A DNA stretch of 64,000 nucleotides from an uncultured Planctomycetota bacterium (GTDB lineage Bacteria > Planctomycetota > Planctomycetia > Isosphaerales > Isosphaeraceae). Positions 1 to 64,000 of the stretch are shown here, piece after piece. The stretch covers positions 128,001 through 192,000 of the forward strand of contig CAWGMQ010000011.1 of assembly GCA_963823665.1 (NCBI GenBank). The letters are read 5' to 3'. The position numbers were made by a program, and so were the translations under genes. The number at the start of each line of letters is the position of its first letter. Position 1 is the first letter of the stretch. Below the pieces are notes generated by a model, which saw only the letters and a program-made list of their open reading frames with translations, searched no databases and had not been told where the DNA came from.

Positions 1-3000
1 AGCTTCCTGGAGCGGGTTCGCGAAGCGCAGGTGCACGCAGGCGTTTCGACCTCTGAAAAGTCGGCACCGGGGGTGCAGCGAGAGAAGGGCACGAAGGTTC
101 TGGCTCCGCCACCGGCCGCCACGCTTCCGCCTGGGCTGGCCGACCACGCGGAATACGAGATCAAGGGTGAGCTCGGCCGCGGCGGAATGGGCGTGGTGTA
201 CCTGGCCCACAATACCATGATGGGTCGGGACGAGGTGCTCAAGGTGATGGGAAGGCACATCATGGAGCGGCCCGGCGTGCTCGATCGGTTCCTCCGCGAG
301 ATTCGGGCCGTGGCCAAGCTTCGTCACCCCAATATCGTTACGGCGTACCACGCCACGATGCTTGGCGAAAGCACCGTCTTTGCGATGGAGTACGTCGAGG
401 GCTACGACCTCGCGCAGCTTGTGAAGAGCCAGGGGCATTTGCCGGTGGCACTTGCCTGCAACTTTGTTTATCAGGCGGCTCTTGGGCTGCAACACGCCCA
501 CGAGGAAGGGCTTGTGCACCGAGACATCAAGCCGGGCAACCTGATGCTCTCGCGTAAAGGAAAGAAGCCGACGATCAAGGTGCTGGATTTCGGGCTGGCC
601 AAGGCGACCCGTGAAGAGAAGGTTGAAGGCGAGTTGACTTCGGAGGGACAGGCACTCGGCACGCCGGATTTCATGGCCCCCGAACAGATCATGGACGCCA
701 TGAGCGCCGATATCAGGGCCGATATCTATAGCCTGGGTGGGACGCTGTATTACCTGCTGTCGGGCCGCCCGCCATTTCAGGCGAATTCGATGTACGACAT
801 GTACCAAGCTCATATATCCCAGGATGCCAGCCCACTCAACCTTGTTCGCCCCGAGGTGCAGGCGGAGCTGGCGGCGTTGGTCGCCAAGATGATGGCCAAA
901 GACCCGGCCAGGCGGTTTCAGACGCCGGGTGAGGTCGCGAAGGCTTTGCTGCCATTCTTCAAGGCTGGCAGCGCGAGGCCGATCTTCGAAACATCTCAAG
1001 TCAGCCAGACTCACGGAATTGTGCCGAGCGCCGAATTGGTCTCCACGCCATACCAACCTGCGTCGAGTGTGCGACGGCCGGTCGTTCGGGCCGAGAGAGC
1101 AACCGAGCACTGTTTAGCCGAGCCTCGATGAGAGCGCGCGGATCAGCTTCCTGTAGCCGGCAGTCCTTCCTATCCAACGGCCCCCGGCACGAATGCAAGC
1201 CGCCACCGACCGCGCTGGTCTTGGCCCGTTGTCGCCGCCCCGGCGGGGTTGGTGGCAATCCTGTTCGGAATCATCATTGCCATCATCATTGAGCGAAACC
1301 GCGTTACGGTCGTTGTGCAGAGGGACGATTCTCTAGCCAAGCCTGCGGTCGATCCTGGGAACGCGCCCATCAGTGCCGCGAAGAGGCCGGTTGTCAAAGC
1401 GCCGACGGACCAATTACAGTCGGCGGAACCGCGGTGGGAACCCCTGTTCAACGGCAGAGACCTCACGGGCTGGGTTTTCGACGGCGGAGAGAAGACGGGA
1501 TGGGAGTGGAAGAATGGGGAACTGGTGATGCACGCCGTCGAAAAAGACAATCTCGACCACCTGGGTTATCTCCTGAGCGAGCAGGAGTACACGGACTTTC
1601 GCTTGCGCTTTGAATTTCAGCCAAGTAGCCGCGCCGAAAGCGGCGTTGCATTTCGCGCGGTGCCGCACGAGACCGCACGCAATCTTAAAGTGACCCACCA
1701 TCATGACATGCCTTTTCACTTAACCGTATGGATTGGACAGGCCGGTACCCGAGATTTGACGGGCGCGGTGTGGTGTTCTCCCTTTGGCGACCTGACTGAA
1801 CAGTGGCTGCCGAACCACCGGGCGCAGTTGAAGCCGTCGGGTGAGTGGAATGCGATGGTGATTGAAATCCGAGGTCAATCCCTTCGGGTCGCCGTCAACG
1901 GCGATGAGAACCAGAACATCCCGCTCAACCGAGACCGGCCCATGAAAATCCCTCCTCCGGGGTTAGGTCGATTCGAGGGACGCGTGGGCTTTCTCAATCG
2001 AACCGGCGAGGTGCGGTTTCGAAATGTTGAAATTACGGAACTGGGTACAGCAGCAACGAAGGTTGTGCGGGCGAAGAATCCGCCGGCTAGGCCGCGCGAA
2101 GTTTTCAAGAACAGTGTCGGGATCGAATTGAGACTCATTCCGAATGGTGAATTCCTGATGGGCTCTCCCAGGGATGACAAGGATGCCGGCGACTCGGAAA
2201 AACCGCCACACCCGGTGAGGATCACTCGGAGCTTTTACCTGGGCGTCACCGAGGTAACGCGCGGCCAGTTCAGCCGGTTTGTCGATGCGACCGGCTACCA
2301 GACTGACGCGGAGAAAGACGGCAAAGGGGGCGGGGGCTGGAACCATGAGACAAAGAAGCTCGAGGCTAATGCGCGATTCACGTGGCGGAACGCCGGGTTT
2401 GAACAAACGAACGAGCATCCAGCGGTAAACCTGAGCTGGAACGATGCGCAAGCTTATATCGCCTGGCTCAGCCGTAAGGAAGGCAAGCGCTATCGTCTGC
2501 CGACCGAGGCGGAATGGGAGTATTCCTGCCGCGCTGGGACGAAGAGCCGGTACGCATGCGGCGCCGACCCGGAGGGCCTGGCGGCCGTTGGAAACGTTGC
2601 CGATCGAGCCGCCAGGGCTATATTTCCCGATTTCTGGTGGGCGATCGCCGCGTCCGATGGCTTCGCCCACACGGCACCGGTCGGTGGATTTCGACAAAAC
2701 AGTTTTGGATTACATGACATGCATGGCAACGTCTGGGAATGGTGCTCCGACGGGTACGACCCCAATTATTACAAAAGGTCGCCCAGAGATGATCCGCAAG
2801 GCGACCCGGGTGCCTCACGCCGCGTGATCCGCGGTGGGGGTTGGTTCAACCGACCCAGTACCTGCCGATCGGCGGAACGCGGGCCCTGGTTCGCGCCGAG
2901 CGACCGGAGCTTCGACGTCGGCTTTCGTTTGGCGATGGACGCGCCCGACGATGAAAGCGTGTCCGCGGACGCGGGCTCGCGCCGGAGCTCGCTCAATTCG

Positions 3001-4573
3001 GATAACGGAAATAATCAGGACCCGCCCCCTCCAGTGTCCGACGACGTAGATCGTCGAGCAGCAACGGCGGCATTGTCACTGCGCGGCACTGTGAAGATCC
3101 GCGTGAACGGCCAGGAGCAGCGAATCGAGCCAGGCAAGTCGCTGCCCAAGGACGCTCTCGAGCTGACGCACGTCCAGCTTGGCGACCAACCCGAGTTAAC
3201 CGACGCCGGGCTCGTGCCCTTTGCGGGGCTAACGAATCTCGTTGACCTCCGCCTGAGTAAGTCCCCGAAAATCACGGATGTCGGCTTCGCGCATTTGCGG
3301 AATCTGCCACGGCTCACGGGACTTTCTCTTGACGGCACCGGCATTACCGACGAAGGCCTGGCGAATTTGAAAGATCTGACGACGCTAAGCGCGCTCAATC
3401 TCGGGAACACAGCCGTTACTGATCGAGGGCTCGCGCATCTGGAGGGTCTCACGCGGCTTGTCTTCTTGAGCCTGGAAGGCTTGCGCGTGTCAGGCGCCGG
3501 ACTGATGCACCTGCGACGTCTGGAGCAGCTCGATACCCTCTGGCTGATGCGAACTTCCCTGACTGACGCCGGACTTGAGAACGTACGATCCTTGACGAAG
3601 CTGCGGCATCTGGCGCTCTGGGGCACTCAGGTGACGGACCTGGGGCTGGTGCACCTCCGGAGTCTGTCGCTGCTTGAGGGGCTCATGCTGGGCGGGACCC
3701 ACGTGAGCGAGAATGGATTGGCGAGTCTTGGCAGTCTCAGTCAACTCAAGCACCTCTGGCTCGACGGGACGCGAGTGACGGATTCCGGGCTCGCGCAACT
3801 GGAGGGCCTGACCGGGCTCAAAGAACTCGATCTGAACGGAACGGGCGTGACCGACGTTGGGCTCGGGCGCCTTCAGAAGCTACCGCAACTGGAGTTGCTG
3901 CGTTTGAACGGCACCCGCGTGAGCGACGCCGGTCTGGCGCTGATTGGTCCATTGCCAAAGCTCAGGAGTCTGTGGCTGGACGGAACTCGCGTGAGCGATG
4001 CCGGGCTCAAGCACTTGAAGGATGCGACCCAGCTCAAAGAGCTCCGGCTGAACAGGACCAGCTTGACGAACGATGGAATCATGCAGTTGCAACACTTGAC
4101 CCAACTCGAGGAGATCCAGTCCCAAGGTACGAATGTCACGGTGACGGGTGCGGGCGAGGCTCAGGAAAAAGATTCCAGCGTGCCGGATCGTGACCGATCC
4201 TGCTGGAACGACAGATCTCGAAAAACTGCAGGGGAGCTGGGTCGAGAATTCCTGCGAAGATTCTGGGCAGGAAATCGGGGTTGGCCGTCAACGCCAGGCC
4301 TGGGTCATGAATTTCAACGGAAATCGGTACAACCTTACGGATGATGCCGGTGTGGTCCAGGATTCACCCTTCGCCCTCATGCCGGGATTAGTGCCCAGGG
4401 CCATAGACATTCATCGCTTCGAAGGCAAAGGTCCAACGATCCAGGGTATCTATGTGCTTGATGGCGACACTCTGAGAACGTGCTGGACGAGTCCAGGTTT
4501 CGCGCGGCCGACCGAGTTCAGCACGAAGCAAGGGACTGGCTTCCTCTTGCAGACCTGGCAACGATCTCGCTAA
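1..4573 (+). CDS. Multidomain Ser/Thr protein kinase (kinase - TM - DUF1080 - FGE-sulfatase - LRR - TIGR03067-like); 5'-truncated by the window edge, interrupted by an in-frame TGA (1129-1131) and a frameshift (~4150)
   Basis: Kinase motifs LGRGGMGVVY, HRDIKPGN, DFGLAK, GTPDFMAPEQ. The frame is open from base 1. ORFs 31..1131 and 1249..4344 share one frame separated only by a TGA. Then hydrophobic segment, 'PLFNGRDLTGW' (DUF1080), 'RLPTEAEWEYSCRAG...MHGNVWEWC' (FGE), many LxxLxLxGTxVTDxGL repeats; 'DLEKLQGSW...GIYVLDGDTLRTC' in ORF 4148..4573. Confidence 0.85.
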
Positions 4574-5086
4574 GTCGCGACACGTTGGGTCACAGGCATC
4601 GACTCGCTGTCATGAGAGGGCCACGCGGTGTCCGCCTCTCTCCTGTTCGCTCAACTCCGACATTGGTCTGGGCGATTGGGTCTCTACGACTCGGATGGGT
4701 TTCACGTAACCACGCTGGAATGGGTAAGACCCGGGATCGAGACTCCTTTTTCGCCAGGGACCCAGACACCCACCCTCTGCAGTCGGTCCCGCGGAAAGCC
4801 ACACGCACGTGACTCGCACCGGTTCGCGTCCCGCGATCGCTGGGTACCTCGCGGCCGACGCCGCGCACAGCACGCGCTTTGTCACGCACGGTTAGCAACC
4901 AGGTGCGCTCGGCTACGTTGCCGGCGTTTGCACGCGTCAATTGCTGCGAACCGCTTGATATTGACGGCCATGCTTCGTCGCTTGCCGCGCCGGCGAAGGA
5001 GACGACGCAGGCTGGCCTCGAATCCAATCGAATTCCGGGTCAGCCGCTGCGACCAGCGCTAGCGAGCGAGCGAGCGAGTCGCTTAC

Positions 5087-5380
5087 CTACAGAAACGCGA
5101 CTTGCACGGCCGCCTTGCCCTGAAACCAGCGCCGCGAGCAACGCGGTGCAGCGCACACAAGCAAACTCGCTCGACCTGCCGCTTGCTTGAACATGCGACC
5201 GCTGCGCACCGTGTGCACCCAATTCGATTGATCCACCCCCAGCCGGTCCAGGATGGGAGCCAGGTCTTCAGAGATTGCCCCACGCTTGTCCCGCCCCCCC
5301 GGCCCGTTCAATCGAGCAGCATGACGTACTTCTGGTCTCGATCGGCAGAAACCCTTGATCCGATGCCCGCGGAGGGAGCG
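5087..5380 (-). pseudogene. C-terminal remnant of a Y1/REP-associated-type (IS200-like) transposase
   Basis: Joining three frames gives RASDQGFLPIE..KYVMLLD*TGR..DKRGAISEDLAPILDRLGVDQSNWVHTVRSGRMFKQAAGR..RRWFQG, which resembles the C-terminus of these transposases as I recall it. Frameshifts and a stop are present; no HUH catalytic region is visible. Confidence 0.6.
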
Positions 5381-5442
5381 GCAGTGTTGACACCGCTTGG
5401 AGCGGCACGGTTGATACCGCGGCAGAACAGCCAGCAGGTGCC

Positions 5443-5522
5443 CGACACCCCGCGGCATCGACATGGTCGCTCGCGACTGGTCCGCGCGGCGAAACCATTT
5501 CTGAAGGTGCAGCGGCGAGCTT
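5443..5522 (+). repeat. ~80 bp direct repeat, copy 1 (copy 2 at 8363-8443)
   Basis: cgacaccccgcggcatcgacatggtcgctcgcgactggtccgcgcggcgaaaccatttctgaaggtgcagcggcgagctt; differs from copy 2 by 2 substitutions and 1 indel. Confidence 0.9.
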
Positions 5523-5774
5523 GGAAGCAACGACGGTTTGCTTGGAGCAAACCAGAAGTTCAGACGGCCGTCGCCGCGACTGCTTCGGCAGGAGCCCGGT
5601 GGCGACATTTGGATGAGGGATGCCGTCTCCACATCAGATCGGTGCGTGTCTGCCTCCCTTCCAAGGAAGAAATCGACACCTCCTACACCACGGAATCGTC
5701 AAGCAGGGCAACATGAACCTTGGCACCCTGGAATTCAAGTTGTTGAAGAAGTAAGATCCAATCCGAAAACCGGC

Positions 5775-5830
5775 GGGGACTGTCCGAGTTTCGCAAGTTC
5801 CGCCGAGCAAAATGAGATTGTTCGCGTCTC
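5775..5830. repeat. Degenerate REP-like element
   Basis: ggggactgtccgagtttcgcaagttccgccgagcaaaatgagattgttcgc resembles, from memory, the GGGACTGTCCC...AAAATGGGACTGTCCCC intergenic repeats of planctomycetes. Only one copy in the window. Confidence 0.4.
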
Positions 5831-5853
5831 ATAGACGGTACCCGGAGTGAGTC

Positions 5854-8181
5854 ATGGGCAGACCGCGTTCATGCGCAAGCGTTTGGACCAGGCTCATCGC
5901 GTTCGCGTCGATCATCACTTGCGTTTTCGGTTTGGCCGAAACGACGCTGGCGGGCGGACAATATGTGCAAGTCAGTTACGCCGCGTCAGCCGAAGCGGAC
6001 GAACTGCAAGTCGCCGTCACTTATACCATGTGGATTCCCGACGGTGTCCCGCGCCTGCGCGGCGTGATTGTTCACCAGCACGGCGCCGGAACCACAGCCT
6101 CGAAGGAAGGTTCTACTGCCGCCTATGACCTGCACTGGCAGGCGCTGGCGAAGAAATGGGACTGCGCGCTCCTGGGCCCATCGTATCACGTGCTCCACCA
6201 ACTAAATGACCTCTCCCCCCGCAGCTCGCAACTTTGGTTCGATCCGCGCAGAGGCTCGGAAAAGGCCTTTCTCAAGGCACTCCGCGATCTGGGCGCCAAG
6301 TCTGGTCATCCCGAATTGGAGACCATTCCTTGGGCCCTCTGGGGACATTCGGGAGGCGGGATCTGGGCGGATGTGATGAATACGATGCATCCGGATCGCA
6401 TCGTGGCGATGTGGCTCCGCTCCGGATCAGTGGCGCAGTTCCGAACGCATGATGAGTTCCCGCAGCCGCAAGTCCCGGCCGCCGCTTATGCAATCCCCAT
6501 CATGCTTAACCCCGGCGTGAAGGAAAAGGCGACCTTCAAGCCCAACCCGAAAGGCAAAGAGAAGGGGCCGTGGTACGGCAATCTCGCCACCTTTCACGAA
6601 TATCGAGCCGCGGACGCCCTCGTCGGCTTCGCGCCGGACCCGCGCACCGACCACGAATGCGGCGACTCGCGTTACCTGGCTATCTTGTACCTTGATGCGT
6701 GCTTGGCGATGCGCTTGCCGGACAAGGGAAGCAAAACGCAAACCCTTAAACCGATGGATACGAGCAAAGCGTGGCTGGCGCCACTTACGGGCAACGAGGC
6801 GGTGCCATGCGCGGCATTCAAGGGCGATCTCAAGGAATCCGTTTGGCTGCCCAATCAAGCGGTGGCGAAGGCGTGGATGGAATACGTCAAAACCGGCGCC
6901 GTCAGCGACACGACTCCTCCGCCGGCGCCCGCCGACGTAAAAGTCTGGCCCAAAGGCGCAAAGGGAGAGGAAGGTGCGGAAATCGTCTGGACGGCCGAGG
7001 CCGATTTCGAGAGCGGTATCGGCGGCTTCATCGTGTTGCGGGACGGGCAAGAATTGGCGAAGCTGCCGGAGACGCCGGTCGGCAGATTCGGGCGGCCTTT
7101 GTTTCAATCCATGACGTATCACGACACGCCGGCGCAGCCACTTCCGGAAACCCGATACTTCGACGCAACCTTCAAACCCGTCGCCAAGCACAGCTACCAA
7201 ATCATCACGGTGAACAGCGTCGGCTTGAAGTCGGAGCCGTCGATCAAGGCCGAGGCGTATCCGCGGGCCAACACCTCCACGTGGTATCGAGTGGATCCGA
7301 ACTGGCCCGAAACTCGCGACAAGCTCGGTTGGGGGCCGATGTCCGGCGTGGCGGTGGACGGTCAAGACAATGTGTGGGTGCTTGCCAGATCGAATCCGCC
7401 CGTTCGCGTCTACAAGCCGAACGGAACATTCACACGAGCGTGGGGAACCGGGTTGCTCGACACGCCGCATCAATTGAAGCTGGACCACCAGGGCAATGTT
7501 TGGCTGGTCGATTCGGGCAACCATGTCGTGCTTCGGTGCACCGATGAAGGAAAAGTGATCCGCACTCTCGGCACGCGCGGTGAGGCGGGTAGCGACGAGC
7601 GCCATTTCAACCGGCCCGCTGACGTGGCCATCACACCCGAGGGTGATGTCTTCGTCGCGGACGGCTACGGCAACTCCCGCGTGGTCCATTTCGACAAAAA
7701 CGGCAAATTCGTCAACTCATGGGGCAGACTTGGCACGGAACCGGGCGAATTCAGCCTGCCGCACGCCATCGCCCTGGATTCCAAAGGTCGGCTCTATGTG
7801 GCCGACCGTAACAATGTTCGAATCCAGGTTTTTGACCAGGACGGAAGTTTCCTTGACCAATGGCGGAACATCGTCGTACCGTGCGCTTTCTGGATGACCA
7901 AGGACGACGAACTCTGGGTATGCGGTTCCTCCCCCATGCCCTGGCGCGAGGATGACAAAGTCCTGGGTTATCCTCCCGTTAACCAACTTTTCATGAAATT
8001 CAATACGTCGGGCAAATTACTCCAACTCTGGTCTGTTCCGCTAGGGGAAGACGGCAAGGAGCGGCCGGGCGATTTGAATTGGGCGCACGGCCTCGCTCTG
8101 GACTCCAAAGGAAATATCTACGCGGTGGACATCAAGGGCAAGCGGGCCCAGAAATTCGTGCCGCAGGACTTCCGTCCGTAG
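5854..8181 (+). CDS. Secreted alpha/beta-hydrolase + FN3-like + NHL (peptidyl-alpha-hydroxyglycine alpha-amidating lyase-like) fusion protein
   Basis: Signal-like N-terminus; GHSGG nucleophile elbow; DTTPPPAP linker; NHL repeats FNRPADVA, VADGYGNSRV, FSLPHAIALD, VADRNNVRIQVF. Confidence 0.8.
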   Translation: MGRPRSCASVWTRLIAFASIITCVFGLAETTLAGGQYVQVSYAASAEADELQVAVTYTMWIPDGVPRLRGVIVHQHGAGTTASKEGSTAAYDLHWQALAKKWDCALLGPSYHVLHQLNDLSPRSSQLWFDPRRGSEKAFLKALRDLGAKSGHPELETIPWALWGHSGGGIWADVMNTMHPDRIVAMWLRSGSVAQFRTHDEFPQPQVPAAAYAIPIMLNPGVKEKATFKPNPKGKEKGPWYGNLATFHEYRAADALVGFAPDPRTDHECGDSRYLAILYLDACLAMRLPDKGSKTQTLKPMDTSKAWLAPLTGNEAVPCAAFKGDLKESVWLPNQAVAKAWMEYVKTGAVSDTTPPPAPADVKVWPKGAKGEEGAEIVWTAEADFESGIGGFIVLRDGQELAKLPETPVGRFGRPLFQSMTYHDTPAQPLPETRYFDATFKPVAKHSYQIITVNSVGLKSEPSIKAEAYPRANTSTWYRVDPNWPETRDKLGWGPMSGVAVDGQDNVWVLARSNPPVRVYKPNGTFTRAWGTGLLDTPHQLKLDHQGNVWLVDSGNHVVLRCTDEGKVIRTLGTRGEAGSDERHFNRPADVAITPEGDVFVADGYGNSRVVHFDKNGKFVNSWGRLGTEPGEFSLPHAIALDSKGRLYVADRNNVRIQVFDQDGSFLDQWRNIVVPCAFWMTKDDELWVCGSSPMPWREDDKVLGYPPVNQLFMKFNTSGKLLQLWSVPLGEDGKERPGDLNWAHGLALDSKGNIYAVDIKGKRAQKFVPQDFRP

Positions 8182-8362
8182 ATGCAACAGGCAGGCACTG
8201 GTAGCGATCAAGGGGGGAAGTAAAGAAATGGGGACGACGGCGGGACGAGCACCGGACGTTCCACTCCTCGCTCCTCGGTAAGATCGACGAATGGCACGTA
8301 GATTTTTCTAAATTACTTGATCATATCGAGTTAAATCTCCTTTCGGGGCTTGGTCAGGCGGT

Positions 8363-8443
8363 CGACGCCCCGCGGCATCGACATGGTCGCTCGCGACTGG
8401 TCAGCGCGGCGAAACCATTTCTGAAGGTGCAGCCGGCGAGCTT
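8363..8443 (+). repeat. ~80 bp direct repeat, copy 2
   Basis: Near-identical to 5443-5522. Confidence 0.9.
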
Positions 8444-8564
8444 TCGGCCTGCCCGCTTCCGGGCACACCTTAGCTGTGCGCCGTGTGAAGTTTTTGATCT
8501 ACAGTGGGTGCAATTCCCACCCGGCAACTGGGTCGCTCCAGCCGGTGGTCCGTGGAGATCGCTC

Positions 8565-8705
8565 ATGGTCGAGGAGTTGATCATCGCGCGTGTGGACGGA
8601 CTCCCGCTCAACCGGTTTGCGGAAATGCTCGCAGAGAGCGAGGCTTCGGGGTATCGGTTCCTGCGCCGGGTGGTTACTGGAATCGGGCGGCTGAACGGGC
8701 GGTGA
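8565..8705 (+). pseudogene. N-terminal fragment of a probable GNAT acetyltransferase
   Basis: MVEELIIARVDGLPLNRFAEMLAESEASGYRFLRRVV with an upstream ggag RBS; truncated where it meets the convergent gene. Confidence 0.4.
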
Positions 8706-8710
8706 GACAA

Positions 8711-9887
8711 TCACAGGTAAGAGAGCCAGGTGTCGTTTCGCCGCGCTTTGAGCTGCGCGAACGAGCGGCAAGGGAAGTAGAGCACAACGACGACCGCCGC
8801 GGTGACGAGGTAGAGCAATCCAAGGCTCCAATCGTAGCCGTCCGGCGGTCGGCCCGGCCGCATCGGGTGGTTACCGAAGAGCCAGCCGGTCGCAGCAGGC
8901 GAACGCACAAGCGAGATACCGAGAGCCATCGCATGAGCGAGTGGGATATGCAGCAGATAGAAGAACAACGGTACGCGCCCGAATACGGTCAACCACCGTG
9001 CGACGCGGCCATTCGCTCGTTCAAGTAAGGGCAGAACAGCGATGGTCGGCCCGAGCGTCATGAGCAGAAAGAGGAGTGATGCAGGATATTTCGTGGCCGT
9101 CAGGAACGTGATCCAGAGCGGAACCTGCGCATTCGAGCTCGGACCACGAGCCAGGTAGACGGTCACGCACTGCGCGATGGCAAAGGCCGCGATTGCCGCG
9201 CCGCCGATCGCGTAGCATGCCCGCTCGCGCCGCTCCGCGCTCATTCGAAACACGGCGCCGAAAGCGTGGCCGGCTGCCATGACGCCGATCCAGGGAATGA
9301 TGGAGTAGAGCACCCAGAAATTAGGTTGGCTGCGGCCGATCGCGATGCCGCCGCCGAAATAGAGGATGCGCCAAAACGGGCCGAGCTTCCCTTGCAACAG
9401 CGATTCGTGAGACCCTTGGAACTGAAGCGCGATGAGGTTGTGACCAGCGATGATGACCAAACCCAAGACCGCATTTGCGATCTTGGGCAACCGCACGAGC
9501 ACAGCCATCACGATCATGCACCAGCCAAGCATCCAGATGACGCCGGCGAGCATGTAGTTTGCGAATTCCACGTTGAATGTCCACGCCAGCCGCAAGTATG
9601 TGAGCTCGAGCAGCACGAGCCACGCGCCGCGGACGACAAGCCAGCGGCTGAGCGCGGCCCGGTCTTTCACGCGCTCGCCGTGCAGAAATATCGAGACACC
9701 GGCGAGAAACACGAACGCCGGCGCGCAGAAATTCGTGATCCATCTCGTCAAGAAGATGCCGGTAGCGGATCCGCCGGCGGGAATGCCGGAATAAACTCGT
9801 ACGTGATCGAGTGCCATGAGCACCATCACGGCGCCGCGTACGACGTCGATCGATCGAATGCGGCTCGTTCTGATTGATGGTTGTCAT
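8711..9887 (-). CDS. DUF1624 / heparan-alpha-glucosaminide N-acetyltransferase-like membrane protein (frameshift near 5' end)
   Basis: RIRSIDVVRGAVMVLMALDHVR, TRWITNFCAPAFVFLAG, KYPASLLFLLMTLG, FGRVPLFFYLLH. The ATG at 9887 is one base out of frame with the body. Confidence 0.85.
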
Positions 9888-10000
9888 GCGGCGAGATTAC
9901 CATCGCGCTCGGCACCGTACAACGATTTGTCGGCGAGCGGACTTCAATCGCGTGTGCCCGCCATCTGCAATACGCGGCTCCGATAATCCTCGGTACGAAG

Positions 10001-10283
10001 CTGATTCGTCATGCGTGCGCGGCTGCGGATGCTCGTCGGCAAAATGATGCAGAAGTACGATCGCCTGCAACGCTGGGTCGGTATTGACGACGTCTTGCAG
10101 AGCGCCATCGTGCGGCTACTGCGCGCGCTGGGCTCGACGCCGGTCACGTCCGTGCAGGACTTCTTTTCGCTGGCGGCGCTTCAGATCCGCCGCGAGCTGA
10201 TCGACTTATGCCGGCATTATTTCGGCCCGCACGGCGCGGGGGCGAACCATGAAAGCGCGGGTCGACGGTTCGCCGGACGCTGA
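10001..10283 (+). pseudogene. Truncated ECF-type sigma-70 factor (region 2 only)
   Basis: LIRHAC/RLRMLVGKMM..DDVLQSAIVRLLRAL..FFSLAALQIRRELIDLCRHYFGP resembles planctomycete ECF region 2; frameshift at ~10020; no region 4. Confidence 0.65.
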
Positions 10284-10630
10284 CTGGCGGCCACTCGTTG
10301 AACCGGTTGGCGCCGATGAGAATCAACAAGAACTGGCCTTCTGATTGACCTGGCTCGCGTAAACGCCGCTGAAAGAGAACGTCGGGGCGGCTGGGACAAG
10401 CCGGGGTGCAGGGAACCGCGAAGGCTTTCCAAGGTCGGTGAGGGTTGTACAATACGAGTCAGGATGGCGAACCTCCAGGTCAGGATCGGGTCAAGCCAAC
10501 CCCATTCTATGCTGGAGGGACCGCGCCGGAACTCTGTTCAGCCGTGCCCTCGATCATCAAGCGCTTTTCGCCAGAGCTCCGGTTGGAGGTTCTGGCGACG
10601 CGGACGGTTGTTAGAGCGGGAGACTGCGGC

Positions 10631-13600
10631 ATGTCAAACGGCGACCAGCCTGACGCGGGTTCATCGGCCGGAGAACTTCCCGACGACCCAATGGCGCGGC
10701 CGGGAATCCCAAAGTCCCGAATCGCTCGAGGCCATCCACGAAAGTGCGACGATCCACCAGCCCATCCACGAAGATGCGACGATCCTCGGCGGGCCGGGCA
10801 TCCAGGCCGCTCTGGCGGACCAATCGGCTGCGGGTGGCGGCTCCGGTTCGATCACCGACCCGTCCGAGTTTCGCCGGGCGGTGCTCGAGATCGGCTTGGC
10901 CACTGAGGAGGAGCTCGATGGCCTGACCGCTCTGAGTTCCGGCATCCGCGGGAGTCCTCGGTCTGGCCCGAGCTCTCCAGAAGGCCGGCAAGCTGACGGC
11001 CTACCAGGCCGCCGCCCTGTATCAGCGCAAGAGCCGCGGCCTGCTCATCGGCAACTACCTGATCCTCGACAAGCTGGGCGTCGGCGGCATGGGCGTGGTC
11101 TTCAAGGCTCGACATCGGCGGCTGGGACACGTGGTGGCCTTGAAGATCCTCCCCCCCTCGTTCGCCCGCGATCGCACCGCCCTTGCGCGGTTCAAGCGGG
11201 AAGTCGAGGCGGCTGGCAAGCTCAATCACCCCAACATCGTCGCCGCGCTGGACGCCGACGAGGATCGGGGCGTCCATTTCCTGGTGATGGAATACGTCGA
11301 GGGCCGCGACCTGGACCGCGTCGTCCGCGAGCGGGGACCGTTGCGGGTCGTCGACGCGATCGAGTACCTGATCCAGGCGGCGCGCGGGCTGGCCGCCGCC
11401 CATGCCGAGGGGATCGTCCACCGCGACATCAAGCCGTCGAACCTGATGCTCGACACCCAGGGGACCGTCCGCGTGCTCGACCTGGGCCTGGCGCGGATCG
11501 TCGACGCCTCGAACCCGTTTGGTCAGGCGGCGGGCGGTCGTTTGACCGAGAGCGGGATGTACATGGGGACGATCGACTACATGGCCCCCGAGCAGGCGGA
11601 GGACTCGCGGCGGGCCGATCAGCGCGCGGACATCTACAGCCTGGGCTGCACGTTGTATTACCTGATGACGGGCCGCGAACCGTTCGCGGGCGAGACGGTG
11701 CTGAAACGGCTGATGGCGCACCAGGAGCGGCCGGCGCCGCCGTTGCGGGGAGCTCGTCCCGATGCGCCGGCGGCTCTGGAGGACGCGTTTCAGCAAATGA
11801 TGGCCAAGCGGCCGGCGGATCGCCCGGAGTCGATGACGGCGGTGATCGCGCTCTTGGAATCCTGCAAGGCCGCGGCTGCGGGCCGCACGCTCCCGCCGCG
11901 CGCCAAGTCGCGTCCGGAACTGAAGGTCTTCGACGAGGCGGCGATCAAGCAGGCCGCGTCGAGGAAGACGGACCGGGACTCGTCGATCTTCGCCCTGCGC
12001 GACGAGTCTGAGGGGGTGCCGACGGGCTCTGAGCTGAGCCTCGAAGACCTCTTCAGGGACGTACGCTCGGCCGTTCCGGCAGCCGCGCCAAGTCCCCCCA
12101 CGATCAAGCGGGTCGTCAAGCGCCAGGGCCATCTGCCTCCGCAGCGCCGGACTCGCAAAACCCACACACCCCGCAACCGATGGCGTACGCCCGTGCTGGT
12201 GGCGCTCGGTTCCGTCGTTGCGATCGCGACGGTCATCGTCGCTACGCGAATGGTGCCCGACGGTTCGAACGCCCAAGACCAACCTCGCGGACTGTCCGAA
12301 CTCGTCCCGACGACCGTGCCCGTGCCCGTGACGGAGACTCCAGCCGTCGGGACCGTCCCGCGCGATTCTTCCGTGTCCACCCCGAAGACCAAGACTTCGC
12401 TGAAGACCCCTTCGGAATTCACGACGATCTTTGATGGATCCAGCGGCAAGGGATGGATTCTTTGCGACGGGAGTCCCTTGCCCAGGGCCAACGTTCAGGA
12501 CGGGGCGCTCAATCCCCACGGCACGAGAAGCGAGCTGTTCGTCTACCAGACGCCGCTCGAGGACTTCATGCTCGAGTTCGATTTTAAGTTGACCGAGAAA
12601 GGCGACGCGGGCGTGTTCCTCCGGGTCAGCGACTTGAACGCCCCGGCGGAAACGGGCCTGAAGATCGCCCTGGGTGATAGCCCGAGGGCGGGTGCGGAGA
12701 ATTCCGCGGCGCTTTACCAGCTTGTCGCACCCAGGCGGGGGGCGAGCCCGGAATCCGAGGGCGGGTGGAACCGCGTGAGGATCGCGGCGAAGGGGCCGCG
12801 CGTCGCGGTGTCGCTGGGCGGGATCGAGGTCACGACGATCGACCTCGATCGGTGGACGACCCCGGGCAAGCGTCCGGATGGCTCGGTCCACAAGCTCCAG
12901 GACCTCGCGTTCGGTAAGCTGCCCCGCGCTGGGTATCTCGGCTTTCAGGGGCTTTACAGCAACTGCTGGTTCAAGAACGTCGCGGTCTCCGACGTCCTCG
13001 CTTTCCTCTCGACTGGTGCGGGCCGTGCCTTCCTACGTCCAGGCGGGTCAGTTCACGGGACACAAGGTGGCCCAGGGGGGGATCGCTGACGTCGCCCTCG
13101 CCCCGGACGGGCGCGTCCTCTCCGGCGGCTCCGATGGGATGGCTCGGCTCTGGGAGCTCGAGACCGGCCGCGAGCTCCACGCGTTCCCTTGCAATAGCAT
13201 GGTCTGGAGTGCGGCTTTTTCCCCGGACGGCCATCACGCCTTGACAGCCAGCCACGATCAAGGAGTGCGATACTGGGACCTGGACCGGGGCCGGCTCATC
13301 TTCGCCAGAAAAGACGTCCACACGAACCATGTGAAGGCGGTCGCTTTCTTTCCCGACGGCCTCAGGGCCTTGTCGGCCGGCGATGATGATGTCGTGATGC
13401 TCTGGGACCTCAAGCAACGCCGGCCGGTGGGGCCCGTCGGGAAGCACGGAGGTGACATCGAATGCCTGGCCATATCTCCGGACGGCCGCCTGGCGCTCTC
13501 CGGGGGGCAGGACAAGGTCGTGAAGGTCTGGGATTTCGGCTCCGGGCGGGAGCAGCCTGCCCTGACAGTTCATAAGCACGTGATCATTTGCGTCGCGTTC

Positions 13601-14461
13601 TCCCCGGACGGCCGCAAGGCTCTGACGTCCAGTCTGGATAAAGCCGTGATCCTCTGGGACGTCGCGAGCTGGAAGGAGATCGCCCGTGCGGAGCTGCCGG
13701 GCGGCGGGATTGTCACGTCCGCCAAGTTTCTGTCTGACGGCCGGAGCGTCCTGACGTGCAGCGACACGGGAAAGCTCGTGCTCTGGGACATCGAGTCCGG
13801 TGTCGCGATCCGTCAGGCGCAAGGACCATCCGGGCACCGACGCCTCGCCGCGTGGCCGGATGGCAGCCTTGTTCTGACCGGCGATAGCGACGGGATCGTG
13901 CGGATCTGGTCGCCCTCACCCTTGCGGCTGCCCGGCGCGCCGGCGGCCAACCTGCTCAAGAACGGCAGCTTCGAGCTGGGGCCTGACGTTCAGGACGTAC
14001 CGCTCGTAGCGGGATCGACTGCGATCCCGAGTTGGACGGTGACGCGCGAACCGATCGATTGCATCCAGAACGCGTTGCGTGCCGGCGAAGGCAAGCGATG
14101 CCTTGACTTGAACGGCTCCCCCGGCGTTGGGGGTATCCGGCAATCGTTCCTCACCACCAAGGGGCAGCGATACCGTGTGACGTTCTTGATGGCGGGAAGT
14201 ATTGCCGGGGGATCTACGGGAAATCGGGAAATCAAGAGGTTGGGCGTGAGCGCGGCGGGCAAGTTGGGGGAGTTCTCCTTTGACACGACCGGCAAGACTC
14301 CTGACAAGATGGGGTGGACGACCAAGACCTGGGAGTTTCTGGCCGTGGAGGGGGAAACATCCCTCGAGTTCTACAGCCTTGACAGGAAAAACCCCTTGTT
14401 CGGGGCGGCGCTCGATGACGTTCGCGTCGTGGCCCAGGCCGGGAACAATTCCTCACAATGA
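10631..14461 (+). CDS. Ser/Thr protein kinase with TM, DUF1080, WD40 repeats and a C-terminal choice-of-anchor C/DUF642-like domain (3 frameshifts)
   Basis: KLGVGGMGVVFK, HRDIKPSN, DLGLAR, GTIDYMAPEQ; hydrophobic segment; IFDGSSGKGW..GYLGFQ; WD40 repeats (AFSPDG..W); NLLKNGSFE..LDLNG..GAALDDVRV. Frame changes at ~10710, ~10960 and ~13030. Confidence 0.85.
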
Positions 14462-14802
14462 CCGACCTCGGGGCGGTGTCGCCCCCTCGTCGGCGCGCGA
14501 ATTCGGCTCGCTCGGACGTCTCCTTCGGCGTCCCTGACGTGATTGCCGGTCAGCAATCGCCAGTAAGAAAAAATCGCCCGTTCGAACAGTGAGAACATGC
14601 GGATCAGATAAGTGGCATCAAGGTTCCGGTCAACCGCATAGATATCTGCAACCGCCAAGTCGTCCCAGCCCCTTTCTTCTGTGACGTCGTGGATCTCGTT
14701 GGGCGTCGCACCCAGCAACCAGTCCACCGCGACCCGAACTGCATGATACTCCCGCTCCGCGGCCTTGATTCGGCTTGCCCAATCGAAACGATTATGCGGC
14801 AT
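14371..14802 (-). CDS. Hypothetical helical protein, probably C-terminally truncated
   Basis: MPHNRFDWASRIKAAEREY...TYLIRMFSLFERAIFSYW; start overlaps the stop of the upstream gene; the 3' end runs into the convergent kinase gene. Confidence 0.5.
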   Translation of the reverse strand: MPHNRFDWASRIKAAEREYHAVRVAVDWLLGATPNEIHDVTEERGWDDLAVADIYAVDRNLDATYLIRMFSLFERAIFSYWRLLTGNHVRDAEGDVRASRIRAPTRGRHRPEVGHCEELFPAWATTRTSSSAAPNKGFFLSRL

Positions 14803-15164
14803 GAGCGGCGATCTCGTTCAGGACTCGATTCAAGGACGCCTCATCTAGCATCATCGCTTCGGCGTTCTTGATCCTGGCCACCGCGGCAGTGGAACGGAAC
14901 GCATAGTGCAGCCTCCACGCACCGTCGACGAAGTAGAGGCTGGCAATGTCGTCGTAGGCCGGTAACAGGTAAAGGTCGACAACTCCGTCGGTCCCAGGGG
15001 CGAACCGTCCGACCGGGTCGAGAATCACCTCGACCGTCTCCCGCTGCAAGAGCATGGCTGGAGCCTTGTACTGGCCTAAAACCGAATCCTTCATTGACTT
15101 CTCGATGACGCGGGTTCTCCAACCAGAGCCTTCCGTCCATCGCCTCTAGCAAATTATTGGGCAT
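14792..15164 (-). CDS. Hypothetical protein (5' part frameshifted or degenerate)
   Basis: TRVIEKSMKDSVLGQYKAPAMLLQ..DPVGRFAPGTDGVVDLYLLPAYDDIASLY is protein-like; coupled to the 14371..14802 ORF. Confidence 0.55.
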
Positions 15165-15350
15165 CGCTTTCACAGCTCGCATCGCGAAAGTATACTAACC
15201 GCCGGAATCATCCGGGTCAGATTCTGTCAGGAATGCCGATACGGGCCGGCCATGCCGGGAAGCCCGGCACCCGCTCGGTCCGCTCCGCCTTTCTGCCGGG
15301 TCTGCCGGCCACTCTTCACACATCGATCACACTTCCGAGGAGTGACATCC

Positions 15351-18207
15351 ATGAGGTCGCTACGAGATCTACGTCCGGTCCGTCCTCGCCCTGCGAAAGC
15401 ACGGAGCTTCAAGTCCCCGGTAGAGCGACTCGAATCCCGCGAGCTGCTCAGTTCCATGCCGGTGGCCCAGCCGATGCACACGATCGTGCCCTTCGCCGGT
15501 CCGGGCGGCCCGCCGTCCGGGAGCTTCACGCCCGCCCAGATCCAGCAGGCGTATCAATTCAACCAGGTCAGCTACAACGGGTCGGACGAGACGATCGCCA
15601 TCGTCGACGCCTACAACGACCCGGACATTCAGTCGAACCTCAACACGTTCGATAGCGAGTTCGGCCTTGGCGTCCACCACGATCAGCGTGGTCAACCAGA
15701 CCGGCGGCAGCAAGCTCCCCTCGGCCGACCCGACGGGCGGCTGGGAGGTGGAGGAATCGCTCGACGTCGAATGGGCGCATGCCATGGCGCCCGGGGCGAC
15801 CATCATGCTGGTGGAAGCCAGCTCCTCCAGCCTTTCCAACCTGCTGACGGCCGTGAGCTATGCATCGCAGCATGCGAACGTCGTGTCGATGAGCTGGGGC
15901 AGCAGCGAGTTCTCAGGCGAGACGGCGTACGACAGTTACTTTGACGCGCCCGGCGTCGCCTTCGTGGTGGCCTCGGGGGATACCGGCGCACCGGCCGAAT
16001 GGCCGGCGGCCTCGCCGAACGTCCTGGGCGTCGGCGGCACGTCGCTCGTGCTCAGCAGCAGCGGCGGTTGGGGCAGCGAGACCGGCTGGAGCGGCAGCAC
16101 TGGCGGCCCCAGCCCCTACGAGCCGCAGCCGTCCTACCAGGCCGGCGTGGTGACACAGACCTCGTCGGCGCGGGCCACCCCGGACGTCGCCTACGATGCC
16201 TCGTCGACCGGCACTTATGCCGTGTACGACTCGTATCCCGACGAAAACGAGACCCTCGACTGGGTGGCGGTCTACGGCACCAGCGCCGTGCGCCGCAGTG
16301 GTCGGCGATCCTGGCGATCGCCGATCAGGGTCGGGCCGCCAACGGCCTGCTCGGCCCTCAACACCTCCGGCGCCCAGCAGGTCATGGACATCCTGTACCA
16401 GAACCCGGGCGACTTCCACGACATCACCAGCGGGACCAGTACCGGCGATCCGAATTACTCCGCCGGGCCGGGCTACGACTATGTGACCGGGCTGGGCACC
16501 CCGATGGTCAACCTGATCGTCGGCTCGCTCGACGGCAGCACCAGCACGACCCCACCCGACACGATGGTCGTCTCTGCGCCGAGCAGTGCCACAGCGGGCG
16601 ACTCGTTCACCTATACCGTCACCGCCCATAACCCCACCACCGGAAGCGTGGACACCAGCTTCACGGGGACGATCCGCTTCACCAGCACCGACAGCAAGAT
16701 CCAGGGGTTGCCAAGCACTTACACGTTTACCACGACCAACGATGGAGTGGCCAGCTTCACCGTCACGCTCGAGACCGCCGGCTCACAGACGATCACCGAG
16801 ACGAGCGCGTCGGGGTCGGTCAATTCGACGATCGTGGTCAGCCCCACCACGGCGAGCCGGTTCGTGATCTCCGGCCTCTCGACCGCCACGGTGGGGACGG
16901 CCGAGAGCTTCACCGTGACAGCCGAGGACGCCTACGGCAACGTGGCCACCGGCTATACCGGCACGGTGGAGTTCACCAGCTCCGACACCGCGGCGACCCT
17001 GCCGGGCAACACCCCGTTCACCTTGGCCAATGCGGGCCAGCAGACGTTCTCCGTCACCTTCGGGACGGCCGGGACGCAGTCATTGACCATCACCGACACC
17101 GAAAACGCGAGCTTGACAGCCACCCAGTCGGGGATCAGTGTCTCCCCGGCGGCGCCGTCGGGTCTGGCCGCGACCGCGGTCTCGTCGTCGCAGATCAACC
17201 TCACGTGGGGCGCCGCGGCCGGGGCCACCGCCTACGAGATCGAGCGCAGCCTCAGTGCCGCCTCCGGTTTCGCGGAGGTCGGGACGGCGACCACGACGAG
17301 CTACTCCGACACGGGCCTGACGGCGGGGACGACGTACTACTACCAGGTGATCGCCACCGGCGGGGGCAACTCCTCGGCGGCCAGCAACACCGCCAGCGCC
17401 ACCACAACCGGCACGGCGCCGCCGCCCTCCACCGAATCAATCTGGGGCACTTCGTACCGCCCCACGGTGAATTACTGACTATGACGGCGAACGGGGCAAA
17501 CGTTCGAGCTGGGCGTGCAGTTCGAGTCGAACGTCGCCGGCCTCGTGACCGGCGTTTTGTTCTACAAGCAGCGCGGGACGACCGGCACGAATGTCGCCCA
17601 CCTGTGGTCCTCGAACGGGACCCTGCTGGCGTCGGCGACCTTCACCAACGAGACGAGCTCGGGCTGGCAGGAGGTTAGCTTCTCCAGTCCCGTGGCGATT
17701 CTGGCCAACACGATCTATATCGTCTCGTACGACACCGGCAGTCCCCTGTTCTACTACGACTCGGAGTACTTCGCCAACGGCGGGGTGACCAACGGCAACC
17801 TGACGGCGCCGCAGTCGAGCACGATCAACGGCGGGGTCCTCGACAACGGGGTGTACAATTACGGCGGGGAGTTCCCGCTCGCCAGCCAGTACTACGCGAA
17901 CTTCTGGGTCGATGTCGCGTTCTCGCCGTCGGCGGGCTCGAGTGCGAGCGCCAAGACGGCGGCCGGCGCCGCCAGGACGAGCGGATCGGCCACGGTGGCG
18001 ATCGGACAGTCGGGCTACACCATCACCACGGCGGGATCGGCTACGCCCGCCGGGCCGATGGGCGCCGTGCCGGGATCCCAGGGAACCTCGTCATCGACGG
18101 CACGGCGACCGTCCGTCAGCTACGCCGTGGTGAGCTACCGCCCCGTGGTCAGGCAGGCGCGGGCAGTGGTCCTCTGGGGTCAGAAGGCGACTTCGTTACT
18201 GAGCTGA
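15351..18207 (+). CDS. Secreted S53 (sedolisin/kumamolisin-like) peptidase with Ig-like repeats, FN3 and DUF4082 (frameshifted)
   Basis: gaggag RBS; Planc_extracel-like 'ERLESRELLS'; TIAIVDAY, EESLDVEWAHAMAP (E-x3-D), SGDTG, PDVAYDA, YGTSA/APQW, GYDYVTGLGTP; 'ELGVQFES..GWQEVSFSSPV..NFWVDVAF'. Frame breaks at ~15668, ~16290-16350 and ~17480. Confidence 0.85.
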
Positions 18208-18437
18208 TGCCGACCGAAGGAGACGAAGCGAGGTGGGATTCCGGGGACACCACAAGTAATTGTCCTTCGTCAATCGCGGAAGTCGTTGAGCGGGAACCGG
18301 GACCGATCGGAGCACCTGCGATCGTGTCGCCGTCGCTGACGCCAGTAGAGCAGACAGGCTATTCATTTGAGCAGAGACACGGCTTGGCGTTCTACGCCCC
18401 GGGTGGTTCGGCTAGAATTCGCGCCATGGAGGTCACC

Positions 18438-18986
18438 ATGCAGATTGCCCTCTCGCCCGACGCCGTTGCCGTGCTGCGCTTCGAAATCAAGGGATATCGG
18501 TCCAAGGTGCCGGGGAGCCGGCTGCCGGCCTACCGTGAGCTGGCTGCCGCGGGAATCATGGAGCCGGTACCCGGCTCGGACACCGACTACCGGTTCGCCG
18601 AAGACGGCATGAAGCATCGTGAGGAGATTCTCGAGCGGGAAGCGGCGCGGATCGAGCGCGATCGGTACGAACCGCCGGATGCCGATCTGTCGGAGGCGGC
18701 CAGAGAACGATTGCGCCTCTACTTGGCGGGCGATCGCAGGGTGACCGATGGGAATCGCCCGGCCTACCGGGAACTGGTCGCGGCGAGGATCATGATCCCT
18801 CTCCATTCGTTCGTCGCGGGGTGGGAGGCGGCGTATCGGCTTACCTACTGGGGCTATGAACGGAGGTTCGAGCTTGCGGGAGAGGAACACGACGATGATG
18901 TTGGGAGACCTGGCACCGGCCAGCCCTACTGCAAACACTGCCAATCCCCAATCGCTGTGTCCTGGTCCCAATCAACGCCGCCGTGA
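18438..18986 (+). CDS. Hypothetical protein with an internal tandem duplication
   Basis: ggagg RBS before the ATG; two copies of LS..A...LR....G......PAYREL.AA.IM.P.......YR....G...R.E. Confidence 0.65.
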   Translation: MQIALSPDAVAVLRFEIKGYRSKVPGSRLPAYRELAAAGIMEPVPGSDTDYRFAEDGMKHREEILEREAARIERDRYEPPDADLSEAARERLRLYLAGDRRVTDGNRPAYRELVAARIMIPLHSFVAGWEAAYRLTYWGYERRFELAGEEHDDDVGRPGTGQPYCKHCQSPIAVSWSQSTPP

Positions 18987-19012
18987 TGTCTTGTTTCCCC
19001 GATCACAGATCC

Positions 19013-19042
19013 TTGCAATCCATTTTGAGTCACGTCTATAAT
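19013..19042 (+). promoter_or_regulatory. Sigma70-like promoter TTGCAA-N18-TATAAT
   Basis: ttgcaa at 19013-19018 and a perfect tataat at 19037-19042, in an AT-rich patch. Confidence 0.6.
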
Positions 19043-19091
19043 AGCGGATGAGGTGCGCCTCTCAAGACGGGCGGTGCACCCAAGTCACGAA

Positions 19092-19135
19092 GGCCCTATC
19101 GCTCGGCACCCCGGGCGATAGGGCTTTTTTGTTTT
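19092..19135 (+). terminator. Intrinsic terminator in the leader of the choice-of-anchor Q gene
   Basis: gccctatcgctcgg-cacc-ccgggcgatagggc hairpin followed by ttttttgtttt. Confidence 0.8.
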
Positions 19136-19166
19136 CCTCGCAGGCACGTGCCGATCGGAACCTCCA

Positions 19167-20858
19167 GTGTCGACTCTCAAAACCATCGTTCGCCGGTGCT
19201 GCGCCATCTCGCCATCGCTCCCCCAGTTCGCCTCGGCCCGGCCTCGCCCCGTAACGAGGCGGCTGACGTTAGAACACCTCGAGAGCCGGGTCGTGCCCTC
19301 AACGATTCTCGTCACGAGCTTGCTAGACTCGGGTCGCGGCTCGCTCCGGGCCGCGATCATCAAGGCCAACCAGGACCCGAGCCATTCGGGAAGTCACACG
19401 CATTCGGATACAATCAAGTTCGCGCACTCGGTGAGGGGGACGATCCTTTTGGAGAGTGCACTGCCGGTCCTGTTGACCGATACGGTGATCTCCGGGCCAG
19501 GCCCCGCATTGCTGACGGTGGCCCGAGATTCCAGGTCTTTCCAATCGTTCCGCATCTTTACCGTAGGCAAAGGTGCCAGGACTGCGATTTCCGGACTGAC
19601 CATCGCGGGCGGAAGCACCGCCGCCGGAGGTGGGATCAATAACGCCGGATCGCTCTCACTGAATAATATGTGGATCATGGGCAACTTGACCTCCGGCGGC
19701 CTCGTGATTACCCAGGGAGCTACTCTTGGGGGTGGGATCGACAACACCGGCACGCTGTCAGTCACCGACTGCCGATTCACAGACAACACGGCAGAGGGCA
19801 ACGCCAACGTGGCCTATGGCGGTGCGATCGCGAACTCAGGCAGGCTCTCGATCATCGGGGCCACGTTCAGCGGCAACGTGGCCCAGAGTGGTTCAAATTA
19901 CGACGGTTTCGGCGGTGGAATCTACAATTCAGGCACGCTTTCGGTCATGGGGTCGACGTTCAGCGGCAACTCGGCCACGAGCGGTCAAGACGGTTATGGC
20001 GGTGCGATCAACAACCTCGGCACGCTCTCTGTCACCAACTCCACGTTCAACACCAACTCGGCGACGGGTGTTCTCGGCAGTTTCGGCGGCGCCATCGCCG
20101 ACTCGGGCGTCATTTCGCTCACCTACATCACGGCAGACGATAATTCGGCCACCACCGGCGGTGGCGTCGCGATCGTCTCCGGGGCTCAATCCATGGGCAA
20201 CTCGATTGACAGCATCTTTCAGAATTCGCAGGGCGGAAACGTCGCCGTCGTCGCGGGCAGCTTCACCTCCTTGGGCTACAACTTGTTCTCTGACAATCCC
20301 GGGATCAGCCACGTACCCACTGACCGGGTCAACATCAACCCGCTGTTGGGTCCGCTTGCGAACAACGGTGGTGATACCGAGACCCAGGCCCTGCTTTCCG
20401 GAAGCCCCGCGATCAGAGGGGGGATTTCAGTTGCCGGCATCACAACCGATCAGCGGGGAGACCCCCGGCCAGCGAGTGGTTCAACCGACCAGGGCGCTTT
20501 CCAGGTGCAACCCACTCTCTTCGTGAAGAGCATCCGGGAGTATAATTTCCCTGACCGTCCCGCCGTCTTTGTGCTGGCCTTCAACATGCTGCTCAATGCC
20601 TCCCGGGCTCAGTCCCTTGGCAACTACAGCATTGTTACGGAAGGCGGGAACGCACACCGGGTCGGAATCCGTTCCGCTCATTACAGTGCCTTTACCCAGT
20701 CCGTGACCGTGCGAGCAAGAATTCACCACCCCCCGAGTGAGATTTGGATAGTCACCGTGACCGGCACGCCACCGCACGGACTGACCAACACAAAGGGCGA
20801 CTATCTCGATGGCGCCGGGGACGGCCGACCAGGTACCAACTTCGTGGTGGGACTCTGA
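19167..20858 (+). CDS. Extracellular beta-helix / choice-of-anchor Q domain protein
   Basis: 'RRLTLEHLESRVVPS' leader; DSGRGSLRAAI; GG(G/A)I.NSGTL.V..STFSGN repeats; PLLGPLANNGG.TETQALLSGSPAI..DQRG.PR..DQGAFQ. Confidence 0.85.
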   Translation: MSTLKTIVRRCCAISPSLPQFASARPRPVTRRLTLEHLESRVVPSTILVTSLLDSGRGSLRAAIIKANQDPSHSGSHTHSDTIKFAHSVRGTILLESALPVLLTDTVISGPGPALLTVARDSRSFQSFRIFTVGKGARTAISGLTIAGGSTAAGGGINNAGSLSLNNMWIMGNLTSGGLVITQGATLGGGIDNTGTLSVTDCRFTDNTAEGNANVAYGGAIANSGRLSIIGATFSGNVAQSGSNYDGFGGGIYNSGTLSVMGSTFSGNSATSGQDGYGGAINNLGTLSVTNSTFNTNSATGVLGSFGGAIADSGVISLTYITADDNSATTGGGVAIVSGAQSMGNSIDSIFQNSQGGNVAVVAGSFTSLGYNLFSDNPGISHVPTDRVNINPLLGPLANNGGDTETQALLSGSPAIRGGISVAGITTDQRGDPRPASGSTDQGAFQVQPTLFVKSIREYNFPDRPAVFVLAFNMLLNASRAQSLGNYSIVTEGGNAHRVGIRSAHYSAFTQSVTVRARIHHPPSEIWIVTVTGTPPHGLTNTKGDYLDGAGDGRPGTNFVVGL

Positions 20859-21138
20859 AAGGACGCAATAGCGCCGTAACATCGTCTATCTTACTACTGT
20901 TCGGCATACCGCGCGGCAGTCAGCAAGTAGCGTTCCCGGAACTCAAACCATTTCCTCGATCTCGCTTGTTTCGTGTCGGCGGCCGCCGGCGTATAGTAGT
21001 GCCGGGTCGATTTGAGAGCCGAATCAGAAGTCGTTCCGCGATTTCGGGAGAATGCGATTGAGTCGAGGGTGCCGCAAGCGCGGCCCGGCAGGAGACTCGC
21101 CTTCCCGGAATCACCACGGGTCATTCGGGACTTCGCTC

Positions 21139-22665
21139 ATGCAAATCTGTTGTGTTTTTCGTGGCGTCCGACCGGGCTTTCCGATCGCGCTCGCGTTCAT
21201 CTGTTCAATCTTCTGCGTGCCGCCGGCGCGAGCTCAGAACGAGAAGCTCGGCCAATTTGAAGCGACCGGCGGCGTCGGGCGGATCGAGGTTCCCGGGAAG
21301 GTCGAATTCGACGCCGGGAAGGGAACGTACCGCGTGACCGGCAGCGGCGCGAACATGTGGTCCGCCGTCGATGCGTTTCAGTTTGTCTGGAAAAAAGTCT
21401 CGGGCGATCTGGAGCTTTCCGCCGCGATCGAATGGCTCGGCGAAGGGAAGAACGCTCACCGCAAGGCCGGGGCCTTGGTGCGGCAGGACCTACAAGCCGA
21501 TTCGCCCTACGTGGACGCTGTCGTGCACGGCGACGGGCTGATCTCGCTCCAGTTTCGCCGCGAGCGCGGCGGGCCAACGAGCGAGGTCAAAACCACGTTC
21601 AAGCCGCCCGCGGCGCTGAAGCTCGAGCGTAAGGGAAACGTTTTCAACCTTTCGGTGGCACCCAAGGGAGAGAGCTTTCACCCGGCGGGCTCGATCACCC
21701 TCGAGCTGCGCGGGGAGGTCTACGCCGGACTGGCCGTATGCTCTCACGAGGTGGACACTGCGGAAACCGCTATCTTCAGCGAGGTCCAGTTCAAGACCGA
21801 GCCGGCTGCCCCCGCGCAAACCCGCGTGCGCGAATCGACGCTGGAAACCGTGGCGATCGCGAGCGGCGTGCGCAGCATCATCTACCGGGCCAAGGAGCAT
21901 TTTGAAGCACCGAACTGGTCGCGCGACGGCAAGACGTTTTTCTATAACCGCGCGGGCAAGATCTACACGTTGCCTGTCTCGGGCGGCACGCCTGCGCTTC
22001 TGGATACCGGCGGTGCCGACCGCTGCAACAACGATCATGGGCTCTCGCCCGACGGCCGATGGCTGGCGATCAGCTACACCGACCCGGAGCTGCGGCAATC
22101 GGTCATCTCGGTTTTGTCGAGCCAGGGTGGAACACCCAAGCGGGTCACTCCCCTGGGACCCTCTTACTGGCATGGCTGGTCGCCCGACGGGCAAACTCTG
22201 GCGTATTGCGCCCAACGCAACGGCGAGTTCGACATTTACACCATCGCCGAACCCGCCGGCGAAGAGAAACGGCTCACAACAGCCAAAGGCCTGGATGACG
22301 GCCCCGACTATACGCCCGATGGCAAGCAGATCTATTTCAACTCGGAACGAACGGGTGTGATGAAAATATGGCGAATGAATTCCGACGGCACGAATCAGGA
22401 ACAAGTGACGTCAGACGAAGAATTCGCCGACTGGTTTCCCCATCCTTCACCGGACGGAAAGTGGCTGGTTCTTCTGTCGTACGAGAAGGATGTCACCGGT
22501 CATCCGGCCGACAAGGACGTTGTGCTGCGGATCATGCCGCTTTCGGGCGGAAAAGTGCGCGTGCTGGCGACCCTGTTCGGTGGCCAGGGGACGATCAATG
22601 TTCCCTCGTGGTCGCCGGACAGCAAGCACGTGGCGTTTGTGAGTTACCGGATGGTGGGGCGCTAA
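21139..22665 (+). CDS. TolB-like PD40 beta-propeller protein with N-terminal lectin-like domain
   Basis: Signal peptide ending [61 protein letters not shown]. Confidence 0.85.
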
Positions 22666-22669
22666 GGGT

Positions 22670-24106
22670 TCAGCATAGCAGGCGTGTGAGGACCTGGGCC
22701 GGATGCACGTCCGTCAGTCGCTCGTCGCGGCCCTGGTGCGCGAACGTGAGGCGGTGGAAATCGAGGCCGAGGAGGTGCAGGATCGTGGCGTGCAAGTCGG
22801 AGACGTGGCAGCGATCGGTGACGGCGTGATAGCCGAAGTCGTCGGTGGCGCCGTAGGTCTGCCCACCCTTGATTCCGCCGCCGGCGAGCCACACGGAGAA
22901 GCCGTAGGGGTGGTGATCGCGGCCGTCCTTGCCCTGGGCGCCGGGGGTTCGGCCGAACTCGCCGCCCCAGACGACAAGCGTTTGTTCGAGAAGTCCGCGC
23001 TGTTTCAAGTCTGTCAGCAGCCCGGCAACGGGCAGATCGGTTTGTTCGCAGCACGAGCGCGTGCCCGCTGCGTTGTTGGCGTGTGTGTCCCACGGCTGGC
23101 CGGCCATGAAAAGCTGGACGAACCGAACACCGCGCTCGACCAGCCGCCTGGCCATAAGGCAACGTGATCCATAAGACTTCGTGACCGGACTGTCCAGGCC
23201 GTAGAGCGCCTGCGTCGCCCGTGATTCCTGCGACAGGTCGAGCGCATCGGTGGCCGAGAGCTGCATGCGGGCTGCCAGCTCGAAGCTGGCGATCCGAGCG
23301 TCGAGGTCGAGCTCTTCGGGGTGGCGCGACTTGTGCTCGGCGTTGAGCTGCGAGAGCAACTCGAGCCGGCCGCGCTCGACATCGGGAGGGCGAGGCGTGC
23401 GCGGCTTGAGGTTCAAGACCGGCAATCCTTCGGCGCGGAACGGCGTGCCCTGGTAAACCGGCGGCAGCCAGCCGCTTGACCAGTTGCGGATGCCGTCGAC
23501 CGGAAGGCCCTTTGAATCGGGCAGAACGACGTAGGCGGGAAGATCCTGGTTCTCGGTGCCCAGGCCGTAGGCAACCCAGGCCGGCAAGCCTGGCCGGCCG
23601 GCGATCGTCAAGCCGGTGTGCATCGCCCAGATCGCTTGCTCGTGGTTGCGATGCATCGTGAACATCGAGCGGACGACGGCGATCTGGTCGGCATGTCGGG
23701 CGATGTGCGGGACCGTTTCCGAGAATTCGAGCCCCGAGCCGCCGTGCCTGGCAAATCGATACGGGCTCTTGAGCAGGTTGCCGGTGAGCTTCTCGTCGTC
23801 GGCAACTTCCTTCGGCGGCGGCTGGCCGTCGTGCTTGGCGAGCATCGGCTTGGGGTCGAGCAGATCGACATGGCTGGGGCCACCGTGCATGAAGAGCTGG
23901 ATGACGGATTTGGCCCGCGCGGGCAGGTGCGGAGGGCGCGGCAGAACGTCATACACCGCGCGAACCGACGAAGGCGACTCAGCCCGCAGCCGTTCCTCAC
24001 CCAGGAGTGCAGCCAGGACCATCCCGCCGAAGCCGCCACCCAGGCGCGACAATGCTTCGCGGCGGGTCGGGCAGTGCGTTGCTAACTGTTGCGCTTGCTC
24101 GGTCAT
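22670..24106 (-). CDS. DUF1501 domain protein (Tat-like RR leader)
   Basis: TRREAL..GGGFG; AKSVIQLFMHGGPSHVDLLDPKP; CLMARRLVERGVRFVQ; WDTH; GEFGRTP; GRDHH; DLHATILHLLG. Confidence 0.92.
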   Translation of the reverse strand: MTEQAQQLATHCPTRREALSRLGGGFGGMVLAALLGEERLRAESPSSVRAVYDVLPRPPHLPARAKSVIQLFMHGGPSHVDLLDPKPMLAKHDGQPPPKEVADDEKLTGNLLKSPYRFARHGGSGLEFSETVPHIARHADQIAVVRSMFTMHRNHEQAIWAMHTGLTIAGRPGLPAWVAYGLGTENQDLPAYVVLPDSKGLPVDGIRNWSSGWLPPVYQGTPFRAEGLPVLNLKPRTPRPPDVERGRLELLSQLNAEHKSRHPEELDLDARIASFELAARMQLSATDALDLSQESRATQALYGLDSPVTKSYGSRCLMARRLVERGVRFVQLFMAGQPWDTHANNAAGTRSCCEQTDLPVAGLLTDLKQRGLLEQTLVVWGGEFGRTPGAQGKDGRDHHPYGFSVWLAGGGIKGGQTYGATDDFGYHAVTDRCHVSDLHATILHLLGLDFHRLTFAHQGRDERLTDVHPAQVLTRLLC

Positions 24107-24135
24107 CGGAGCACCCCGGTTCGGTTCACTACCGA

Positions 24136-26772
24136 TCAATCCACGTAAGCAAATTCGTTCGAGCTCAGGAGCATGTGGCAGAGATCCTCGAGTGCGCGCT
24201 GCCGGGCGCGCTCGAGATCCAGCGTCGCAGCACCAGGAGATCGAGCGTGGCGGCTCGACTGGACGGCGAGAAAGTTTTCGAGCGCGGCGCGCTCAGCCTC
24301 GGAAGATTGGCGGCCCAGTGCGAGCTGGACGGCTCGGCCGGACGGGTCGGAGCGCGTCTCGCGCTCGAGCCGCGTTGCGAACGCCCGTGCGATCGATGTC
24401 AACGTATCGCAGTTGAGCAGGTTGAGCGCCTGAGAGGCAATGGTCGAAACACCCCGGCGGGTGCAGTTCGTTTCCATGACCGGCTGGTCGAACGACTGGA
24501 GGAGCGTGAGCGGTTGCGAACGTCGGACTTTCATGTAGATCGACCGGCGATGGCCGGACGGGTGATCGGGCGCGACGACTTCACCGTCGGGCCGGACCAC
24601 GAAGGGCACGGGGGGGCCGAATAACCGCGTGTTCAGAAGGCCGGAGACCGCGAGCATCGCATCGCGGAGGGGCTCGCCCTCGAGCCGTCGCATCCGCTGA
24701 CGCCAGAGCAAGCGCACGGCGGGATCGACCTGCTTCGCCCTGGCGTGGGCCGGCGAATTTGGGTCGACTCGGCTCGATTGACGATAGGCTGTCGAGGTCA
24801 AGATGAGCCGGTGCATCGCCTTGATGCTCCAGCCGCGCGCGACGAACTCGCACGCCAGCCAGTCGAGCAGTTCGGGATGAGAGGGGGCTGCACCGGCGAT
24901 CCCGAAGTTGTCGGGTGTGGCGACCAACCCCTCACCGAAGTGCAGCAACCAGATCCGGTTGACCATCACGCGCGAAGTCAGGGGATGGCCGGGCTGCGTG
25001 AGCCATTTTGCGAAGGCGAGCCGGCGGCCGCTGGTCTTTGCGTTCTTCGCGGGGCTCGACCAGGCAAACGGCTGCGGTGCGGCGATCGCTTGAAGCGTGC
25101 CTGGGCCGACTTCGCGGCCGGGCGTGGTGTAGTCGCCGCGCTTGAGGATCGGTGTCGTCGGCTCACCTGGCAGGTCGTAGAAGGCGCGGATCTCGGGAAA
25201 TGTGCGCCGCCCGGCTTGGGCTTCGGCGATTTTGGAAGTGATCGTAGCGGCCTGAGTCTTGTAGTCGGGATAGAGTGTGGAGAGTGCGGCGGAAAGCCTG
25301 GGCTCGGCGGGTTTGAGGCGATCGGCGAACTTGGCGTTCAGGTACTTCTGGACCTCCGTCTGCTTGGCGGGGTCGGTCGCGAGGGCTTTGCGAGTGTCTT
25401 CGCGAATCGGCTCGGGAAGCTGCGCCAGACGGTCGGTGAGCAGTCGTCCGGAGAACGTCTCCTTGAGGGATTGAGCCTTCTTCGCCAGCTCGGCGACCGA
25501 TGAGTCGATCCGGGCGTTGTGCGCTTTGGCTTCGGCTTCTTGTGCCGCCGTGGCTTCGAACAGCTTGCGCTCGACCTGCGGCACCCACTGCGCGGGGCGA
25601 TAGCCGCTCATGAAGATCGCCTGAACCCGGTAGTACTCTTCCTGAGGAATCGGGTCGTACTTATGCGAGTGGCATTTGGCGCACTGAAGCGTGAGCCCGA
25701 GCGTGGACGACGCGACGATTTTCAGCGTGTCTTCGAGCGTCTGGTAGTAGTATCCAGGGGCGTTCTTGATTTGCTTGAAGTCGGGGCGGCTGGTGTCCGA
25801 AGCGCAGCGAAGGTAGCCGGTGGCAACGAGCGCCTCGACTTGATCGGGATTGAGCTGCTTCTCGGCGCGGAAGACGGACGGATAGTCAATGACTTCGTCG
25901 CCCGCGATCTGAAGTTCGAGGAAGCGGTCGTAGGGCAGATCGGCATTGAACGCGCGGATCACGAAATCACGATATCGCCACGCGCACGATCGCTCGTAGT
26001 CGGCGTCGAGGATTCCTTCGGAATCGGCGTAACCGGCCAGGTCGAGCCAGTGTCGTCCCCATCGCTCGCCGTAATGCGGCGAAGCCAGGAGCGCATCAAT
26101 GAGCCGCTCCCACGCGTCCGGGCGATTGTCGCTCAGGAAGGCTTCGGTTTGCTCGGGTGACGGAGGTAGCCCCCAGAGGTCGAAATACGCTCGGCGCACG
26201 AGCGCGGGCCGGTCCGCCTCGGGCGAGAAAGATAAGCCGTTCGTTTCCAGCCGCGCGAGTAGAAAGCGGTCGACAGCGTTCCGGGCTTGCCCGGGATTGT
26301 GCACGCTCGGGACGGGCGGGCGCGCGGGGGGCTGGAAGGCCCAGAAGCTCGATGCGGCAGAATTCGTCGCGCCGCTCTGGCCGGGAGCACCGGCGTCGAT
26401 CCACCGCCTGACGATGGCGATCTCATCCCCGGTCAGCTTCGGATTCTTGCCGGGGGGCATGTTCCCGGACACCACTTGCTCGATGACAAGGCTTTCGCCG
26501 CTCTTGCCGGGAACGATCGCTTTGCCCGTATCGCCGCCCTGAGTCATCGACGCGACCGTGCGAAGATCGAGCCCACCCTTACGCGCTTCGGCACCGTGGC
26601 ACTTGATGCAATGGTCTCGCAAGATCGGCGCGACGTCTTTACCGAACTGCGGCGCCTGTGCCCGAGCGATCGTGAGGCTCGGCGACGCGAGCCAAACGCA
26701 CGCGACGGCGCAGATGCAATGGCGCAGCCCGGCCATCCGCTGTTTGTTGCACTTTCGTTCAACAATTCTCAT
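24136..26772 (-). CDS. PSD1 and planctomycete cytochrome c domain protein (PSCyt1, DUF1549, DUF1553)
   Basis: CIKCH; WAFQPP; SPHYGERWGRHWLDLAGYADS; CAKCHSHKYDPI; RVMVNRIWLLHFG; PSHPELLDWLA; NEFAYVD. Start uncertain (26835, 26772 or 26736). Confidence 0.92.
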   Translation of the reverse strand: MRIVERKCNKQRMAGLRHCICAVACVWLASPSLTIARAQAPQFGKDVAPILRDHCIKCHGAEARKGGLDLRTVASMTQGGDTGKAIVPGKSGESLVIEQVVSGNMPPGKNPKLTGDEIAIVRRWIDAGAPGQSGATNSAASSFWAFQPPARPPVPSVHNPGQARNAVDRFLLARLETNGLSFSPEADRPALVRRAYFDLWGLPPSPEQTEAFLSDNRPDAWERLIDALLASPHYGERWGRHWLDLAGYADSEGILDADYERSCAWRYRDFVIRAFNADLPYDRFLELQIAGDEVIDYPSVFRAEKQLNPDQVEALVATGYLRCASDTSRPDFKQIKNAPGYYYQTLEDTLKIVASSTLGLTLQCAKCHSHKYDPIPQEEYYRVQAIFMSGYRPAQWVPQVERKLFEATAAQEAEAKAHNARIDSSVAELAKKAQSLKETFSGRLLTDRLAQLPEPIREDTRKALATDPAKQTEVQKYLNAKFADRLKPAEPRLSAALSTLYPDYKTQAATITSKIAEAQAGRRTFPEIRAFYDLPGEPTTPILKRGDYTTPGREVGPGTLQAIAAPQPFAWSSPAKNAKTSGRRLAFAKWLTQPGHPLTSRVMVNRIWLLHFGEGLVATPDNFGIAGAAPSHPELLDWLACEFVARGWSIKAMHRLILTSTAYRQSSRVDPNSPAHARAKQVDPAVRLLWRQRMRRLEGEPLRDAMLAVSGLLNTRLFGPPVPFVVRPDGEVVAPDHPSGHRRSIYMKVRRSQPLTLLQSFDQPVMETNCTRRGVSTIASQALNLLNCDTLTSIARAFATRLERETRSDPSGRAVQLALGRQSSEAERAALENFLAVQSSRHARSPGAATLDLERARQRALEDLCHMLLSSNEFAYVD

Positions 26773-26840
26773 GCGATCGATGTTATCACGGGCGGGATTC
26801 GCGGGGTAGCGGGATTGGCGGGGACGGCAGCGCAAGAGGT

Positions 26841-28745
26841 CTATCTTGCGGCCGCCGCAGGGACGTTAACCTGGCCGTCAAACGGCTCGGACACGGGAAG
26901 CACGAAGGTGTAATCGTGGACAAGCAGCCCCGTGGTGCCGACCATGAAGTCGCGGTTCTCGGCGACCGTCAAGTTAAAGACCATCTGGGTTGCGTCGCGC
27001 TCGATCGAGTCGACGGTGGCGAGACCGCCCACTGTGCGGAGGCGATCGCCCGCCTTCAGGTCGCGCGCCATGGTCCAGCCCTTGCCGGCCTTCCAGAAGC
27101 GGTGGATGCCGGTGGCGACGATGGTTTCGCTGCCGATCGCGAGGCGGAAGGTTTCCGCGGGGCCGGTCTTGTGGGTGACCAGCACGGGCTGATAAGACAG
27201 CGCGCCGGTCGTTGTGTGTTGTGACAGGACGCGGTCACCGACGGCGATCGATTCGATCTTGCGCGGGCCGATCAGGGTCTGCACCAAGGTGCCCGCGGCG
27301 AAGCAGGAAGGGCTGAAGATGATGGCAGGGAGATTCACGGCAAGATCCGGGAGCTCCACATCACTGACGTAGGTCGGCTTGGTTTCGGCATACCGATCGT
27401 CGTAGACGTAGCCAAGCTGGTCCGTCCACCACTTTTGCCAGAGCTGCGGATCCGCCGGCATTTTCTGGGCCGTGAGCGTTTCCAGAAGCGCCAGCAGCCG
27501 GCCGTTGATTTCGTTGATCTGCGCGTTCGCTTCTTCGATCGCTTGGATATCGTCCTCGATTGTCCGTTCGACGAGGAGGTTGGCTCGCCCGGTCGCTGCG
27601 AGGCCATCGGCCACCATGAAGCCCCATTGAGAGGCCAGCAACCGGTTGGTGAGAACAACCTGTTCGACGACAGCGGGCATCGCCATCATATTGGCGTGTA
27701 CTTTGCCAGAGCCGGCAGTCATGTTCAGGTCGGGCGAGCGATAGAGCCTCTGGAGGTCGAATTGTTCGCCGTCGACCAACAAGGCGGACGTCGAGCCCGG
27801 CCCCGTACCTCTCTTGAGCTCGTACTTAAACGGCTTGTGGAGCCGGTTGATCATCCAGCCGATTGTGTCGCGCGGATCACGGAACGTAACCGCCCGGGCC
27901 GCGCGGCTGCGAACTTCGCTCGACGGCTTGTCGATGGCGAGCACGAGCAGGCAGAACGATGCCCCGGGGCCTTCAATCTGCGAGAAAAGCTCAACCGCGA
28001 CGAGCTGCGCTTTCTCGCTGCCATTGGCGAAGACCTTCCAGATCATCGGAACTGCGCGGGGATCCGTCACCTGATAGAGTTCTTTCTCCGCCTTCAAGCG
28101 CCGCGTCTCGATGGTGCTTTCCACCGCTTCGCGCAGTTTTTCGAGGCGCGGCTTCCACTCTTTATCGGAGCGTTTCTGGCGATCGGCTTCGAGCTTCTGA
28201 GCTGCGAGCTGATCGGGCTTCATCCAGTGGTCGTGAACCCTCTTGAACCCAAGGCGGATCCATGCGACATCTCGCGACGGATCGAGGCGGGTCACCGCGA
28301 AGTAGTGGGCGCGAGATTCGTCCTTCAGGCCGTTGTCGATGCACCAGGCGGCGAGGCGCAACTGGGCATCGACGTTTTTCTGGGGTGTGCGGACGCGGCG
28401 ATCGAGGTATTCGCGGAAGATGGTTTGGGATTTCGAGTCGCTCTCGATCTCTCGCTCGACCTGGTCGGGCTTCACCCATCGTCCCTGGACGGCCACGAGG
28501 CCGAGCAAGCCGCGAGCGAGCAGATTGGCCGGGGCGAGGGAAACCGCGAGGTTCAAATGTTTGACACGCTCGGCCGTCATGCCGTGAGCTTCGCACCAGA
28601 GGGCGAGCTGAACGTGAGCGGCGGGGTTCTTGGCGGCCTTGGCGGCGGCGGCCTCGTAGGCGGCGCGATCCGTTGCGCTGGCGGTCTCGGTGGGTTTGCC
28701 ACCATCCCCCAGCATGACACAACAGAGCAGGATTACTTGAATCAT
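26841..28745 (-). CDS. Hint-domain protein, copy 9 (last transcribed)
   Basis: MIQVILLCC; ALWCEAH; LAAWC; W..WW; Hint from SCFAAGTLV via TGIHRFW to LLVHD (26913-27305); 23-aa tail. Confidence 0.92.
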   Translation of the reverse strand: MIQVILLCCVMLGDGGKPTETASATDRAAYEAAAAKAAKNPAAHVQLALWCEAHGMTAERVKHLNLAVSLAPANLLARGLLGLVAVQGRWVKPDQVEREIESDSKSQTIFREYLDRRVRTPQKNVDAQLRLAAWCIDNGLKDESRAHYFAVTRLDPSRDVAWIRLGFKRVHDHWMKPDQLAAQKLEADRQKRSDKEWKPRLEKLREAVESTIETRRLKAEKELYQVTDPRAVPMIWKVFANGSEKAQLVAVELFSQIEGPGASFCLLVLAIDKPSSEVRSRAARAVTFRDPRDTIGWMINRLHKPFKYELKRGTGPGSTSALLVDGEQFDLQRLYRSPDLNMTAGSGKVHANMMAMPAVVEQVVLTNRLLASQWGFMVADGLAATGRANLLVERTIEDDIQAIEEANAQINEINGRLLALLETLTAQKMPADPQLWQKWWTDQLGYVYDDRYAETKPTYVSDVELPDLAVNLPAIIFSPSCFAAGTLVQTLIGPRKIESIAVGDRVLSQHTTTGALSYQPVLVTHKTGPAETFRLAIGSETIVATGIHRFWKAGKGWTMARDLKAGDRLRTVGGLATVDSIERDATQMVFNLTVAENRDFMVGTTGLLVHDYTFVLPVSEPFDGQVNVPAAAAR

Positions 28746-28800
28746 GGATTCAGCTCCCGGGGAAGTTCCTGTTTGTCAACTGGGTGCGCCGGCGATCGTG

Positions 28801-30717
28801 TCAGCGGGGCACCGTCTGCGCCGCTGTGGCTGGGTGGTCGAACGGCTGGGAAACCGGCAGGACGAAACTGACGTCGTGAACCAGGCAACCGGCGTTTCCT
28901 ATCAGGAAGTCGCGATTCTCGGCCACGTTCAGGTTATACACACTCTGGGTGGCGTCGGGCTCGATCGATTGAACGGTTGTGGTGCCGGCGATTGCACGAA
29001 GACGATCACCTGGCTTCAAGTCGCGCGCCATGATCCATCCCTTGCCGGCCTTCCAGAATCGATGGATTCCCGTGGTGACGATAATCTCGCCGTCAATCGC
29101 GAGCCGGAACGTTTCCGCGCCGTTTCGTACGGTGGTATTGAGAACGGGCTGGAAAGAGAGGGCTCCGGTCGATGTGTCCTGAGAGAGCACGCGGTCGCCG
29201 ATGCTGAGCGACTCAATTTTCTTCAGACCGCCCGAGGTGTGCACCAAGGTGCCCGCTGCGAAGCAGGACATCTTGTAGTAGGACACCATCGGCAGAATAA
29301 CGGACACATCAGGGGCTTCCACCGTGTCGGTGTACAGGGGCTTGTTCTGATCCGACGGGTCGTTGTATGAGAGGCCGAGCTGCTCACCCCACCACTGTCG
29401 CCATGCCCCGGGAAGTTCTCCAAGCTTTTCGCCAGTCAGAGATTCGAGAAGAGCGAACGCGCGGCCGTTGGTCTCGTTGATTTGCGCGTTGGCGTCATCG
29501 ATCGTCCGGACGTCTTCTTCAAGCGATTGCCGGATGGTGTCATTTCGCGCCTGGCTTTGCGCAATCGCATCGGCGATCAGATTGGGCCATAGCGCTCTCA
29601 GCATGCGGTCCATGGGGATCGCCGCGCGCATCTGGCGCGCCGATTCCGCGGCCATGTTGTGCGATATCATGGCCGACATCAGCGGCACGAAGTTGAAATT
29701 CACGTCGGAGTAACGATAAAACCGCCTGCGGTCGAATTTCTCGCCGTCGACCAGCAGAGTGGCCGTCGAGCCACCACCGGCTCCTTCAATGACCTCGTAC
29801 TTGTAGGGTTTGCGGAGCAGGCTCGTGAGCCAGCCGATGACTTCGCGAGGATCGCGATACTTGAGCGCTCGGCCGGCGTGCGAACGCACTTCGCTCGAGG
29901 GACTATTGATCGCCAGTGCGAGGATGCAATACGACGCCCCTGGCCCGTCGATCTGCGAGAAAAGCTCGATCGCGACAAGCTGCATTTTCTCATTTCCGCC
30001 GCCGAAGACTTTCCAGATCGATGGGACAGCGCGGGGGTCGGTGATCTGGTAGAGTTCCTTCTCGGCTTTCAATCGCCGCGATTCCGTCGGGCTTGCAAGC
30101 GCGTCTCGAAGCTTTTCGAGCCGCGGCTTCCACAGTGAGTCGGCGCGTTTCTGGTGTTCGGCTTCGAGCTTCTGGGTGGCCAGGTCCTCAGGCTTCGACC
30201 AGCGGTCGTGTTGCTTTTTGTAGCCCAATTTCACCCAGGCGATATCTCGTGATGGGTCGAGACGAGTGACCAGGTGGTAGTGGGCAATGGCCTCGTCCTT
30301 GAGTCCGTTCTCAAGGCACCAGGCGGCGAGTCGCAACTGGGCGTCGACGTTTTTTTGAGGTGTGTGCACGCGGCGATCGAGGTACTCGCGGTAGAGGGCG
30401 TCGAACTTCGGGTCGGCGTGGATTTCCTTCTCGACCTGGTCGGGTTTGGCCCATTTGCCCTGGAAGGCCATCAGGCCCAAGAGGGCACGGGCGAGCGCAT
30501 TTGAAGGGTCGAGAGACGACGCGATGGTCAGGTGCTTGATTCGCTCGGAGGAGAGGCCGTGGGTTTCGCACCAGAGTGCCAACTTGACGTGTGCGGCCGC
30601 GCTCTTGCCGGCTTTGGCGGCGGCGGCTTCGTAGGCGGCTCGATCGCTGGGGCTCGGGTCGGCGGGTTTGTTGCCGTCAGTGAGGATGGCACAGCAGAGC
30701 AGGATGACGTGGACCAT
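28801..30717 (-). CDS. Hint-domain protein, copy 8
   Basis: Same architecture; MSCFAAGTLV...CLVHD. Confidence 0.92.
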   Translation of the reverse strand: MVHVILLCCAILTDGNKPADPSPSDRAAYEAAAAKAGKSAAAHVKLALWCETHGLSSERIKHLTIASSLDPSNALARALLGLMAFQGKWAKPDQVEKEIHADPKFDALYREYLDRRVHTPQKNVDAQLRLAAWCLENGLKDEAIAHYHLVTRLDPSRDIAWVKLGYKKQHDRWSKPEDLATQKLEAEHQKRADSLWKPRLEKLRDALASPTESRRLKAEKELYQITDPRAVPSIWKVFGGGNEKMQLVAIELFSQIDGPGASYCILALAINSPSSEVRSHAGRALKYRDPREVIGWLTSLLRKPYKYEVIEGAGGGSTATLLVDGEKFDRRRFYRYSDVNFNFVPLMSAMISHNMAAESARQMRAAIPMDRMLRALWPNLIADAIAQSQARNDTIRQSLEEDVRTIDDANAQINETNGRAFALLESLTGEKLGELPGAWRQWWGEQLGLSYNDPSDQNKPLYTDTVEAPDVSVILPMVSYYKMSCFAAGTLVHTSGGLKKIESLSIGDRVLSQDTSTGALSFQPVLNTTVRNGAETFRLAIDGEIIVTTGIHRFWKAGKGWIMARDLKPGDRLRAIAGTTTVQSIEPDATQSVYNLNVAENRDFLIGNAGCLVHDVSFVLPVSQPFDHPATAAQTVPR

Positions 30718-30774
30718 GAGTTTCTCACTTCGGGTTCTGAGGGTGACCCTGACGCGAACACGCCCGCGATTAGA

Positions 30775-32739
30775 TCACTTGGGCGCCGCCTGCGCCGGGC
30801 TGGTCAGGCGGTCGAACGGATCGGACACCGGTAAAACGAAGCTGAAGTCGTGGACCAGCAGGCCGGCCGTGCCGACCAGGTAGTCGCGGTTTTCCGCGAC
30901 CGTCAAGTTGTAGACCATTTGTGTCGGGCCGGGCTCGATCGATTCGATCGTGGTGGCGCCGCCCAACATGCGGAGGCGGTCACCGGCTTTCAGGTCGCGG
31001 GCCATGGTCCAGCCGTTGCCGGCTTTCCAGAAGCGGTGGATACCGGTGGCGACGATGGTTTCGCTGTCCTGCGTGATTCGCAATGTAGCGGATGGACCAT
31101 TCACGTGAGTGGCCAGAACCGGTTGGAACGACAGTGCGCCGGTGGATGTCTGCTGGGACAGGATGCGGTCGCCCACGGTCACCGATTCAATCTTTTGAGG
31201 GCCGGTGAGCGTTTGGACCAACGTTCCGGCAGCGAAGCAGGCACCATGCGGCCGCGCGGGTGCACCCGGCACGAAGCCCGTCACCACGGAGACCTGGATG
31301 TTGGGCGTGTCAACCGAATCGACAAAGGTCGGTTTCGCACTGGAGTAGCGATCGTCATAAACATAACCGAGCTGTTCCGCCCACCACCGCCGCCATGCCT
31401 GGGGGTCGGCGCCCAATTTCTGCCCGGTCAGCGATTCAAGGACAGGCAACAATCGCTCGTTGAATTGATCGATTTGAGTGTTGGCGGCCTGGATCATCCG
31501 GATGTCGTCCTCGAGCGTCTTCTGCACAGCGGCTGTCGCTTGAAGCGATTGTTGCATTGCAGCGGCGATCGACATCTCCCGTTCCCATGCGAGATTCAAA
31601 TTGAACTGAGCACTGGCTGTCAGTGCCTGCGGGGCCCTGGCCGAGGACGTCGGCACGACCATGCCGCCGGCCATCGGGGCAGCCGTCGGCATGGAAGCCA
31701 CGGGCGGCGACATGCGCGTCTCGACGGTGGGAAACCAATAGAAACGCTGAAGGTCGAACTGCTCGCCGTCGACGACGAGTGAGCCGGTCGAGCCAGAGCC
31801 AGTTCCCGGGTTGATCTTGTACTTGTACGGCTTGTGAACCATGTTGATCAGCCGGCCGATCACGTCGCGCGGGTCGCGCCCGAGGAGTGCCTGCGCGGCA
31901 CGTTCGCGCACGTCGGCTGAAGGTGAATCGAGAGCAAGCAGTGCAATACCGCTCGAGGCGGTCGGCCCCTCGATCTGGCTGAACAGCTCGACCGCGACGA
32001 GCTGGATTGTCGGGCTGCCAGAGGCGAAGGTCGTCCAGATCATCGGCACGGCGCGGGGATCCGTGATCTGATAGACTTCGCGCTGAGCCTTGAGCCTGCG
32101 GGCCTCAATCGTGCTTTCCAGTGCGGCGCGTAGTTTTTCCAGTCGCGGTCTCCACTCCTTATCGGCGCGCTTCTGTCGATCGGCTTCGAGTTTCTGGACG
32201 GCCAGGTCGTCGGGCTTGACCCAGCGATCGTGGTTTTTCTTGTAGCCGAGGCGGACCCACGCGATATCGCGGGAGGGGTCGAGGCGGGTGACCACGTTGT
32301 AGTGAGCCATGGCCTCATCCTTGAGCCCCTTTTCCAGGCACCAGGCAGCGAGTCGCAACTGGGCGTCCGCGTTCTTCTGGGGTGTGCGAACGCGGCGATC
32401 AAGGTATTCGCGAAAGACGGCCTGGAGCTCGGGATCCTCGTGGATTTCCTTCTCGACCTGGTCGGGTTTGGCCCATTTGCCTTGGAAGGCGATCAGGCCG
32501 AGGAGCGCTCGGGCAAGCGCGTTTGAGGGGTCGAGAGACGACGCGATGGAGAGGTGCTTGATTCGCTCGGCGGAGAGGCCGTGGGTTTCGCACCAGAGGG
32601 CGAGCTTCACGTGCGCGGCGGCGTTCTTGCCGGCGTTGGCGGCGGCAGTCTGATAGGCAGCGCGATCGGCGGGTGTCGCCTCGGCGAGCTTGCCGTCGTC
32701 GCCCAACATGAGGAAGCAGAGCAGAATTGCTTGGACCAT
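30775..32739 (-). CDS. Hint-domain protein, copy 7
   Basis: Start set at MVQAILLC by alignment and ggag RBS; GACFAAGTLV...LLVHD. Confidence 0.92.
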   Translation of the reverse strand: MVQAILLCFLMLGDDGKLAEATPADRAAYQTAAANAGKNAAAHVKLALWCETHGLSAERIKHLSIASSLDPSNALARALLGLIAFQGKWAKPDQVEKEIHEDPELQAVFREYLDRRVRTPQKNADAQLRLAAWCLEKGLKDEAMAHYNVVTRLDPSRDIAWVRLGYKKNHDRWVKPDDLAVQKLEADRQKRADKEWRPRLEKLRAALESTIEARRLKAQREVYQITDPRAVPMIWTTFASGSPTIQLVAVELFSQIEGPTASSGIALLALDSPSADVRERAAQALLGRDPRDVIGRLINMVHKPYKYKINPGTGSGSTGSLVVDGEQFDLQRFYWFPTVETRMSPPVASMPTAAPMAGGMVVPTSSARAPQALTASAQFNLNLAWEREMSIAAAMQQSLQATAAVQKTLEDDIRMIQAANTQIDQFNERLLPVLESLTGQKLGADPQAWRRWWAEQLGYVYDDRYSSAKPTFVDSVDTPNIQVSVVTGFVPGAPARPHGACFAAGTLVQTLTGPQKIESVTVGDRILSQQTSTGALSFQPVLATHVNGPSATLRITQDSETIVATGIHRFWKAGNGWTMARDLKAGDRLRMLGGATTIESIEPGPTQMVYNLTVAENRDYLVGTAGLLVHDFSFVLPVSDPFDRLTSPAQAAPK

Positions 32740-32803
32740 GATTTTCTCCAAAGGCGGGGCGATACTCGCGATTCTGAATATTGCACGTTGGCAATGAGGA
32801 CAA

Positions 32804-34717
32804 CTACTTCTGCGCTGGCGGCGCCTCCGTTCGCTGGCGGTCGAATGGCTCGGTAACCGGGAGGACGAAGCTGAAATCGTGCACCAGCAGACCGGAGGAG
32901 CCTACCAGGAAGTCACGGGCCTGGGCGACGTCCAGGTTATACACCTTCTGGGATGGGCCCGGCTCGATCGATTCAACTTTCACGACGCCGCAGATCATGC
33001 GGAGCCGATCGCCGACGCTCAAGTCGCGTGCCATGGTCCAGCCTTTGCCGGCCTTCCAGAAGCGGTGAATGCCGGTGGCGACGATGGTTTCGCCGCCTGC
33101 GGAAATTCGCAGCGTATCGGCGGGGCCATTCACGTGCGTGGCGAGCACGGGCTGGAACGAGAGGGCACCGGTTCCGGTGTCCTGCGAGAGGACGCGGTCG
33201 CCGAGGGCGATCGCCTCGATCTTGCGTGGGCCGGCGAAGGTCTGGACCAAGGTTCCGGCTCCGAAGCAGGCGTTGTGGGGAACCAGGATCGGAAACCCGA
33301 CGAAATCGGTAAACGTGGGCTTGTTCTCGGCATATCGGTCATCGATGACGACGCCCTGCTGGTCTGCCCACCACGTTTGCCAGGCCTGGGGATCAGCACC
33401 AAAACTCTGGCCGGTGAGCGATCGCAGGAGCGGCAGCACAGTGTCGTCGGTCTGTCTGATTTGCGCGTTGACCTGCTCGATCGTTTCGACGTCGCTTTCC
33501 AGTTTCTGCTGCACGATCTGATCGCGGCGAACGCTTTCCTGGAAGAGCGCCGTGGCGACTTGCTGTTGTGCCAGTGCGTGAGCCCGGCCGGAGATCGTCA
33601 TCACGGCCGCAGCGCCGTTGCCGGACTGACCGGCGGCGGGTGTGGGAGTGACCAGCATCGCATTCCAGGCAATTGTTGCGGGTGGGACCAAGCCAACCTC
33701 CACGTCGGGGAAACGATAGAAGCGCCGGATGTCGAACCGTTCGCCGTCGACGAAGAGGGCGCCGATCGATCCAGGGCCGGATCCCGGCCTGATTTCGTAT
33801 TTGAATGGCCGATGAATGGCGGCTACGAGCCAGCCGATCACGTCGCGGGGGTCGCGGTTCGTCAGGGCTTTGGCGGCGCGCGAGCGGACATCGGCCGAGG
33901 GCCTCTCGACGGCGAGCACGGCCAGTCCGAACGATGCCGCGGGCCCTTCGATCTGGGAGAGCAGCTCGACGGCGACGAGCTGCATCTTTTCACTGCCGTG
34001 GCCGAAGATCTTCCAGATCATCGGCAGCGCGCGGGGATCGGTTACCTGGTAGAGCTCGCGCTCGGCTTTCAACCGGCGCGTCTCGACCGGGCTTTCCATG
34101 GCTTCGTGCAGCTTCTCGAGTCTCGTCTTCCACTCTTTATCGGCGTGCTTCTGGCGCTCAGCTTCGAGCTTCTGGGCCGCGAGAACCTCGGGCTTTGACC
34201 AGCGGTCGAGGTGCTTCTTGTAGCCAAGGCGAATCCAGGCGATGTCTCGCGACGGATCGAGGCGGGTGACCAGATGGTAGTGGGCCATGGCCTCGTCCTT
34301 GAGTCCGTTTTCGAGGCACCAGGCGGCCAGGCGCAACTGGGCGTCGACGTTTTTTGGAGGTGTGCGCACGCGGCGATCGAGGTACTCGCGGACGAGGGCC
34401 TGGAGCTTGGGGTCGGCGTGGATTTCCTTCGCGACCTCGTCGGGTTTGGCCCATTTGCCCTGGAAGGCCATCAGGCCCAAGAGGGCGCGGGCCAGCGCAT
34501 TTGAAGGGTCGAGAGACGACGCGATGGTCAGGTGCTTGATTCGCTCCGAGGAAAGGGTGTGGGTTTCGCACCAGAGGGCGAGCTTCACGTGCGCGGCGGC
34601 GTTCTTGCCGGCCTTGGCGGCGGCCGTTTCGTAGGCGGCGCGATCGCTTGCAGCTCGCTCGGGGGGTTTGCCGCCGTCGGTGAGGATGGCACAACAGAGC
34701 AGGATGGCGTGGAGCAT
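32804..34717 (-). CDS. Hint-domain protein, copy 6
   Basis: Start set at MLHAILLCC; NACFGAGTLV...LLVHD. Confidence 0.92.
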   Translation of the reverse strand: MLHAILLCCAILTDGGKPPERAASDRAAYETAAAKAGKNAAAHVKLALWCETHTLSSERIKHLTIASSLDPSNALARALLGLMAFQGKWAKPDEVAKEIHADPKLQALVREYLDRRVRTPPKNVDAQLRLAAWCLENGLKDEAMAHYHLVTRLDPSRDIAWIRLGYKKHLDRWSKPEVLAAQKLEAERQKHADKEWKTRLEKLHEAMESPVETRRLKAERELYQVTDPRALPMIWKIFGHGSEKMQLVAVELLSQIEGPAASFGLAVLAVERPSADVRSRAAKALTNRDPRDVIGWLVAAIHRPFKYEIRPGSGPGSIGALFVDGERFDIRRFYRFPDVEVGLVPPATIAWNAMLVTPTPAAGQSGNGAAAVMTISGRAHALAQQQVATALFQESVRRDQIVQQKLESDVETIEQVNAQIRQTDDTVLPLLRSLTGQSFGADPQAWQTWWADQQGVVIDDRYAENKPTFTDFVGFPILVPHNACFGAGTLVQTFAGPRKIEAIALGDRVLSQDTGTGALSFQPVLATHVNGPADTLRISAGGETIVATGIHRFWKAGKGWTMARDLSVGDRLRMICGVVKVESIEPGPSQKVYNLDVAQARDFLVGSSGLLVHDFSFVLPVTEPFDRQRTEAPPAQK

Positions 34718-34747
34718 GGTTTTCTCCGGCACAATAATGCGGCGAGT

Positions 34748-36676
34748 TTACTTGGAGCCAACTGCCGCCGTGCTTGTCAGGCGGTCAAACGGTTCAGAAA
34801 CCGGGAGTACGAAACCGTAGTCGTGTACGAGCAGGCCGGCGGAGCCGACCATGAAGTCGCGGTTCTGTGCGACATCGAGGTTATACACCTTCTGGGATGG
34901 GCCGGGCTCGATTGATTCAATTGTCACGACGCCGCCGATCATGCGGAGGCGATCGCCGGCGCTCAAGTCGCGGGCCATGGTCCAGCCTTTGCCGGCTTTC
35001 CAGAATCGGTGGATGCCGGTGGCGACGATCGTTTCGCGACCTGCGGAAATACGAAGCGTCTCCGTGGGTCCATTCACGTGGGTAGCAAGCACGGGCTGGA
35101 ACGAAAGGGCACCGGTCGTTGTGTCCTCCGAGAGGATGCGGTCGCCGATGGCGATCGACTCGATCGTGCGCGGGCCGGCGAGTGTCTGAACCAATGTCCC
35201 GGCGGCGAAACAGGAATGGTGCGGAACGACGTCCGGCAGCGAGACGAAATCGGTGAACGTGGGCTTGTTCTGGGCCTGGGCATACCGGTCATCAACGACG
35301 ACGCCGAGCTGGTCTGCCCACCAAGTTTTCCACGCCTGCGGGTCGGCGCCAAAATTCTGGCCGGTGAGCGAACCGAGCAGCGGGAGCACGCGGTCGTTGG
35401 TCTGGTTGATCTGGGCATTCACGTCCTCGACCATCGCGACGTCGCTTTCGAGTTTCTGCCGCACCACCTGGTCGCGAGCGAAGGCTTCTTGCAACATTAT
35501 GGCGCCGAGCTGCTGCCGCCCAATTGCATAGGCCCTGCCCGACAGCGTCATCATGGTCGACACCTGCGACGCGCTCGAACCGGCCTGCGTGGTGACGGGA
35601 GCCGGGTTCAAAATCGGCAGGTTCGCGAGAACCTGAACCGGTGGCATCAATTGAGCCTCCACCTCCGGGAAGCGATAGAATCGCCGGATGTCAAATCGTT
35701 CGCCGTCCACAAGAAGCGATCCGGTCGATCCGGGGCCGGCTCCGGGCTTGATTTCGTACTTGAACGGCCGATGGATGGCGCTCACGAGCCAGCCAATGAC
35801 GTCTCGGGGATCGCGGTTCGTGAGGGCTTTGGCGGCACGCGAGCGGACGTCGGCCGACGTCCGTTCGAGCGCTAGCACGGCCAGTCCGAACGACGCCGCT
35901 GGCCCTTCGACCTGGGAGAGGAGCTCGACGGCGACGAGCTGCATCTTTTCACTGCCGTTGCCGAAGGTTTTGAAGATCATTGGAAGCGCTCGGGGATCGG
36001 TCACCTTGTAGAGCTCACGCTCGGCCTTCAGCCGCCGTGTCTCGATCGAGCTTTCCATGCCGTCGCGCAGCTTCTCGAGCCGCGGCTTCCACTCCTTATC
36101 GGCTAGTTTCTGGCGATCGGCTTCAAGCTTCTGGGCCGCGAGAACCTCGGGCTTTGACCAGCGGTCATGGTGCTTCGTGAATCCGAGCCGAAGCCAGGCG
36201 ACATCCCGAGAAGGGTCGAGTTGCGTCACGACGTGGTAGTGCGCCATCGCCTCGTCCTTGAGTCCGTTTTCGAGGCACCAGGCGGCGAGTCGCAACTGGG
36301 CGTCGACGTTTTTTTGAGGTGTGTGCACGCGGCGATCGAGGTACTCGCGGTAGAGGGTGTCAAACTTCGGGTCGGCGTGGATTTCCTTCTCAACCTGGTC
36401 GGGTTTGGCCCATTTGCCCTGGAAGGCCACCAAGCCCAAGAGGGCGCGGGCAAGCGCATTTGAAGGGTCGAGAGACGACGCAATGGTCAGGTGCTTGATT
36501 CGCTCTGAGGAAAGGCCGTGGGTTTCGCACCAGAGAGCGAGCTTGACGTGCGCGGCGGGGTTTTTGCCGGCTTTGGCGGCGGCCGCGTCGTAGGCGGCTC
36601 GATCGGCGGTGGTCGCCTCGGCGGGTTTTCCGCCGTCACCCACCAACACAAGGCAGAGCAGGATTGCGTGGAGCAT
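34748..36676 (-). CDS. Hint-domain protein, copy 5
   Basis: MLHAILLC; HSCFAAGTLV...LLVHD. Confidence 0.92.
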   Translation of the reverse strand: MLHAILLCLVLVGDGGKPAEATTADRAAYDAAAAKAGKNPAAHVKLALWCETHGLSSERIKHLTIASSLDPSNALARALLGLVAFQGKWAKPDQVEKEIHADPKFDTLYREYLDRRVHTPQKNVDAQLRLAAWCLENGLKDEAMAHYHVVTQLDPSRDVAWLRLGFTKHHDRWSKPEVLAAQKLEADRQKLADKEWKPRLEKLRDGMESSIETRRLKAERELYKVTDPRALPMIFKTFGNGSEKMQLVAVELLSQVEGPAASFGLAVLALERTSADVRSRAAKALTNRDPRDVIGWLVSAIHRPFKYEIKPGAGPGSTGSLLVDGERFDIRRFYRFPEVEAQLMPPVQVLANLPILNPAPVTTQAGSSASQVSTMMTLSGRAYAIGRQQLGAIMLQEAFARDQVVRQKLESDVAMVEDVNAQINQTNDRVLPLLGSLTGQNFGADPQAWKTWWADQLGVVVDDRYAQAQNKPTFTDFVSLPDVVPHHSCFAAGTLVQTLAGPRTIESIAIGDRILSEDTTTGALSFQPVLATHVNGPTETLRISAGRETIVATGIHRFWKAGKGWTMARDLSAGDRLRMIGGVVTIESIEPGPSQKVYNLDVAQNRDFMVGSAGLLVHDYGFVLPVSEPFDRLTSTAAVGSK

Positions 36677-36733
36677 TTGTTTCTCAGTTCGGCGTCTGAG
36701 GGTGGCCGCGAAGGTGACACGTTGGCGATGAGA

Positions 36734-38707
36734 TCACTTGGACGCCGCCGGCGCCACGATCGTTTGGCGGTCGAACGGTTCGGGCACCGGTAAAACGAAG
36801 CTGAAGTCGTGGACCAGCAGGCCGGCCGCGCCGACCAGGTAGTCGCGGTTTTCCGCGACGGTCAAGTTATAGACCATTTGTGTCGGGCCGGGCTCGATCG
36901 ATTCGATCGTGGTGGTGCCACCGATCATTCGGAGGCGGTCGCCGGCTTTCAGGTCGCGGGCCATGGTCCAGCCTTTGCCGGCTTTCCAGAAGCGGTGGAT
37001 GCCGGTGGCGACGATGGTTTCGCCGGCCTGCGTGATTCGCAATGTGGCCGATGGACCATTCAGGTGGGTGGCCAGAACCGGCTGGAACGACAGAGCGCCG
37101 GTGGATGTCTGCTGGGACAGGATGCGGTCGCCCACGGTCACCGATTCAATCTTTCGAGGGCCGGTGAGCGTCTGGACCAACGTTCCGGCAGCGAAGCATG
37201 CGCCATGCGGCTGGTGGACCGGTCCCCCGAATACGAGCAGAAAGATGTGGCGGTGCGCCGCACTCGCGCCGATGTCGGGCGGGTTGACCGAATCGACGCG
37301 GGTTGGTTTGGCACTGGGATAACGATCGTCATCGACATAACCGAGCAGATCCGTCCACCAACGCCGCCATGCCTCGGGATCGGCGCCCAGACTCTGCCCG
37401 GTGAGCGTTTCAAGGATAGGGAGCACGCGGTCGTTCAGTTGATCGATCTGCGTGTTCAAGTCCTGTATCATTCTGATGTCGTCCTCGAGCTTCTGCTGCA
37501 CGGAGGCGTTCGCTTGAAGCAACTGTCGGGTCGCGGTGGCGGTCGACATCTCCGGTTCCGGTCTGGCGGTTGCATTGTAATAGGCAAAGGATGTTGCCGT
37601 GTGACCGGCGCCCAAATCCTTGATGAGGACGTGGCCACCAGCGGCGGTGACAGTCGTGAGCTCGAACGCGGGAGGCGCCATGCGCGGATCGAAGGTGGGA
37701 AACCGGTAGAAACGTTTCAGGTCGAACTGCTCGCCGTCGACCTCGAGCGAGCCAGTCGAGCCCGAGCCTGTTCCCTGGTTGATCTTGTACTTGTAGGGCT
37801 TGTGAACCATGTAGATCAGCCGGCCAATCACGTCGCGCGGGTCGCGCTCGAGGAGAGCCTGCGCGGCACGTTTGCGCACGTCCGGTGAAGGTGAATCGAG
37901 AGCAAGCAGTGCAATACCGCTTGAAGCGGTCGGCCCCTCGATCTGGCTGAACAGCTCGACCGCGACGAGCTGGATCGTCTCGCTGCCATTGCAGAAGGTC
38001 CTCCAGATCATCGGCACGGCGCGGGGATCGGTGATCTGATAGACTTCGCGCTGGGCCTTGAGCCTGCGGGTCTCAATCGTGCTCTCGAGCGCGCCTCGTA
38101 GTTTTTCCAGTCGCGGCCGCCACTCCTTATCGGCGCGCTTCTGTCGTTCGGCTTCGAGTTTCTGGGCAGCCAGGTCGTCGGGCTTGACCCAGCGGTCGTG
38201 GGTTTTCTTAAAGCCGAGGCGGACCCACGCGATATCGCGCGAGGGGTCGAGGCGGGTGACCACGTTGTAGTGAACCATGGCCTCGTCCTTGAGTCCGTTT
38301 TCGAGGCACCAGGTGGCGAGTCGCAACTGGGCGTCGACGTTCTTCTGGGGTGTACGAACGCGGCGATCAAGGTATTCCCGGATCAGTGCCTGGAGCTTGC
38401 GGTCGTCGTGGATTTGCTTTTCGACCTGATCCGCTTTGGCCCATTTGCCCTGGAAGGCCATCTGGCCCAGGAGGCCGCGGGCGAGGACGTTCGAGGGGTC
38501 GAGGGTCGATGCGATGGTCAGATGCTTGGCTCGCTCGGAGGAGAGACCGTGAGTTTCGCACCACAGGGCAAGCTTGACGTGCGCGGCGGCGTTCTTGCCG
38601 GCCTTGGCGGCGGAAGCCTCGTAGGCGGCTCGATCGCCGGCGCTTGAATCCGCGGGTTTGCCGCCGTCGGCGAGCAAGGCGACGCAGAGCAGGATGACAT
38701 GGACCAT
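36734..38707 (-). CDS. Hint-domain protein, copy 4
   Basis: Start set at MVHVILLC; GACFAAGTLV...LLVHD. Confidence 0.92.
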   Translation of the reverse strand: MVHVILLCVALLADGGKPADSSAGDRAAYEASAAKAGKNAAAHVKLALWCETHGLSSERAKHLTIASTLDPSNVLARGLLGQMAFQGKWAKADQVEKQIHDDRKLQALIREYLDRRVRTPQKNVDAQLRLATWCLENGLKDEAMVHYNVVTRLDPSRDIAWVRLGFKKTHDRWVKPDDLAAQKLEAERQKRADKEWRPRLEKLRGALESTIETRRLKAQREVYQITDPRAVPMIWRTFCNGSETIQLVAVELFSQIEGPTASSGIALLALDSPSPDVRKRAAQALLERDPRDVIGRLIYMVHKPYKYKINQGTGSGSTGSLEVDGEQFDLKRFYRFPTFDPRMAPPAFELTTVTAAGGHVLIKDLGAGHTATSFAYYNATARPEPEMSTATATRQLLQANASVQQKLEDDIRMIQDLNTQIDQLNDRVLPILETLTGQSLGADPEAWRRWWTDLLGYVDDDRYPSAKPTRVDSVNPPDIGASAAHRHIFLLVFGGPVHQPHGACFAAGTLVQTLTGPRKIESVTVGDRILSQQTSTGALSFQPVLATHLNGPSATLRITQAGETIVATGIHRFWKAGKGWTMARDLKAGDRLRMIGGTTTIESIEPGPTQMVYNLTVAENRDYLVGAAGLLVHDFSFVLPVPEPFDRQTIVAPAASK

Positions 38708-38737
38708 GATTTTCTCCCGCACGCTTGCGCGGCGAGC

Positions 38738-40619
38738 TCATCTGGAAGCAATGGGTGCAGCGTTTGTGACGCGGTCAAACGGCTCGGAAACCGGTTGCAC
38801 GAAGCTGAAGTCGTGCACGAGCAGGCCGGCGCTGCCGACCAGGAAGTCGCGGTTCTCGGCGACCGTCAGGTTATAGACCTTCTGGGTCGGTCCGGGCTCG
38901 ATTGACTGAATGGATACGATTCCGCCAATCATGCGCAGGCGATCGCCGGATTTCAGGTCGCGGGCCATGGTCCAGCCGTTGCCGGCCTTCCAGAAGCGGT
39001 GGATGCCGGTGGCGACGATGGTTTCGCTGCCGAGCGCGATTCGCAGTGTTTGGGACGGGCCGTTCAGATGGGTGGCGAAAACGGGCTGGAACGACAGTGC
39101 GCCGGTTGAAGATTGCTGAGACAGGACGCGGTCGCCGGCGGCGATGGATTCGATCTTGCGCGGGCCTGTGACGGTTTGAACCAGGGTCCCGGCGGCGAAG
39201 CAGGCCGTGTGCGGAACGATCACCTCTGTGAAGAGGGGCTTATCCTCGGAATAGCGCGAGTCGTAGACATAGCCTAGCTGCTCGGTCCACCACTTCTTCC
39301 ACTGTTCGGGGTCGACGCCGAAGTTCTGGTTGGTGAGCGACTCGAGCAGGGGCAGGGTGCGCTCATTCGTCTGGGTGATCTCGGCGTTCCATTTCTCCAG
39401 GTCGCGAACGTCGTCTTCGATCCGACGCTGGGTCAGCTCCGCCACTTGCTGAGAGCGCACAGACGGTTCCGGAAAATAGGAGGTGCCCGGGAAGGCGCTC
39501 GTGAGCATTTGACCGGCGGATCTCGCAGAACCGGTATGTCCGACGTTTGCGCTGGCCTGCTGCATCCCGGATGTAAAATTCAGGACTGGAACGAGCCGCA
39601 AGTCGAGGGGAGGAGGTTCATAAAACCGCTCGAGGTCGAATCGTTCTCCATTAACCTTCAGCAAGGCAGGCGTGCCCGGACCTTGCTCCTGCGTTAGCTC
39701 GTATTGATACGGCTTGTGGATGACGGTGACCAACCAGCCTATGATGTTGCGCGGATCGCGGCGTGCCAGGGCGCGCCTCGCCTGGTCGCGGATCGCAGGC
39801 GACGGCCTCTTGATTGCCAGTGCGGCGATCCAGAACGATGCCGCCGGTCCTTCGATCTGCGAGAGCAGTTCAACGGCGACCACCTGACTTTGCTCGCTTC
39901 CATTTCCCAGGATCATGGCAATCAGCGGGACGGCGGGGGTCGTTCACTTGATAGACCTCTCGTTCCGCCTTCAGCCGCCGTGCCTCGATCTTGCTCTCGA
40001 GTCCGTCGCGCAGTTTCTCGAGACGCGACTTCCACTGTACGTCGGCGCGTTTCTGGCGGTCGGCTTCGAGCTTCTGCGCGGCCAGGTCTTCAGGCTTCTG
40101 CCAGCGATCCTTGTGCTTCTTGTAGCCGAGGCGTATCCAGGCAATGTCGCGGGCGGGGTCCAAGCGCGTCACCAGATAGTAGTGAGCCATCGCCTCTTCA
40201 TTGAGCCCGTGTTCGAGGCACCAATTCGCGAGCCGCAACTGGGCGTCAGCCTTGTTCCGGGGAGCCTGCACGCGGCGCTCGAGGTATTCCCGGAGCCGGG
40301 CCTGGAACTTGGGGTCGTTCTGGATGTCCTGCTCGACCTGGTTGGGTTTCGCCCATTTTCCCTGGAACGGCACCAGCCCCAGCAAGCCTCGCGCCTGAGT
40401 ATTCGGGGGGTCGAGAGCGACGGCGAGCGTCAGATGCTTGGCTCGCTCGGCCGTGAAGCCGTGCGCCTCGCACCAGAGCGCGAGCTGGACGTGCGCGGCG
40501 GCGTTCTTGCCGGCCTTTGCGGCGGCAGCCTCGTAGGCGGAACGATCGGCAGCGTTAGATTCGGCGGGCTTGCTGCCGCCGTCGAGCATGGCACAACAGA
40601 GCAGGATCGCGTGGAGCAT
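38738..40619 (-). CDS. Hint-domain protein, copy 3 (1-bp frameshift at ~39930)
   Basis: ORFs 39870..40619 and 38738..39916 join into one paralogue; compared with copy 1, one base is missing in the NDPRAVP codons. Confidence 0.88.
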
Positions 40620-40651
40620 GGTTTTCCTTCCGCACAGATAGCGCGGCGGGC

Positions 40652-42589
40652 TTACTTGGAAGCAATCGGCGCAGTGTTCGTCAGGCGGTCAAATGGTTCG
40701 GAAACCGGGAGCACGAAACCGTAGTCGTGTACCAGCAAGCCGGCGGAGCCGACCAAGAAGTCGCGGTTCTCAGCGACGTTCAATTTAAAGACCATTTGGG
40801 TGGCACCTGGCTCGATCGAGTCGATGATGGCGACACCGCCCAGCATGCGGAGGCGATCGCCGGCTTTCAGGTCGCGCGCCATGGTCCAGCCCTTGCCGGC
40901 CGTCCAGAAGCGGTGGATGCCGGTGGCGATGATGGTTTCGCCGGCGAGCGAGATCCGGAACGTTTCGGCGGGACCGTTCAAGTGTGTGGCCAGAACGGGC
41001 TGGAAGGAAAGCACGCCCAAGGTTGTGTGTTGCGAAAGGACGCGGTCGCCGACGGCGATCGATTCGATCTTTCGCGGGCCGCCCAACGTTTGGACCAAGG
41101 TTCCCGAAGCGAAACACGCATGATGCAAGAATACGTTCACATTAACGATGGGGAGTTGTACGGTCAGATCTGGTGCAGTCACGACTTCGGAAAAGGACAG
41201 CTTACCGTCGGAATCACTGTCGTAATTGACGTATCCGAGCTGGTCAGTCCACCAATTTCGCCACGCGTCGGGATTAATGCCGAGCTTCTGGCCGGTTCGC
41301 GATTCCAGGATCGGCAGCAATCGCGCATTGGATTCATCGATTCGCGCATTGACCTCGTCGATCGCGCGAGCGTCATCGTAAACAGCTCGCTGCATCTCGC
41401 CCACTTGCTGCAGGTTCGCGACCGTTGCTTGCGCGAGGATTGCGGATTGCCTCCGCAAGGAGGCAGCTTGGATCGCCGAGGCCTCGGCGATCATCTGGGT
41501 CGCCTGCTGCGGGGTGGCGTCGGGTTGGGGAACCATCAGCACGATGTGGCTCACGGGAACCAGGCGAACGTCGAGGTCCGGGAAACGATAGAGTCGTTGG
41601 AGATCGAACCGTTCTCCGTCGACAAAGAGCGTGCCGGTTGATCCGGGATTCGCTCCGGGCCTGACTTCGTACTTGAAGGGTTTGTGAAGCCGGTTTATCA
41701 TCCAGCCGATGACATCGCGAGGATCGCGGTGTGCGATCGCCTGGGCGGTTCGCGCGCGGATGGCGCTCGAGGGATTGTCGATCGCCATTAACGGCAGGCA
41801 GAACGATGCCCCAGGGCCCTCGATCTGGGTGAACAGCTCGACCGCGACGAGCTGCATCTTTTCGCTGCCGCTGGCAAACGTTCTCCACATCGCCGGCACA
41901 GCGTGAGGGTCGGTAATTTGGTAAAGTTCCTTCTCGGCCTTCAGCGGCCGTGTCGCGACCGAGCTTTCCAGGGCATCGCGCAGCTTCTCGAGCCGGGATT
42001 TCCGGTGCATATCAGCACGCTTCTGGCGATCGGCTTCGAGCTTCTGGGCAGCCAGGTCGTCGGGCTTGACCCAGCGGTCGCGGTGTTTCTTGTAGCCCAG
42101 GCGCAGCCAGGCGATATCCCGGGACGGGTCGAGCCCGGTCACCACGTGGTAGTGAGCCAGGGCCTCGTCCTTGAGCCCGTTTTCGAGGCACCAGGCAGCC
42201 AGCCGCAACTGGGCGTCAGCATTTTTCGAGGGAGTGCGCACCCGTCGCTCGAGGTACTCACGAAAGAGAGCAAGCAGCTTGGGATCGTCGTCCAGGTCGT
42301 GCTTGACCTGTTCGGGCTTGGCCCATTTTCCCTGGAAGGTGACCAGGCCCAGAAGGCCCCGGGCCAAGGCATTTGCCGGGTCGAGCGAGAGAGCCAGGTT
42401 GAGATGCTTCACTCGCTCGGACGTGAGTCGATGCGCTTCGCACCAGAGAGCGAGCTGCACTTGCGCGGGGGCGTTCTTGCCGGCCTTGGCGGCGGCGGTT
42501 TCGTAGGCGGCTCGATCGCTGGCGTTTGATTCGGCGGGCTTGCTGCCGCCGGCGAACAGGGCACAAGAGAGCAGGATTGCGTGGAGCAT
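40652..42589 (-). CDS. Hint-domain protein, copy 2
   Basis: HACFASGTLV...VFKLNV...LLVHD. Confidence 0.92.
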   Translation of the reverse strand: MLHAILLSCALFAGGSKPAESNASDRAAYETAAAKAGKNAPAQVQLALWCEAHRLTSERVKHLNLALSLDPANALARGLLGLVTFQGKWAKPEQVKHDLDDDPKLLALFREYLERRVRTPSKNADAQLRLAAWCLENGLKDEALAHYHVVTGLDPSRDIAWLRLGYKKHRDRWVKPDDLAAQKLEADRQKRADMHRKSRLEKLRDALESSVATRPLKAEKELYQITDPHAVPAMWRTFASGSEKMQLVAVELFTQIEGPGASFCLPLMAIDNPSSAIRARTAQAIAHRDPRDVIGWMINRLHKPFKYEVRPGANPGSTGTLFVDGERFDLQRLYRFPDLDVRLVPVSHIVLMVPQPDATPQQATQMIAEASAIQAASLRRQSAILAQATVANLQQVGEMQRAVYDDARAIDEVNARIDESNARLLPILESRTGQKLGINPDAWRNWWTDQLGYVNYDSDSDGKLSFSEVVTAPDLTVQLPIVNVNVFLHHACFASGTLVQTLGGPRKIESIAVGDRVLSQHTTLGVLSFQPVLATHLNGPAETFRISLAGETIIATGIHRFWTAGKGWTMARDLKAGDRLRMLGGVAIIDSIEPGATQMVFKLNVAENRDFLVGSAGLLVHDYGFVLPVSEPFDRLTNTAPIASK

Positions 42590-42622
42590 CGTTTTCCTCT
42601 CTCCCGCACGATGGCGACGAGG

Positions 42623-44518
42623 TCACCTGGGCGTTGCCGGCGTTGTGTTGGTTTGGCGATCGAATGGCTCGGAAACCGGTTGCACGAAGCTGAAGTCGTG
42701 CACGAGCAGGCCGGCGCTGCCGACCAGGAAGTCGCGGTTCTCGGCGACCGTCAGGTTATAGACCTTCTGGGTCGGTCCGGGCTCGATTGACTGAATGGAC
42801 ACGATTCCGCCAATCATGCGCAGGCGATCGCCGGATTTCAGGTCGCGGGCCATTGTCCAGCCCTTGCCGGCCTTCCAGAAGCGGTGGATGCCGGTGGCGA
42901 CTATGGTTTCGCTGCCGAACGCGATTCGCAGTGTTTGGGACGGGCCGTTCAGATGGGTGGCGAGAACGGGCTGGAATGACAGTGCGCCGGTTGAAGATTG
43001 CTGAGACAGGACGCGGTCGCCGACGACGATGGATTCGATCTTGCGCGGGCCTGTGATCGTTTGAACCAGGGTTCCGGCGGCGAAGCAGGCCGTGTGCGGA
43101 ACCGGAGCGATCATCTCCATGAAGACGGGCTTAGGCTCGGAAGAGCGCGAGTCGAAGACATAGCCTAGCTGCTCGGTCCACCACTTCTTCCATTGTTCGG
43201 GGTCGAGGCCGAAGTTCTGATTGGTGAGCGACTCGAGCAGTGGCAGGACGCGCTCATTCGTCTGGTTGATCTGGGCGTTCCGTTCCTCCAGGTCGCGAAC
43301 GTCGTCTTCGATCCGACGCTGGGTTAGCTCCGCCGATTCCTGAGAGCGCAGAGTCGGTTCCGTGACGTAGGAGGCGCCGTGGTAGGCGCTCGTGAGCATT
43401 TGACCGGCGAAACTCCCAGAACCGGTATAACCGCCGTGTGCGCTGACATGCTGCATCCCGGATGTAAAATTCAGGACTGGAACGAGCCGGAAGTCGACGG
43501 CAGCAGGTTCGTAAAACCGCTCGAGGTCGAATCGTTCTCCGTTAACCTTCATGAAGGCAGGGGTGCCCGGACCTTGCTCCTGCGTTAGCTCGTATTTATA
43601 CGGCTTGTGGATGACAGTGACCAACCATCCTATGATGTCGCGCGGATCGCGGCGTGCCAGGGCTCGCCTCGCCTGGTCGCGGATCGCAGGCGACGGCTTG
43701 TTGATTGCCATTGCGGCGAGCCAGAACGATGCCGTCGGTCCTTCGATCTGCGAGAGCAGCTCAACGGCGACGACCTGACTTTGCACGTTTCCATTCCCCA
43801 GGATCCTGGCAATCAGCGGGACGGCGCGAGGGTCGTTCACTTGATAGACCTCTCGTTCCGCCTTCAGCCGCCGTGCCTCGATCTTGCTCTCGAGTCCGTC
43901 GCGCAGTTTCTCGAGACGCGATTTCCACTGTTCGTCGGCGCGTTTCTGGCGGTCGGCTTCGAGCTTCTGCGCGGCCAGGTCTTCAGGCTTGAACCAGCGA
44001 TCCCTGTGCTTTTTATAGCCGAGGCGTATCCAGGCAATGTCGCGGGAGGGGTCGAGGCGCGTCACCAGATAGTAATGAGCCATCGCCTCTTCATTGAGGC
44101 CCTGTTCGAGGCACCAATTCGCGAGCCGCAACTGGGCGTCAGCCTTGTTCTGGGGAACCTGCACGCGGCGCTCGAGGTATTCCCGGAGCCGGGCCTGGAA
44201 CTTGGGGTCGTTCTGGATGTCCTGCTCGACCTGGTTGGGTTTCGCCCATTTTCCCTGGAACGGCACCAGCCCCAGCAAGCCTCGCGCCTGAGTATTCGGG
44301 GGGTCGAGAGCGACGGCGAGCGTCAGATGCTTGGCTCGCTCGGCCGGGAAGCCGTGCGCCTCGCACCACAGGGCGAGCTGAACCTGATCCGCGGCGTTTT
44401 TCCCCGCCTTGGCTACGGCGGCTTGGTAGGCGAGGCGATCGGTTGCAGTTGGCTCTGGCTCGGCGGTCTTGCCGCCGTCTGCAAACATGGCACAACAGAG
44501 CAGGATGGCGCGGACCAT
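42623..44518 (-). CDS. Hint-domain protein, copy 1 (first transcribed)
   Basis: ggaggaag RBS; TACFAAGTLV (Cys codon 43085-43087)...LLVHD. Confidence 0.92.
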   Translation of the reverse strand: MVRAILLCCAMFADGGKTAEPEPTATDRLAYQAAVAKAGKNAADQVQLALWCEAHGFPAERAKHLTLAVALDPPNTQARGLLGLVPFQGKWAKPNQVEQDIQNDPKFQARLREYLERRVQVPQNKADAQLRLANWCLEQGLNEEAMAHYYLVTRLDPSRDIAWIRLGYKKHRDRWFKPEDLAAQKLEADRQKRADEQWKSRLEKLRDGLESKIEARRLKAEREVYQVNDPRAVPLIARILGNGNVQSQVVAVELLSQIEGPTASFWLAAMAINKPSPAIRDQARRALARRDPRDIIGWLVTVIHKPYKYELTQEQGPGTPAFMKVNGERFDLERFYEPAAVDFRLVPVLNFTSGMQHVSAHGGYTGSGSFAGQMLTSAYHGASYVTEPTLRSQESAELTQRRIEDDVRDLEERNAQINQTNERVLPLLESLTNQNFGLDPEQWKKWWTEQLGYVFDSRSSEPKPVFMEMIAPVPHTACFAAGTLVQTITGPRKIESIVVGDRVLSQQSSTGALSFQPVLATHLNGPSQTLRIAFGSETIVATGIHRFWKAGKGWTMARDLKSGDRLRMIGGIVSIQSIEPGPTQKVYNLTVAENRDFLVGSAGLLVHDFSFVQPVSEPFDRQTNTTPATPR

Positions 44519-44775
44519 GGCTTCCTCCCCGGGATACCCCTACCTCTCTGGGCGTGACGATCGCGATTCTGTCACGCGGGCAGTGGCGGCGGCGCGCTCA
44601 AAAGCCTGGGCGGACGGCCTGGAAGCCAGTAGCACGAATCGATCATTGACCCCGACGCCCGCACGCCTTCGTAAGTGTACCCGAGAACGGCTCGCGGGAA
44701 CAGACGATGGCACGTCGGCGCAGAATGCGCAAGGGGAAGCACATCGGGCTGATTGCGCCAATCGGGCGGGGGATT

Positions 44776-45714
44776 CTACTTCTTGTCGAGAAATCCCTGA
44801 TTCTTGAGCCAGGTTTCACAGAGCTTGGGCCAGACCTGGAACGACGGTTCGGGCGGCACATTGAACTGGGGCGCCCCCGCGCCAAGTCCGAGCCCGTGCC
44901 GGCCCAGCTCGAAGAGGTGAAGCTCCACGGGAACATGCGCTTTTCGCAGAGCCATCGCAAACAAGAAGCTGTTCTCGGCCGGAACGCCGGAATCGGCGTT
45001 TGTGTGGGCCAGGAAGGTTGGAGGTGTGTCCTTGGTGACCTGGCGCTCGTTCGAGAGGCTTTCGATCAGTTCTTGCGACGGATTTTCGCCCAGAAGGTTT
45101 CGCAGGGAGCCGGGGTGGCCGTAGGGTGTGGCGAGCGCGATGACCGGGTAGACGAGGATCAGCCGGTCAGGCCGGGAACTTTGGCGCTCGACTGGATCTT
45201 CGGCATCAGGTTTTCCCGCACTGAAATGAGTACCGGCCGTCGAGGCGAGATGGCCGCCTGCCGAGAAGCCCATGATCGCGACCCGGCCAGGGTCGACCTT
45301 CCACTTGGCGGCATTGGCGCGGACGGTCTTGATCGCGCGGCCGGCGTCGTCGAGCATCGCGGGATGATGGTAGCGCGGACCCAGGCGGTATTTGAGTACG
45401 AACGCAGCGATCCCCAGACCATTGAGCCACTCGGCGACCTGTTTTCCTTCGTGCTCGACTGCCAGCATGCCGTACCCGCCGCCCGGGCAGACCACCACGG
45501 CCGAGCCGGTTGCTTTTTCGGAGGCAGGCAGCCAGACCGTGATCGACGGCACGTCTTTATCCGGATCGGTTCCCTTTGCTCCCGGCGCACCGCCCGGCCA
45601 GAGCGCAACGACCGGATGCGCTGCCGAGGGCTCATCGGCCTGGCATTTCAGGCTTGCACCAGCGGCCACCACGGCAATCACGACCCCTGCGAATTTCGAG
45701 AGCTTCCTGATCAT
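44776..45714 (-). CDS. Secreted alpha/beta hydrolase (acetyl esterase/BD-FAE-like)
   Basis: Signal peptide; VVCPGGGY; GFSAGGHLA; PPTFLAHT..D; GRHGLG. Confidence 0.88.
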   Translation of the reverse strand: MIRKLSKFAGVVIAVVAAGASLKCQADEPSAAHPVVALWPGGAPGAKGTDPDKDVPSITVWLPASEKATGSAVVVCPGGGYGMLAVEHEGKQVAEWLNGLGIAAFVLKYRLGPRYHHPAMLDDAGRAIKTVRANAAKWKVDPGRVAIMGFSAGGHLASTAGTHFSAGKPDAEDPVERQSSRPDRLILVYPVIALATPYGHPGSLRNLLGENPSQELIESLSNERQVTKDTPPTFLAHTNADSGVPAENSFLFAMALRKAHVPVELHLFELGRHGLGLGAGAPQFNVPPEPSFQVWPKLCETWLKNQGFLDKK

Positions 45715-45856
45715 GGGATTGTCCGATGTCAGTTGTCGGGTATCCGTTGTCAATTGGTAGTTGTACTGGCGTCAATATACTCAGGGGGTCTGGGTTTTGA
45801 CAGAATGCTCTCGGTGGAGTTTCTCGGGCGGCTTTTGTGCGGGCGAATGAAGACAC

Positions 45857-45879
45857 CCTTTCGCGGAGCGAAAGGCGAC
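45857..45879. repeat. REP-like palindrome
   Basis: cctttcgc-gga-gcgaaagg perfect 8-bp stem followed by cgac, in a divergent intergenic region. Confidence 0.6.
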
Positions 45880-45949
45880 ACCGTTTCGTGAGCTGTTTTC
45901 GATCGTGCTGAGCACGGCTGCCCGCTTGGGGGGATGATCAGGAAAGACG

Positions 45950-48900
45950 ATGAAGCCGATTTTGTTGCTATTGGTGTGCGGCGTGAGTATGAGCTCCGGA
46001 GGCGCCGGGGCCGCTTCGCTCGACGACGATGCATTGGTGATCACGCCGCCCGGGTTTAACCGTCCGGGAGTGGCGCGGACGGCGCCACCAGAAGGGAGTG
46101 CGCGGCTCAAGATCACCGTGCGAGACCGCGCGACCAACCAAATTACTCCGTGCAGGATCAACGTCGTTGGGCCTGACGGCGACTTCTATCAACCGGCGCC
46201 GAACCGCCTGGCGCCGTACAGCCTCACCGGGCAGTGGCCCGAGACGGGCAAGGGAAATCGCTCGGGCAAGGGGCCGTTTCGATATCTCGGCCGGTTCTTC
46301 TACACAACCGGAGAAAGCGAGGTGGGCGTTCCCGCGGGGCGAGCGCGCATCGAAGTCTGGAAGGGACTGGAGTATCAGCCGATCGAGCGAGATGTCAGGA
46401 CGAGAGCCGGAGAGACCATTTCCGTGTCGCTGGAGCTCGAGCGCGTCAGGTCCATGGCCGCCCTGGGCTACCACTCGGGAGACCTGCACCTGCATTTTCC
46501 GCGGAAGGACGATGCCGACGATCAGACCATCCTTGACCTGCTCGACGCCGAGGACATCGAATACGGGGCCATTCTGGCGTACAACGAGCCGCCGGGTCCA
46601 TACGAAGGCCTGATGGCAACGATGGCCTCGCCCCAGCTTCGGGGCCTGGGAGATCGTTCGGAGCGGCGTCGCGGCCGGACCAGGATCACTTCGGGCCAGG
46701 AATACCGCAGCACGACCTATGGGCATCTGAACCTGTATTCGCGTGATGACCTGGTGCTCGCGGGCCGGAAGGCAAACGCCGACAACTGGCCGCTCTACGG
46801 AGATCTCAGCCGCGAAACGATGCGACGGGGCGGATACGCAATCTACGCGCACGGGGGATACGCACAGGCGATCTATGCAGACTTCGCGCAAAAGCACGCG
46901 AGCGCCGTCGAGCTACTTCAGTTCGGAGTGTATCGCGGAATTGAGCTGGCGGGTTGGTACGATATGCTGAACATCGGCTATCGATTTCCTTGCGTTGGGG
47001 CCAGCGACTATCCCGCCTGCCGCAAGCTCGGCGACTGCCAAACGTATGTGTGGCTCGATGGTCACGGCGATTTTGGCGGGTGGCTTCGCGGTATTGCGAG
47101 CGGGCGCAGCTTCGTCACGAACGGGCCGCTGCTGTTGCTCGAGTTGGAGGGCAGTCGGCCCGGCGGGGTGATCCGGTTGAGCGGAACCGGGCCGCACATG
47201 CTGAAAGTGAACGTTCGCGCAATCAGCCATGTCGCGCCGGTGCAGATAGTGCAGATCGTGGCCGGGGGCAAGGTTGTCGCGGAGCAGAAGGTCCCCCCGG
47301 ACGCGCGACAAGACCACTGGATCGAGTTCGAGCGCGCGGTCGAGCTGCACGAATCGTCGTGGATTGCGGCCAGGGCCTTCGGCGTAGCTCGTTCTGGTGG
47401 GCCAGATGCGGAAGCGCATACGAATCCTGTCTACGTCGACATCGGAGAGAAGGCGCCGTTTAACCGAGACTCGCTCGATCGCGTGCTCGGGCATCTCGAC
47501 GAACAGATGGCGATCCACCGCAAGCGAAACTTCGCCGAGAAGGCCCGCGTGCTGGATGATTTTCAGAAGTCACGCGACATCTTGTTGCGGATCCGGCAGG
47601 CCGGCGGGCTGGCTAGCGGCGGCGTTCCGGATGAGTGGATCAACGACAAGTCGTCTGCGGCGATCGACCCCAGCCGGCGCGCGCACGGCGAGGACGAGCT
47701 GAGTGAGTTTCTGCAACCGCTGCCGGCAACGCCGCTGCCTGAAGCAGTCAAGACTTTCGAGTGCGTCGATGGTTTTACGATGCAGCCCGTGGCGGCCGAG
47801 CCGCTTGTGCAAAGCCCGGTTGCGGCGGCTTTCGACGCCGACGGCAACCTTTACGTCGCCGAGATGCGCGATTATCCGTACAAGCCGAAGCCAGGGGGCA
47901 AGCCGCTGGGCACGGTGCGGCTGTTGCGCGACCGCGATGGCGACGGCCGCTTTGAAACCAGCCACGTCTTTGCCGACGGCTTGCTCTGGGCCGCGGGCAT
48001 TGCGCCGTGGAAGGGCGGTGTGTTTGTGACGGCACCGCCCGACATCTGGTATTTGAAGGATAGTGACGGCGATGGGAAAGCCGACGTGCGTCAGTTGATT
48101 TACACCGGCTTCGGCACACAGAACCAGCAGTCGATGGCGAACAACCTGACCTGGGGTCTGGACCACTGGATCTACGGCGCCGCGGCAGGGAATGGTGGGA
48201 CGATCCGGAACGTTCGCGACGATCGCAAGAACTCGGTCTCGGTCGAACACAACGACTTTCGGTTCGACCCGATCACAACCAGCTTCGAGCCGATCAGCGG
48301 GTCGGATCAGTTCGGCAACACGTTCGACGACTGGGGCAACCGGTTCATCTGCGATGAGTCTCATCCGCTGTCGCACCCGGTCTTGCCTCTCCATGTTCTG
48401 GCGCGCAACCCGTATCTGGCGGTGCCCTCGGTTGTGCAGGACATCGCGGGGGGTTCGGTGCCGATTTTCCGGATCAGCCCGATCGAGCGCTGGCGGCAGA
48501 TCCGCTCGAGCCGCCGCATTGCGCACGGCACCCGATCTGCGGAATCAGCCGGGGCCAGCCATCACGTCGTCGACGCCGGCGCAGGCGTGACGATCTACCG
48601 CGGAACTGCCTACCCGGCTGAATTCTATGGGAACGCGTTTGTAGGTGACGCCCAGAACAATCTCGTCCATCGACGGATCCTGGTGCCGGACGGTCCGACA
48701 TTCAAGTCGATTCGCGGCGCGCGTGAGACGGCCACCGAGTTTGTGCGCTCGCCGGACAACTGGTTTCGCCCCGTGAATTTCGTGAACGCGCCCGACGGCA
48801 CGCTGTACGTGCTGGATATGAGTCGCGCGGTCATCGAGGCGATTCATATTCCGCTCGACGTGGTCAAGCACTTGAACCTCAAGCGCGGGAGAGACCAGGG

Positions 48901-50714
48901 CCGTATCTACCGTATTGCCCCTCCCGGGTTCCGATTCATCCCACCGCCTCGATTGAGCCGGGCGACGACGGCCGAGCTTGTGGCGGCCCTGGGACGCAAG
49001 GATGGCTGGTATCGCGATACAGCCCATCGCCTGCTCTATGAACGCCAGGACCGGGCCGCGATCAACCCGCTGCGAGCGATGCTTGACGTCAAAGAGGCGC
49101 CACTGCCCCAGACGCGGGTGAACGCACTCTGGTCGCTTGAAGGGTTGGGAGCACTTGCTGATGACGATATTCTCAGTGGATTGAATGATCGCGCGGCGGA
49201 AGTGCGTGCGCAGGCCGTGAAGCTCGCCGCGCCTCGACTGGGTCGATCGCCGGAGGTGCTTGCGAAGGTGCTCGAGCTGGCCGACGATTCCGAGGTTACC
49301 GTGCGCTTCCAGACGGCGCTTGCGATCGGCGCGAGCGGTGATGCGCGGGTCGAGCCCACGCTCTTGCGGATCGCGCGGCGGGACGCCGCCAACCACTGGA
49401 TGCGCTCTGCGGTGCTTTGCTCGGGACTCGAGACGGCCGCGAGGATGCTGGTTGATCTCTGGGGTGTTCAGGAGGCCGATCGGCGGCGGGGCGCGGATGC
49501 CGGCGCGCTGCGGTTGTTGCTCGACGAGCTGGCTCGAATCGTCGGAGCGCGCAACGACCGCGTGGAAATCGATCGCGTTCTCGACCGGCTTGCGACAACG
49601 GCGCACGCGACAGAGAGGCGTGAGCTGCGCGATGAGTTGATCCTGGTGCTCGCTCGCGGCGCCCGAGGAGCGGGCGGCCGGCTTCACTCGGGAGCCGGCG
49701 CGACGAATTCCGGCGCGGATGGTGGCGGAGTTGATCGAGGAGACCCGGACAGCCGTGCGCGACGAGCATTCCCCAGAGGCGATTCGCGCGGCGGCGATTG
49801 CCCGATTGGTGACACTCGAACCGGTCTTGTCGGGAGTGGATCTTGGGAAACTGCTCGAGCCTCGAGAGCCATTGGCAGTGCAGCTTGCCGTGGTCCGAGC
49901 GGTCTCTGACAGCGATTCTGCGGAAGTCGTGCAGCTTCTGCTGCCCCGGATGCGCGGGTTCGAGCCGGTCGTTCGCACGGCTGCGGTGCAGACGTTGCTT
50001 TCCCGCGCGGCCTGGACCAGGGCGCTGCTGGAAGCCATGAGCCGCGACGATGGGCGGAACGGTTTGAGCACGGGCTTGATCGAGCCTGCCGACCGCGGGA
50101 GGCTGCTCAAGCACAGGGACGTCCAGATCGCGGGACTCGCAAAGAAGCTCTTTTCGCAGAGCGCGGCGGATTCGCGCGCGGGGGTGATTCTTGACTATGC
50201 GACGGCGATTCGCTCGGGAGGAGATCGCGGCCGCGGGGCCAAGGTGTTCGAGCGGGAATGCAAGGCGTGTCACAAGATCGGCGAGCAGGGATTTGCGCTG
50301 GGGCCTGACCTCACAGGCTCGCCGTCGCGCGATCCCGCGGCGCTGCTTGCCAATATTCTCGATCCGAATGCCAGTGTGCCGCCCAAGGACGTGCAGTATG
50401 TGGTAGTCGATCAGAACGGCAGGACATACTCCGGGATCATTGCGGCCCAGACGGCGACGGGCTTGACGCTCGAGCGCGGCGAGGGAGCCCGGGATACGAT
50501 TCTCCGCAGCCAGGTTTCCGAGCTTGCCAGCACGGGGTTATCATTGATGCCCGAGGGATTCGAGAAGCGAGTTTCGAAGGCTGAGATGGCGGATCTCGTC
50601 GCCTTTCTGTGCGCGACACACCGTGGCGGAGACAGCAGCGACGGCGTTGCCGATCAAGACTCGCGTCCGCTCGATGTCGGAACTTTGCCGGGACTGATCG
50701 AGCCGGACGAGTGA
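45950..50714 (+). CDS. Fusion of a CehA/McbA-like PHP metallohydrolase and a PVC-type heme-binding CxxCH protein (propeller + HEAT + cytochrome c); frameshift at ~49710
   Basis: SGDLHLH, GQEY, YGHLNL, YAHGG, GASDY, SFVTNGP, AHTNPVY; then VAAEPLVQSPVA, GLDHWIY, FDDWGNRF, DNWFRPVN, GRIYRI; CKACH, GPDLT, SLMPEGFE in ORF 49719..50714. Confidence 0.85.
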
Positions 50715-50774
50715 ACCGGGTAATATGGATTGTGGAAAGCGAATTTCGTACGAGCTCATTCCAAGGAGATTGTG

Positions 50775-51077
50775 ATGATTGACCTGATCAAGAAGGCGTT
50801 ATACACCGGCGTTGGCCTGGCCGTCCTGACGAAGGAAAAGGCTGAGGAGCTCGTGCAGGAGCTGACCAAGCAGGCGAAGCTCTCGGAGCAGGAGGGAAAG
50901 GAACTGTTCGATGGATTGCTGAAGCAGTCGGAGCAAGCGCGCAACGATTTTCAGACGAAGGTTGACGAGACGGTGCTCGCGGTGGTGAAGCGTCTGAACC
51001 TGGCCACCAAGGATGAAGTCGCCGGATTGAAGGCGAAGATCGACGAGCTTTCGGCGAAGGTTGGGCAGGGGTCGTGA
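50775..51077 (+). CDS. Phasin family (PHA-granule-associated-like) protein
   Basis: aaggag RBS; MIDLIKKALYTGVGLAVLTKEKAEELVQEL...LNLATKDEV. Confidence 0.75.
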   Translation: MIDLIKKALYTGVGLAVLTKEKAEELVQELTKQAKLSEQEGKELFDGLLKQSEQARNDFQTKVDETVLAVVKRLNLATKDEVAGLKAKIDELSAKVGQGS

Positions 51078-51078
51078 T

Positions 51079-51510
51079 CTAGTCGATCGGCGGGCGCACG
51101 TCGGGGTCGATCTGGTACCCGTTTGCCAGCGCGTTGGTCATGTTGAAGAGTCCGACGATCGCCATGATCTCGCCGAGCGTCTCCTGATCGACGCCCAGCT
51201 TGCGTAACGCTGCTGTGTGCGAGTTGATGCAGTAGGCGCATCCGTTCGTGGCCGACACGGCGAGAGCGATGATTTCCCGCACCTTGGGATCAAGCCGGGA
51301 TTCTCGTCCCGCCGCCTCGGGGTGCATGAGCGTCTTCAGGCTGGACCAGACGACCTCGAGCTGGACGGGGTTGGTTGCGAGGGTGCGCCAGATTGCGGGC
51401 ACGAAATCGATATTCTTGGTTTGCTTGATGTCGGCGAAGATTTCGGCCACGGTGCCCGAAGCTTCGTGCGCGTGAACCGGCCGAACCGTTGCGATGCGTT
51501 CTTCTGCCAT
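51079..51510 (-). CDS. Carboxymuconolactone decarboxylase / AhpD-like protein
   Basis: REIIALAVSATNGCAYCINSH. Confidence 0.88.
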   Translation of the reverse strand: MAEERIATVRPVHAHEASGTVAEIFADIKQTKNIDFVPAIWRTLATNPVQLEVVWSSLKTLMHPEAAGRESRLDPKVREIIALAVSATNGCAYCINSHTAALRKLGVDQETLGEIMAIVGLFNMTNALANGYQIDPDVRPPID

Positions 51511-51569
51511 GGCGAGCTGCTCTCTGGTTGAGGGGGGAATAGAAGCCCGGGCGCAGGTACTTCTTTCAG

Positions 51570-53252
51570 TCAGGAAGCATGCTCGAGGGCTGCTTGAAGC
51601 TCTGCCTTTTGCTCACGTTCCAGGTTGATTTCACGCTCCGGTGTGTGCAGGATGAGCGGGCCCCAAAGCGGCATCATGACTCCGATCGCAAGCACGACGA
51701 ACACCACGACCGGAGCTGTCATTGGCAGGCTGAGACCGTCGAACGTGGTGCGGACGAGCGGCGCCACCAGAAGCAATGCCGGAATCGCGCCGAGCAAATT
51801 CGCGGCCGATGCCATGGGTGAGCACGGCGGGCAGCGGCCGGCGATGGCCAGACCGAGCAAGCTGCCCAGAGCCGGCCATACGAAGAGGTAGCTCGCGCCG
51901 GGAACCCAGATCGCGGTGGCCAGCGACAAGCCGACCCACCAGGACAAGGCGCCCAGGATCAGCCCTTTGAGTGGCTGCGAACTGACCCACCAGCGTGTCC
52001 AAAGGGCGGTGATCGCCGCGGCAATGAGGGCGAAGGCGGTCATGATCAAGACGTCATATTTCAGCCAGGGAATGGTTGCGGTGTGCAGGAGCTCGCGGAG
52101 AATGTTCGCGCACAGACCCAGCAAGCACAGAACGCCTACGGCCAGGAGCGACGCTATGATCTCGCAGGGAAACAGAAGGGTCGCAGAGATCAGGTCGCCC
52201 AGATCGATCTCGGCCGTTCGGAGCGCGCGGATGACCAGCGTGAGGTAGATACCTGAAGCAACCAGTGCCAGAGGTAGAACCCACGTCTTCGAGTAGGACA
52301 GGACGTAGCGGTTGAGGACGGAGGTGTAGATCACGTCATCTTGTCGTGGCTTATCGAGGTCGAGACGGCCGAAATGAAGGGTTGCCGCGAGCGCGTTTTC
52401 GCCATGATGCTGCAAGGTGCGCTGGTCGAGGTTTTCGGGTGTATCTTCGGGCGTATGATAGTAGGCCAGCCCGGAGCCGAAGGCGAAATTGAGGCCGCCC
52501 ATTCCCGCGTTCTTGAAGATGGTCATGTCGGAGTTATTGGGCATGATCTTGTAGACATCCATGCTCAACGAGGTGGCCAGCGGTTGCTGTATGGCTTCTG
52601 CGTACTGACTGATCAGCCATCCGTTCGAGTCGCTGGTCTCGAACATGACCGACGGGCCGGAGTTGCCGCGTGCGTCAAAATTGAGTGCGAGGCCGATCTC
52701 CCTGGACCAGGGATGCTCGTTTGCGAAAAGGTGGGCGCCCAGCAGGCCGCTCTCTTCGCCGTCGGTGAAGAGCACGATCAAATCACGCTCGAGCGGTGGG
52801 GCGGCCTTCAAGGCTCGGAGCGTTTCGAGCACGACGGCCACGCCGGCCGCGTTGTCGGAGGCGCCCGGGCCTTCGGGGACTGAATCGTAATGCGCGCAGA
52901 GCATCAGGGCCTTCTTACCCGAGGGCCCCTGCCCTTTGATTCGCGCGAGGATGTTCTGCGGCGCGGGCTGGTCGTGCCCGGCGGTCGATTGGACTTCGGC
53001 GGCGAGTCCGATTTCTTCGAGGAGCCGGATGATCGTTTTGCGCACGCGCTCGGATTCTGCGGAACCCATTGGATGAGGGGCACGGGCGATTGCTTCGACA
53101 TGTTTCTGTGCGCGCCCCGCGGCGAAGCGGTCGGCGGCAGCATGCGCAGGGAGCGGCGGCGGGGGATTCTGTGCGTGAATTGCTAACCAGGCGACCATGA
53201 CGGCTGCCAGCGCGGCAACCCAGGCCGGCCAACGACGATCAGCCACATTCAC
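51570..53252 (-). CDS. Membrane-bound M28 family peptidase
   Basis: AHYDSV..GPGASDN, FTDGEESGL, NFDARG, YYHTPEDT; multi-TM C-terminus. Confidence 0.9.
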   Translation of the reverse strand: MNVADRRWPAWVAALAAVMVAWLAIHAQNPPPPLPAHAAADRFAAGRAQKHVEAIARAPHPMGSAESERVRKTIIRLLEEIGLAAEVQSTAGHDQPAPQNILARIKGQGPSGKKALMLCAHYDSVPEGPGASDNAAGVAVVLETLRALKAAPPLERDLIVLFTDGEESGLLGAHLFANEHPWSREIGLALNFDARGNSGPSVMFETSDSNGWLISQYAEAIQQPLATSLSMDVYKIMPNNSDMTIFKNAGMGGLNFAFGSGLAYYHTPEDTPENLDQRTLQHHGENALAATLHFGRLDLDKPRQDDVIYTSVLNRYVLSYSKTWVLPLALVASGIYLTLVIRALRTAEIDLGDLISATLLFPCEIIASLLAVGVLCLLGLCANILRELLHTATIPWLKYDVLIMTAFALIAAAITALWTRWWVSSQPLKGLILGALSWWVGLSLATAIWVPGASYLFVWPALGSLLGLAIAGRCPPCSPMASAANLLGAIPALLLVAPLVRTTFDGLSLPMTAPVVVFVVLAIGVMMPLWGPLILHTPEREINLEREQKAELQAALEHAS

Positions 53253-53378
53253 CCCCTTCTGCGCCGCTACCGTGCATCCCGGTCAAACTTGAAGTTCAGG
53301 CTTATCCCACGAAATGGTATGTTCAGGCAAACCATCATCGTCGATCGAGGGAATGTGAGCAAGTTCAGGGAGGGTTTG

Positions 53379-54347
53379 ATGTCTTCGGGTTCTTTCTGGC
53401 TCAAACATCGGCGACGGATTAGACGATGGGTTGTCTTTCTTCTGGTGAGCGCCACCGTGTGGCTGCTTGTTTCGTCGGCGGTGGTCTACAAGCTGACCAG
53501 GCGCCGCGGGCACCGCTCTCCTGAGCCGGTTCCGCAGGTAACCTGGGGTGCAATCGAAACCCAGCGGTTGAAGACGAGCGACGGAGAGGAGCTGGGCGCG
53601 TGGTTTGTTGAAGGGCGTGAGCATGCTCCCAGCGTGCTGCTGCTCCACGGGAACAACGCCAACCGGGGCAACACGCTCAGTCGTGGCAAGCTGCTGGTCT
53701 CCCATGGGTATGCCGTGTTGATGCTCACTTTGCGGGCGCACGGGGATTCGACCGGGGAGTATCACGACATCGGTTGGAGGGCTCGTCAGGATGTCTGGGC
53801 CGCTGTCGAGTTTCTGGAGCAGCGGCGGCCTGGCCGGCCGGTCATCGTCAGCGGCAACTCGATGGGCTCGGCCGCCGCGATCTTCGCCGCGAAAGAACTG
53901 GGCACGCGGGTGCAGGGCTACATTCTGGAAAGTCCGTACCAAGATCTGAAGGTTGCGGTCTGGAATCGCGTGGATATCGCATTGCCGCCGGGTCTGAGCC
54001 ATGTCGCCTATGCAGGCCTGAGGACAGTCGGACCTCTGTTCCTACCTCATCTCGACCAGATTTCCCCGGTCAACGAGATCAGCGGAATACCGGAGGATGT
54101 GCCCGTCTTGATCCTGGCCGGTGACGCCGATCGCCATGCGCGACTACACGAGGCGCGGGCGATCCTGGCCAAAGTCGCGTCGCACGGGAATTTGGTTGTC
54201 TTTGCCGGGGCCCCTCACGGCGACCTGTTTCATTCCAACCGGGATCTTTACGAGCGGACGGTGCTGGATTTTTGCCGTGAGATCAACGAGCCGGCGAAGC
54301 TGGGCTCATCGGTCATGACGCTCAAGCCCGGCGACGGTGAACAATGA
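53379..54347 (+). CDS. Alpha/beta hydrolase with N-terminal TM
   Basis: LLLHGN, RAHGDS, GNSMG, AGDAD, APH. Confidence 0.85.
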   Translation: MSSGSFWLKHRRRIRRWVVFLLVSATVWLLVSSAVVYKLTRRRGHRSPEPVPQVTWGAIETQRLKTSDGEELGAWFVEGREHAPSVLLLHGNNANRGNTLSRGKLLVSHGYAVLMLTLRAHGDSTGEYHDIGWRARQDVWAAVEFLEQRRPGRPVIVSGNSMGSAAAIFAAKELGTRVQGYILESPYQDLKVAVWNRVDIALPPGLSHVAYAGLRTVGPLFLPHLDQISPVNEISGIPEDVPVLILAGDADRHARLHEARAILAKVASHGNLVVFAGAPHGDLFHSNRDLYERTVLDFCREINEPAKLGSSVMTLKPGDGEQ

Positions 54348-55255
54348 TGGTGGCACGGGCTTGTTGACCGAGTCCCACTTGAAGGAAAGCTCGTAAGTGT
54401 CGGCGCGCGAGCCCATGGTCAGCTCGTTGCGAAATTTTTTGGGAATCCATGTTCCGTGAATCTGTACCCAGACCATTTCGCTCACGTAGATGGGGAGTCC
54501 GGAGCGCGTGCTGACTTCGCAGCGAATCGGACCGAAGCCCCTCGAATCATCGATCCACACCGACCGTATCACGGCATTGTTCTGACCTGATGAAAGCGTC
54601 ATTCGGTAAATGTGGTCGGATTCCTTGGCGACTTCCTCGAGGCACGAGTCGGTCCAGGTCTTCAGGACCTGGTCGAAATTGAGCAACGTCGGGTCCTGGT
54701 TCCAGAACAGCAGTCCCAAGCTCCGGACGTCGAAGGGGGCAATTCCGTGAAGCGTGTTTGACGGTGCAGGCCCGTCAATCAGGACGAGCTCGGTGCGACC
54801 TGCTGTTTCCGACCGGCAGATCGTCCTCTCTGGCGTCATGATTAACTTGGCGGTGAAGCGGTCGCGCGCGTGCCCGGCACGGCGGGTAAGGCCACGGCCA
54901 GAGGCTCGGTTCTGTCAAATCGCCGCAGCCCTTTTTCGTGGTCGAACGCGCCGAAGATTTCAACGTCGCCCGCGCCGTGGGAACGATCTGCCCAATGATC
55001 GATAACGCGGCGGCCGGTGGCGACGAAAATGCCCCGCTCCAATTTCCTGCGGTTCTCGGTCATGCCGGTCCAGAGATACCGAGCGAGCTTCGCCGGATCC
55101 GGATCGGAAGCCGATGGGACTTGAACATCTTCGCCATCGCCCGCGTGTGTGATCGGTGAAACGATCACGAAAGACACCACGACGGTCAGCGCACGAAGGA
55201 AACGCTGACCGTGCTCGGGCCATACGGCGATGTGGACAGAGGCGGGATGTGTCAT
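54306..55255 (-). CDS. Secreted hypothetical protein (frameshift at ~54860), possibly LolA-like fold
   Basis: ORF 54842..55255 (signal peptide) continues in ORF 54306..54839 (WIDDSRGFGPIRCE..WIPKK..NKPVPPSLF). Confidence 0.5.
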
Positions 55256-55464
55256 TCGGGTCGACCTCCCTGCGCCGCCGGTTTTTGTGCGCTCGTTCTG
55301 CTCGGGGCCAACGATCCATTATCCAGTGGTCGGGTTATCTGGTCCAGTGACTGAGGGAGACGTCCGTGCAAATCGCATGCCTTGTGGCAGGGCCGCGCGG
55401 CGGATAGTCTCAACCAAGCGGGTCCTTGCAAACTTCGTTGACCGGTTCTCGAAGGAGGCGGAGG

Positions 55465-58400
55465 ATGACTGGCCGAAAGACTTGGGACGCCCGAGAATCG
55501 CTCGCAACGACGGCTGCGCTGCTGGTTCTTGTTGGTTGCGCGTGTTGCGGGAACGCGTGGGCTTTTGAGCAGGCGGCGGACGGAATCAGTGGCCGCGTCG
55601 TCGACGCCTCGGGCGCGGTTGTGGCGGCGGCGAAGGTCTGGGTGATCGGCGGTTCGTGGGAGGAGCCTGAGGCGGTTGCGGAGACGAGCGCAGATGGCCA
55701 GGGGGCATTTTCCTTCCCGAGTGTCTGGAAAGAGCTGAATCGCTCGGGCGGTCGCAAACGCCTCGGGCACTCATATAGCCTGGCCGCGCGAGATGGCCGC
55801 GGACGTGTCGGCTGGATCACTTCCGTTGGCAGCGGAATGGAAACGCCGCACAAGATCTCGCTGGTCGAGCCCGGCGAGGCCCGAGGGCGCGTGGTTGACA
55901 CGGCCGGCAAGCCGGTCGCGGGCGCCGAGATCGTGCCGGCGATGTTTGTCCGGTCGCACGAGAGGCGCGCTGGGAATGACTATGTTCGCCTCACGGCTGC
56001 CCTTGCAAAGCCGCTCGCCACGACGACCGCGGCGGACGGTTCGTTCACGCTGCGAGGGATTCCGGCGGGCTGCGATGTGCAGGCGAACGTCACACGCGGT
56101 GGGTTTGGCTCGCCGCGGGTGTCGTGGGATTCGACCAAGCCGGTGACGATCACCCTCGACGGCCGCGTGGGCAGAATCAACGGCCGGCTCGTGACTCCCG
56201 ACGGCAAGGGTTTATCGTCCAGCCTCGCACTGAGTATCCGGCGCAATCAGCCAGCCGATGAGCCGACGGGAAGACCCTTTATCCTGCTGTATTTCAAGAG
56301 CGTGAGCGTCCAGGGCGACGGCCAGTTTCGATTCAATGAGCTGCCGCCGGGCCACTATGCGATCCAACTCGAATCGGCCCCGGATTGTGGATTCGCGGCC
56401 GACACCATTCACGACGTCGAGGTTGGCCCGGGTGCGTCCGTTGGGGACGTGAAGATTGCGCTTCGGCGCCTCGTTGCAATCACCGGCCGTGTGGTCGACG
56501 CAACGAGCGGCGAGGGCGTCGAAGCCGTCTGGGTGAACGCGTCGATCAATTCCGGCGGCGCGATGGCCTATGGCGACAGCGATGTGACCGACGCCCGCGG
56601 ACGCTACACCGTTCACCTCGCGCCCGGGAAGCTCGTGATTCAGGCGACTTCGATACCGAGGAGCCATCTCGGGCTCAGCTACGAATCACTTCCGCAGCTC
56701 GACGTCGCGGGCGATCGGGAATGGCCCGACCTCAAGCTGAGTCGGGCGGTGGCGATCGATGGCGTCGTGGTCGACTCAGCCGGCAAGCTGGTGGAGGGGG
56801 CCGAGGTTCACGCGCTCAAGCAGAGTGCCATGGGGTTTGCGGACATTGGTCCTCCGGCAAAGACCGGGCCGGACGGAATGTTCCGGCTCGAGCAGCTCGA
56901 CCCGGATGACACGTTGCCCGTGCGAGCCCGGACGAAGGATGCGACGACCGACGGGGCGGTCGTGATCGAGCCCGGGAAGCAGTCGGGCAAGCTGACGCTC
57001 GTGATCGATCCGAAATACGCGGCCCGCGTGCACGGGGTGATTCGCGACCGCTCGGGCAAGCCTCTTGCCGGTGCCAAGGTCGGCCTGGGATGGGGCCGGA
57101 ACTACGTGAGCAGGAAGATCCGGTTCTCCGGCGTGGGCAGCTCGCTCGAAGGCTACGAGACCGACGGTGAAGGCCGGTTCACCTCGGCGGCGCTGTGGCC
57201 GGGCGATCGATACAAGGTGACCGCTCAAGCACCGGGCTACGGCAATGCCGAGTCACCCGAGATCACCGGCCGCGCGGGTGAAAACCACGATTTCGGCGCG
57301 ATCCGCCTGGTGGCGACGGGCGGCCGCGTCGTGGGGCGGGTTCTCGATACGGCCGGAAAGCCAGTGGCGGAAGCGACTGTCTTCAACCGCGGCGACGCAC
57401 CGGAGCCTCTGACGTCGCGGACGGATTCCGGCGGGAACTTCCAGCTTGAAGGATTCTTCGACGGCGGCAAATATGTATTTGCGCGAAAAGATGGTTATCG
57501 CTTCACCGGCATGAGGGTAGAGCGCGACTCGGGTGCGGTGACGATCAACTTGAGGCGATCGGATGAAACTCCTCCGCCGTGGGCAAGTGAACGGCGGGCC
57601 ACGCCCGAGGAAGAGAAAGCGCTTGTGAGGCGGGTGCTGACGAAAGTCTGGGAGCGCTACGGCGAGAACGCGAATAACAACGGTGCGTTTGAGTGCATGT
57701 TACAGATGGCCCGGATCGATGTGGCGCTTGCGCTCAAATGGTCTGCGGACACCGGCGGCCAGTACGACGACCGGGTGTACCAGGCAGCGGCCGAGAGCCA
57801 GGCGGAAACCGACGCAGAAAGTGCTCTCGGTCTGCTGAGGGCGCCCAAAGACGGATCGAGCGCGCACATCTTGCAGAAGCTCGCCGAGCGGTTTGCCGGC
57901 GACGATCGGGAGAAGTCGCTCAAGTTTGCCGAGGAGGCGGTGGTGCAGGCGCGCCTGATGCAGCAGCCAGACCGCACCGGTGCGATCGCCAGAGCCGGCG
58001 CGATGCTCGGCGCGACTCGGGCGCAAGGAGGCCGGGCTTGCTCTGCTCAACGAGGCTGCGGAAGCCGCCAAGCGGATGGGGCTCGAGGGGCGCGAGGCAT
58101 ACGCACGCGGCAACGTTGCCGCGGGGCTCGCGCCGTTCGACGTCGAGCGGGCGCTCGCACTCATCGAGCCGATGAAGAACGAGAACGACCGCGACCGCTA
58201 CCTGGGATTCATTGCCACGGCGCTGGCTCCGAGCGATCCCAAGCGAGCACTGGACGTCGCAGGGAAGATCGGCGACCGGTCGAGCACGCCGCAATCGGTG
58301 AAGGTGGCGATCGTTTACGCGCTTGGCCTGTCAGGACGCGCGGACGAGGCGATCAAAGTGATCGAAGGAATGAAGCCGCATTACGCGGCGGAGAAGTACC

Positions 58401-59005
58401 AGAGCGAGGCGTATGCGTGGCTCGCGATGGCTGTGGCCCCTCGCGACAAGGCGCGGGCGGCGATGCTCATCGAGAGGGCACTCAACCTGCCGGTCGATCA
58501 CTCGCAAGAATTCCGCGGTTGGGTCTATTTCGGCGGCGGTGCGGGCGAGGCCGCCTGGACGTCGGCGTGCGCGAAGCGGGCGGGGTACGACGACATGGCC
58601 TCTGCGGTCTTCCGCGTGCTGGCGGCGCGGCCATCGGACCGGAACGGCGATCCGTCGACGGAGGTGGAATGTCAGACCAATGCGGCGGCGATCCTGGCGC
58701 TCACCGACCCGAAGGCGGCGAGCCAGATGCTGCGCGACCTGGAGCTGCGGTGGGGCCAGCGGCTGGGAGAGCTGGGGCGGCTTGCAGGCCGGCGCTGGCT
58801 CATGGCCTGGGCGTTGGCCGATCCATCGCACGCCGAGCAGCTTTTCGAGGCCGAGCTGGCCGCGCTCGAGAGCCGGCCCAACGCGAACGTGCAGTCGACC
58901 GGCATGTTCAAGATGGTTGAGATTCTGGTGCAGCCGCCCAAGCGCCGCGAGGAATTTCTCCGTCGAGAGATCAGCGCGACATGGTATCCGGGGATTGATG
59001 AGTGA
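55465..59005 (+). CDS. Carboxypeptidase regulatory-like repeat protein with helical C-terminal region (frameshift at ~58010)
   Basis: ggagg RBS; signal peptide; repeated GRVVD..GKPVAGA.V...TD..G.F modules; continues in ORF 57980..59005. Confidence 0.82.
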
Positions 59006-59041
59006 GCGCCTACGTCACTGCGTCAGCATTCCCGTTGAGGT

Positions 59042-60955
59042 TCACATGGTTTGAAGTTCGTTACATCGTTCACCCCACCAGGTTTGCCAGTGGTCTGGGT
59101 CGTTGTCCCAGGGCATTCCCGAGGCGCGACAGAGTGACCAGACGAGCTCGTCTTTTGGTAGGTTTCCGGGATCGCGGAGGAGGTCGATCAAGGAGTCGGC
59201 ACCGAGCGCGGCGCCTGCCCTGCTCCAGTCGCGGATTGCCTTGATGCGATCGCGAATGACGGGCAGGACGCGGTTGATCAGGGCGTCGCGGACCTGCGGC
59301 GCAGGGGGCTCGTCCGGTCCACGGCCCTGCTCCGTCACCCATTCGCGCCAGGAGTCGAGCAGTGAGCCGAAGCCGAAACCGAAGTGCTGGAAGAACGTCT
59401 CTTCGTGGCGGCGACTCGCCTGCTTGTCGTTCAGGAAAGCACGGAACGCGGCTTTGCGCGATTCGGGAGCTTCAGTGCCGGCGAGGAATTCGACGGTCGA
59501 CCATGTTTGATCGAGGAACTGCTCGGATCGCCACGCGCATTGTGGGTTTTTGGTTGGCAGGAGCAGCTTCCACATCTTTCTCGCCGACATCGCGAACAGG
59601 TCTTGCGAGAATTCGATTGCCTGGGCGCGGCCGGCGAGCATTCGCCGATTCAGGGCGATGAGATCGCTCCGGCGCCGGTCGGCCGCGAGGGCCCTGCTGA
59701 AGCCAACCTGGAGCCAAGGGGCCGAAAGCTGTCCGAAGACCTGCTCGATGAGCATCGAACAATAGAGCGACCCGGCGAGCAAGCGGGGATCGTCCAGATG
59801 GCCCGGCACCAAGCCCGTGCAGAGGGTAATGATGTTCCAGGGCCGCTGGAAGCAGACGCCGAGCTGTTTGGAGAAATCGAGGTGCGGAAAGAGGGTCTTG
59901 TAAAGCTTCGCGAGCGCGTCTCGGTCGTGAAAGCAAAGGATGCAAAGCGACGAGTCGGGGATGGTGATGTCGCCGACCATCGCGGTGAAGCGACGATGGG
60001 CCGCCGCGTTTTCCTTGCGCAGCATGGGCACGGGCTCGTCAGGCCCGGAATACCAGATCGTGGTCGAGCCATCCTTTACGATGGTGCCTTCCTCGCCCGC
60101 ACAGGCCCGCGCCGTGGCGAGGGCTGCTGACTCATCGAGGAGGCCGCTGAGACGTCTGTTACGTAGCAGCCAGACGATCAGCCCCCAAGCGTAGGCAAAG
60201 CCGGCGATCGATAACAGCCCGGCGAACCCGAGCCCAATCCAGTTGCGGGATTCGATCATTGAGCGAGCGAACACAAACAGGGCCGCGATACCAGCAATCG
60301 CCAGGATTCCTTGCGAGAGGACGACCGAGCGGCTGCCCTTGGATTGCTCATTCTTGAACTCGTCGCGCGTCAGCTTTCGGGCGCGGCAGTTCCGGCAGAT
60401 CGTCGGAGCACGCAACTCACCGGGAATCACGTTGCCGCAGCCCTCACAAATGCGGTCAACTGGCGCCTGCGCCGAGCGCAACGGGGTCTTTAAGAACCAG
60501 GCGATCGCGAGGCCCGAGACAAGGGCAAATGCGAGCGCAATCGCAAGCGACGCGAATCGGCGTGGTGCAAGCGGCTCGATATCACGCTGGACGGCGAACG
60601 CGAGCGCACCCATGACCGAGATAAAGAGCAAGACCGCGATGACGCAGAAGATCAAGCTCCTGCCGACAATTGCCTGGCGGATCGGGGCCTGGGGCTCGCC
60701 GCAATGCTGGCAGTGAATCGAAGGGTTGCTGCGAAACTCTGGCTGGAACCGTCGCCCGCACTCGGTGCAGGTCGGGCCCGCACGGTTGAAACGAAGAACG
60801 AGCCATAACACGAGCACGCCAGCCAGCAGCACGACGAGAATCTGCGGGTCGCGTGTGCCGCTGCCCGGGACGAAGATCGCCGCCAGCACGCCGCAGAAGA
60901 GGATGGCGGCGACCAGGTCTGCGAGGTGGAACTGGCGTGAAGAGCTTTCGGCCAT
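59042..60955 (-). CDS. Hypothetical multi-TM protein with two Zn-ribbons and a soluble C-terminal domain
   Basis: CTEC..CQHC and CEGC..CRNC, each after a TM pair; C-terminal DPDHWQTWW motif. Confidence 0.7.
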   Translation of the reverse strand: MAESSSRQFHLADLVAAILFCGVLAAIFVPGSGTRDPQILVVLLAGVLVLWLVLRFNRAGPTCTECGRRFQPEFRSNPSIHCQHCGEPQAPIRQAIVGRSLIFCVIAVLLFISVMGALAFAVQRDIEPLAPRRFASLAIALAFALVSGLAIAWFLKTPLRSAQAPVDRICEGCGNVIPGELRAPTICRNCRARKLTRDEFKNEQSKGSRSVVLSQGILAIAGIAALFVFARSMIESRNWIGLGFAGLLSIAGFAYAWGLIVWLLRNRRLSGLLDESAALATARACAGEEGTIVKDGSTTIWYSGPDEPVPMLRKENAAAHRRFTAMVGDITIPDSSLCILCFHDRDALAKLYKTLFPHLDFSKQLGVCFQRPWNIITLCTGLVPGHLDDPRLLAGSLYCSMLIEQVFGQLSAPWLQVGFSRALAADRRRSDLIALNRRMLAGRAQAIEFSQDLFAMSARKMWKLLLPTKNPQCAWRSEQFLDQTWSTVEFLAGTEAPESRKAAFRAFLNDKQASRRHEETFFQHFGFGFGSLLDSWREWVTEQGRGPDEPPAPQVRDALINRVLPVIRDRIKAIRDWSRAGAALGADSLIDLLRDPGNLPKDELVWSLCRASGMPWDNDPDHWQTWWGERCNELQTM

Positions 60956-61112
60956 GGCCGCTGTCTCACGGGTGCGGATCTCGGGGCGTCATCTCGATCG
61001 GCGGCTTGATTATATGCGAGACACCGGGCGGTGCTGTTAGAATGCGGTTGCCGCTGGCTCGGCGGATGTGCAGGGCACGATTCGTCCGCGTGAAACTCCG
61101 TGAGTAAGAGGG

Positions 61113-61577
61113 ATGACGCGAAAGAATGGTAAAACAGCTCGCCGCGCACAGCACGAGCCTCGCTCCGAAGTGGACGAAGCTCGCGAGTGGTTAGTGTCCC
61201 ACCGCGCGCTCAGCGAGGCGTTCATTCAGGCGGTTGATGAAACCCATCCTGCGATCTGGTTTCACAGAGTCATGCAGCTAGTGGCGGAGTCGATTGAGAA
61301 GGGGAATAGCAAGGCCATCGAACTTGGGTGCTTTTATATCTCCAACGATCCGAAGGCGCCGTTCGGGCGGATTTTGAAACGAAGGGTCATGAATGCCCTT
61401 CGGCGAAATGTCAATCAGATCCCGATTCGGTTCCATCAGGGGCTGATCGATGCGTATGCCAAGCTCAATGCTCTTCCCTATCCTCCGCAGGAGCTCAAGG
61501 ATCTTGGACGACTCGTGCGGGCTTTGAAGGTTGGCGATACGTCGCGCGACATCGGTTCACGTGGTGATCGTCGTTGA
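61113..61577 (+). CDS. Hypothetical protein
   Basis: gaggg RBS; 154-aa helical-looking ORF with lower-GC codon usage. Confidence 0.55.
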   Translation: MTRKNGKTARRAQHEPRSEVDEAREWLVSHRALSEAFIQAVDETHPAIWFHRVMQLVAESIEKGNSKAIELGCFYISNDPKAPFGRILKRRVMNALRRNVNQIPIRFHQGLIDAYAKLNALPYPPQELKDLGRLVRALKVGDTSRDIGSRGDRR

Positions 61578-61614
61578 GTGCAATGGCGCGCATTGAGCGA
61601 ACAGGATTTCGACG

Positions 61615-62208
61615 ATGAAGTATCCATCGAATCTCGACCCGGTCTGGCGATCAAAGCGTTTCCGAATCGGGCTTGCGATCGGGGCGATCTTCGGGCTGGC
61701 GGCGGTGGCGCTTCGGCTGGAGGGGCATCGCTTCTGGTGCCGCTGCGGCCGGCTCACGCCGTGGTCTGGCGATATCCACAGCGCGCACAATTCGCAGCAC
61801 CTTGTCGACCCCTATAGTTTCACTCACCTCGAGCACGGCCTGCTTCTGTACGCATTGCTCCGACCGTTCGGGCGATGGCTCGGGCCGAGCAGCCGACTCA
61901 TCCTCGCCGTGGCGATTGAAGGGATGTGGGAGGCCATCGAGAACTTGCCGGTGGTGATCGAGCGGTATCGCCGGGCGACGATCGCCTTGGGCTACGTCGG
62001 GGACAGCGTGGTCAACTCGATGGGCGATATCGCCGCCTGCACGCTCGGTCTATTTCTCGCGCAGCGGCTGCCCGTGCGCTGGTCGGTCGCGCTGTTCGTC
62101 AGTATCGAGCTTGCCCTGCTGGCGATTCACCGCGACAACCTCACGCTCAACGTTTTGATGCTGGTCTTCCCGCTGGAATCGGTGAAGACCTGGCAGATGG
62201 GACGTTGA
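61615..62208 (+). CDS. DUF2585 family membrane protein
   Basis: WCRCG..WSG..SAHNSQHLVDPYSFTHLEHG, WEAIEN, GDSVVNS.GD, RDNLTLNVLML. Confidence 0.88.
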   Translation: MKYPSNLDPVWRSKRFRIGLAIGAIFGLAAVALRLEGHRFWCRCGRLTPWSGDIHSAHNSQHLVDPYSFTHLEHGLLLYALLRPFGRWLGPSSRLILAVAIEGMWEAIENLPVVIERYRRATIALGYVGDSVVNSMGDIAACTLGLFLAQRLPVRWSVALFVSIELALLAIHRDNLTLNVLMLVFPLESVKTWQMGR

Positions 62209-62235
62209 GATGAGTGAGAACCTTCTTGAGGCATC

Positions 62236-63501
62236 CTACTTCTGCTTTGCCCCGGCGTCGTCGAGGATGGCGCGGACGTCGGTGTGATTCCACTTGCCGG
62301 TCTTGGCGGAGAACGCGTAGATGTGGCCATCGCTCTCGATGGTGACGGCGCCAGGTGAGACGGTCGGCGCGGCTCGGACGCCTGGCGGGAGCTCGGCGAC
62401 ATCCCAGCAGTCTGAATCGGCACCGTAGGCGTAGATGTTCCGGCCAATTGCGTAAACAGCGACTCCGGGGCCGACGATTGGCACCGCCTCGCCGTCGATC
62501 GGCTCGCGCAGATCCTGCGAGCGCCAGGTGCCGCTGGCCGTGTTGCCCACGGCGATCCGGGTGATCTTCGGTCCCTTCAGCATCAGTGCGACGAGGTCAC
62601 CCACGGTGATGGGCGTGACTTCGAGCGGGGCGTCCTTTGACCCGGACAGCTCGAGTGAGGCGGATTTCTTCGTGTCGACGTCGTGAAGCGTGATTCGGTC
62701 GCCCGCGGGAGAGATGACGACGATGGAGCTGCCCTGGCGGAAGTAGCGGGGTGGGCGCGCGTCGTGGGCCAGGGCTTGCCGGTGGGTATCGTCATGGGCG
62801 GCGGCGGCCGGCGTCTGGGCCTGGGCTGCTTTTTCCTTGCGGTCTTTGTCTGTGAAGGCGATTGACCGCAGCTTGGCGGGCGAAAGGATTAGCGAGCCGA
62901 AGTCGAGCTCGAGCGTGAAGTCGCCGGGAATGTGAACCATGCCGATGACTTCTTGATCTGTCGTGGTAATAACCTTGCCCCGGACGAGCATTGCAGTACC
63001 GGTTCGGCTGCCCGGGTCGGCCACCATCGCGAACCCGCCTATGGCACCTCCCATGCCGCCGCGGACCGCGCGCAGCGTCTGCCCTTTCTTGCGCATCTCG
63101 CGAACGACATCGGCTGCATCGGCAGCAGCGGCTTCTCCGTCGTTCTTCCGCTGGGCCTCGTCGCCGGCGGGGGGATTCACCTCATTCTGAGGTTTCAAGA
63201 ACCGGATCATCTTGATCTTGTGCGGTGTGATCACGTACTGGCCGAGCTCGGCGTCAACGATCACGGGCCTGGTCTCGATCTTGCCGCGCAAGACCTGGCC
63301 GCCCTCCATTTCGACGTTGGCGGATCGGGGGACGTCTGTGGAAAATGCTTGGGCAGCACGGGTGCCTTGCATCATGTTGCCCTGGCCGCCCATGCCGCCG
63401 CCCATGCCGCCGCCTACTCCACCCATGCCGCCGAACTGGGCGAAGCATGGGGACGATGCGAGCACTGCGGCGAGGGCCGCGAGCAATGTTGTTCGATTCA
63501 T
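62236..63501 (-). CDS. Secreted hypothetical protein (Gly/Met-rich segments, beta-rich C-terminus)
   Basis: aaggag RBS; MNRTTLLAALAAVLASSPCFA signal peptide; YAYG..W / YAFS..W repeats. Confidence 0.7.
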   Translation of the reverse strand: MNRTTLLAALAAVLASSPCFAQFGGMGGVGGGMGGGMGGQGNMMQGTRAAQAFSTDVPRSANVEMEGGQVLRGKIETRPVIVDAELGQYVITPHKIKMIRFLKPQNEVNPPAGDEAQRKNDGEAAAADAADVVREMRKKGQTLRAVRGGMGGAIGGFAMVADPGSRTGTAMLVRGKVITTTDQEVIGMVHIPGDFTLELDFGSLILSPAKLRSIAFTDKDRKEKAAQAQTPAAAAHDDTHRQALAHDARPPRYFRQGSSIVVISPAGDRITLHDVDTKKSASLELSGSKDAPLEVTPITVGDLVALMLKGPKITRIAVGNTASGTWRSQDLREPIDGEAVPIVGPGVAVYAIGRNIYAYGADSDCWDVAELPPGVRAAPTVSPGAVTIESDGHIYAFSAKTGKWNHTDVRAILDDAGAKQK

Positions 63502-63534
63502 GGTGGGCTCCTTATGTATGGGCGACACGACGGC

Positions 63535-63945
63535 TCAAGCCGCGAGGGAAACCGAAATGAAGTACCACATCGCGATCGCGGTGCCCGCGGCAAGCAGGCT
63601 GTTGGTAATGAGCAAGGCTTTCACGACTTGACGGGAAGATGCTCGGGTCACGATGGCTACGGGCAACGCGGCGAACAGCCCCACTCGCAGTCCTTCGACG
63701 ATCAAGTATTCCAGGTCTGGCCATGAGTGTGGCCAGCCCCAAGCTAGCGCGCAACCCAGGACGTTTCCCAGCGTGGCGCTCGCTACGCACGTCACTGGAA
63801 CGAGACACCACTCGAGCGGAGAGAGGGCGGTCTTGCGGGGGAACGATTTGTTGAAGTCCGCCACCAAGCTGCGCAGCTCGGCTGCGATCTGGCGGCCCAG
63901 CCAGACTGCGGTCGGGAAATGTTGCAGCAGTGTTTGCCTGGACAT
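63535..63945 (-). CDS. Hypothetical membrane protein
   Basis: Three hydrophobic segments; same strand as, and 33 bp from, the downstream gene. Confidence 0.5.
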   Translation of the reverse strand: MSRQTLLQHFPTAVWLGRQIAAELRSLVADFNKSFPRKTALSPLEWCLVPVTCVASATLGNVLGCALAWGWPHSWPDLEYLIVEGLRVGLFAALPVAIVTRASSRQVVKALLITNSLLAAGTAIAMWYFISVSLAA

Positions 63946-64000
63946 GTGAGTTTTCTCGGGCAGTGCGACGGATTCCTTCGCGCTTGGTGCATTATACCAA

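Follow-up and report, generated by a model that had tools for sequence, protein, structure and literature searches.

A nine-copy planctomycete gene array encodes scaffold proteins that a C-terminal His-Asp Hint domain may mature

The window analysed here, 64,000 nucleotides of planctomycete DNA, carries nine head-to-tail paralogous genes on its minus strand at 26841-44518, whose products end in a Hint domain and a short tail. Our best reading of the sequences, to which we give slightly less than even confidence, is that an extracytoplasmic scaffold is matured through N-terminal self-cleavage by its Hint, and that this trimming most likely exposes the scaffold's variable tip rather than releasing a toxin. 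The Hint ends in His-Asp, which defines a subtype that matches none of the BIL types in the review excerpts consulted, and a single large family of 971 clusters at 50% identity (E<1e-30) bears it and is automatically annotated as toxin-type; one member bears the NCBI label 'polymorphic toxin-type HINT domain-containing protein'.

The array and its copies

The open reading frames confirmed the nine paralogues noted earlier, of which eight are intact and, where compared with copy 1, 57-62% identical to it (Table 1). The sequence-only reading had described all copies as full-length, which fails for copy 3: near codon 229 it lacks 2 nt relative to copy 1, and it is split into reading frames of 249 and 392 aa, reflecting either a sequence error or a pseudogene; four sequencing runs gave no coverage at this site. 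Copy 3 shares a 189-nt identical run and 95% Hint identity with copy 1, and is evidently its recent duplicate. The spacers measure 30-64 bp, a little more than the 30-57 bp first given, and are indeed too short for immunity genes. Identity between copies is uneven along their length: copies 7 and 4 are 92-95% identical at the DNA level in their HEAT and Hint regions but only 57% in variable region 1, and copy 8 is a mosaic whose TPR DNA is 89% identical to that of copies 5 and 6 and whose Hint is 68-73% identical to all others. A second genome of the genus (G035) holds a syntenic eight-copy array in which the order of variant types is shared, and the variable part of copy 4 is 84% identical to one copy there.

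The array is genuine. An assembly artefact, which the sequence-only reading had already thought unlikely, is excluded because the copies have diverged under purifying selection, because the array in G035 is syntenic, and because one short-read contig, perhaps from the assembly's own site, spans the copy 5/6 junction with 0 differences.

Table 1. Coordinates of the array copies and of example features within the window
Feature	Coordinates	Strand	Details
Copy 1 (first transcribed)	42623..44518	-	631 aa; Hint 42695-43087; Cys478
Copy 2	40652..42589	-	645 aa; Hint 40724-41116; Lys in place of block-F Asn
Copy 3, frameshift near 39920	38738..40619	-	reading frames 39870-40619 and 38738-39916; Hint 38810-39202
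Copy 4	36734..38707	-	657 aa; Hint 36806-37198
Copy 5 (P0001, modelled)	34748..36676	-	642 aa; residues: leader about 1-14, TPR-like 23-175, HEAT 176-300, three beta strands 306-335, then variable region 1, helix 370-438, WxxWW, strand 473-478, variable region 2, Hint 489-619, tail
Copy 6	32804..34717	-	637 aa; Hint 32876-33268
Copy 7	30775..32739	-	654 aa; Hint 30847-31239
Copy 8	28801..30717	-	638 aa; Hint 28873-29265
Copy 9 (last)	26841..28745	-	634 aa; Hint 26913-27305
Hint, copy 5 example	34820..35212	-	Cys1, TGIH, block-F Asn, Arg at block-F His position, His-Asp end
Variable region 1, copy 5 example	35462..35665	-	low model confidence
Variable region 2, copy 5 example	35213..35302	-	ends at predicted cut site
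Upstream region	44519..44775	-	257 bp; presumed promoter or leader; partly conserved in G035

The Hint domain and its predicted reaction

The Hint domain proposed from the letters is borne out by two comparisons. PT-HINT (PF07591) scored above its 27.7-bit Pfam cut-off in all nine copies, and a Foldseek search with the model of one copy found its best match in the type A BIL 2lwy (TM 0.90 on the target, rmsd 1.2, 33% identity). Pfam Hint PF01079 stayed below cut-off, as did Hint_2 (PF13403) in eight of the nine copies, where it matches just the first 33 positions or so. Every array copy has Ser or Ala before Cys1, Arg at the block-F His position, a His-Asp end, and Phe, Tyr or Val at +1; block-F Asn is replaced by Lys in copy 2 alone and kept in the other eight. 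We extended the comparison to 114 full Hints, representatives under 50% identity, among which Cys1 is present in 110 and absent from four, Ser or Ala stands at -1 in 99, block-F Asn is found in 113 and block-F His in just 41. The His-Asp end recurs in 109 of these representatives, the other five never being His-Asn, and in 116/116 parsed homologues, and block-B His is kept in 133 of 138 alignment rows. At +1 the representatives have Asn in 89 cases, Ser or Thr in 2 and Cys in none. What follows the Hint is short, as first noted: exactly 23 aa in 9/9 copies, at most 39 aa in 115/116 homologues and at most 37 aa in 110/114 representatives. Its residues Phe630 and Asp631 are kept in 130/138 rows. 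No family member occurred among proteins of 1125-3210 aa, in itself weak evidence against a C-terminal payload.

The proposed maturation would proceed in four steps, with the C-terminal His-Asp Hint acting as a removable module. The precursor would be exported via its short N-terminal leader; Cys1, aided by the block-B Thr and His, would convert the Ser/Ala-Cys bond to a thioester, as the conserved residues and known Hint chemistry suggest; the thioester would be resolved, most simply by water, with release of Hint and tail; and the mature scaffold would have as its C-terminus a beta strand next to variable region 1, the strands being those of a Hint-less paralogue model and their pairing presumed. 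Self-cleavage at the X|CF junction, as the earlier reading had it, is the likeliest predicted reaction, and a Hint-less clade described below, which ends at the same place, adds evidence for it. Cleavage is not universal, since Cys1-less members exist, among them four of the 114 representatives, L033 and L036 elsewhere in this genome and one L101 paralogue. Resolution by water only leaves the near-invariant Asp and the conserved tail unexplained, save as folding or capping elements. C-terminal cleavage at Asp is known in some inteins (excerpt of PMC4031507), and by analogy such cleavage at the Hint Asp is possible.

Splicing is disfavoured because the terminal Asn, a +1 nucleophile and the block-F His are all missing. 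The array Hint nevertheless resembles type A BILs (CthBIL4, PDB 2lwy; Tetrahymena BIL2, 6y75) in fold, Cys1, TxxH, block-F Asn, penultimate His and the lack of a +1 nucleophile, whereas it differs in ending with His-Asp rather than His-Asn, in the family's usual lack of block-F His, and in being terminal on one conserved scaffold, with only a short conserved tail behind it. Excision of the Hint at both ends through Asp cyclisation, with ligation of the tail to the scaffold tip, would agree with the splicing capability of 2lwy as the closest structure and with the retained penultimate His, and would account for the conservation of the tail; Asp-terminated inteins also exist, and type A BILs ligate via a freed amine according to the source excerpts. 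We nonetheless regard it as improbable: the block-F His position is Arg throughout the array and His in a minority of representatives, Hint-less members lack any tail-like sequence, and even type A BILs yield mostly cleavage products in the excerpts cited. Type B BILs match Hint_2 and show no likeness to intein block G, whereas the array Hint has a block-G-like end that aligns with 2lwy, and class 1 inteins are inserted in conserved host proteins with a C-extein that starts with Cys, Ser or Thr, neither of which applies to the array. Natural Asp-terminated Hints are numerous enough for the chemistry of Asp at the C-terminus of inteins to be tested directly.

An equally improbable view is that the Hint does not cut at all and stays attached as a structural or chaperone cap. 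The change from Asn to Asp at the domain end, the Cys1-less paralogues and the loss of block-F Asn in copy 2 would suit such a cap; against it, very divergent members keep Cys1, block-B His and a small -1 residue, which is the pattern of an active N-terminal site.

The scaffold, its variable tip and the Hint-less clade

As described from the sequence, each protein runs from a short hydrophobic leader through TPR-like and HEAT repeats to a stalk of beta sheet and one long helix, with two variable regions and the WxxWW motif, and then to the Hint and its tail; the helical repeats comprise one ALWC and one A[ANT]WC motif per copy. The leader hydrophobicity (KD11) is 2.3-3.0, with little or no positive n-region, and beyond the leader no segment exceeds KD 1.65 in the eight intact copies. 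In six of 150 representatives an ECF sigma factor and a hydrophobic membrane helix are fused before the scaffold. The proteins look exported, as had been proposed, and probably extracytoplasmic, on account of the hydrophobic leaders, the lack of any further segment above KD 1.65 and the fusions. Leader cysteines were considered as lipoprotein signals and this was rejected, Cys being unconserved among the diverse leaders. The products would be precursors of an exported rod-like scaffold, with a TPR/HEAT base, a stalk made up of beta strands plus a single long helix, and a variable tip. The stalk model had no Foldseek match at E<=0.001 in PDB or BFVD, an absence that is no proof of a new fold; a wide VIA search returned nothing significant (best Z 6.3, on HEAT-like helices), and ESM Atlas matches were solely hypothetical or HEAT-repeat Planctomycetota clusters. 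Homotrimer prediction for residues 196-488 scored 0.00 in two runs in which the controls also failed to fold, a result that bears on oligomers neither way.

Both variable regions lie upstream of the Hint, in keeping with the first description. Mean identity in variable region 1 is 14% among the eight intact copies. Its pN/pS, pooled over five pairs, is 0.97, indistinguishable from neutral, and reaches 1.95 in single close pairs; on the pooled value we do not invoke diversifying selection. The sequence-only reading, with its diversified repertoire, overstates the case here, since evolution at the neutral rate is no demonstration of selection for diversity. The Hint has a pN/pS of 0.24 and the tail, the most constrained region, 0.18-0.20; evolution is four times as fast in the tip as in the Hint. 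A set of tip variants per cell would result from duplication in tandem, from recombination among the copies and from the rapid evolution of the tip, and these variants would most likely serve binding or adhesion at the cell envelope.

PT-HINT polymorphic toxins (excerpt of Zhang et al. 2012, PMC3482391) share the PF07591 match, but the array Hint is followed by no toxin domain, immunity genes are absent, and the variability lies upstream of the Hint. With 23-aa tails, such short spacers and no toxin profile, it is not a pretoxin-Hint, toxin and immunity locus, as the earlier reading had held, and judged by these features the locus is no polymorphic toxin system. An RHS protein in the same genome (L038) does combine a His-Asn Hint with a long C-terminal region, its Hint being 36% identical to that of the array. 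An atypical competition system, in which the freed N-terminal scaffold or its variable tip is an antibacterial effector, is very improbable: the PT-HINT-type domain, tandem expansion, mosaic copies and fast-evolving tip would suit it, yet no toxin or defence profile matched, the spacers leave no room for an immunity gene, the tip has no membrane-spanning segment, variant types keep their order in the second genome, and the mostly single-copy Hint-less orthologue and the sigma-factor fusions fit a housekeeping envelope role better.

The Hint-less orthologues, conserved and mostly single-copy, end where the Hint would begin, with Asp as next-to-last residue in 27/27. Their C-terminus lies 44-57 residues past a conserved Trp (median 52, n=27), and the cut site of Hint-bearing members a median of 48 residues past the same Trp (quartiles 40-53, n=127). 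They form one clade (14/14, support 1.0) that branches from within the Hint-bearing members and has Hint-bearing outgroups, in a tree provisionally rooted on distant outgroups, and by this nesting neither Hint nor tail is needed for the scaffold to work. With about 30% identity to the array proteins and a tip built differently, they may not mirror the mature form of those proteins. Neither this clade nor the His-Asp end, the conservation of the tail or the ECF-sigma fusions figured in the sequence-only reading.

Transfer of the thioester to a specific acceptor (an envelope lipid, glycan, amine or another subunit), anchoring or cross-linking the scaffold C-terminus much as in Hedgehog, is an alternative that we consider unlikely yet worth weighing; the invariant Asp would be base or relay and the conserved tail would recruit the acceptor. 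Leader, N-domain, terminal Hint and short conserved tail make up the Hog layout (excerpts of PMC5874633 and PMC12054796), Asp is near-invariant across all seven families, the tail is the most constrained region, and the fixed next-to-last Asp of the Hint-less clade implies that C-terminus chemistry matters. Against this, Cys is absent at +1, where Hedgehog requires C143 according to the source excerpt, PF01079 is below cut-off, the tail motif differs by family (PFD vs VPG-L/V), no conserved partner gene lies near 27 regions and the window, and the Hint-less clade persists without any Hint. A role for the terminal Asp as the counterpart of C143 was considered and dropped, C143 being intein C+1 in that source. 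Hedgehog/Hog proteins (HhC; PDB 1at0, 6tyy) are alike in having an exported N-domain, export being predicted here, a terminal Hint and a tail, with the N-terminal step alone predicted; they differ in having Gly at -1 where the array has Ser or Ala, and the array tail measures 23 aa and its scaffold is a bacterial TPR/HEAT one. Hedgehog hallmarks also include D46, a sterol recognition region and the ligation of a sterol or other nucleophile to the new C-terminus. Marginally less likely is the wider proposal of a bacterial counterpart of Hedgehog autoprocessing, in which a planctomycete-specific Asp-terminated Hint activates the C-terminus of exported, variable-tipped scaffolds and couples it covalently to an envelope lipid, glycan or neighbour subunit, and the Hint-less orthologue, whose next-to-last Asp is invariant, serves that surface assembly as its core or as the acceptor subunit. 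If the thioester were transferred rather than hydrolysed, this would be a new bacterial route to anchor or cross-link proteins and possibly a ligation tool.

The array proteins resemble secreted bacterial proteins with a C-terminal Hint described by Burglin 2008 (PMC2362128), among them Myxococcus MXAN_6253 and Photorhabdus plu1731, which were uncharacterised in that excerpt: they share an N-domain and a terminal Hint, behind a signal peptide in those proteins and a hydrophobic leader here. They differ, by that excerpt's description, in having two conserved upstream cysteines and in coming from myxobacteria and gammaproteobacteria, no planctomycete appearing in the figure legend.

Family distribution and surroundings

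The family occurs in seven Planctomycetia families and includes Aquisphaera giovannonii OJF2_03810; tandem expansion is found in the host family. Tandem copies were present in 15/19 genomes, at loci chosen for clustered or top matches, so the tandem array earlier presented as a special system is real, but as a large instance of a pattern seen across the family. A literature search found no paper on this family; NCBIfam gave no match near cut-off among eight family proteins and PADLOC none among five. The planctomycete cell surface is poorly understood, and these proteins are candidate components of it that can be tested in a cultured species.

No sigma-70-like site was found in the upstream region, and Rfam had no match in the whole window, upstream region included. 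Scans for promoter-like (4 vs 2.6 expected) and terminator-like sites (29 vs 19.9 expected, mostly on the opposite strand) were uninformative, as was the inverted-repeat scan. Directly after the array lies a gene for a PSD1/PSCyt2 protein, with no counterpart beside the G035 array; among the neighbours of the 27 regions and the window no general partner gene was conserved, the neighbours of the Hint-less loci being left aside because antisense frames dominated them. Five to six genomes have the same hflX/truB locus, together with a divergent gene pair, which marks a fixed location only.

The tandem array and its copies

The nine head-to-tail Hint (intein-like self-cutting domain) paralogues that the sequence-only reading described were recovered on the minus strand, but not all are full-length as it had claimed: eight copies are intact (631-657 aa, 57-62% identical to copy 1 in transcription order), and copy 3, which near codon 229 has 2 nt fewer than copy 1, falls into two ORFs (249 and 392 aa). 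This frameshift may be an indel error, since one of six neighbouring genes is split in the window yet whole in G035, a second genome of the same genus, and seven of the 12 family genes examined elsewhere in the host genome are also split. The spacers measure, in array order, 33, 32, 30, 57, 30, 64, 57 and 55 bp, which widens the range first given as 30-57 bp to 30-64 bp. The nine-copy array is real and not an assembly artefact: GC is even across it, in G035 the same hydrolase gene lies upstream of eight copies and a remnant, and short-read contigs, possibly from the same site as the assembly and hence not independent support, match pieces of the array at 99-100%, one of them crossing the copy 5/6 junction.

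In an AlphaFold model of copy 5 (mean pLDDT 87), the leader is short and hydrophobic, a small hairpin closes each of two TPR-like units, and HEAT-like helices extend to residue 300; next come three strands at 306-335, variable region 1 at low confidence, a 69-residue helix and the WxxWW helix, with variable region 2 lying between a strand at 473-478 and the Hint. The Hint fold held up, as Pfam placed PT-HINT above cut-off in all nine copies (TPR_14 and HEAT_2 matches were weak) and Foldseek ranked the type A BIL (bacterial intein-like domain) 2lwy nearest, followed by Tetrahymena BIL2, inteins and Hedgehog. Across 132 members, variable regions 1 and 2 correlate in length (Spearman 0.42, uncorrected for relatedness).

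Among the eight intact copies, pN/pS was about 0.3 in TPR, HEAT and Hint and 0.18 in the first 12 tail residues, and mean identity in variable region 1 was 14%. The copies are mosaic; in copy 8, identity to copies 5 and 6 is 89% over the TPR DNA, and identity to all others is 68-73% over the Hint. Four variant types (copies 4, 6, 8 and 9) recur in G035 in the same order, at 63-84% identity over the variable part, and the window copies, those of G035 and three other proteins form one group (FastTree support 1.0). When five close pairs were pooled, variable region 1 had a pN/pS of 0.97, which differs from that of the Hint (0.24; p=4e-10) and not from neutrality; variable region 2 gave 0.60 and the tail 0.20. 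No diversification machinery (a DGR or an invertase, for example) was found among the window's annotated genes. The sequence pattern is that of birth-and-death evolution, with a tip apparently under relaxed or mixed selection.

Hint residues and the predicted cut

As described in parts of four papers (PMC4031507, PMC5874633, PMC7765530, PMC7664689), Cys1, block-B Thr and His, and residue F:4 power the N-terminal acyl shift; the C-terminal cut uses a terminal Asn, replaced by Asp or Gln in some inteins, with block-F and block-G His; and type A BILs, which end in His-Asn, mostly cleave. All nine array Hints have Cys1 and TGIH, Arg at the block-F His position of 2lwy, His-Asp where 2lwy ends in His-Asn, and a following 23-aa tail with a PFD motif; block-F Asn is kept in eight, and the residue after the Hint (+1) is Phe, Tyr or Val. 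A single-sequence search matched 362 proteins; 7 of the 120 listed come from the window, and all 116 that were parsed from this list end the Hint in His-Asp. A profile of the Hint-free part matched 971 clusters (50% identity, E<1e-30); the best 150 comprised 114 with a full Hint, 5 with a partial one and 31 with none, many of which look like fragments or frameshifts. Those 114 full Hints, from the best 150 of the 971 clusters, have Cys1 in 110, His-Asp in 109, block-F Asn in 113, a PFD-like motif in 98, Ser or Ala just before the Hint (-1) in 99 and Asn at +1 in 89.

Because the N-terminal reaction residues are conserved, those of the C-terminal reaction are changed and natural Hint-less relatives match the predicted N-terminal product, an N-terminal cut is favoured, and we consider it probable that the Hint makes one; splicing appears improbable. 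A few paralogues without Cys1 count against universal cleavage activity, and a Hint serving as a non-cutting cap is an equally improbable reading of the family.

The Hint would work most like a cleaving BIL or Hog (Hedgehog C-terminal part). Assignment as a type A or B BIL, intein or Hog protein was rejected on the defining residues of each. A PT-HINT toxin system was also rejected; there, in the part of the source available (PMC3482391), the Hint stands directly before the toxin domain.

Relatives without a Hint and the outcome of the predicted cut

A second array in the host genome consists of four tandem Hint-less paralogues; the spacers between them are much alike, and one of the four is frameshifted. 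These proteins have a scaffold with one TPR unit and end at the would-be Hint start, and no Hint remnant was found near the four genes. A search for such genes matched 45 of 121 family genomes, most other genomes giving a single match to this orthologue, and the 30 loci examined yielded 27 complete ORFs from 26 loci once four split or open-ended loci were left out. In all 27 the next-to-last residue is Asp; the last is Thr in 10, Ser in 7, His in 5, Gly in 4 and Met in 1. Their ends lie 44-57 residues past a conserved Trp (median 52), and the predicted cut site in 127 Hint-bearing rows lies a median of 48 residues past the same Trp (range 29-78). In a FastTree phylogeny (88 sequences, 284 conserved columns) 14 of 14 Hint-less proteins formed a single clade (support 1.0) within the diversity of Hint-bearing members, and the outgroups bear a Hint as well; this fits a single Hint loss. 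In a model of the stalk of a Hint-less protein (pLDDT 93), residues 101-111 and 123-135 form long strands and residues 227-238 the C-terminal one; putative pairing of these strands would put the C-terminus beside the variable tip.

An N-terminal cut by hydrolysis would be our tentative choice, at close to even likelihood. Plain hydrolysis does not account for the Asp fixed in the Hint-less clade, nor for the tail constraint and the near-invariant Asp of the Hint-bearing proteins, and for that reason transfer to an acceptor (ligation) stays alive as an unlikely alternative.

Spread, location and precedents of the family

Of 60 other host-family genomes, 51 had a match to the full-length profile, a few of these being weak and perhaps due to ordinary Hints, and named homologues (P0109; Aquisphaera giovannonii OJF2_03810) point to Isosphaeraceae. 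In the host genome, 17 genes of the family bear a Hint and 4 do not. In 15 of 19 genomes a locus held 2 to 8 copies in tandem, which is no frequency because loci were picked for clustered or top matches. Across the phylum, the N-terminal profile matched just 11 of 200 sampled genomes, weakly and partially; in the class, 84 of 150 genomes had matches to a Hint-plus-tail profile, many of these matches being ordinary toxin Hints. In six other families, 24 high-scoring ORFs were examined (21 genomes): those listed have the family's layout, 21 end the Hint in His-Asp, and most have a tail that closes with a VPG-L/V-like motif in place of PFD. On these results the family is an ancient one within Planctomycetia that has expanded in the host family.

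Besides their hydrophobic leaders, the eight intact copies have no segment above 1.65 in hydrophobicity score (KD). In six of the 150 representatives (P0171, P0204, P0211, P0230, P0253, P0254) an ECF sigma factor precedes a hydrophobic helix (KD 2.0-2.7), the scaffold and a His-Asp Hint; five of them entered the tree, scattered in one weakly supported part. These fusions suggest that the scaffold module lies outside the cytoplasmic membrane, although planctomycete ECFs bear many kinds of extension. The mature scaffold might serve envelope binding or adhesion through its variable tip, the weakest step of our explanation; an effector role seems slightly less probable than splicing or a cap.

We found no paper on this scaffold-Hint family, judging mostly from titles and abstract beginnings. 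In the portions available, a 2025 Planctomycetota review has no "intein", an ECF reclassification paper no "Hint" or "intein", and an umbrella-toxin preprint mentions Hint solely before a toxin; Burglin 2008, likewise in part, describes another bacterial group with a signal peptide and terminal Hint. The family and its His-Asp Hint are thus probably, not certainly, novel, as primary BIL papers (Amitai 2003, Dassa 2004), planctomycete genomics papers or supplements could mention planctomycete His-Asp Hints. Probably, again not certainly, a large family of planctomycete scaffolds, for which no description was found, carries a new form of the Hint autoprocessing theme.

Arrays of 2-5 copies occupy one conserved locus in other genera (L044, L045, L047, L049, L050, L056), adjoining hflX/truB and/or a divergent conserved gene pair, one gene without a Pfam match and the other with a Big_5 Ig-like match. 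In the 1031-aa entry P0020 one copy continues into its neighbour, which is probably a misassembly.

Coordinates of the array, its neighbours and related loci
Feature	Location	Observation
Nine-copy array	window 26841-44518	minus strand
PSCyt1/PSCyt2/PSD1 and DUF1501 genes	window 22670-26835	directly downstream, same strand; not beside G035 array, where a kinase-TPR gene comes next
Large DUF7133/HEAT/cytochrome c gene	window 45950-50714	split by a frame change near 49600-49720; single 1594-aa ORF in G035
Upstream stretch	window 44519-44775	partly conserved in G035; possible regulatory site
Short similar stretch	window 32740-32803	copy 6/7 spacer; resembles upstream stretch
Ser/Thr kinase, WD40, FGE-sulfatase/LRR, NHL, fn3, DUF4082 genes	window 1-21000	cluster
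Glycine-rich repeat protein	window 19293-20858	no Pfam match
Hint-less array	G000:C8:1754786-1760211 (L031:9786-15212)	host genome
Truncated Hint ORF	L031:18583-19998	host genome, near Hint-less array
RHS protein	L038:6267-9164	host genome; His-Asn Hint, long C-terminal region
Small His-Asn Hint ORF	L040:5912-6433	host genome
Members without Cys1	L033:9093-10640; L036:7964-9031; L101:172-2139	His-Asp and tail present; possibly non-cleaving variants
More distant planctomycete proteins	L039:5643-7064; L062:1114-2517	one LxxWC TPR-like unit, HEAT repeats, similar closing helix motif; no long helix or Hint; may share scaffold base with family

What the first reader, a model, noticed from the sequence alone, without database searches (positions are those of the whole stretch)
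26841..43087. All nine Hint domains look wired for N-terminal cleavage only (Hedgehog-like chemistry)
Seen in every copy: block A Cys1 (CF[AG][AS]GTLV), block B TGIH, block F V[YF]NL.VA..RD[FY] with Arg where PT-Hints usually have His, and terminal HD rather than HN. The +1 residue is F/Y/V rather than C/S/T, and the -1 residue is always Ala or Ser. Known: Cys1 plus TxxH form the N-terminal thioester; the terminal Asn and block F His drive C-terminal cleavage; splicing needs a +1 nucleophile. Inference: no splicing, and the thioester is either hydrolysed or transferred to an outside nucleophile (lipid, amine or another protein). Hopanoids/sterols, made by some planctomycetes, are a speculative acceptor. 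Copy 2 has K in place of the block F Asn (VFKLNV) and may differ in activity. Caveat: rare inteins ending in Asp exist.
Basis: partly seen in the sequence, partly recalled or inferred. Interest (0 to 1): 0.8.

Follow-up and report, generated by a model that had tools for sequence, protein, structure and literature searches.

The report
Planctomycete self-cutting proteins ending His-Asp
Nine side-by-side genes for exported bacterial proteins each end in a self-cutting domain of an apparently undescribed subtype that probably cuts itself off, leaving either a free end or, as a real but unproven alternative, a covalent link to another molecule, as animal Hedgehog proteins do with cholesterol.

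Summary
In detail: nine tandem paralogues (26841-44518, minus strand) each end in a 131-residue Hint domain with Cys1, TGIH and terminal His-Asp, plus a 23-residue tail. The Asp is family-wide: D in 324 of 329 scaffold-linked Hints and N in none, against N in 36 of 39 control Hints.

Three new points:
(1) The Asp maps to the position of the intein terminal Asn and, by range endpoints, of Hedgehog Cys143.
(2) Wider-family relatives carry His at the Hedgehog Asp46 site; the window copies have His45 instead.
(3) A sister family lacks the Hint and stops about where cleavage would occur, mimicking the N-cleavage product.

N-terminal-only processing is likely (about 0.75). The outcome is either hydrolysis (0.42) or covalent transfer (0.30).

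The block-F Arg, the Ala/Ser at -1 and F/Y/V at +1 are clade traits. Hopanoids or sterols are unlikely general acceptors: 13 of 32 distant carrier genomes showed no cyclase match, and there is no sterol-recognition region.

No activity was measured. Verdict: a new variant of Hint autoprocessing.

The parts
42623..44518 (-). Copy 1 gene, 631 aa: short signal-like N-terminus, two helical repeats, HEAT repeats, beta-hairpin, variable region 1, long helix, variable region 2, Hint, tail
43334..43507 (-). Variable region 1 of copy 1 (res 338-395); mean identity among 8 intact copies 15%, disordered in the model
43088..43114 (-). Variable region 2 of copy 1, directly before the scissile bond; mean identity 20%; ends H-x-A/S
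42695..43087 (-). Hint of copy 1 (Cys1, His45, T65/H68, N111, R118, H130, D131)
42626..42694 (-). 23-residue tail of copy 1 with conserved FVxPVxxPFD (79% mean identity over its first 12 residues)
40652..42589 (-). Copy 2 gene; Hint 40724-41116; Lys at block F position 4
38738..40619 (-). Copy 3 gene, split into two ORFs by a 2-nt deletion near 39,940 (possibly an assembly error); Hint 38810-39202 intact
36734..38707 (-). Copy 4 gene; Hint 36806-37198
34748..36676 (-). Copy 5 gene; Hint 34820-35212
32804..34717 (-). Copy 6 gene; Hint 32876-33268
30775..32739 (-). Copy 7 gene; Hint 30847-31239
28801..30717 (-). Copy 8 gene; Hint 28873-29265; the only copy without His45
26841..28745 (-). Copy 9 gene; Hint 26913-27305

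Best explanation
Each gene makes an exported precursor: signal, helical/HEAT scaffold with two hypervariable segments, Hint, short tail. After export, Cys1 attacks the preceding peptide bond, helped by T65/H68, to give a thioester (inferred from intact motifs). The C-terminal end is not cut: Asn is replaced by an invariant Asp and the tail stays on the Hint (inferred). The Asp sits next to the active site, at the position of the intein terminal Asn and of Hedgehog C143. Together with a His at position 45/46 in this bacterial family, it activates a nucleophile or tunes Cys1 (inferred). The default nucleophile is water. The product is then a mature scaffold ending in variable region 2 plus H-x-A/S-COOH, like the natural Hint-less sister proteins, and the Hint acts as a removable, possibly triggered, pro-domain. 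Shown: motifs, conservation, fold, positional equivalences, existence of Hint-less relatives. Not shown: any cleavage, its timing, or the nucleophile. N-terminal-only processing of any outcome is about 0.75; the confidence given is for the hydrolytic outcome.
For: Cys1 and block B are kept: C in 139 and H68 in 138 of 142 representatives; C in 31 and H in 31 of 32 distant members. The terminal residue is D in 117/118, 140/142, 36/37 and 31/32 of four family sets, N in 0 of 329, against N in 36/39 controls. Two of these sets were picked on the scaffold alone. Block-F His is lost or random: H in 36/142 and 12/32, against 30/39 controls. Natural ends include HG (L023, L140), YD (L101, L106, L126), ND (L098) and FD (L162). 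The tail is conserved (F138, D137 of 142; PG in 30 of 32 distant members) and modelled as an ordered coil, pLDDT 87 then 72. Hint-less relatives: 0 of 120 have a Hint and 0 of 120 have PFD. They end a median 51 residues (43-57, n=43) after the conserved Trp, where Cys1 lies a median 46 (31-65, n=103) after it. They form one clade (100) sister to the Hint-bearing proteins of the same bacterial family, inside the Hint-bearing tree. ECF-sigma fusions place the scaffold behind one membrane helix (5 of 5 checked).
Against: No activity data. Strict conservation of Asp, of His45/46 (132/142) and of the tail is more machinery than plain hydrolysis obviously needs, and fits transfer or Asp cyclisation equally well. 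The Hint-less proteins have their own conserved end (D at -2 in 109 of 112) that differs from the H-x-S end, so they need not be exact product mimics. The direction 'Hint lost' rests on a FastTree with a midpoint root, one long-branch outgroup and no clade test. The penultimate His, an aid to C-terminal cleavage, is mostly kept (138/142).
Confidence: 0.42

Rival explanations
1. Same N-terminal thioester, but it is transferred to an outside nucleophile (an envelope amine or hydroxyl, or a target bound by the hypervariable segments). The Hint plus tail would then be a bacterial Hedgehog-like ligase or covalent harpoon. Asp131 would act as base or as a branched anhydride relay, His45/46 as general base, and the tail as a minimal adduct-recognition region. 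A hopanoid or sterol acceptor accounts for only about 0.03 of this.
For: Position 46 aligns with Hedgehog D46 in 1AT0 and H46 in 6TYY (E 0.005). It is His in 111/142 and 30/37 family members, inside a family-specific H-N-x-P motif. D46H Hedgehog keeps activity and widens its substrate range (PMC9163320, passages). Asp131 maps by range endpoints to Hedgehog C400/C143, which forms a branched intermediate (PMC12054796, passages). Variable region 2 abuts the thioester, and the genes form diversified tandem arrays.
Against: The window copies have L/V/K at 46, with His at 45 in 8 of 9. Distant members have T-x-R there (His at 45 or 46 in 3 of 32), so the His is not family-wide. C143D abolishes Hedgehog processing. 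The tail has no helices and is 23 aa, unlike the helix-loop-helix SRR. 13 of 32 distant carrier genomes, two of them single-contig, had no triterpene cyclase match, while 10 of 12 genomes of a family without the scaffold had one. Hint-less relatives show the scaffold can exist without such an adduct.
Confidence: 0.3
2. The Asp is a working substitute for Asn. It cyclises and cuts off the tail, giving cleavage at both ends or BIL-A-type splicing in which the tail's free amine attacks the thioester and is joined to the scaffold.
For: The closest fold and sequence is CthBIL4. Type A BILs splice by aminolysis without a +1 nucleophile; Asp- and Gln-ending inteins cyclise; His F:13 is dispensable in some (PMC4031507, passages). 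Invariant Asp, a mostly kept His G:6 and a conserved tail would all be expected.
Against: HG-ending members cannot cyclise (L023, L140; probably one lineage). The penultimate His is replaced by Y, N or F in several members that keep Asp. No return to Asn in 329 sequences. Hint-less relatives carry no tail-like end (0 of 120), so they do not mimic a spliced product.
Confidence: 0.18
3. The Hint is catalytically silent or nearly so and serves as a structural or binding domain; the Asp is kept for packing.
For: Degenerate members exist: L017 in the same genome lacks Cys1 and the block-B His, and L150 and L166 are degenerate. The Hint was dispensable in one lineage.
Against: Cys1 and the block-B Thr/Ser and His are kept in nearly all members across ten further families.
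Confidence: 0.07

Closest known systems
Type A bacterial intein-like / PT-HINT domains (Pfam PF07591; CthBIL4, PDB 2LWY)
   Same: Best sequence and structure match (30% identity, Z 21.5, rmsd 1.3 over 134 residues). Same Cys1, TxxH, Asn at F:4 and VH before the terminal residue.
   Different: Ends HD, not HN; block-F His not kept; no toxin domain follows, only a conserved short tail; fixed to one scaffold; family-specific residues at 45-49.
Hedgehog Hog domain (Hint plus SRR; PDB 1AT0, 6TYY)
   Same: Exported precursor with a C-terminal Hint predicted to cut only at its N-terminus; Z 18.3-18.6. His at the D46 site in the wider family; a conserved residue at the C143 site.
   Different: Asp instead of Cys143; no Asp46 and, in the window copies, no His46; no SRR; carriers need not encode triterpene cyclases; closer to BIL-A than to Hedgehog.
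Asp- or Gln-ending inteins (per PMC4031507)
   Same: A terminal residue other than Asn after His.
   Different: Those have a C/S/T at +1 and a real C-extein; here the +1 is mostly N, F, Y or V and only 14-30 residues usually follow.
Type B BILs, Vint, and the secreted bacterial Hint group of Burglin 2008 (PMC2362128)
   Same: Hint domains thought to cleave without splicing, several at the C-terminus of exported proteins.
   Different: Type B BILs lack block G similarity, whereas this family keeps a BIL-A-like block G. There is no VWA domain, and the Vint structure 8R2C scores only Z 11.2. Burglin's group is proteobacterial; it was not aligned here.

Membership tests
Hint superfamily | Hint fold with residue-1 nucleophile and block B TxxH | tested here: met
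Type A BIL / PT-HINT | Scores above the PF07591 cut-off | tested here: met
   45-66 bits against 27.7 in all nine
Type A BIL / PT-HINT | C-terminal His-Asn | tested here: not met
   HD in 9 of 9; N in 0 of 329 family Hints
Type A BIL / PT-HINT | Lies before a C-terminal toxin or other domain that it releases | tested here: not met
   23-residue tail then stop in all nine
Class 1 intein | Cys, Ser or Thr at +1 and a C-extein | tested here: not met
   F/Y/V in the window; Ser at +1 in only 6 of 329 family Hints
Hedgehog Hog domain | Cys1 and TxxH | tested here: met
Hedgehog Hog domain | General base at Hint position 46 (Asp; His tolerated) | tested here: inconclusive
   L/V/K at 46 and His at 45 in the window; His46 in 111 of 142 relatives; equivalence from a weak sequence alignment, with no residue-level structural alignment available
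Hedgehog Hog domain | Cys143 (SCYA motif) | tested here: not met
   No Cys in block G; Asp at the matching place by range endpoints
Hedgehog Hog domain | Helical sterol-recognition region after the Hint | tested here: not met
   23-aa tail, no helix in either model
Hedgehog Hog domain | Transfer of the N-terminal part to a sterol | not testable with these tools
   Needs biochemistry; the cyclase distribution argues against it
Type B BIL (Hint_2, PF13403) | Full-length Hint_2 match and no intein-like block G | tested here: not met
   Only profile positions 2-35 match, below the cut-off in 8 of 9; block G VHD is present
Vint | VWA and Vwaint domains before the Hint | tested here: not met
   No VWA match in Pfam
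Type C BIL of predatory bacteria (recalled, not read) | Type-C motifs and conserved C-terminal flank | not tested
   Paper not found in the library; no sequences at hand

The most novel reading that the evidence does not exclude
A class-wide planctomycete Hint subtype is a bacterial, independently evolved counterpart of Hedgehog autoprocessing. An Asp at the C143 site, and in one family a His at the D46 site, relay the Cys1 thioester onto an outside nucleophile. A repertoire of exported proteins with hypervariable segments next to the reactive bond would then anchor themselves to the envelope or covalently capture their targets, with ECF-sigma fusions turning that capture into a transcriptional signal.
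Probability: 0.25. Interest if true: 0.88.

Novelty: new variant of a known kind. Interest (0 to 1): 0.62.

Why it matters
N-terminal-only Hint cleavage is known, but this is a large and sharply defined subtype derived from BIL-A. Its invariant terminal Asp occupies a position with a known catalytic role in both inteins and Hedgehog, and a natural Hint-less sister family shows what the product may look like. It gives a cheap test of how a splicing-type Hint turns into an N-cleaving or ligating one, which bears on the origin of Hedgehog cholesterolysis. Cultured carriers exist: Singulisphaera acidiphila DSM 18658, Paludisphaera soli and Aquisphaera insulae. If transfer occurs, it is a new bacterial route to covalent protein anchoring or capture, and a compact tool for C-terminal labelling. 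If only hydrolysis occurs, it is a modest new autoprotease subtype on an unstudied, polymorphic, exported protein family.

Tried and rejected
Homotrimer prediction of scaffold residues 190-477: no answer; it is evidence neither way. Tree of Hint domains without the last residue (94 rows, quick method, careful search unfinished): the 59 family rows are one side of a branch with support 58, so one origin is neither shown nor rejected. Sequencing runs for the copy 3 region: 7 runs with shares of 0.05-0.11, no RNA holder listed; no reads were laid, so the frameshift is unresolved. Fold search of the whole model gave only generic helical-repeat matches for the scaffold (Z up to 10), and the scaffold was not folded alone. 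NCBIfam gave no match over a cut-off for the family. The ESM Atlas listed only unnamed planctomycete clusters and HEAT/PT-HINT clusters. No dedicated partner gene was found beside 55 loci; the recurrent neighbours were truB/hflX and one unnamed exported protein. My recollection that Kaur et al. 2021 describes this family was wrong on the passages seen. Three look-ups of earlier scan findings returned nothing. Rejected: a hopanoid or sterol as the general acceptor; Arg at F:13 as a defining trait; His46 as family-wide; a special meaning for Lys in copy 2 (1 of 118 close homologues, so a private change).
Full report
OBSERVATION. A six-frame scan found exactly nine matches to the Hint start motif in the window, all on the minus strand, each followed by 154 residues to the stop. 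They close nine tandem genes of about 640 codons, 30-64 bases apart, from 44518 to 26841. Copy 3 is split by a two-base deletion near 39,940. Other genes of this assembly, such as its triterpene cyclase, are also in pieces, so an assembly error is plausible but untested.

ANATOMY. Each protein has a short hydrophobic N-terminus (best 11-mer hydropathy 2.3-3.0 in four copies checked, no other membrane helix), two helical repeats, HEAT repeats, a hairpin, variable region 1, a long helix, variable region 2, the Hint and a 23-residue tail. Among the eight intact copies, mean identity is 75% in the repeats, 76% in the Hint and 79% in the first 12 tail residues, but 15% and 20% in the two variable regions. 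Export is inferred, not predicted by a dedicated tool. It rests on that N-terminus, on long signal-like N-termini in distant members and on five fusions checked in which an ECF sigma factor and one membrane helix precede the scaffold. The Hint is closest to the type A BIL CthBIL4 (Z 21.5 against 18.3-18.6 for Hedgehog). Named relatives are planctomycetes, mostly Isosphaeraceae, so I infer the window's genome belongs there.

HOW GENERAL IS HIS-ASP. I compared five sets: 118 Hints from the 120 closest homologues, which include the window's own copies; 142 scaffold-bearing proteins among the 150 best of a 50%-identity library; 37 Hints from same-family genomes; 32 Hints from 30 genomes of ten other families; and 39 Hints from proteins without the scaffold as control. 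The 37 and the 32 were picked with a scaffold-only profile. Sixteen rows fell in no set: ten scaffold-bearing loci (D8, G1, one cut short) and six short scaffold-less fragments (all D). The terminal residue is D in 117, 140, 36 and 31 of the four family sets (324 of 329; the rest are three gaps, one S and one G) and never N. In the controls it is N in 36 of 39. In the window's own genome, six of seven dispersed scaffold-linked Hints are read through to HD in one frame (the seventh is split by a frameshift), while an Rhs-type Hint ends HN. The scaffold profile matched 59 of 61 same-family genomes, though some of those are weak matches to more remote proteins. Cys1 and the block-B His are kept throughout. 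F:13 is Arg in 103/118 close homologues, but R37, H36, Q20, A14 among the 142 and His in 12/32 distant members (controls: His 30/39). The -1 residue is Glu in 14, Ser in 11 and Asp in 3 of the distant set. The +1 residue is Asn in 103/142. The tail ends P-F-D in the near family (F138, D137 of 142) and contains PG in 30 of 32 distant members. A model of Hint plus tail shows the tail as an ordered coil without helices; in the full-length model it was low-confidence.

CATALYTIC POSITIONS. In structural alignments the Asp is the last aligned residue against the terminal Asn of CthBIL4, RecA and DnaE inteins. Against Hedgehog the range endpoints (model 143 with chain 402) place it on Cys400, that is C143, if the last strand is ungapped. 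C143 forms a branched intermediate, and C143D abolishes Hedgehog processing (PMC12054796, passages). A weak sequence alignment (E 0.005) puts position 46 on Hedgehog Asp46 and on His46 of the D46H structure. That variant keeps activity and accepts more substrates (PMC9163320, passages). Position 46 is His in 111/142 and 30/37 near-family members, in an H-N-x-P motif. The window's clade has moved His to 45 (102/118; 8 of 9 copies). Distant members have T-x-R, and His at 45 or 46 occurs in only 3/32 of them and 3/39 controls. So the Asp is the family's old, constant feature and the His a later addition. The Asp is kept even where the penultimate His is replaced (YD, ND, FD ends), which suggests a positive role rather than a mere loss of Asn.

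A NATURAL PRODUCT MIMIC. The genome holds a cluster of four scaffold genes without a Hint. Of the 120 best of their 298 homologues, none has a Hint, none has PFD near the end, and 109 of the 112 full-length ones end in D-x, mostly D-S, D-T or D-G. They stop a median 51 residues after the last conserved Trp; Cys1 lies a median 46 residues after it in Hint-bearing proteins. In a scaffold tree of 84 rows, the 22 Hint-less rows are one clade (100), sister to the near-family Hint-bearing rows and surrounded by distant Hint-bearing rows. This points to loss of the Hint, with the caveat of a fast method, an unsure root and no clade test. Such a protein matches the product of N-terminal cleavage, not of C-terminal cleavage or splicing, and shows that the scaffold can exist with a free C-terminus.

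THE ACCEPTOR. All 18 near-family genomes tested encode a hopene cyclase. But 13 of 32 distant carrier genomes (94-99% complete, two single-contig; one of the 13 has a degenerate Hint) gave no cyclase match at 1e-30, and 10 of 12 genomes of a family without the scaffold did (at most 16 candidates scored per genome). With no SRR-like region, a triterpenoid acceptor is unlikely as a family trait.

MECHANISM AND ODDS. Step 1, the Cys1 thioester, is inferred from intact motifs. Step 2, no C-terminal cut, is inferred and not certain: type A BILs splice without a +1 nucleophile, Asp-ending inteins can cyclise, and F:13 His is dispensable in some (PMC4031507, passages). Step 3 is open. I give hydrolysis to a mature protein 0.42; transfer to an outside amine or hydroxyl 0.30; Asp cyclisation with tail release or splicing 0.18; and a silent domain 0.07. 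What the mature scaffold does is not established. Diversified tandem arrays, hypervariable segments and sigma-factor fusions suggest an extracytoplasmic binding or sensing role (inference).

NOVELTY. I found no description of this family or of an HD-ending BIL-A-derived subtype in nine library searches (listings and abstract starts). Nor did I find it in passages of PMC8195603, PMC3113570, PMC3482391 (12 of 77 places shown), PMC2362128, PMC5874633 or PMC10189870. The primary BIL papers cited in those reviews, the type C BIL paper and the Vint structure paper were not read (the last two are recalled), and no supplements were opened; their alignments could list such sequences. Databases label the proteins only as PT-HINT, TPR or hypothetical. 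Verdict: a real feature, a new variant of a known kind, interest 0.62; 0.88 if covalent transfer is shown.

Noticed in passing
L199:4669-10212 (G000:C8): Cluster of four Hint-less scaffold genes. Their family ends in a conserved V-D-[S/T/G]. Asp followed by a small residue is, from recall, a hotspot for Asp cyclisation, so it might be an alternative way to activate the C-terminus; speculation only.
   Followed up: partly
P0188, P0197, P0198, P0225, P0233: ECF sigma factor, one membrane helix, then the same scaffold and Hint: a possible sensor use of the module.
   Followed up: partly
L017 (G000:C7 about 566,600) and L020 (G000:C4 about 1,969,400): Paralogues with degenerate Hints (Cys1 and block-B His lost) that still keep HD and a tail; possible inactive controls.
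   Followed up: no
P0125, P0240, L043: Proteins with two to four HN-ending Hints in tandem, often with Lys at +1 and Gly-rich linkers.
   Followed up: no
window 22670-26835 (minus): DUF1549/DUF1553 planctomycete cytochrome protein and DUF1501 gene directly downstream of the array on the same strand; not seen among the recurrent neighbours listed.
   Followed up: partly
L058, L063, L073-L075, L078, L079, L085-L087, L092, L095, L103: One family locus lies repeatedly beside truB/hflX, and another beside an unnamed exported protein (type L066:4342-5532, 12 loci): probably synteny among kin.
   Followed up: partly
G000:C7:883206-884100 (L134-L138): Triterpene cyclase gene in several frames; with many split paralogues, this suggests indel errors in the assembly.
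   Followed up: no
window 43088-43096 and the equivalent place in other copies: His at -2 or -3 of the junction in 92 of 117 close and 83 of 132 wider homologues; the fly Hedgehog junction also has His at -2. Role unknown.
   Followed up: partly
L200:2643-4031 (G000:C11): More remote Hint-less protein with the same repeat and HEAT layout, used as outgroup.
   Followed up: partly
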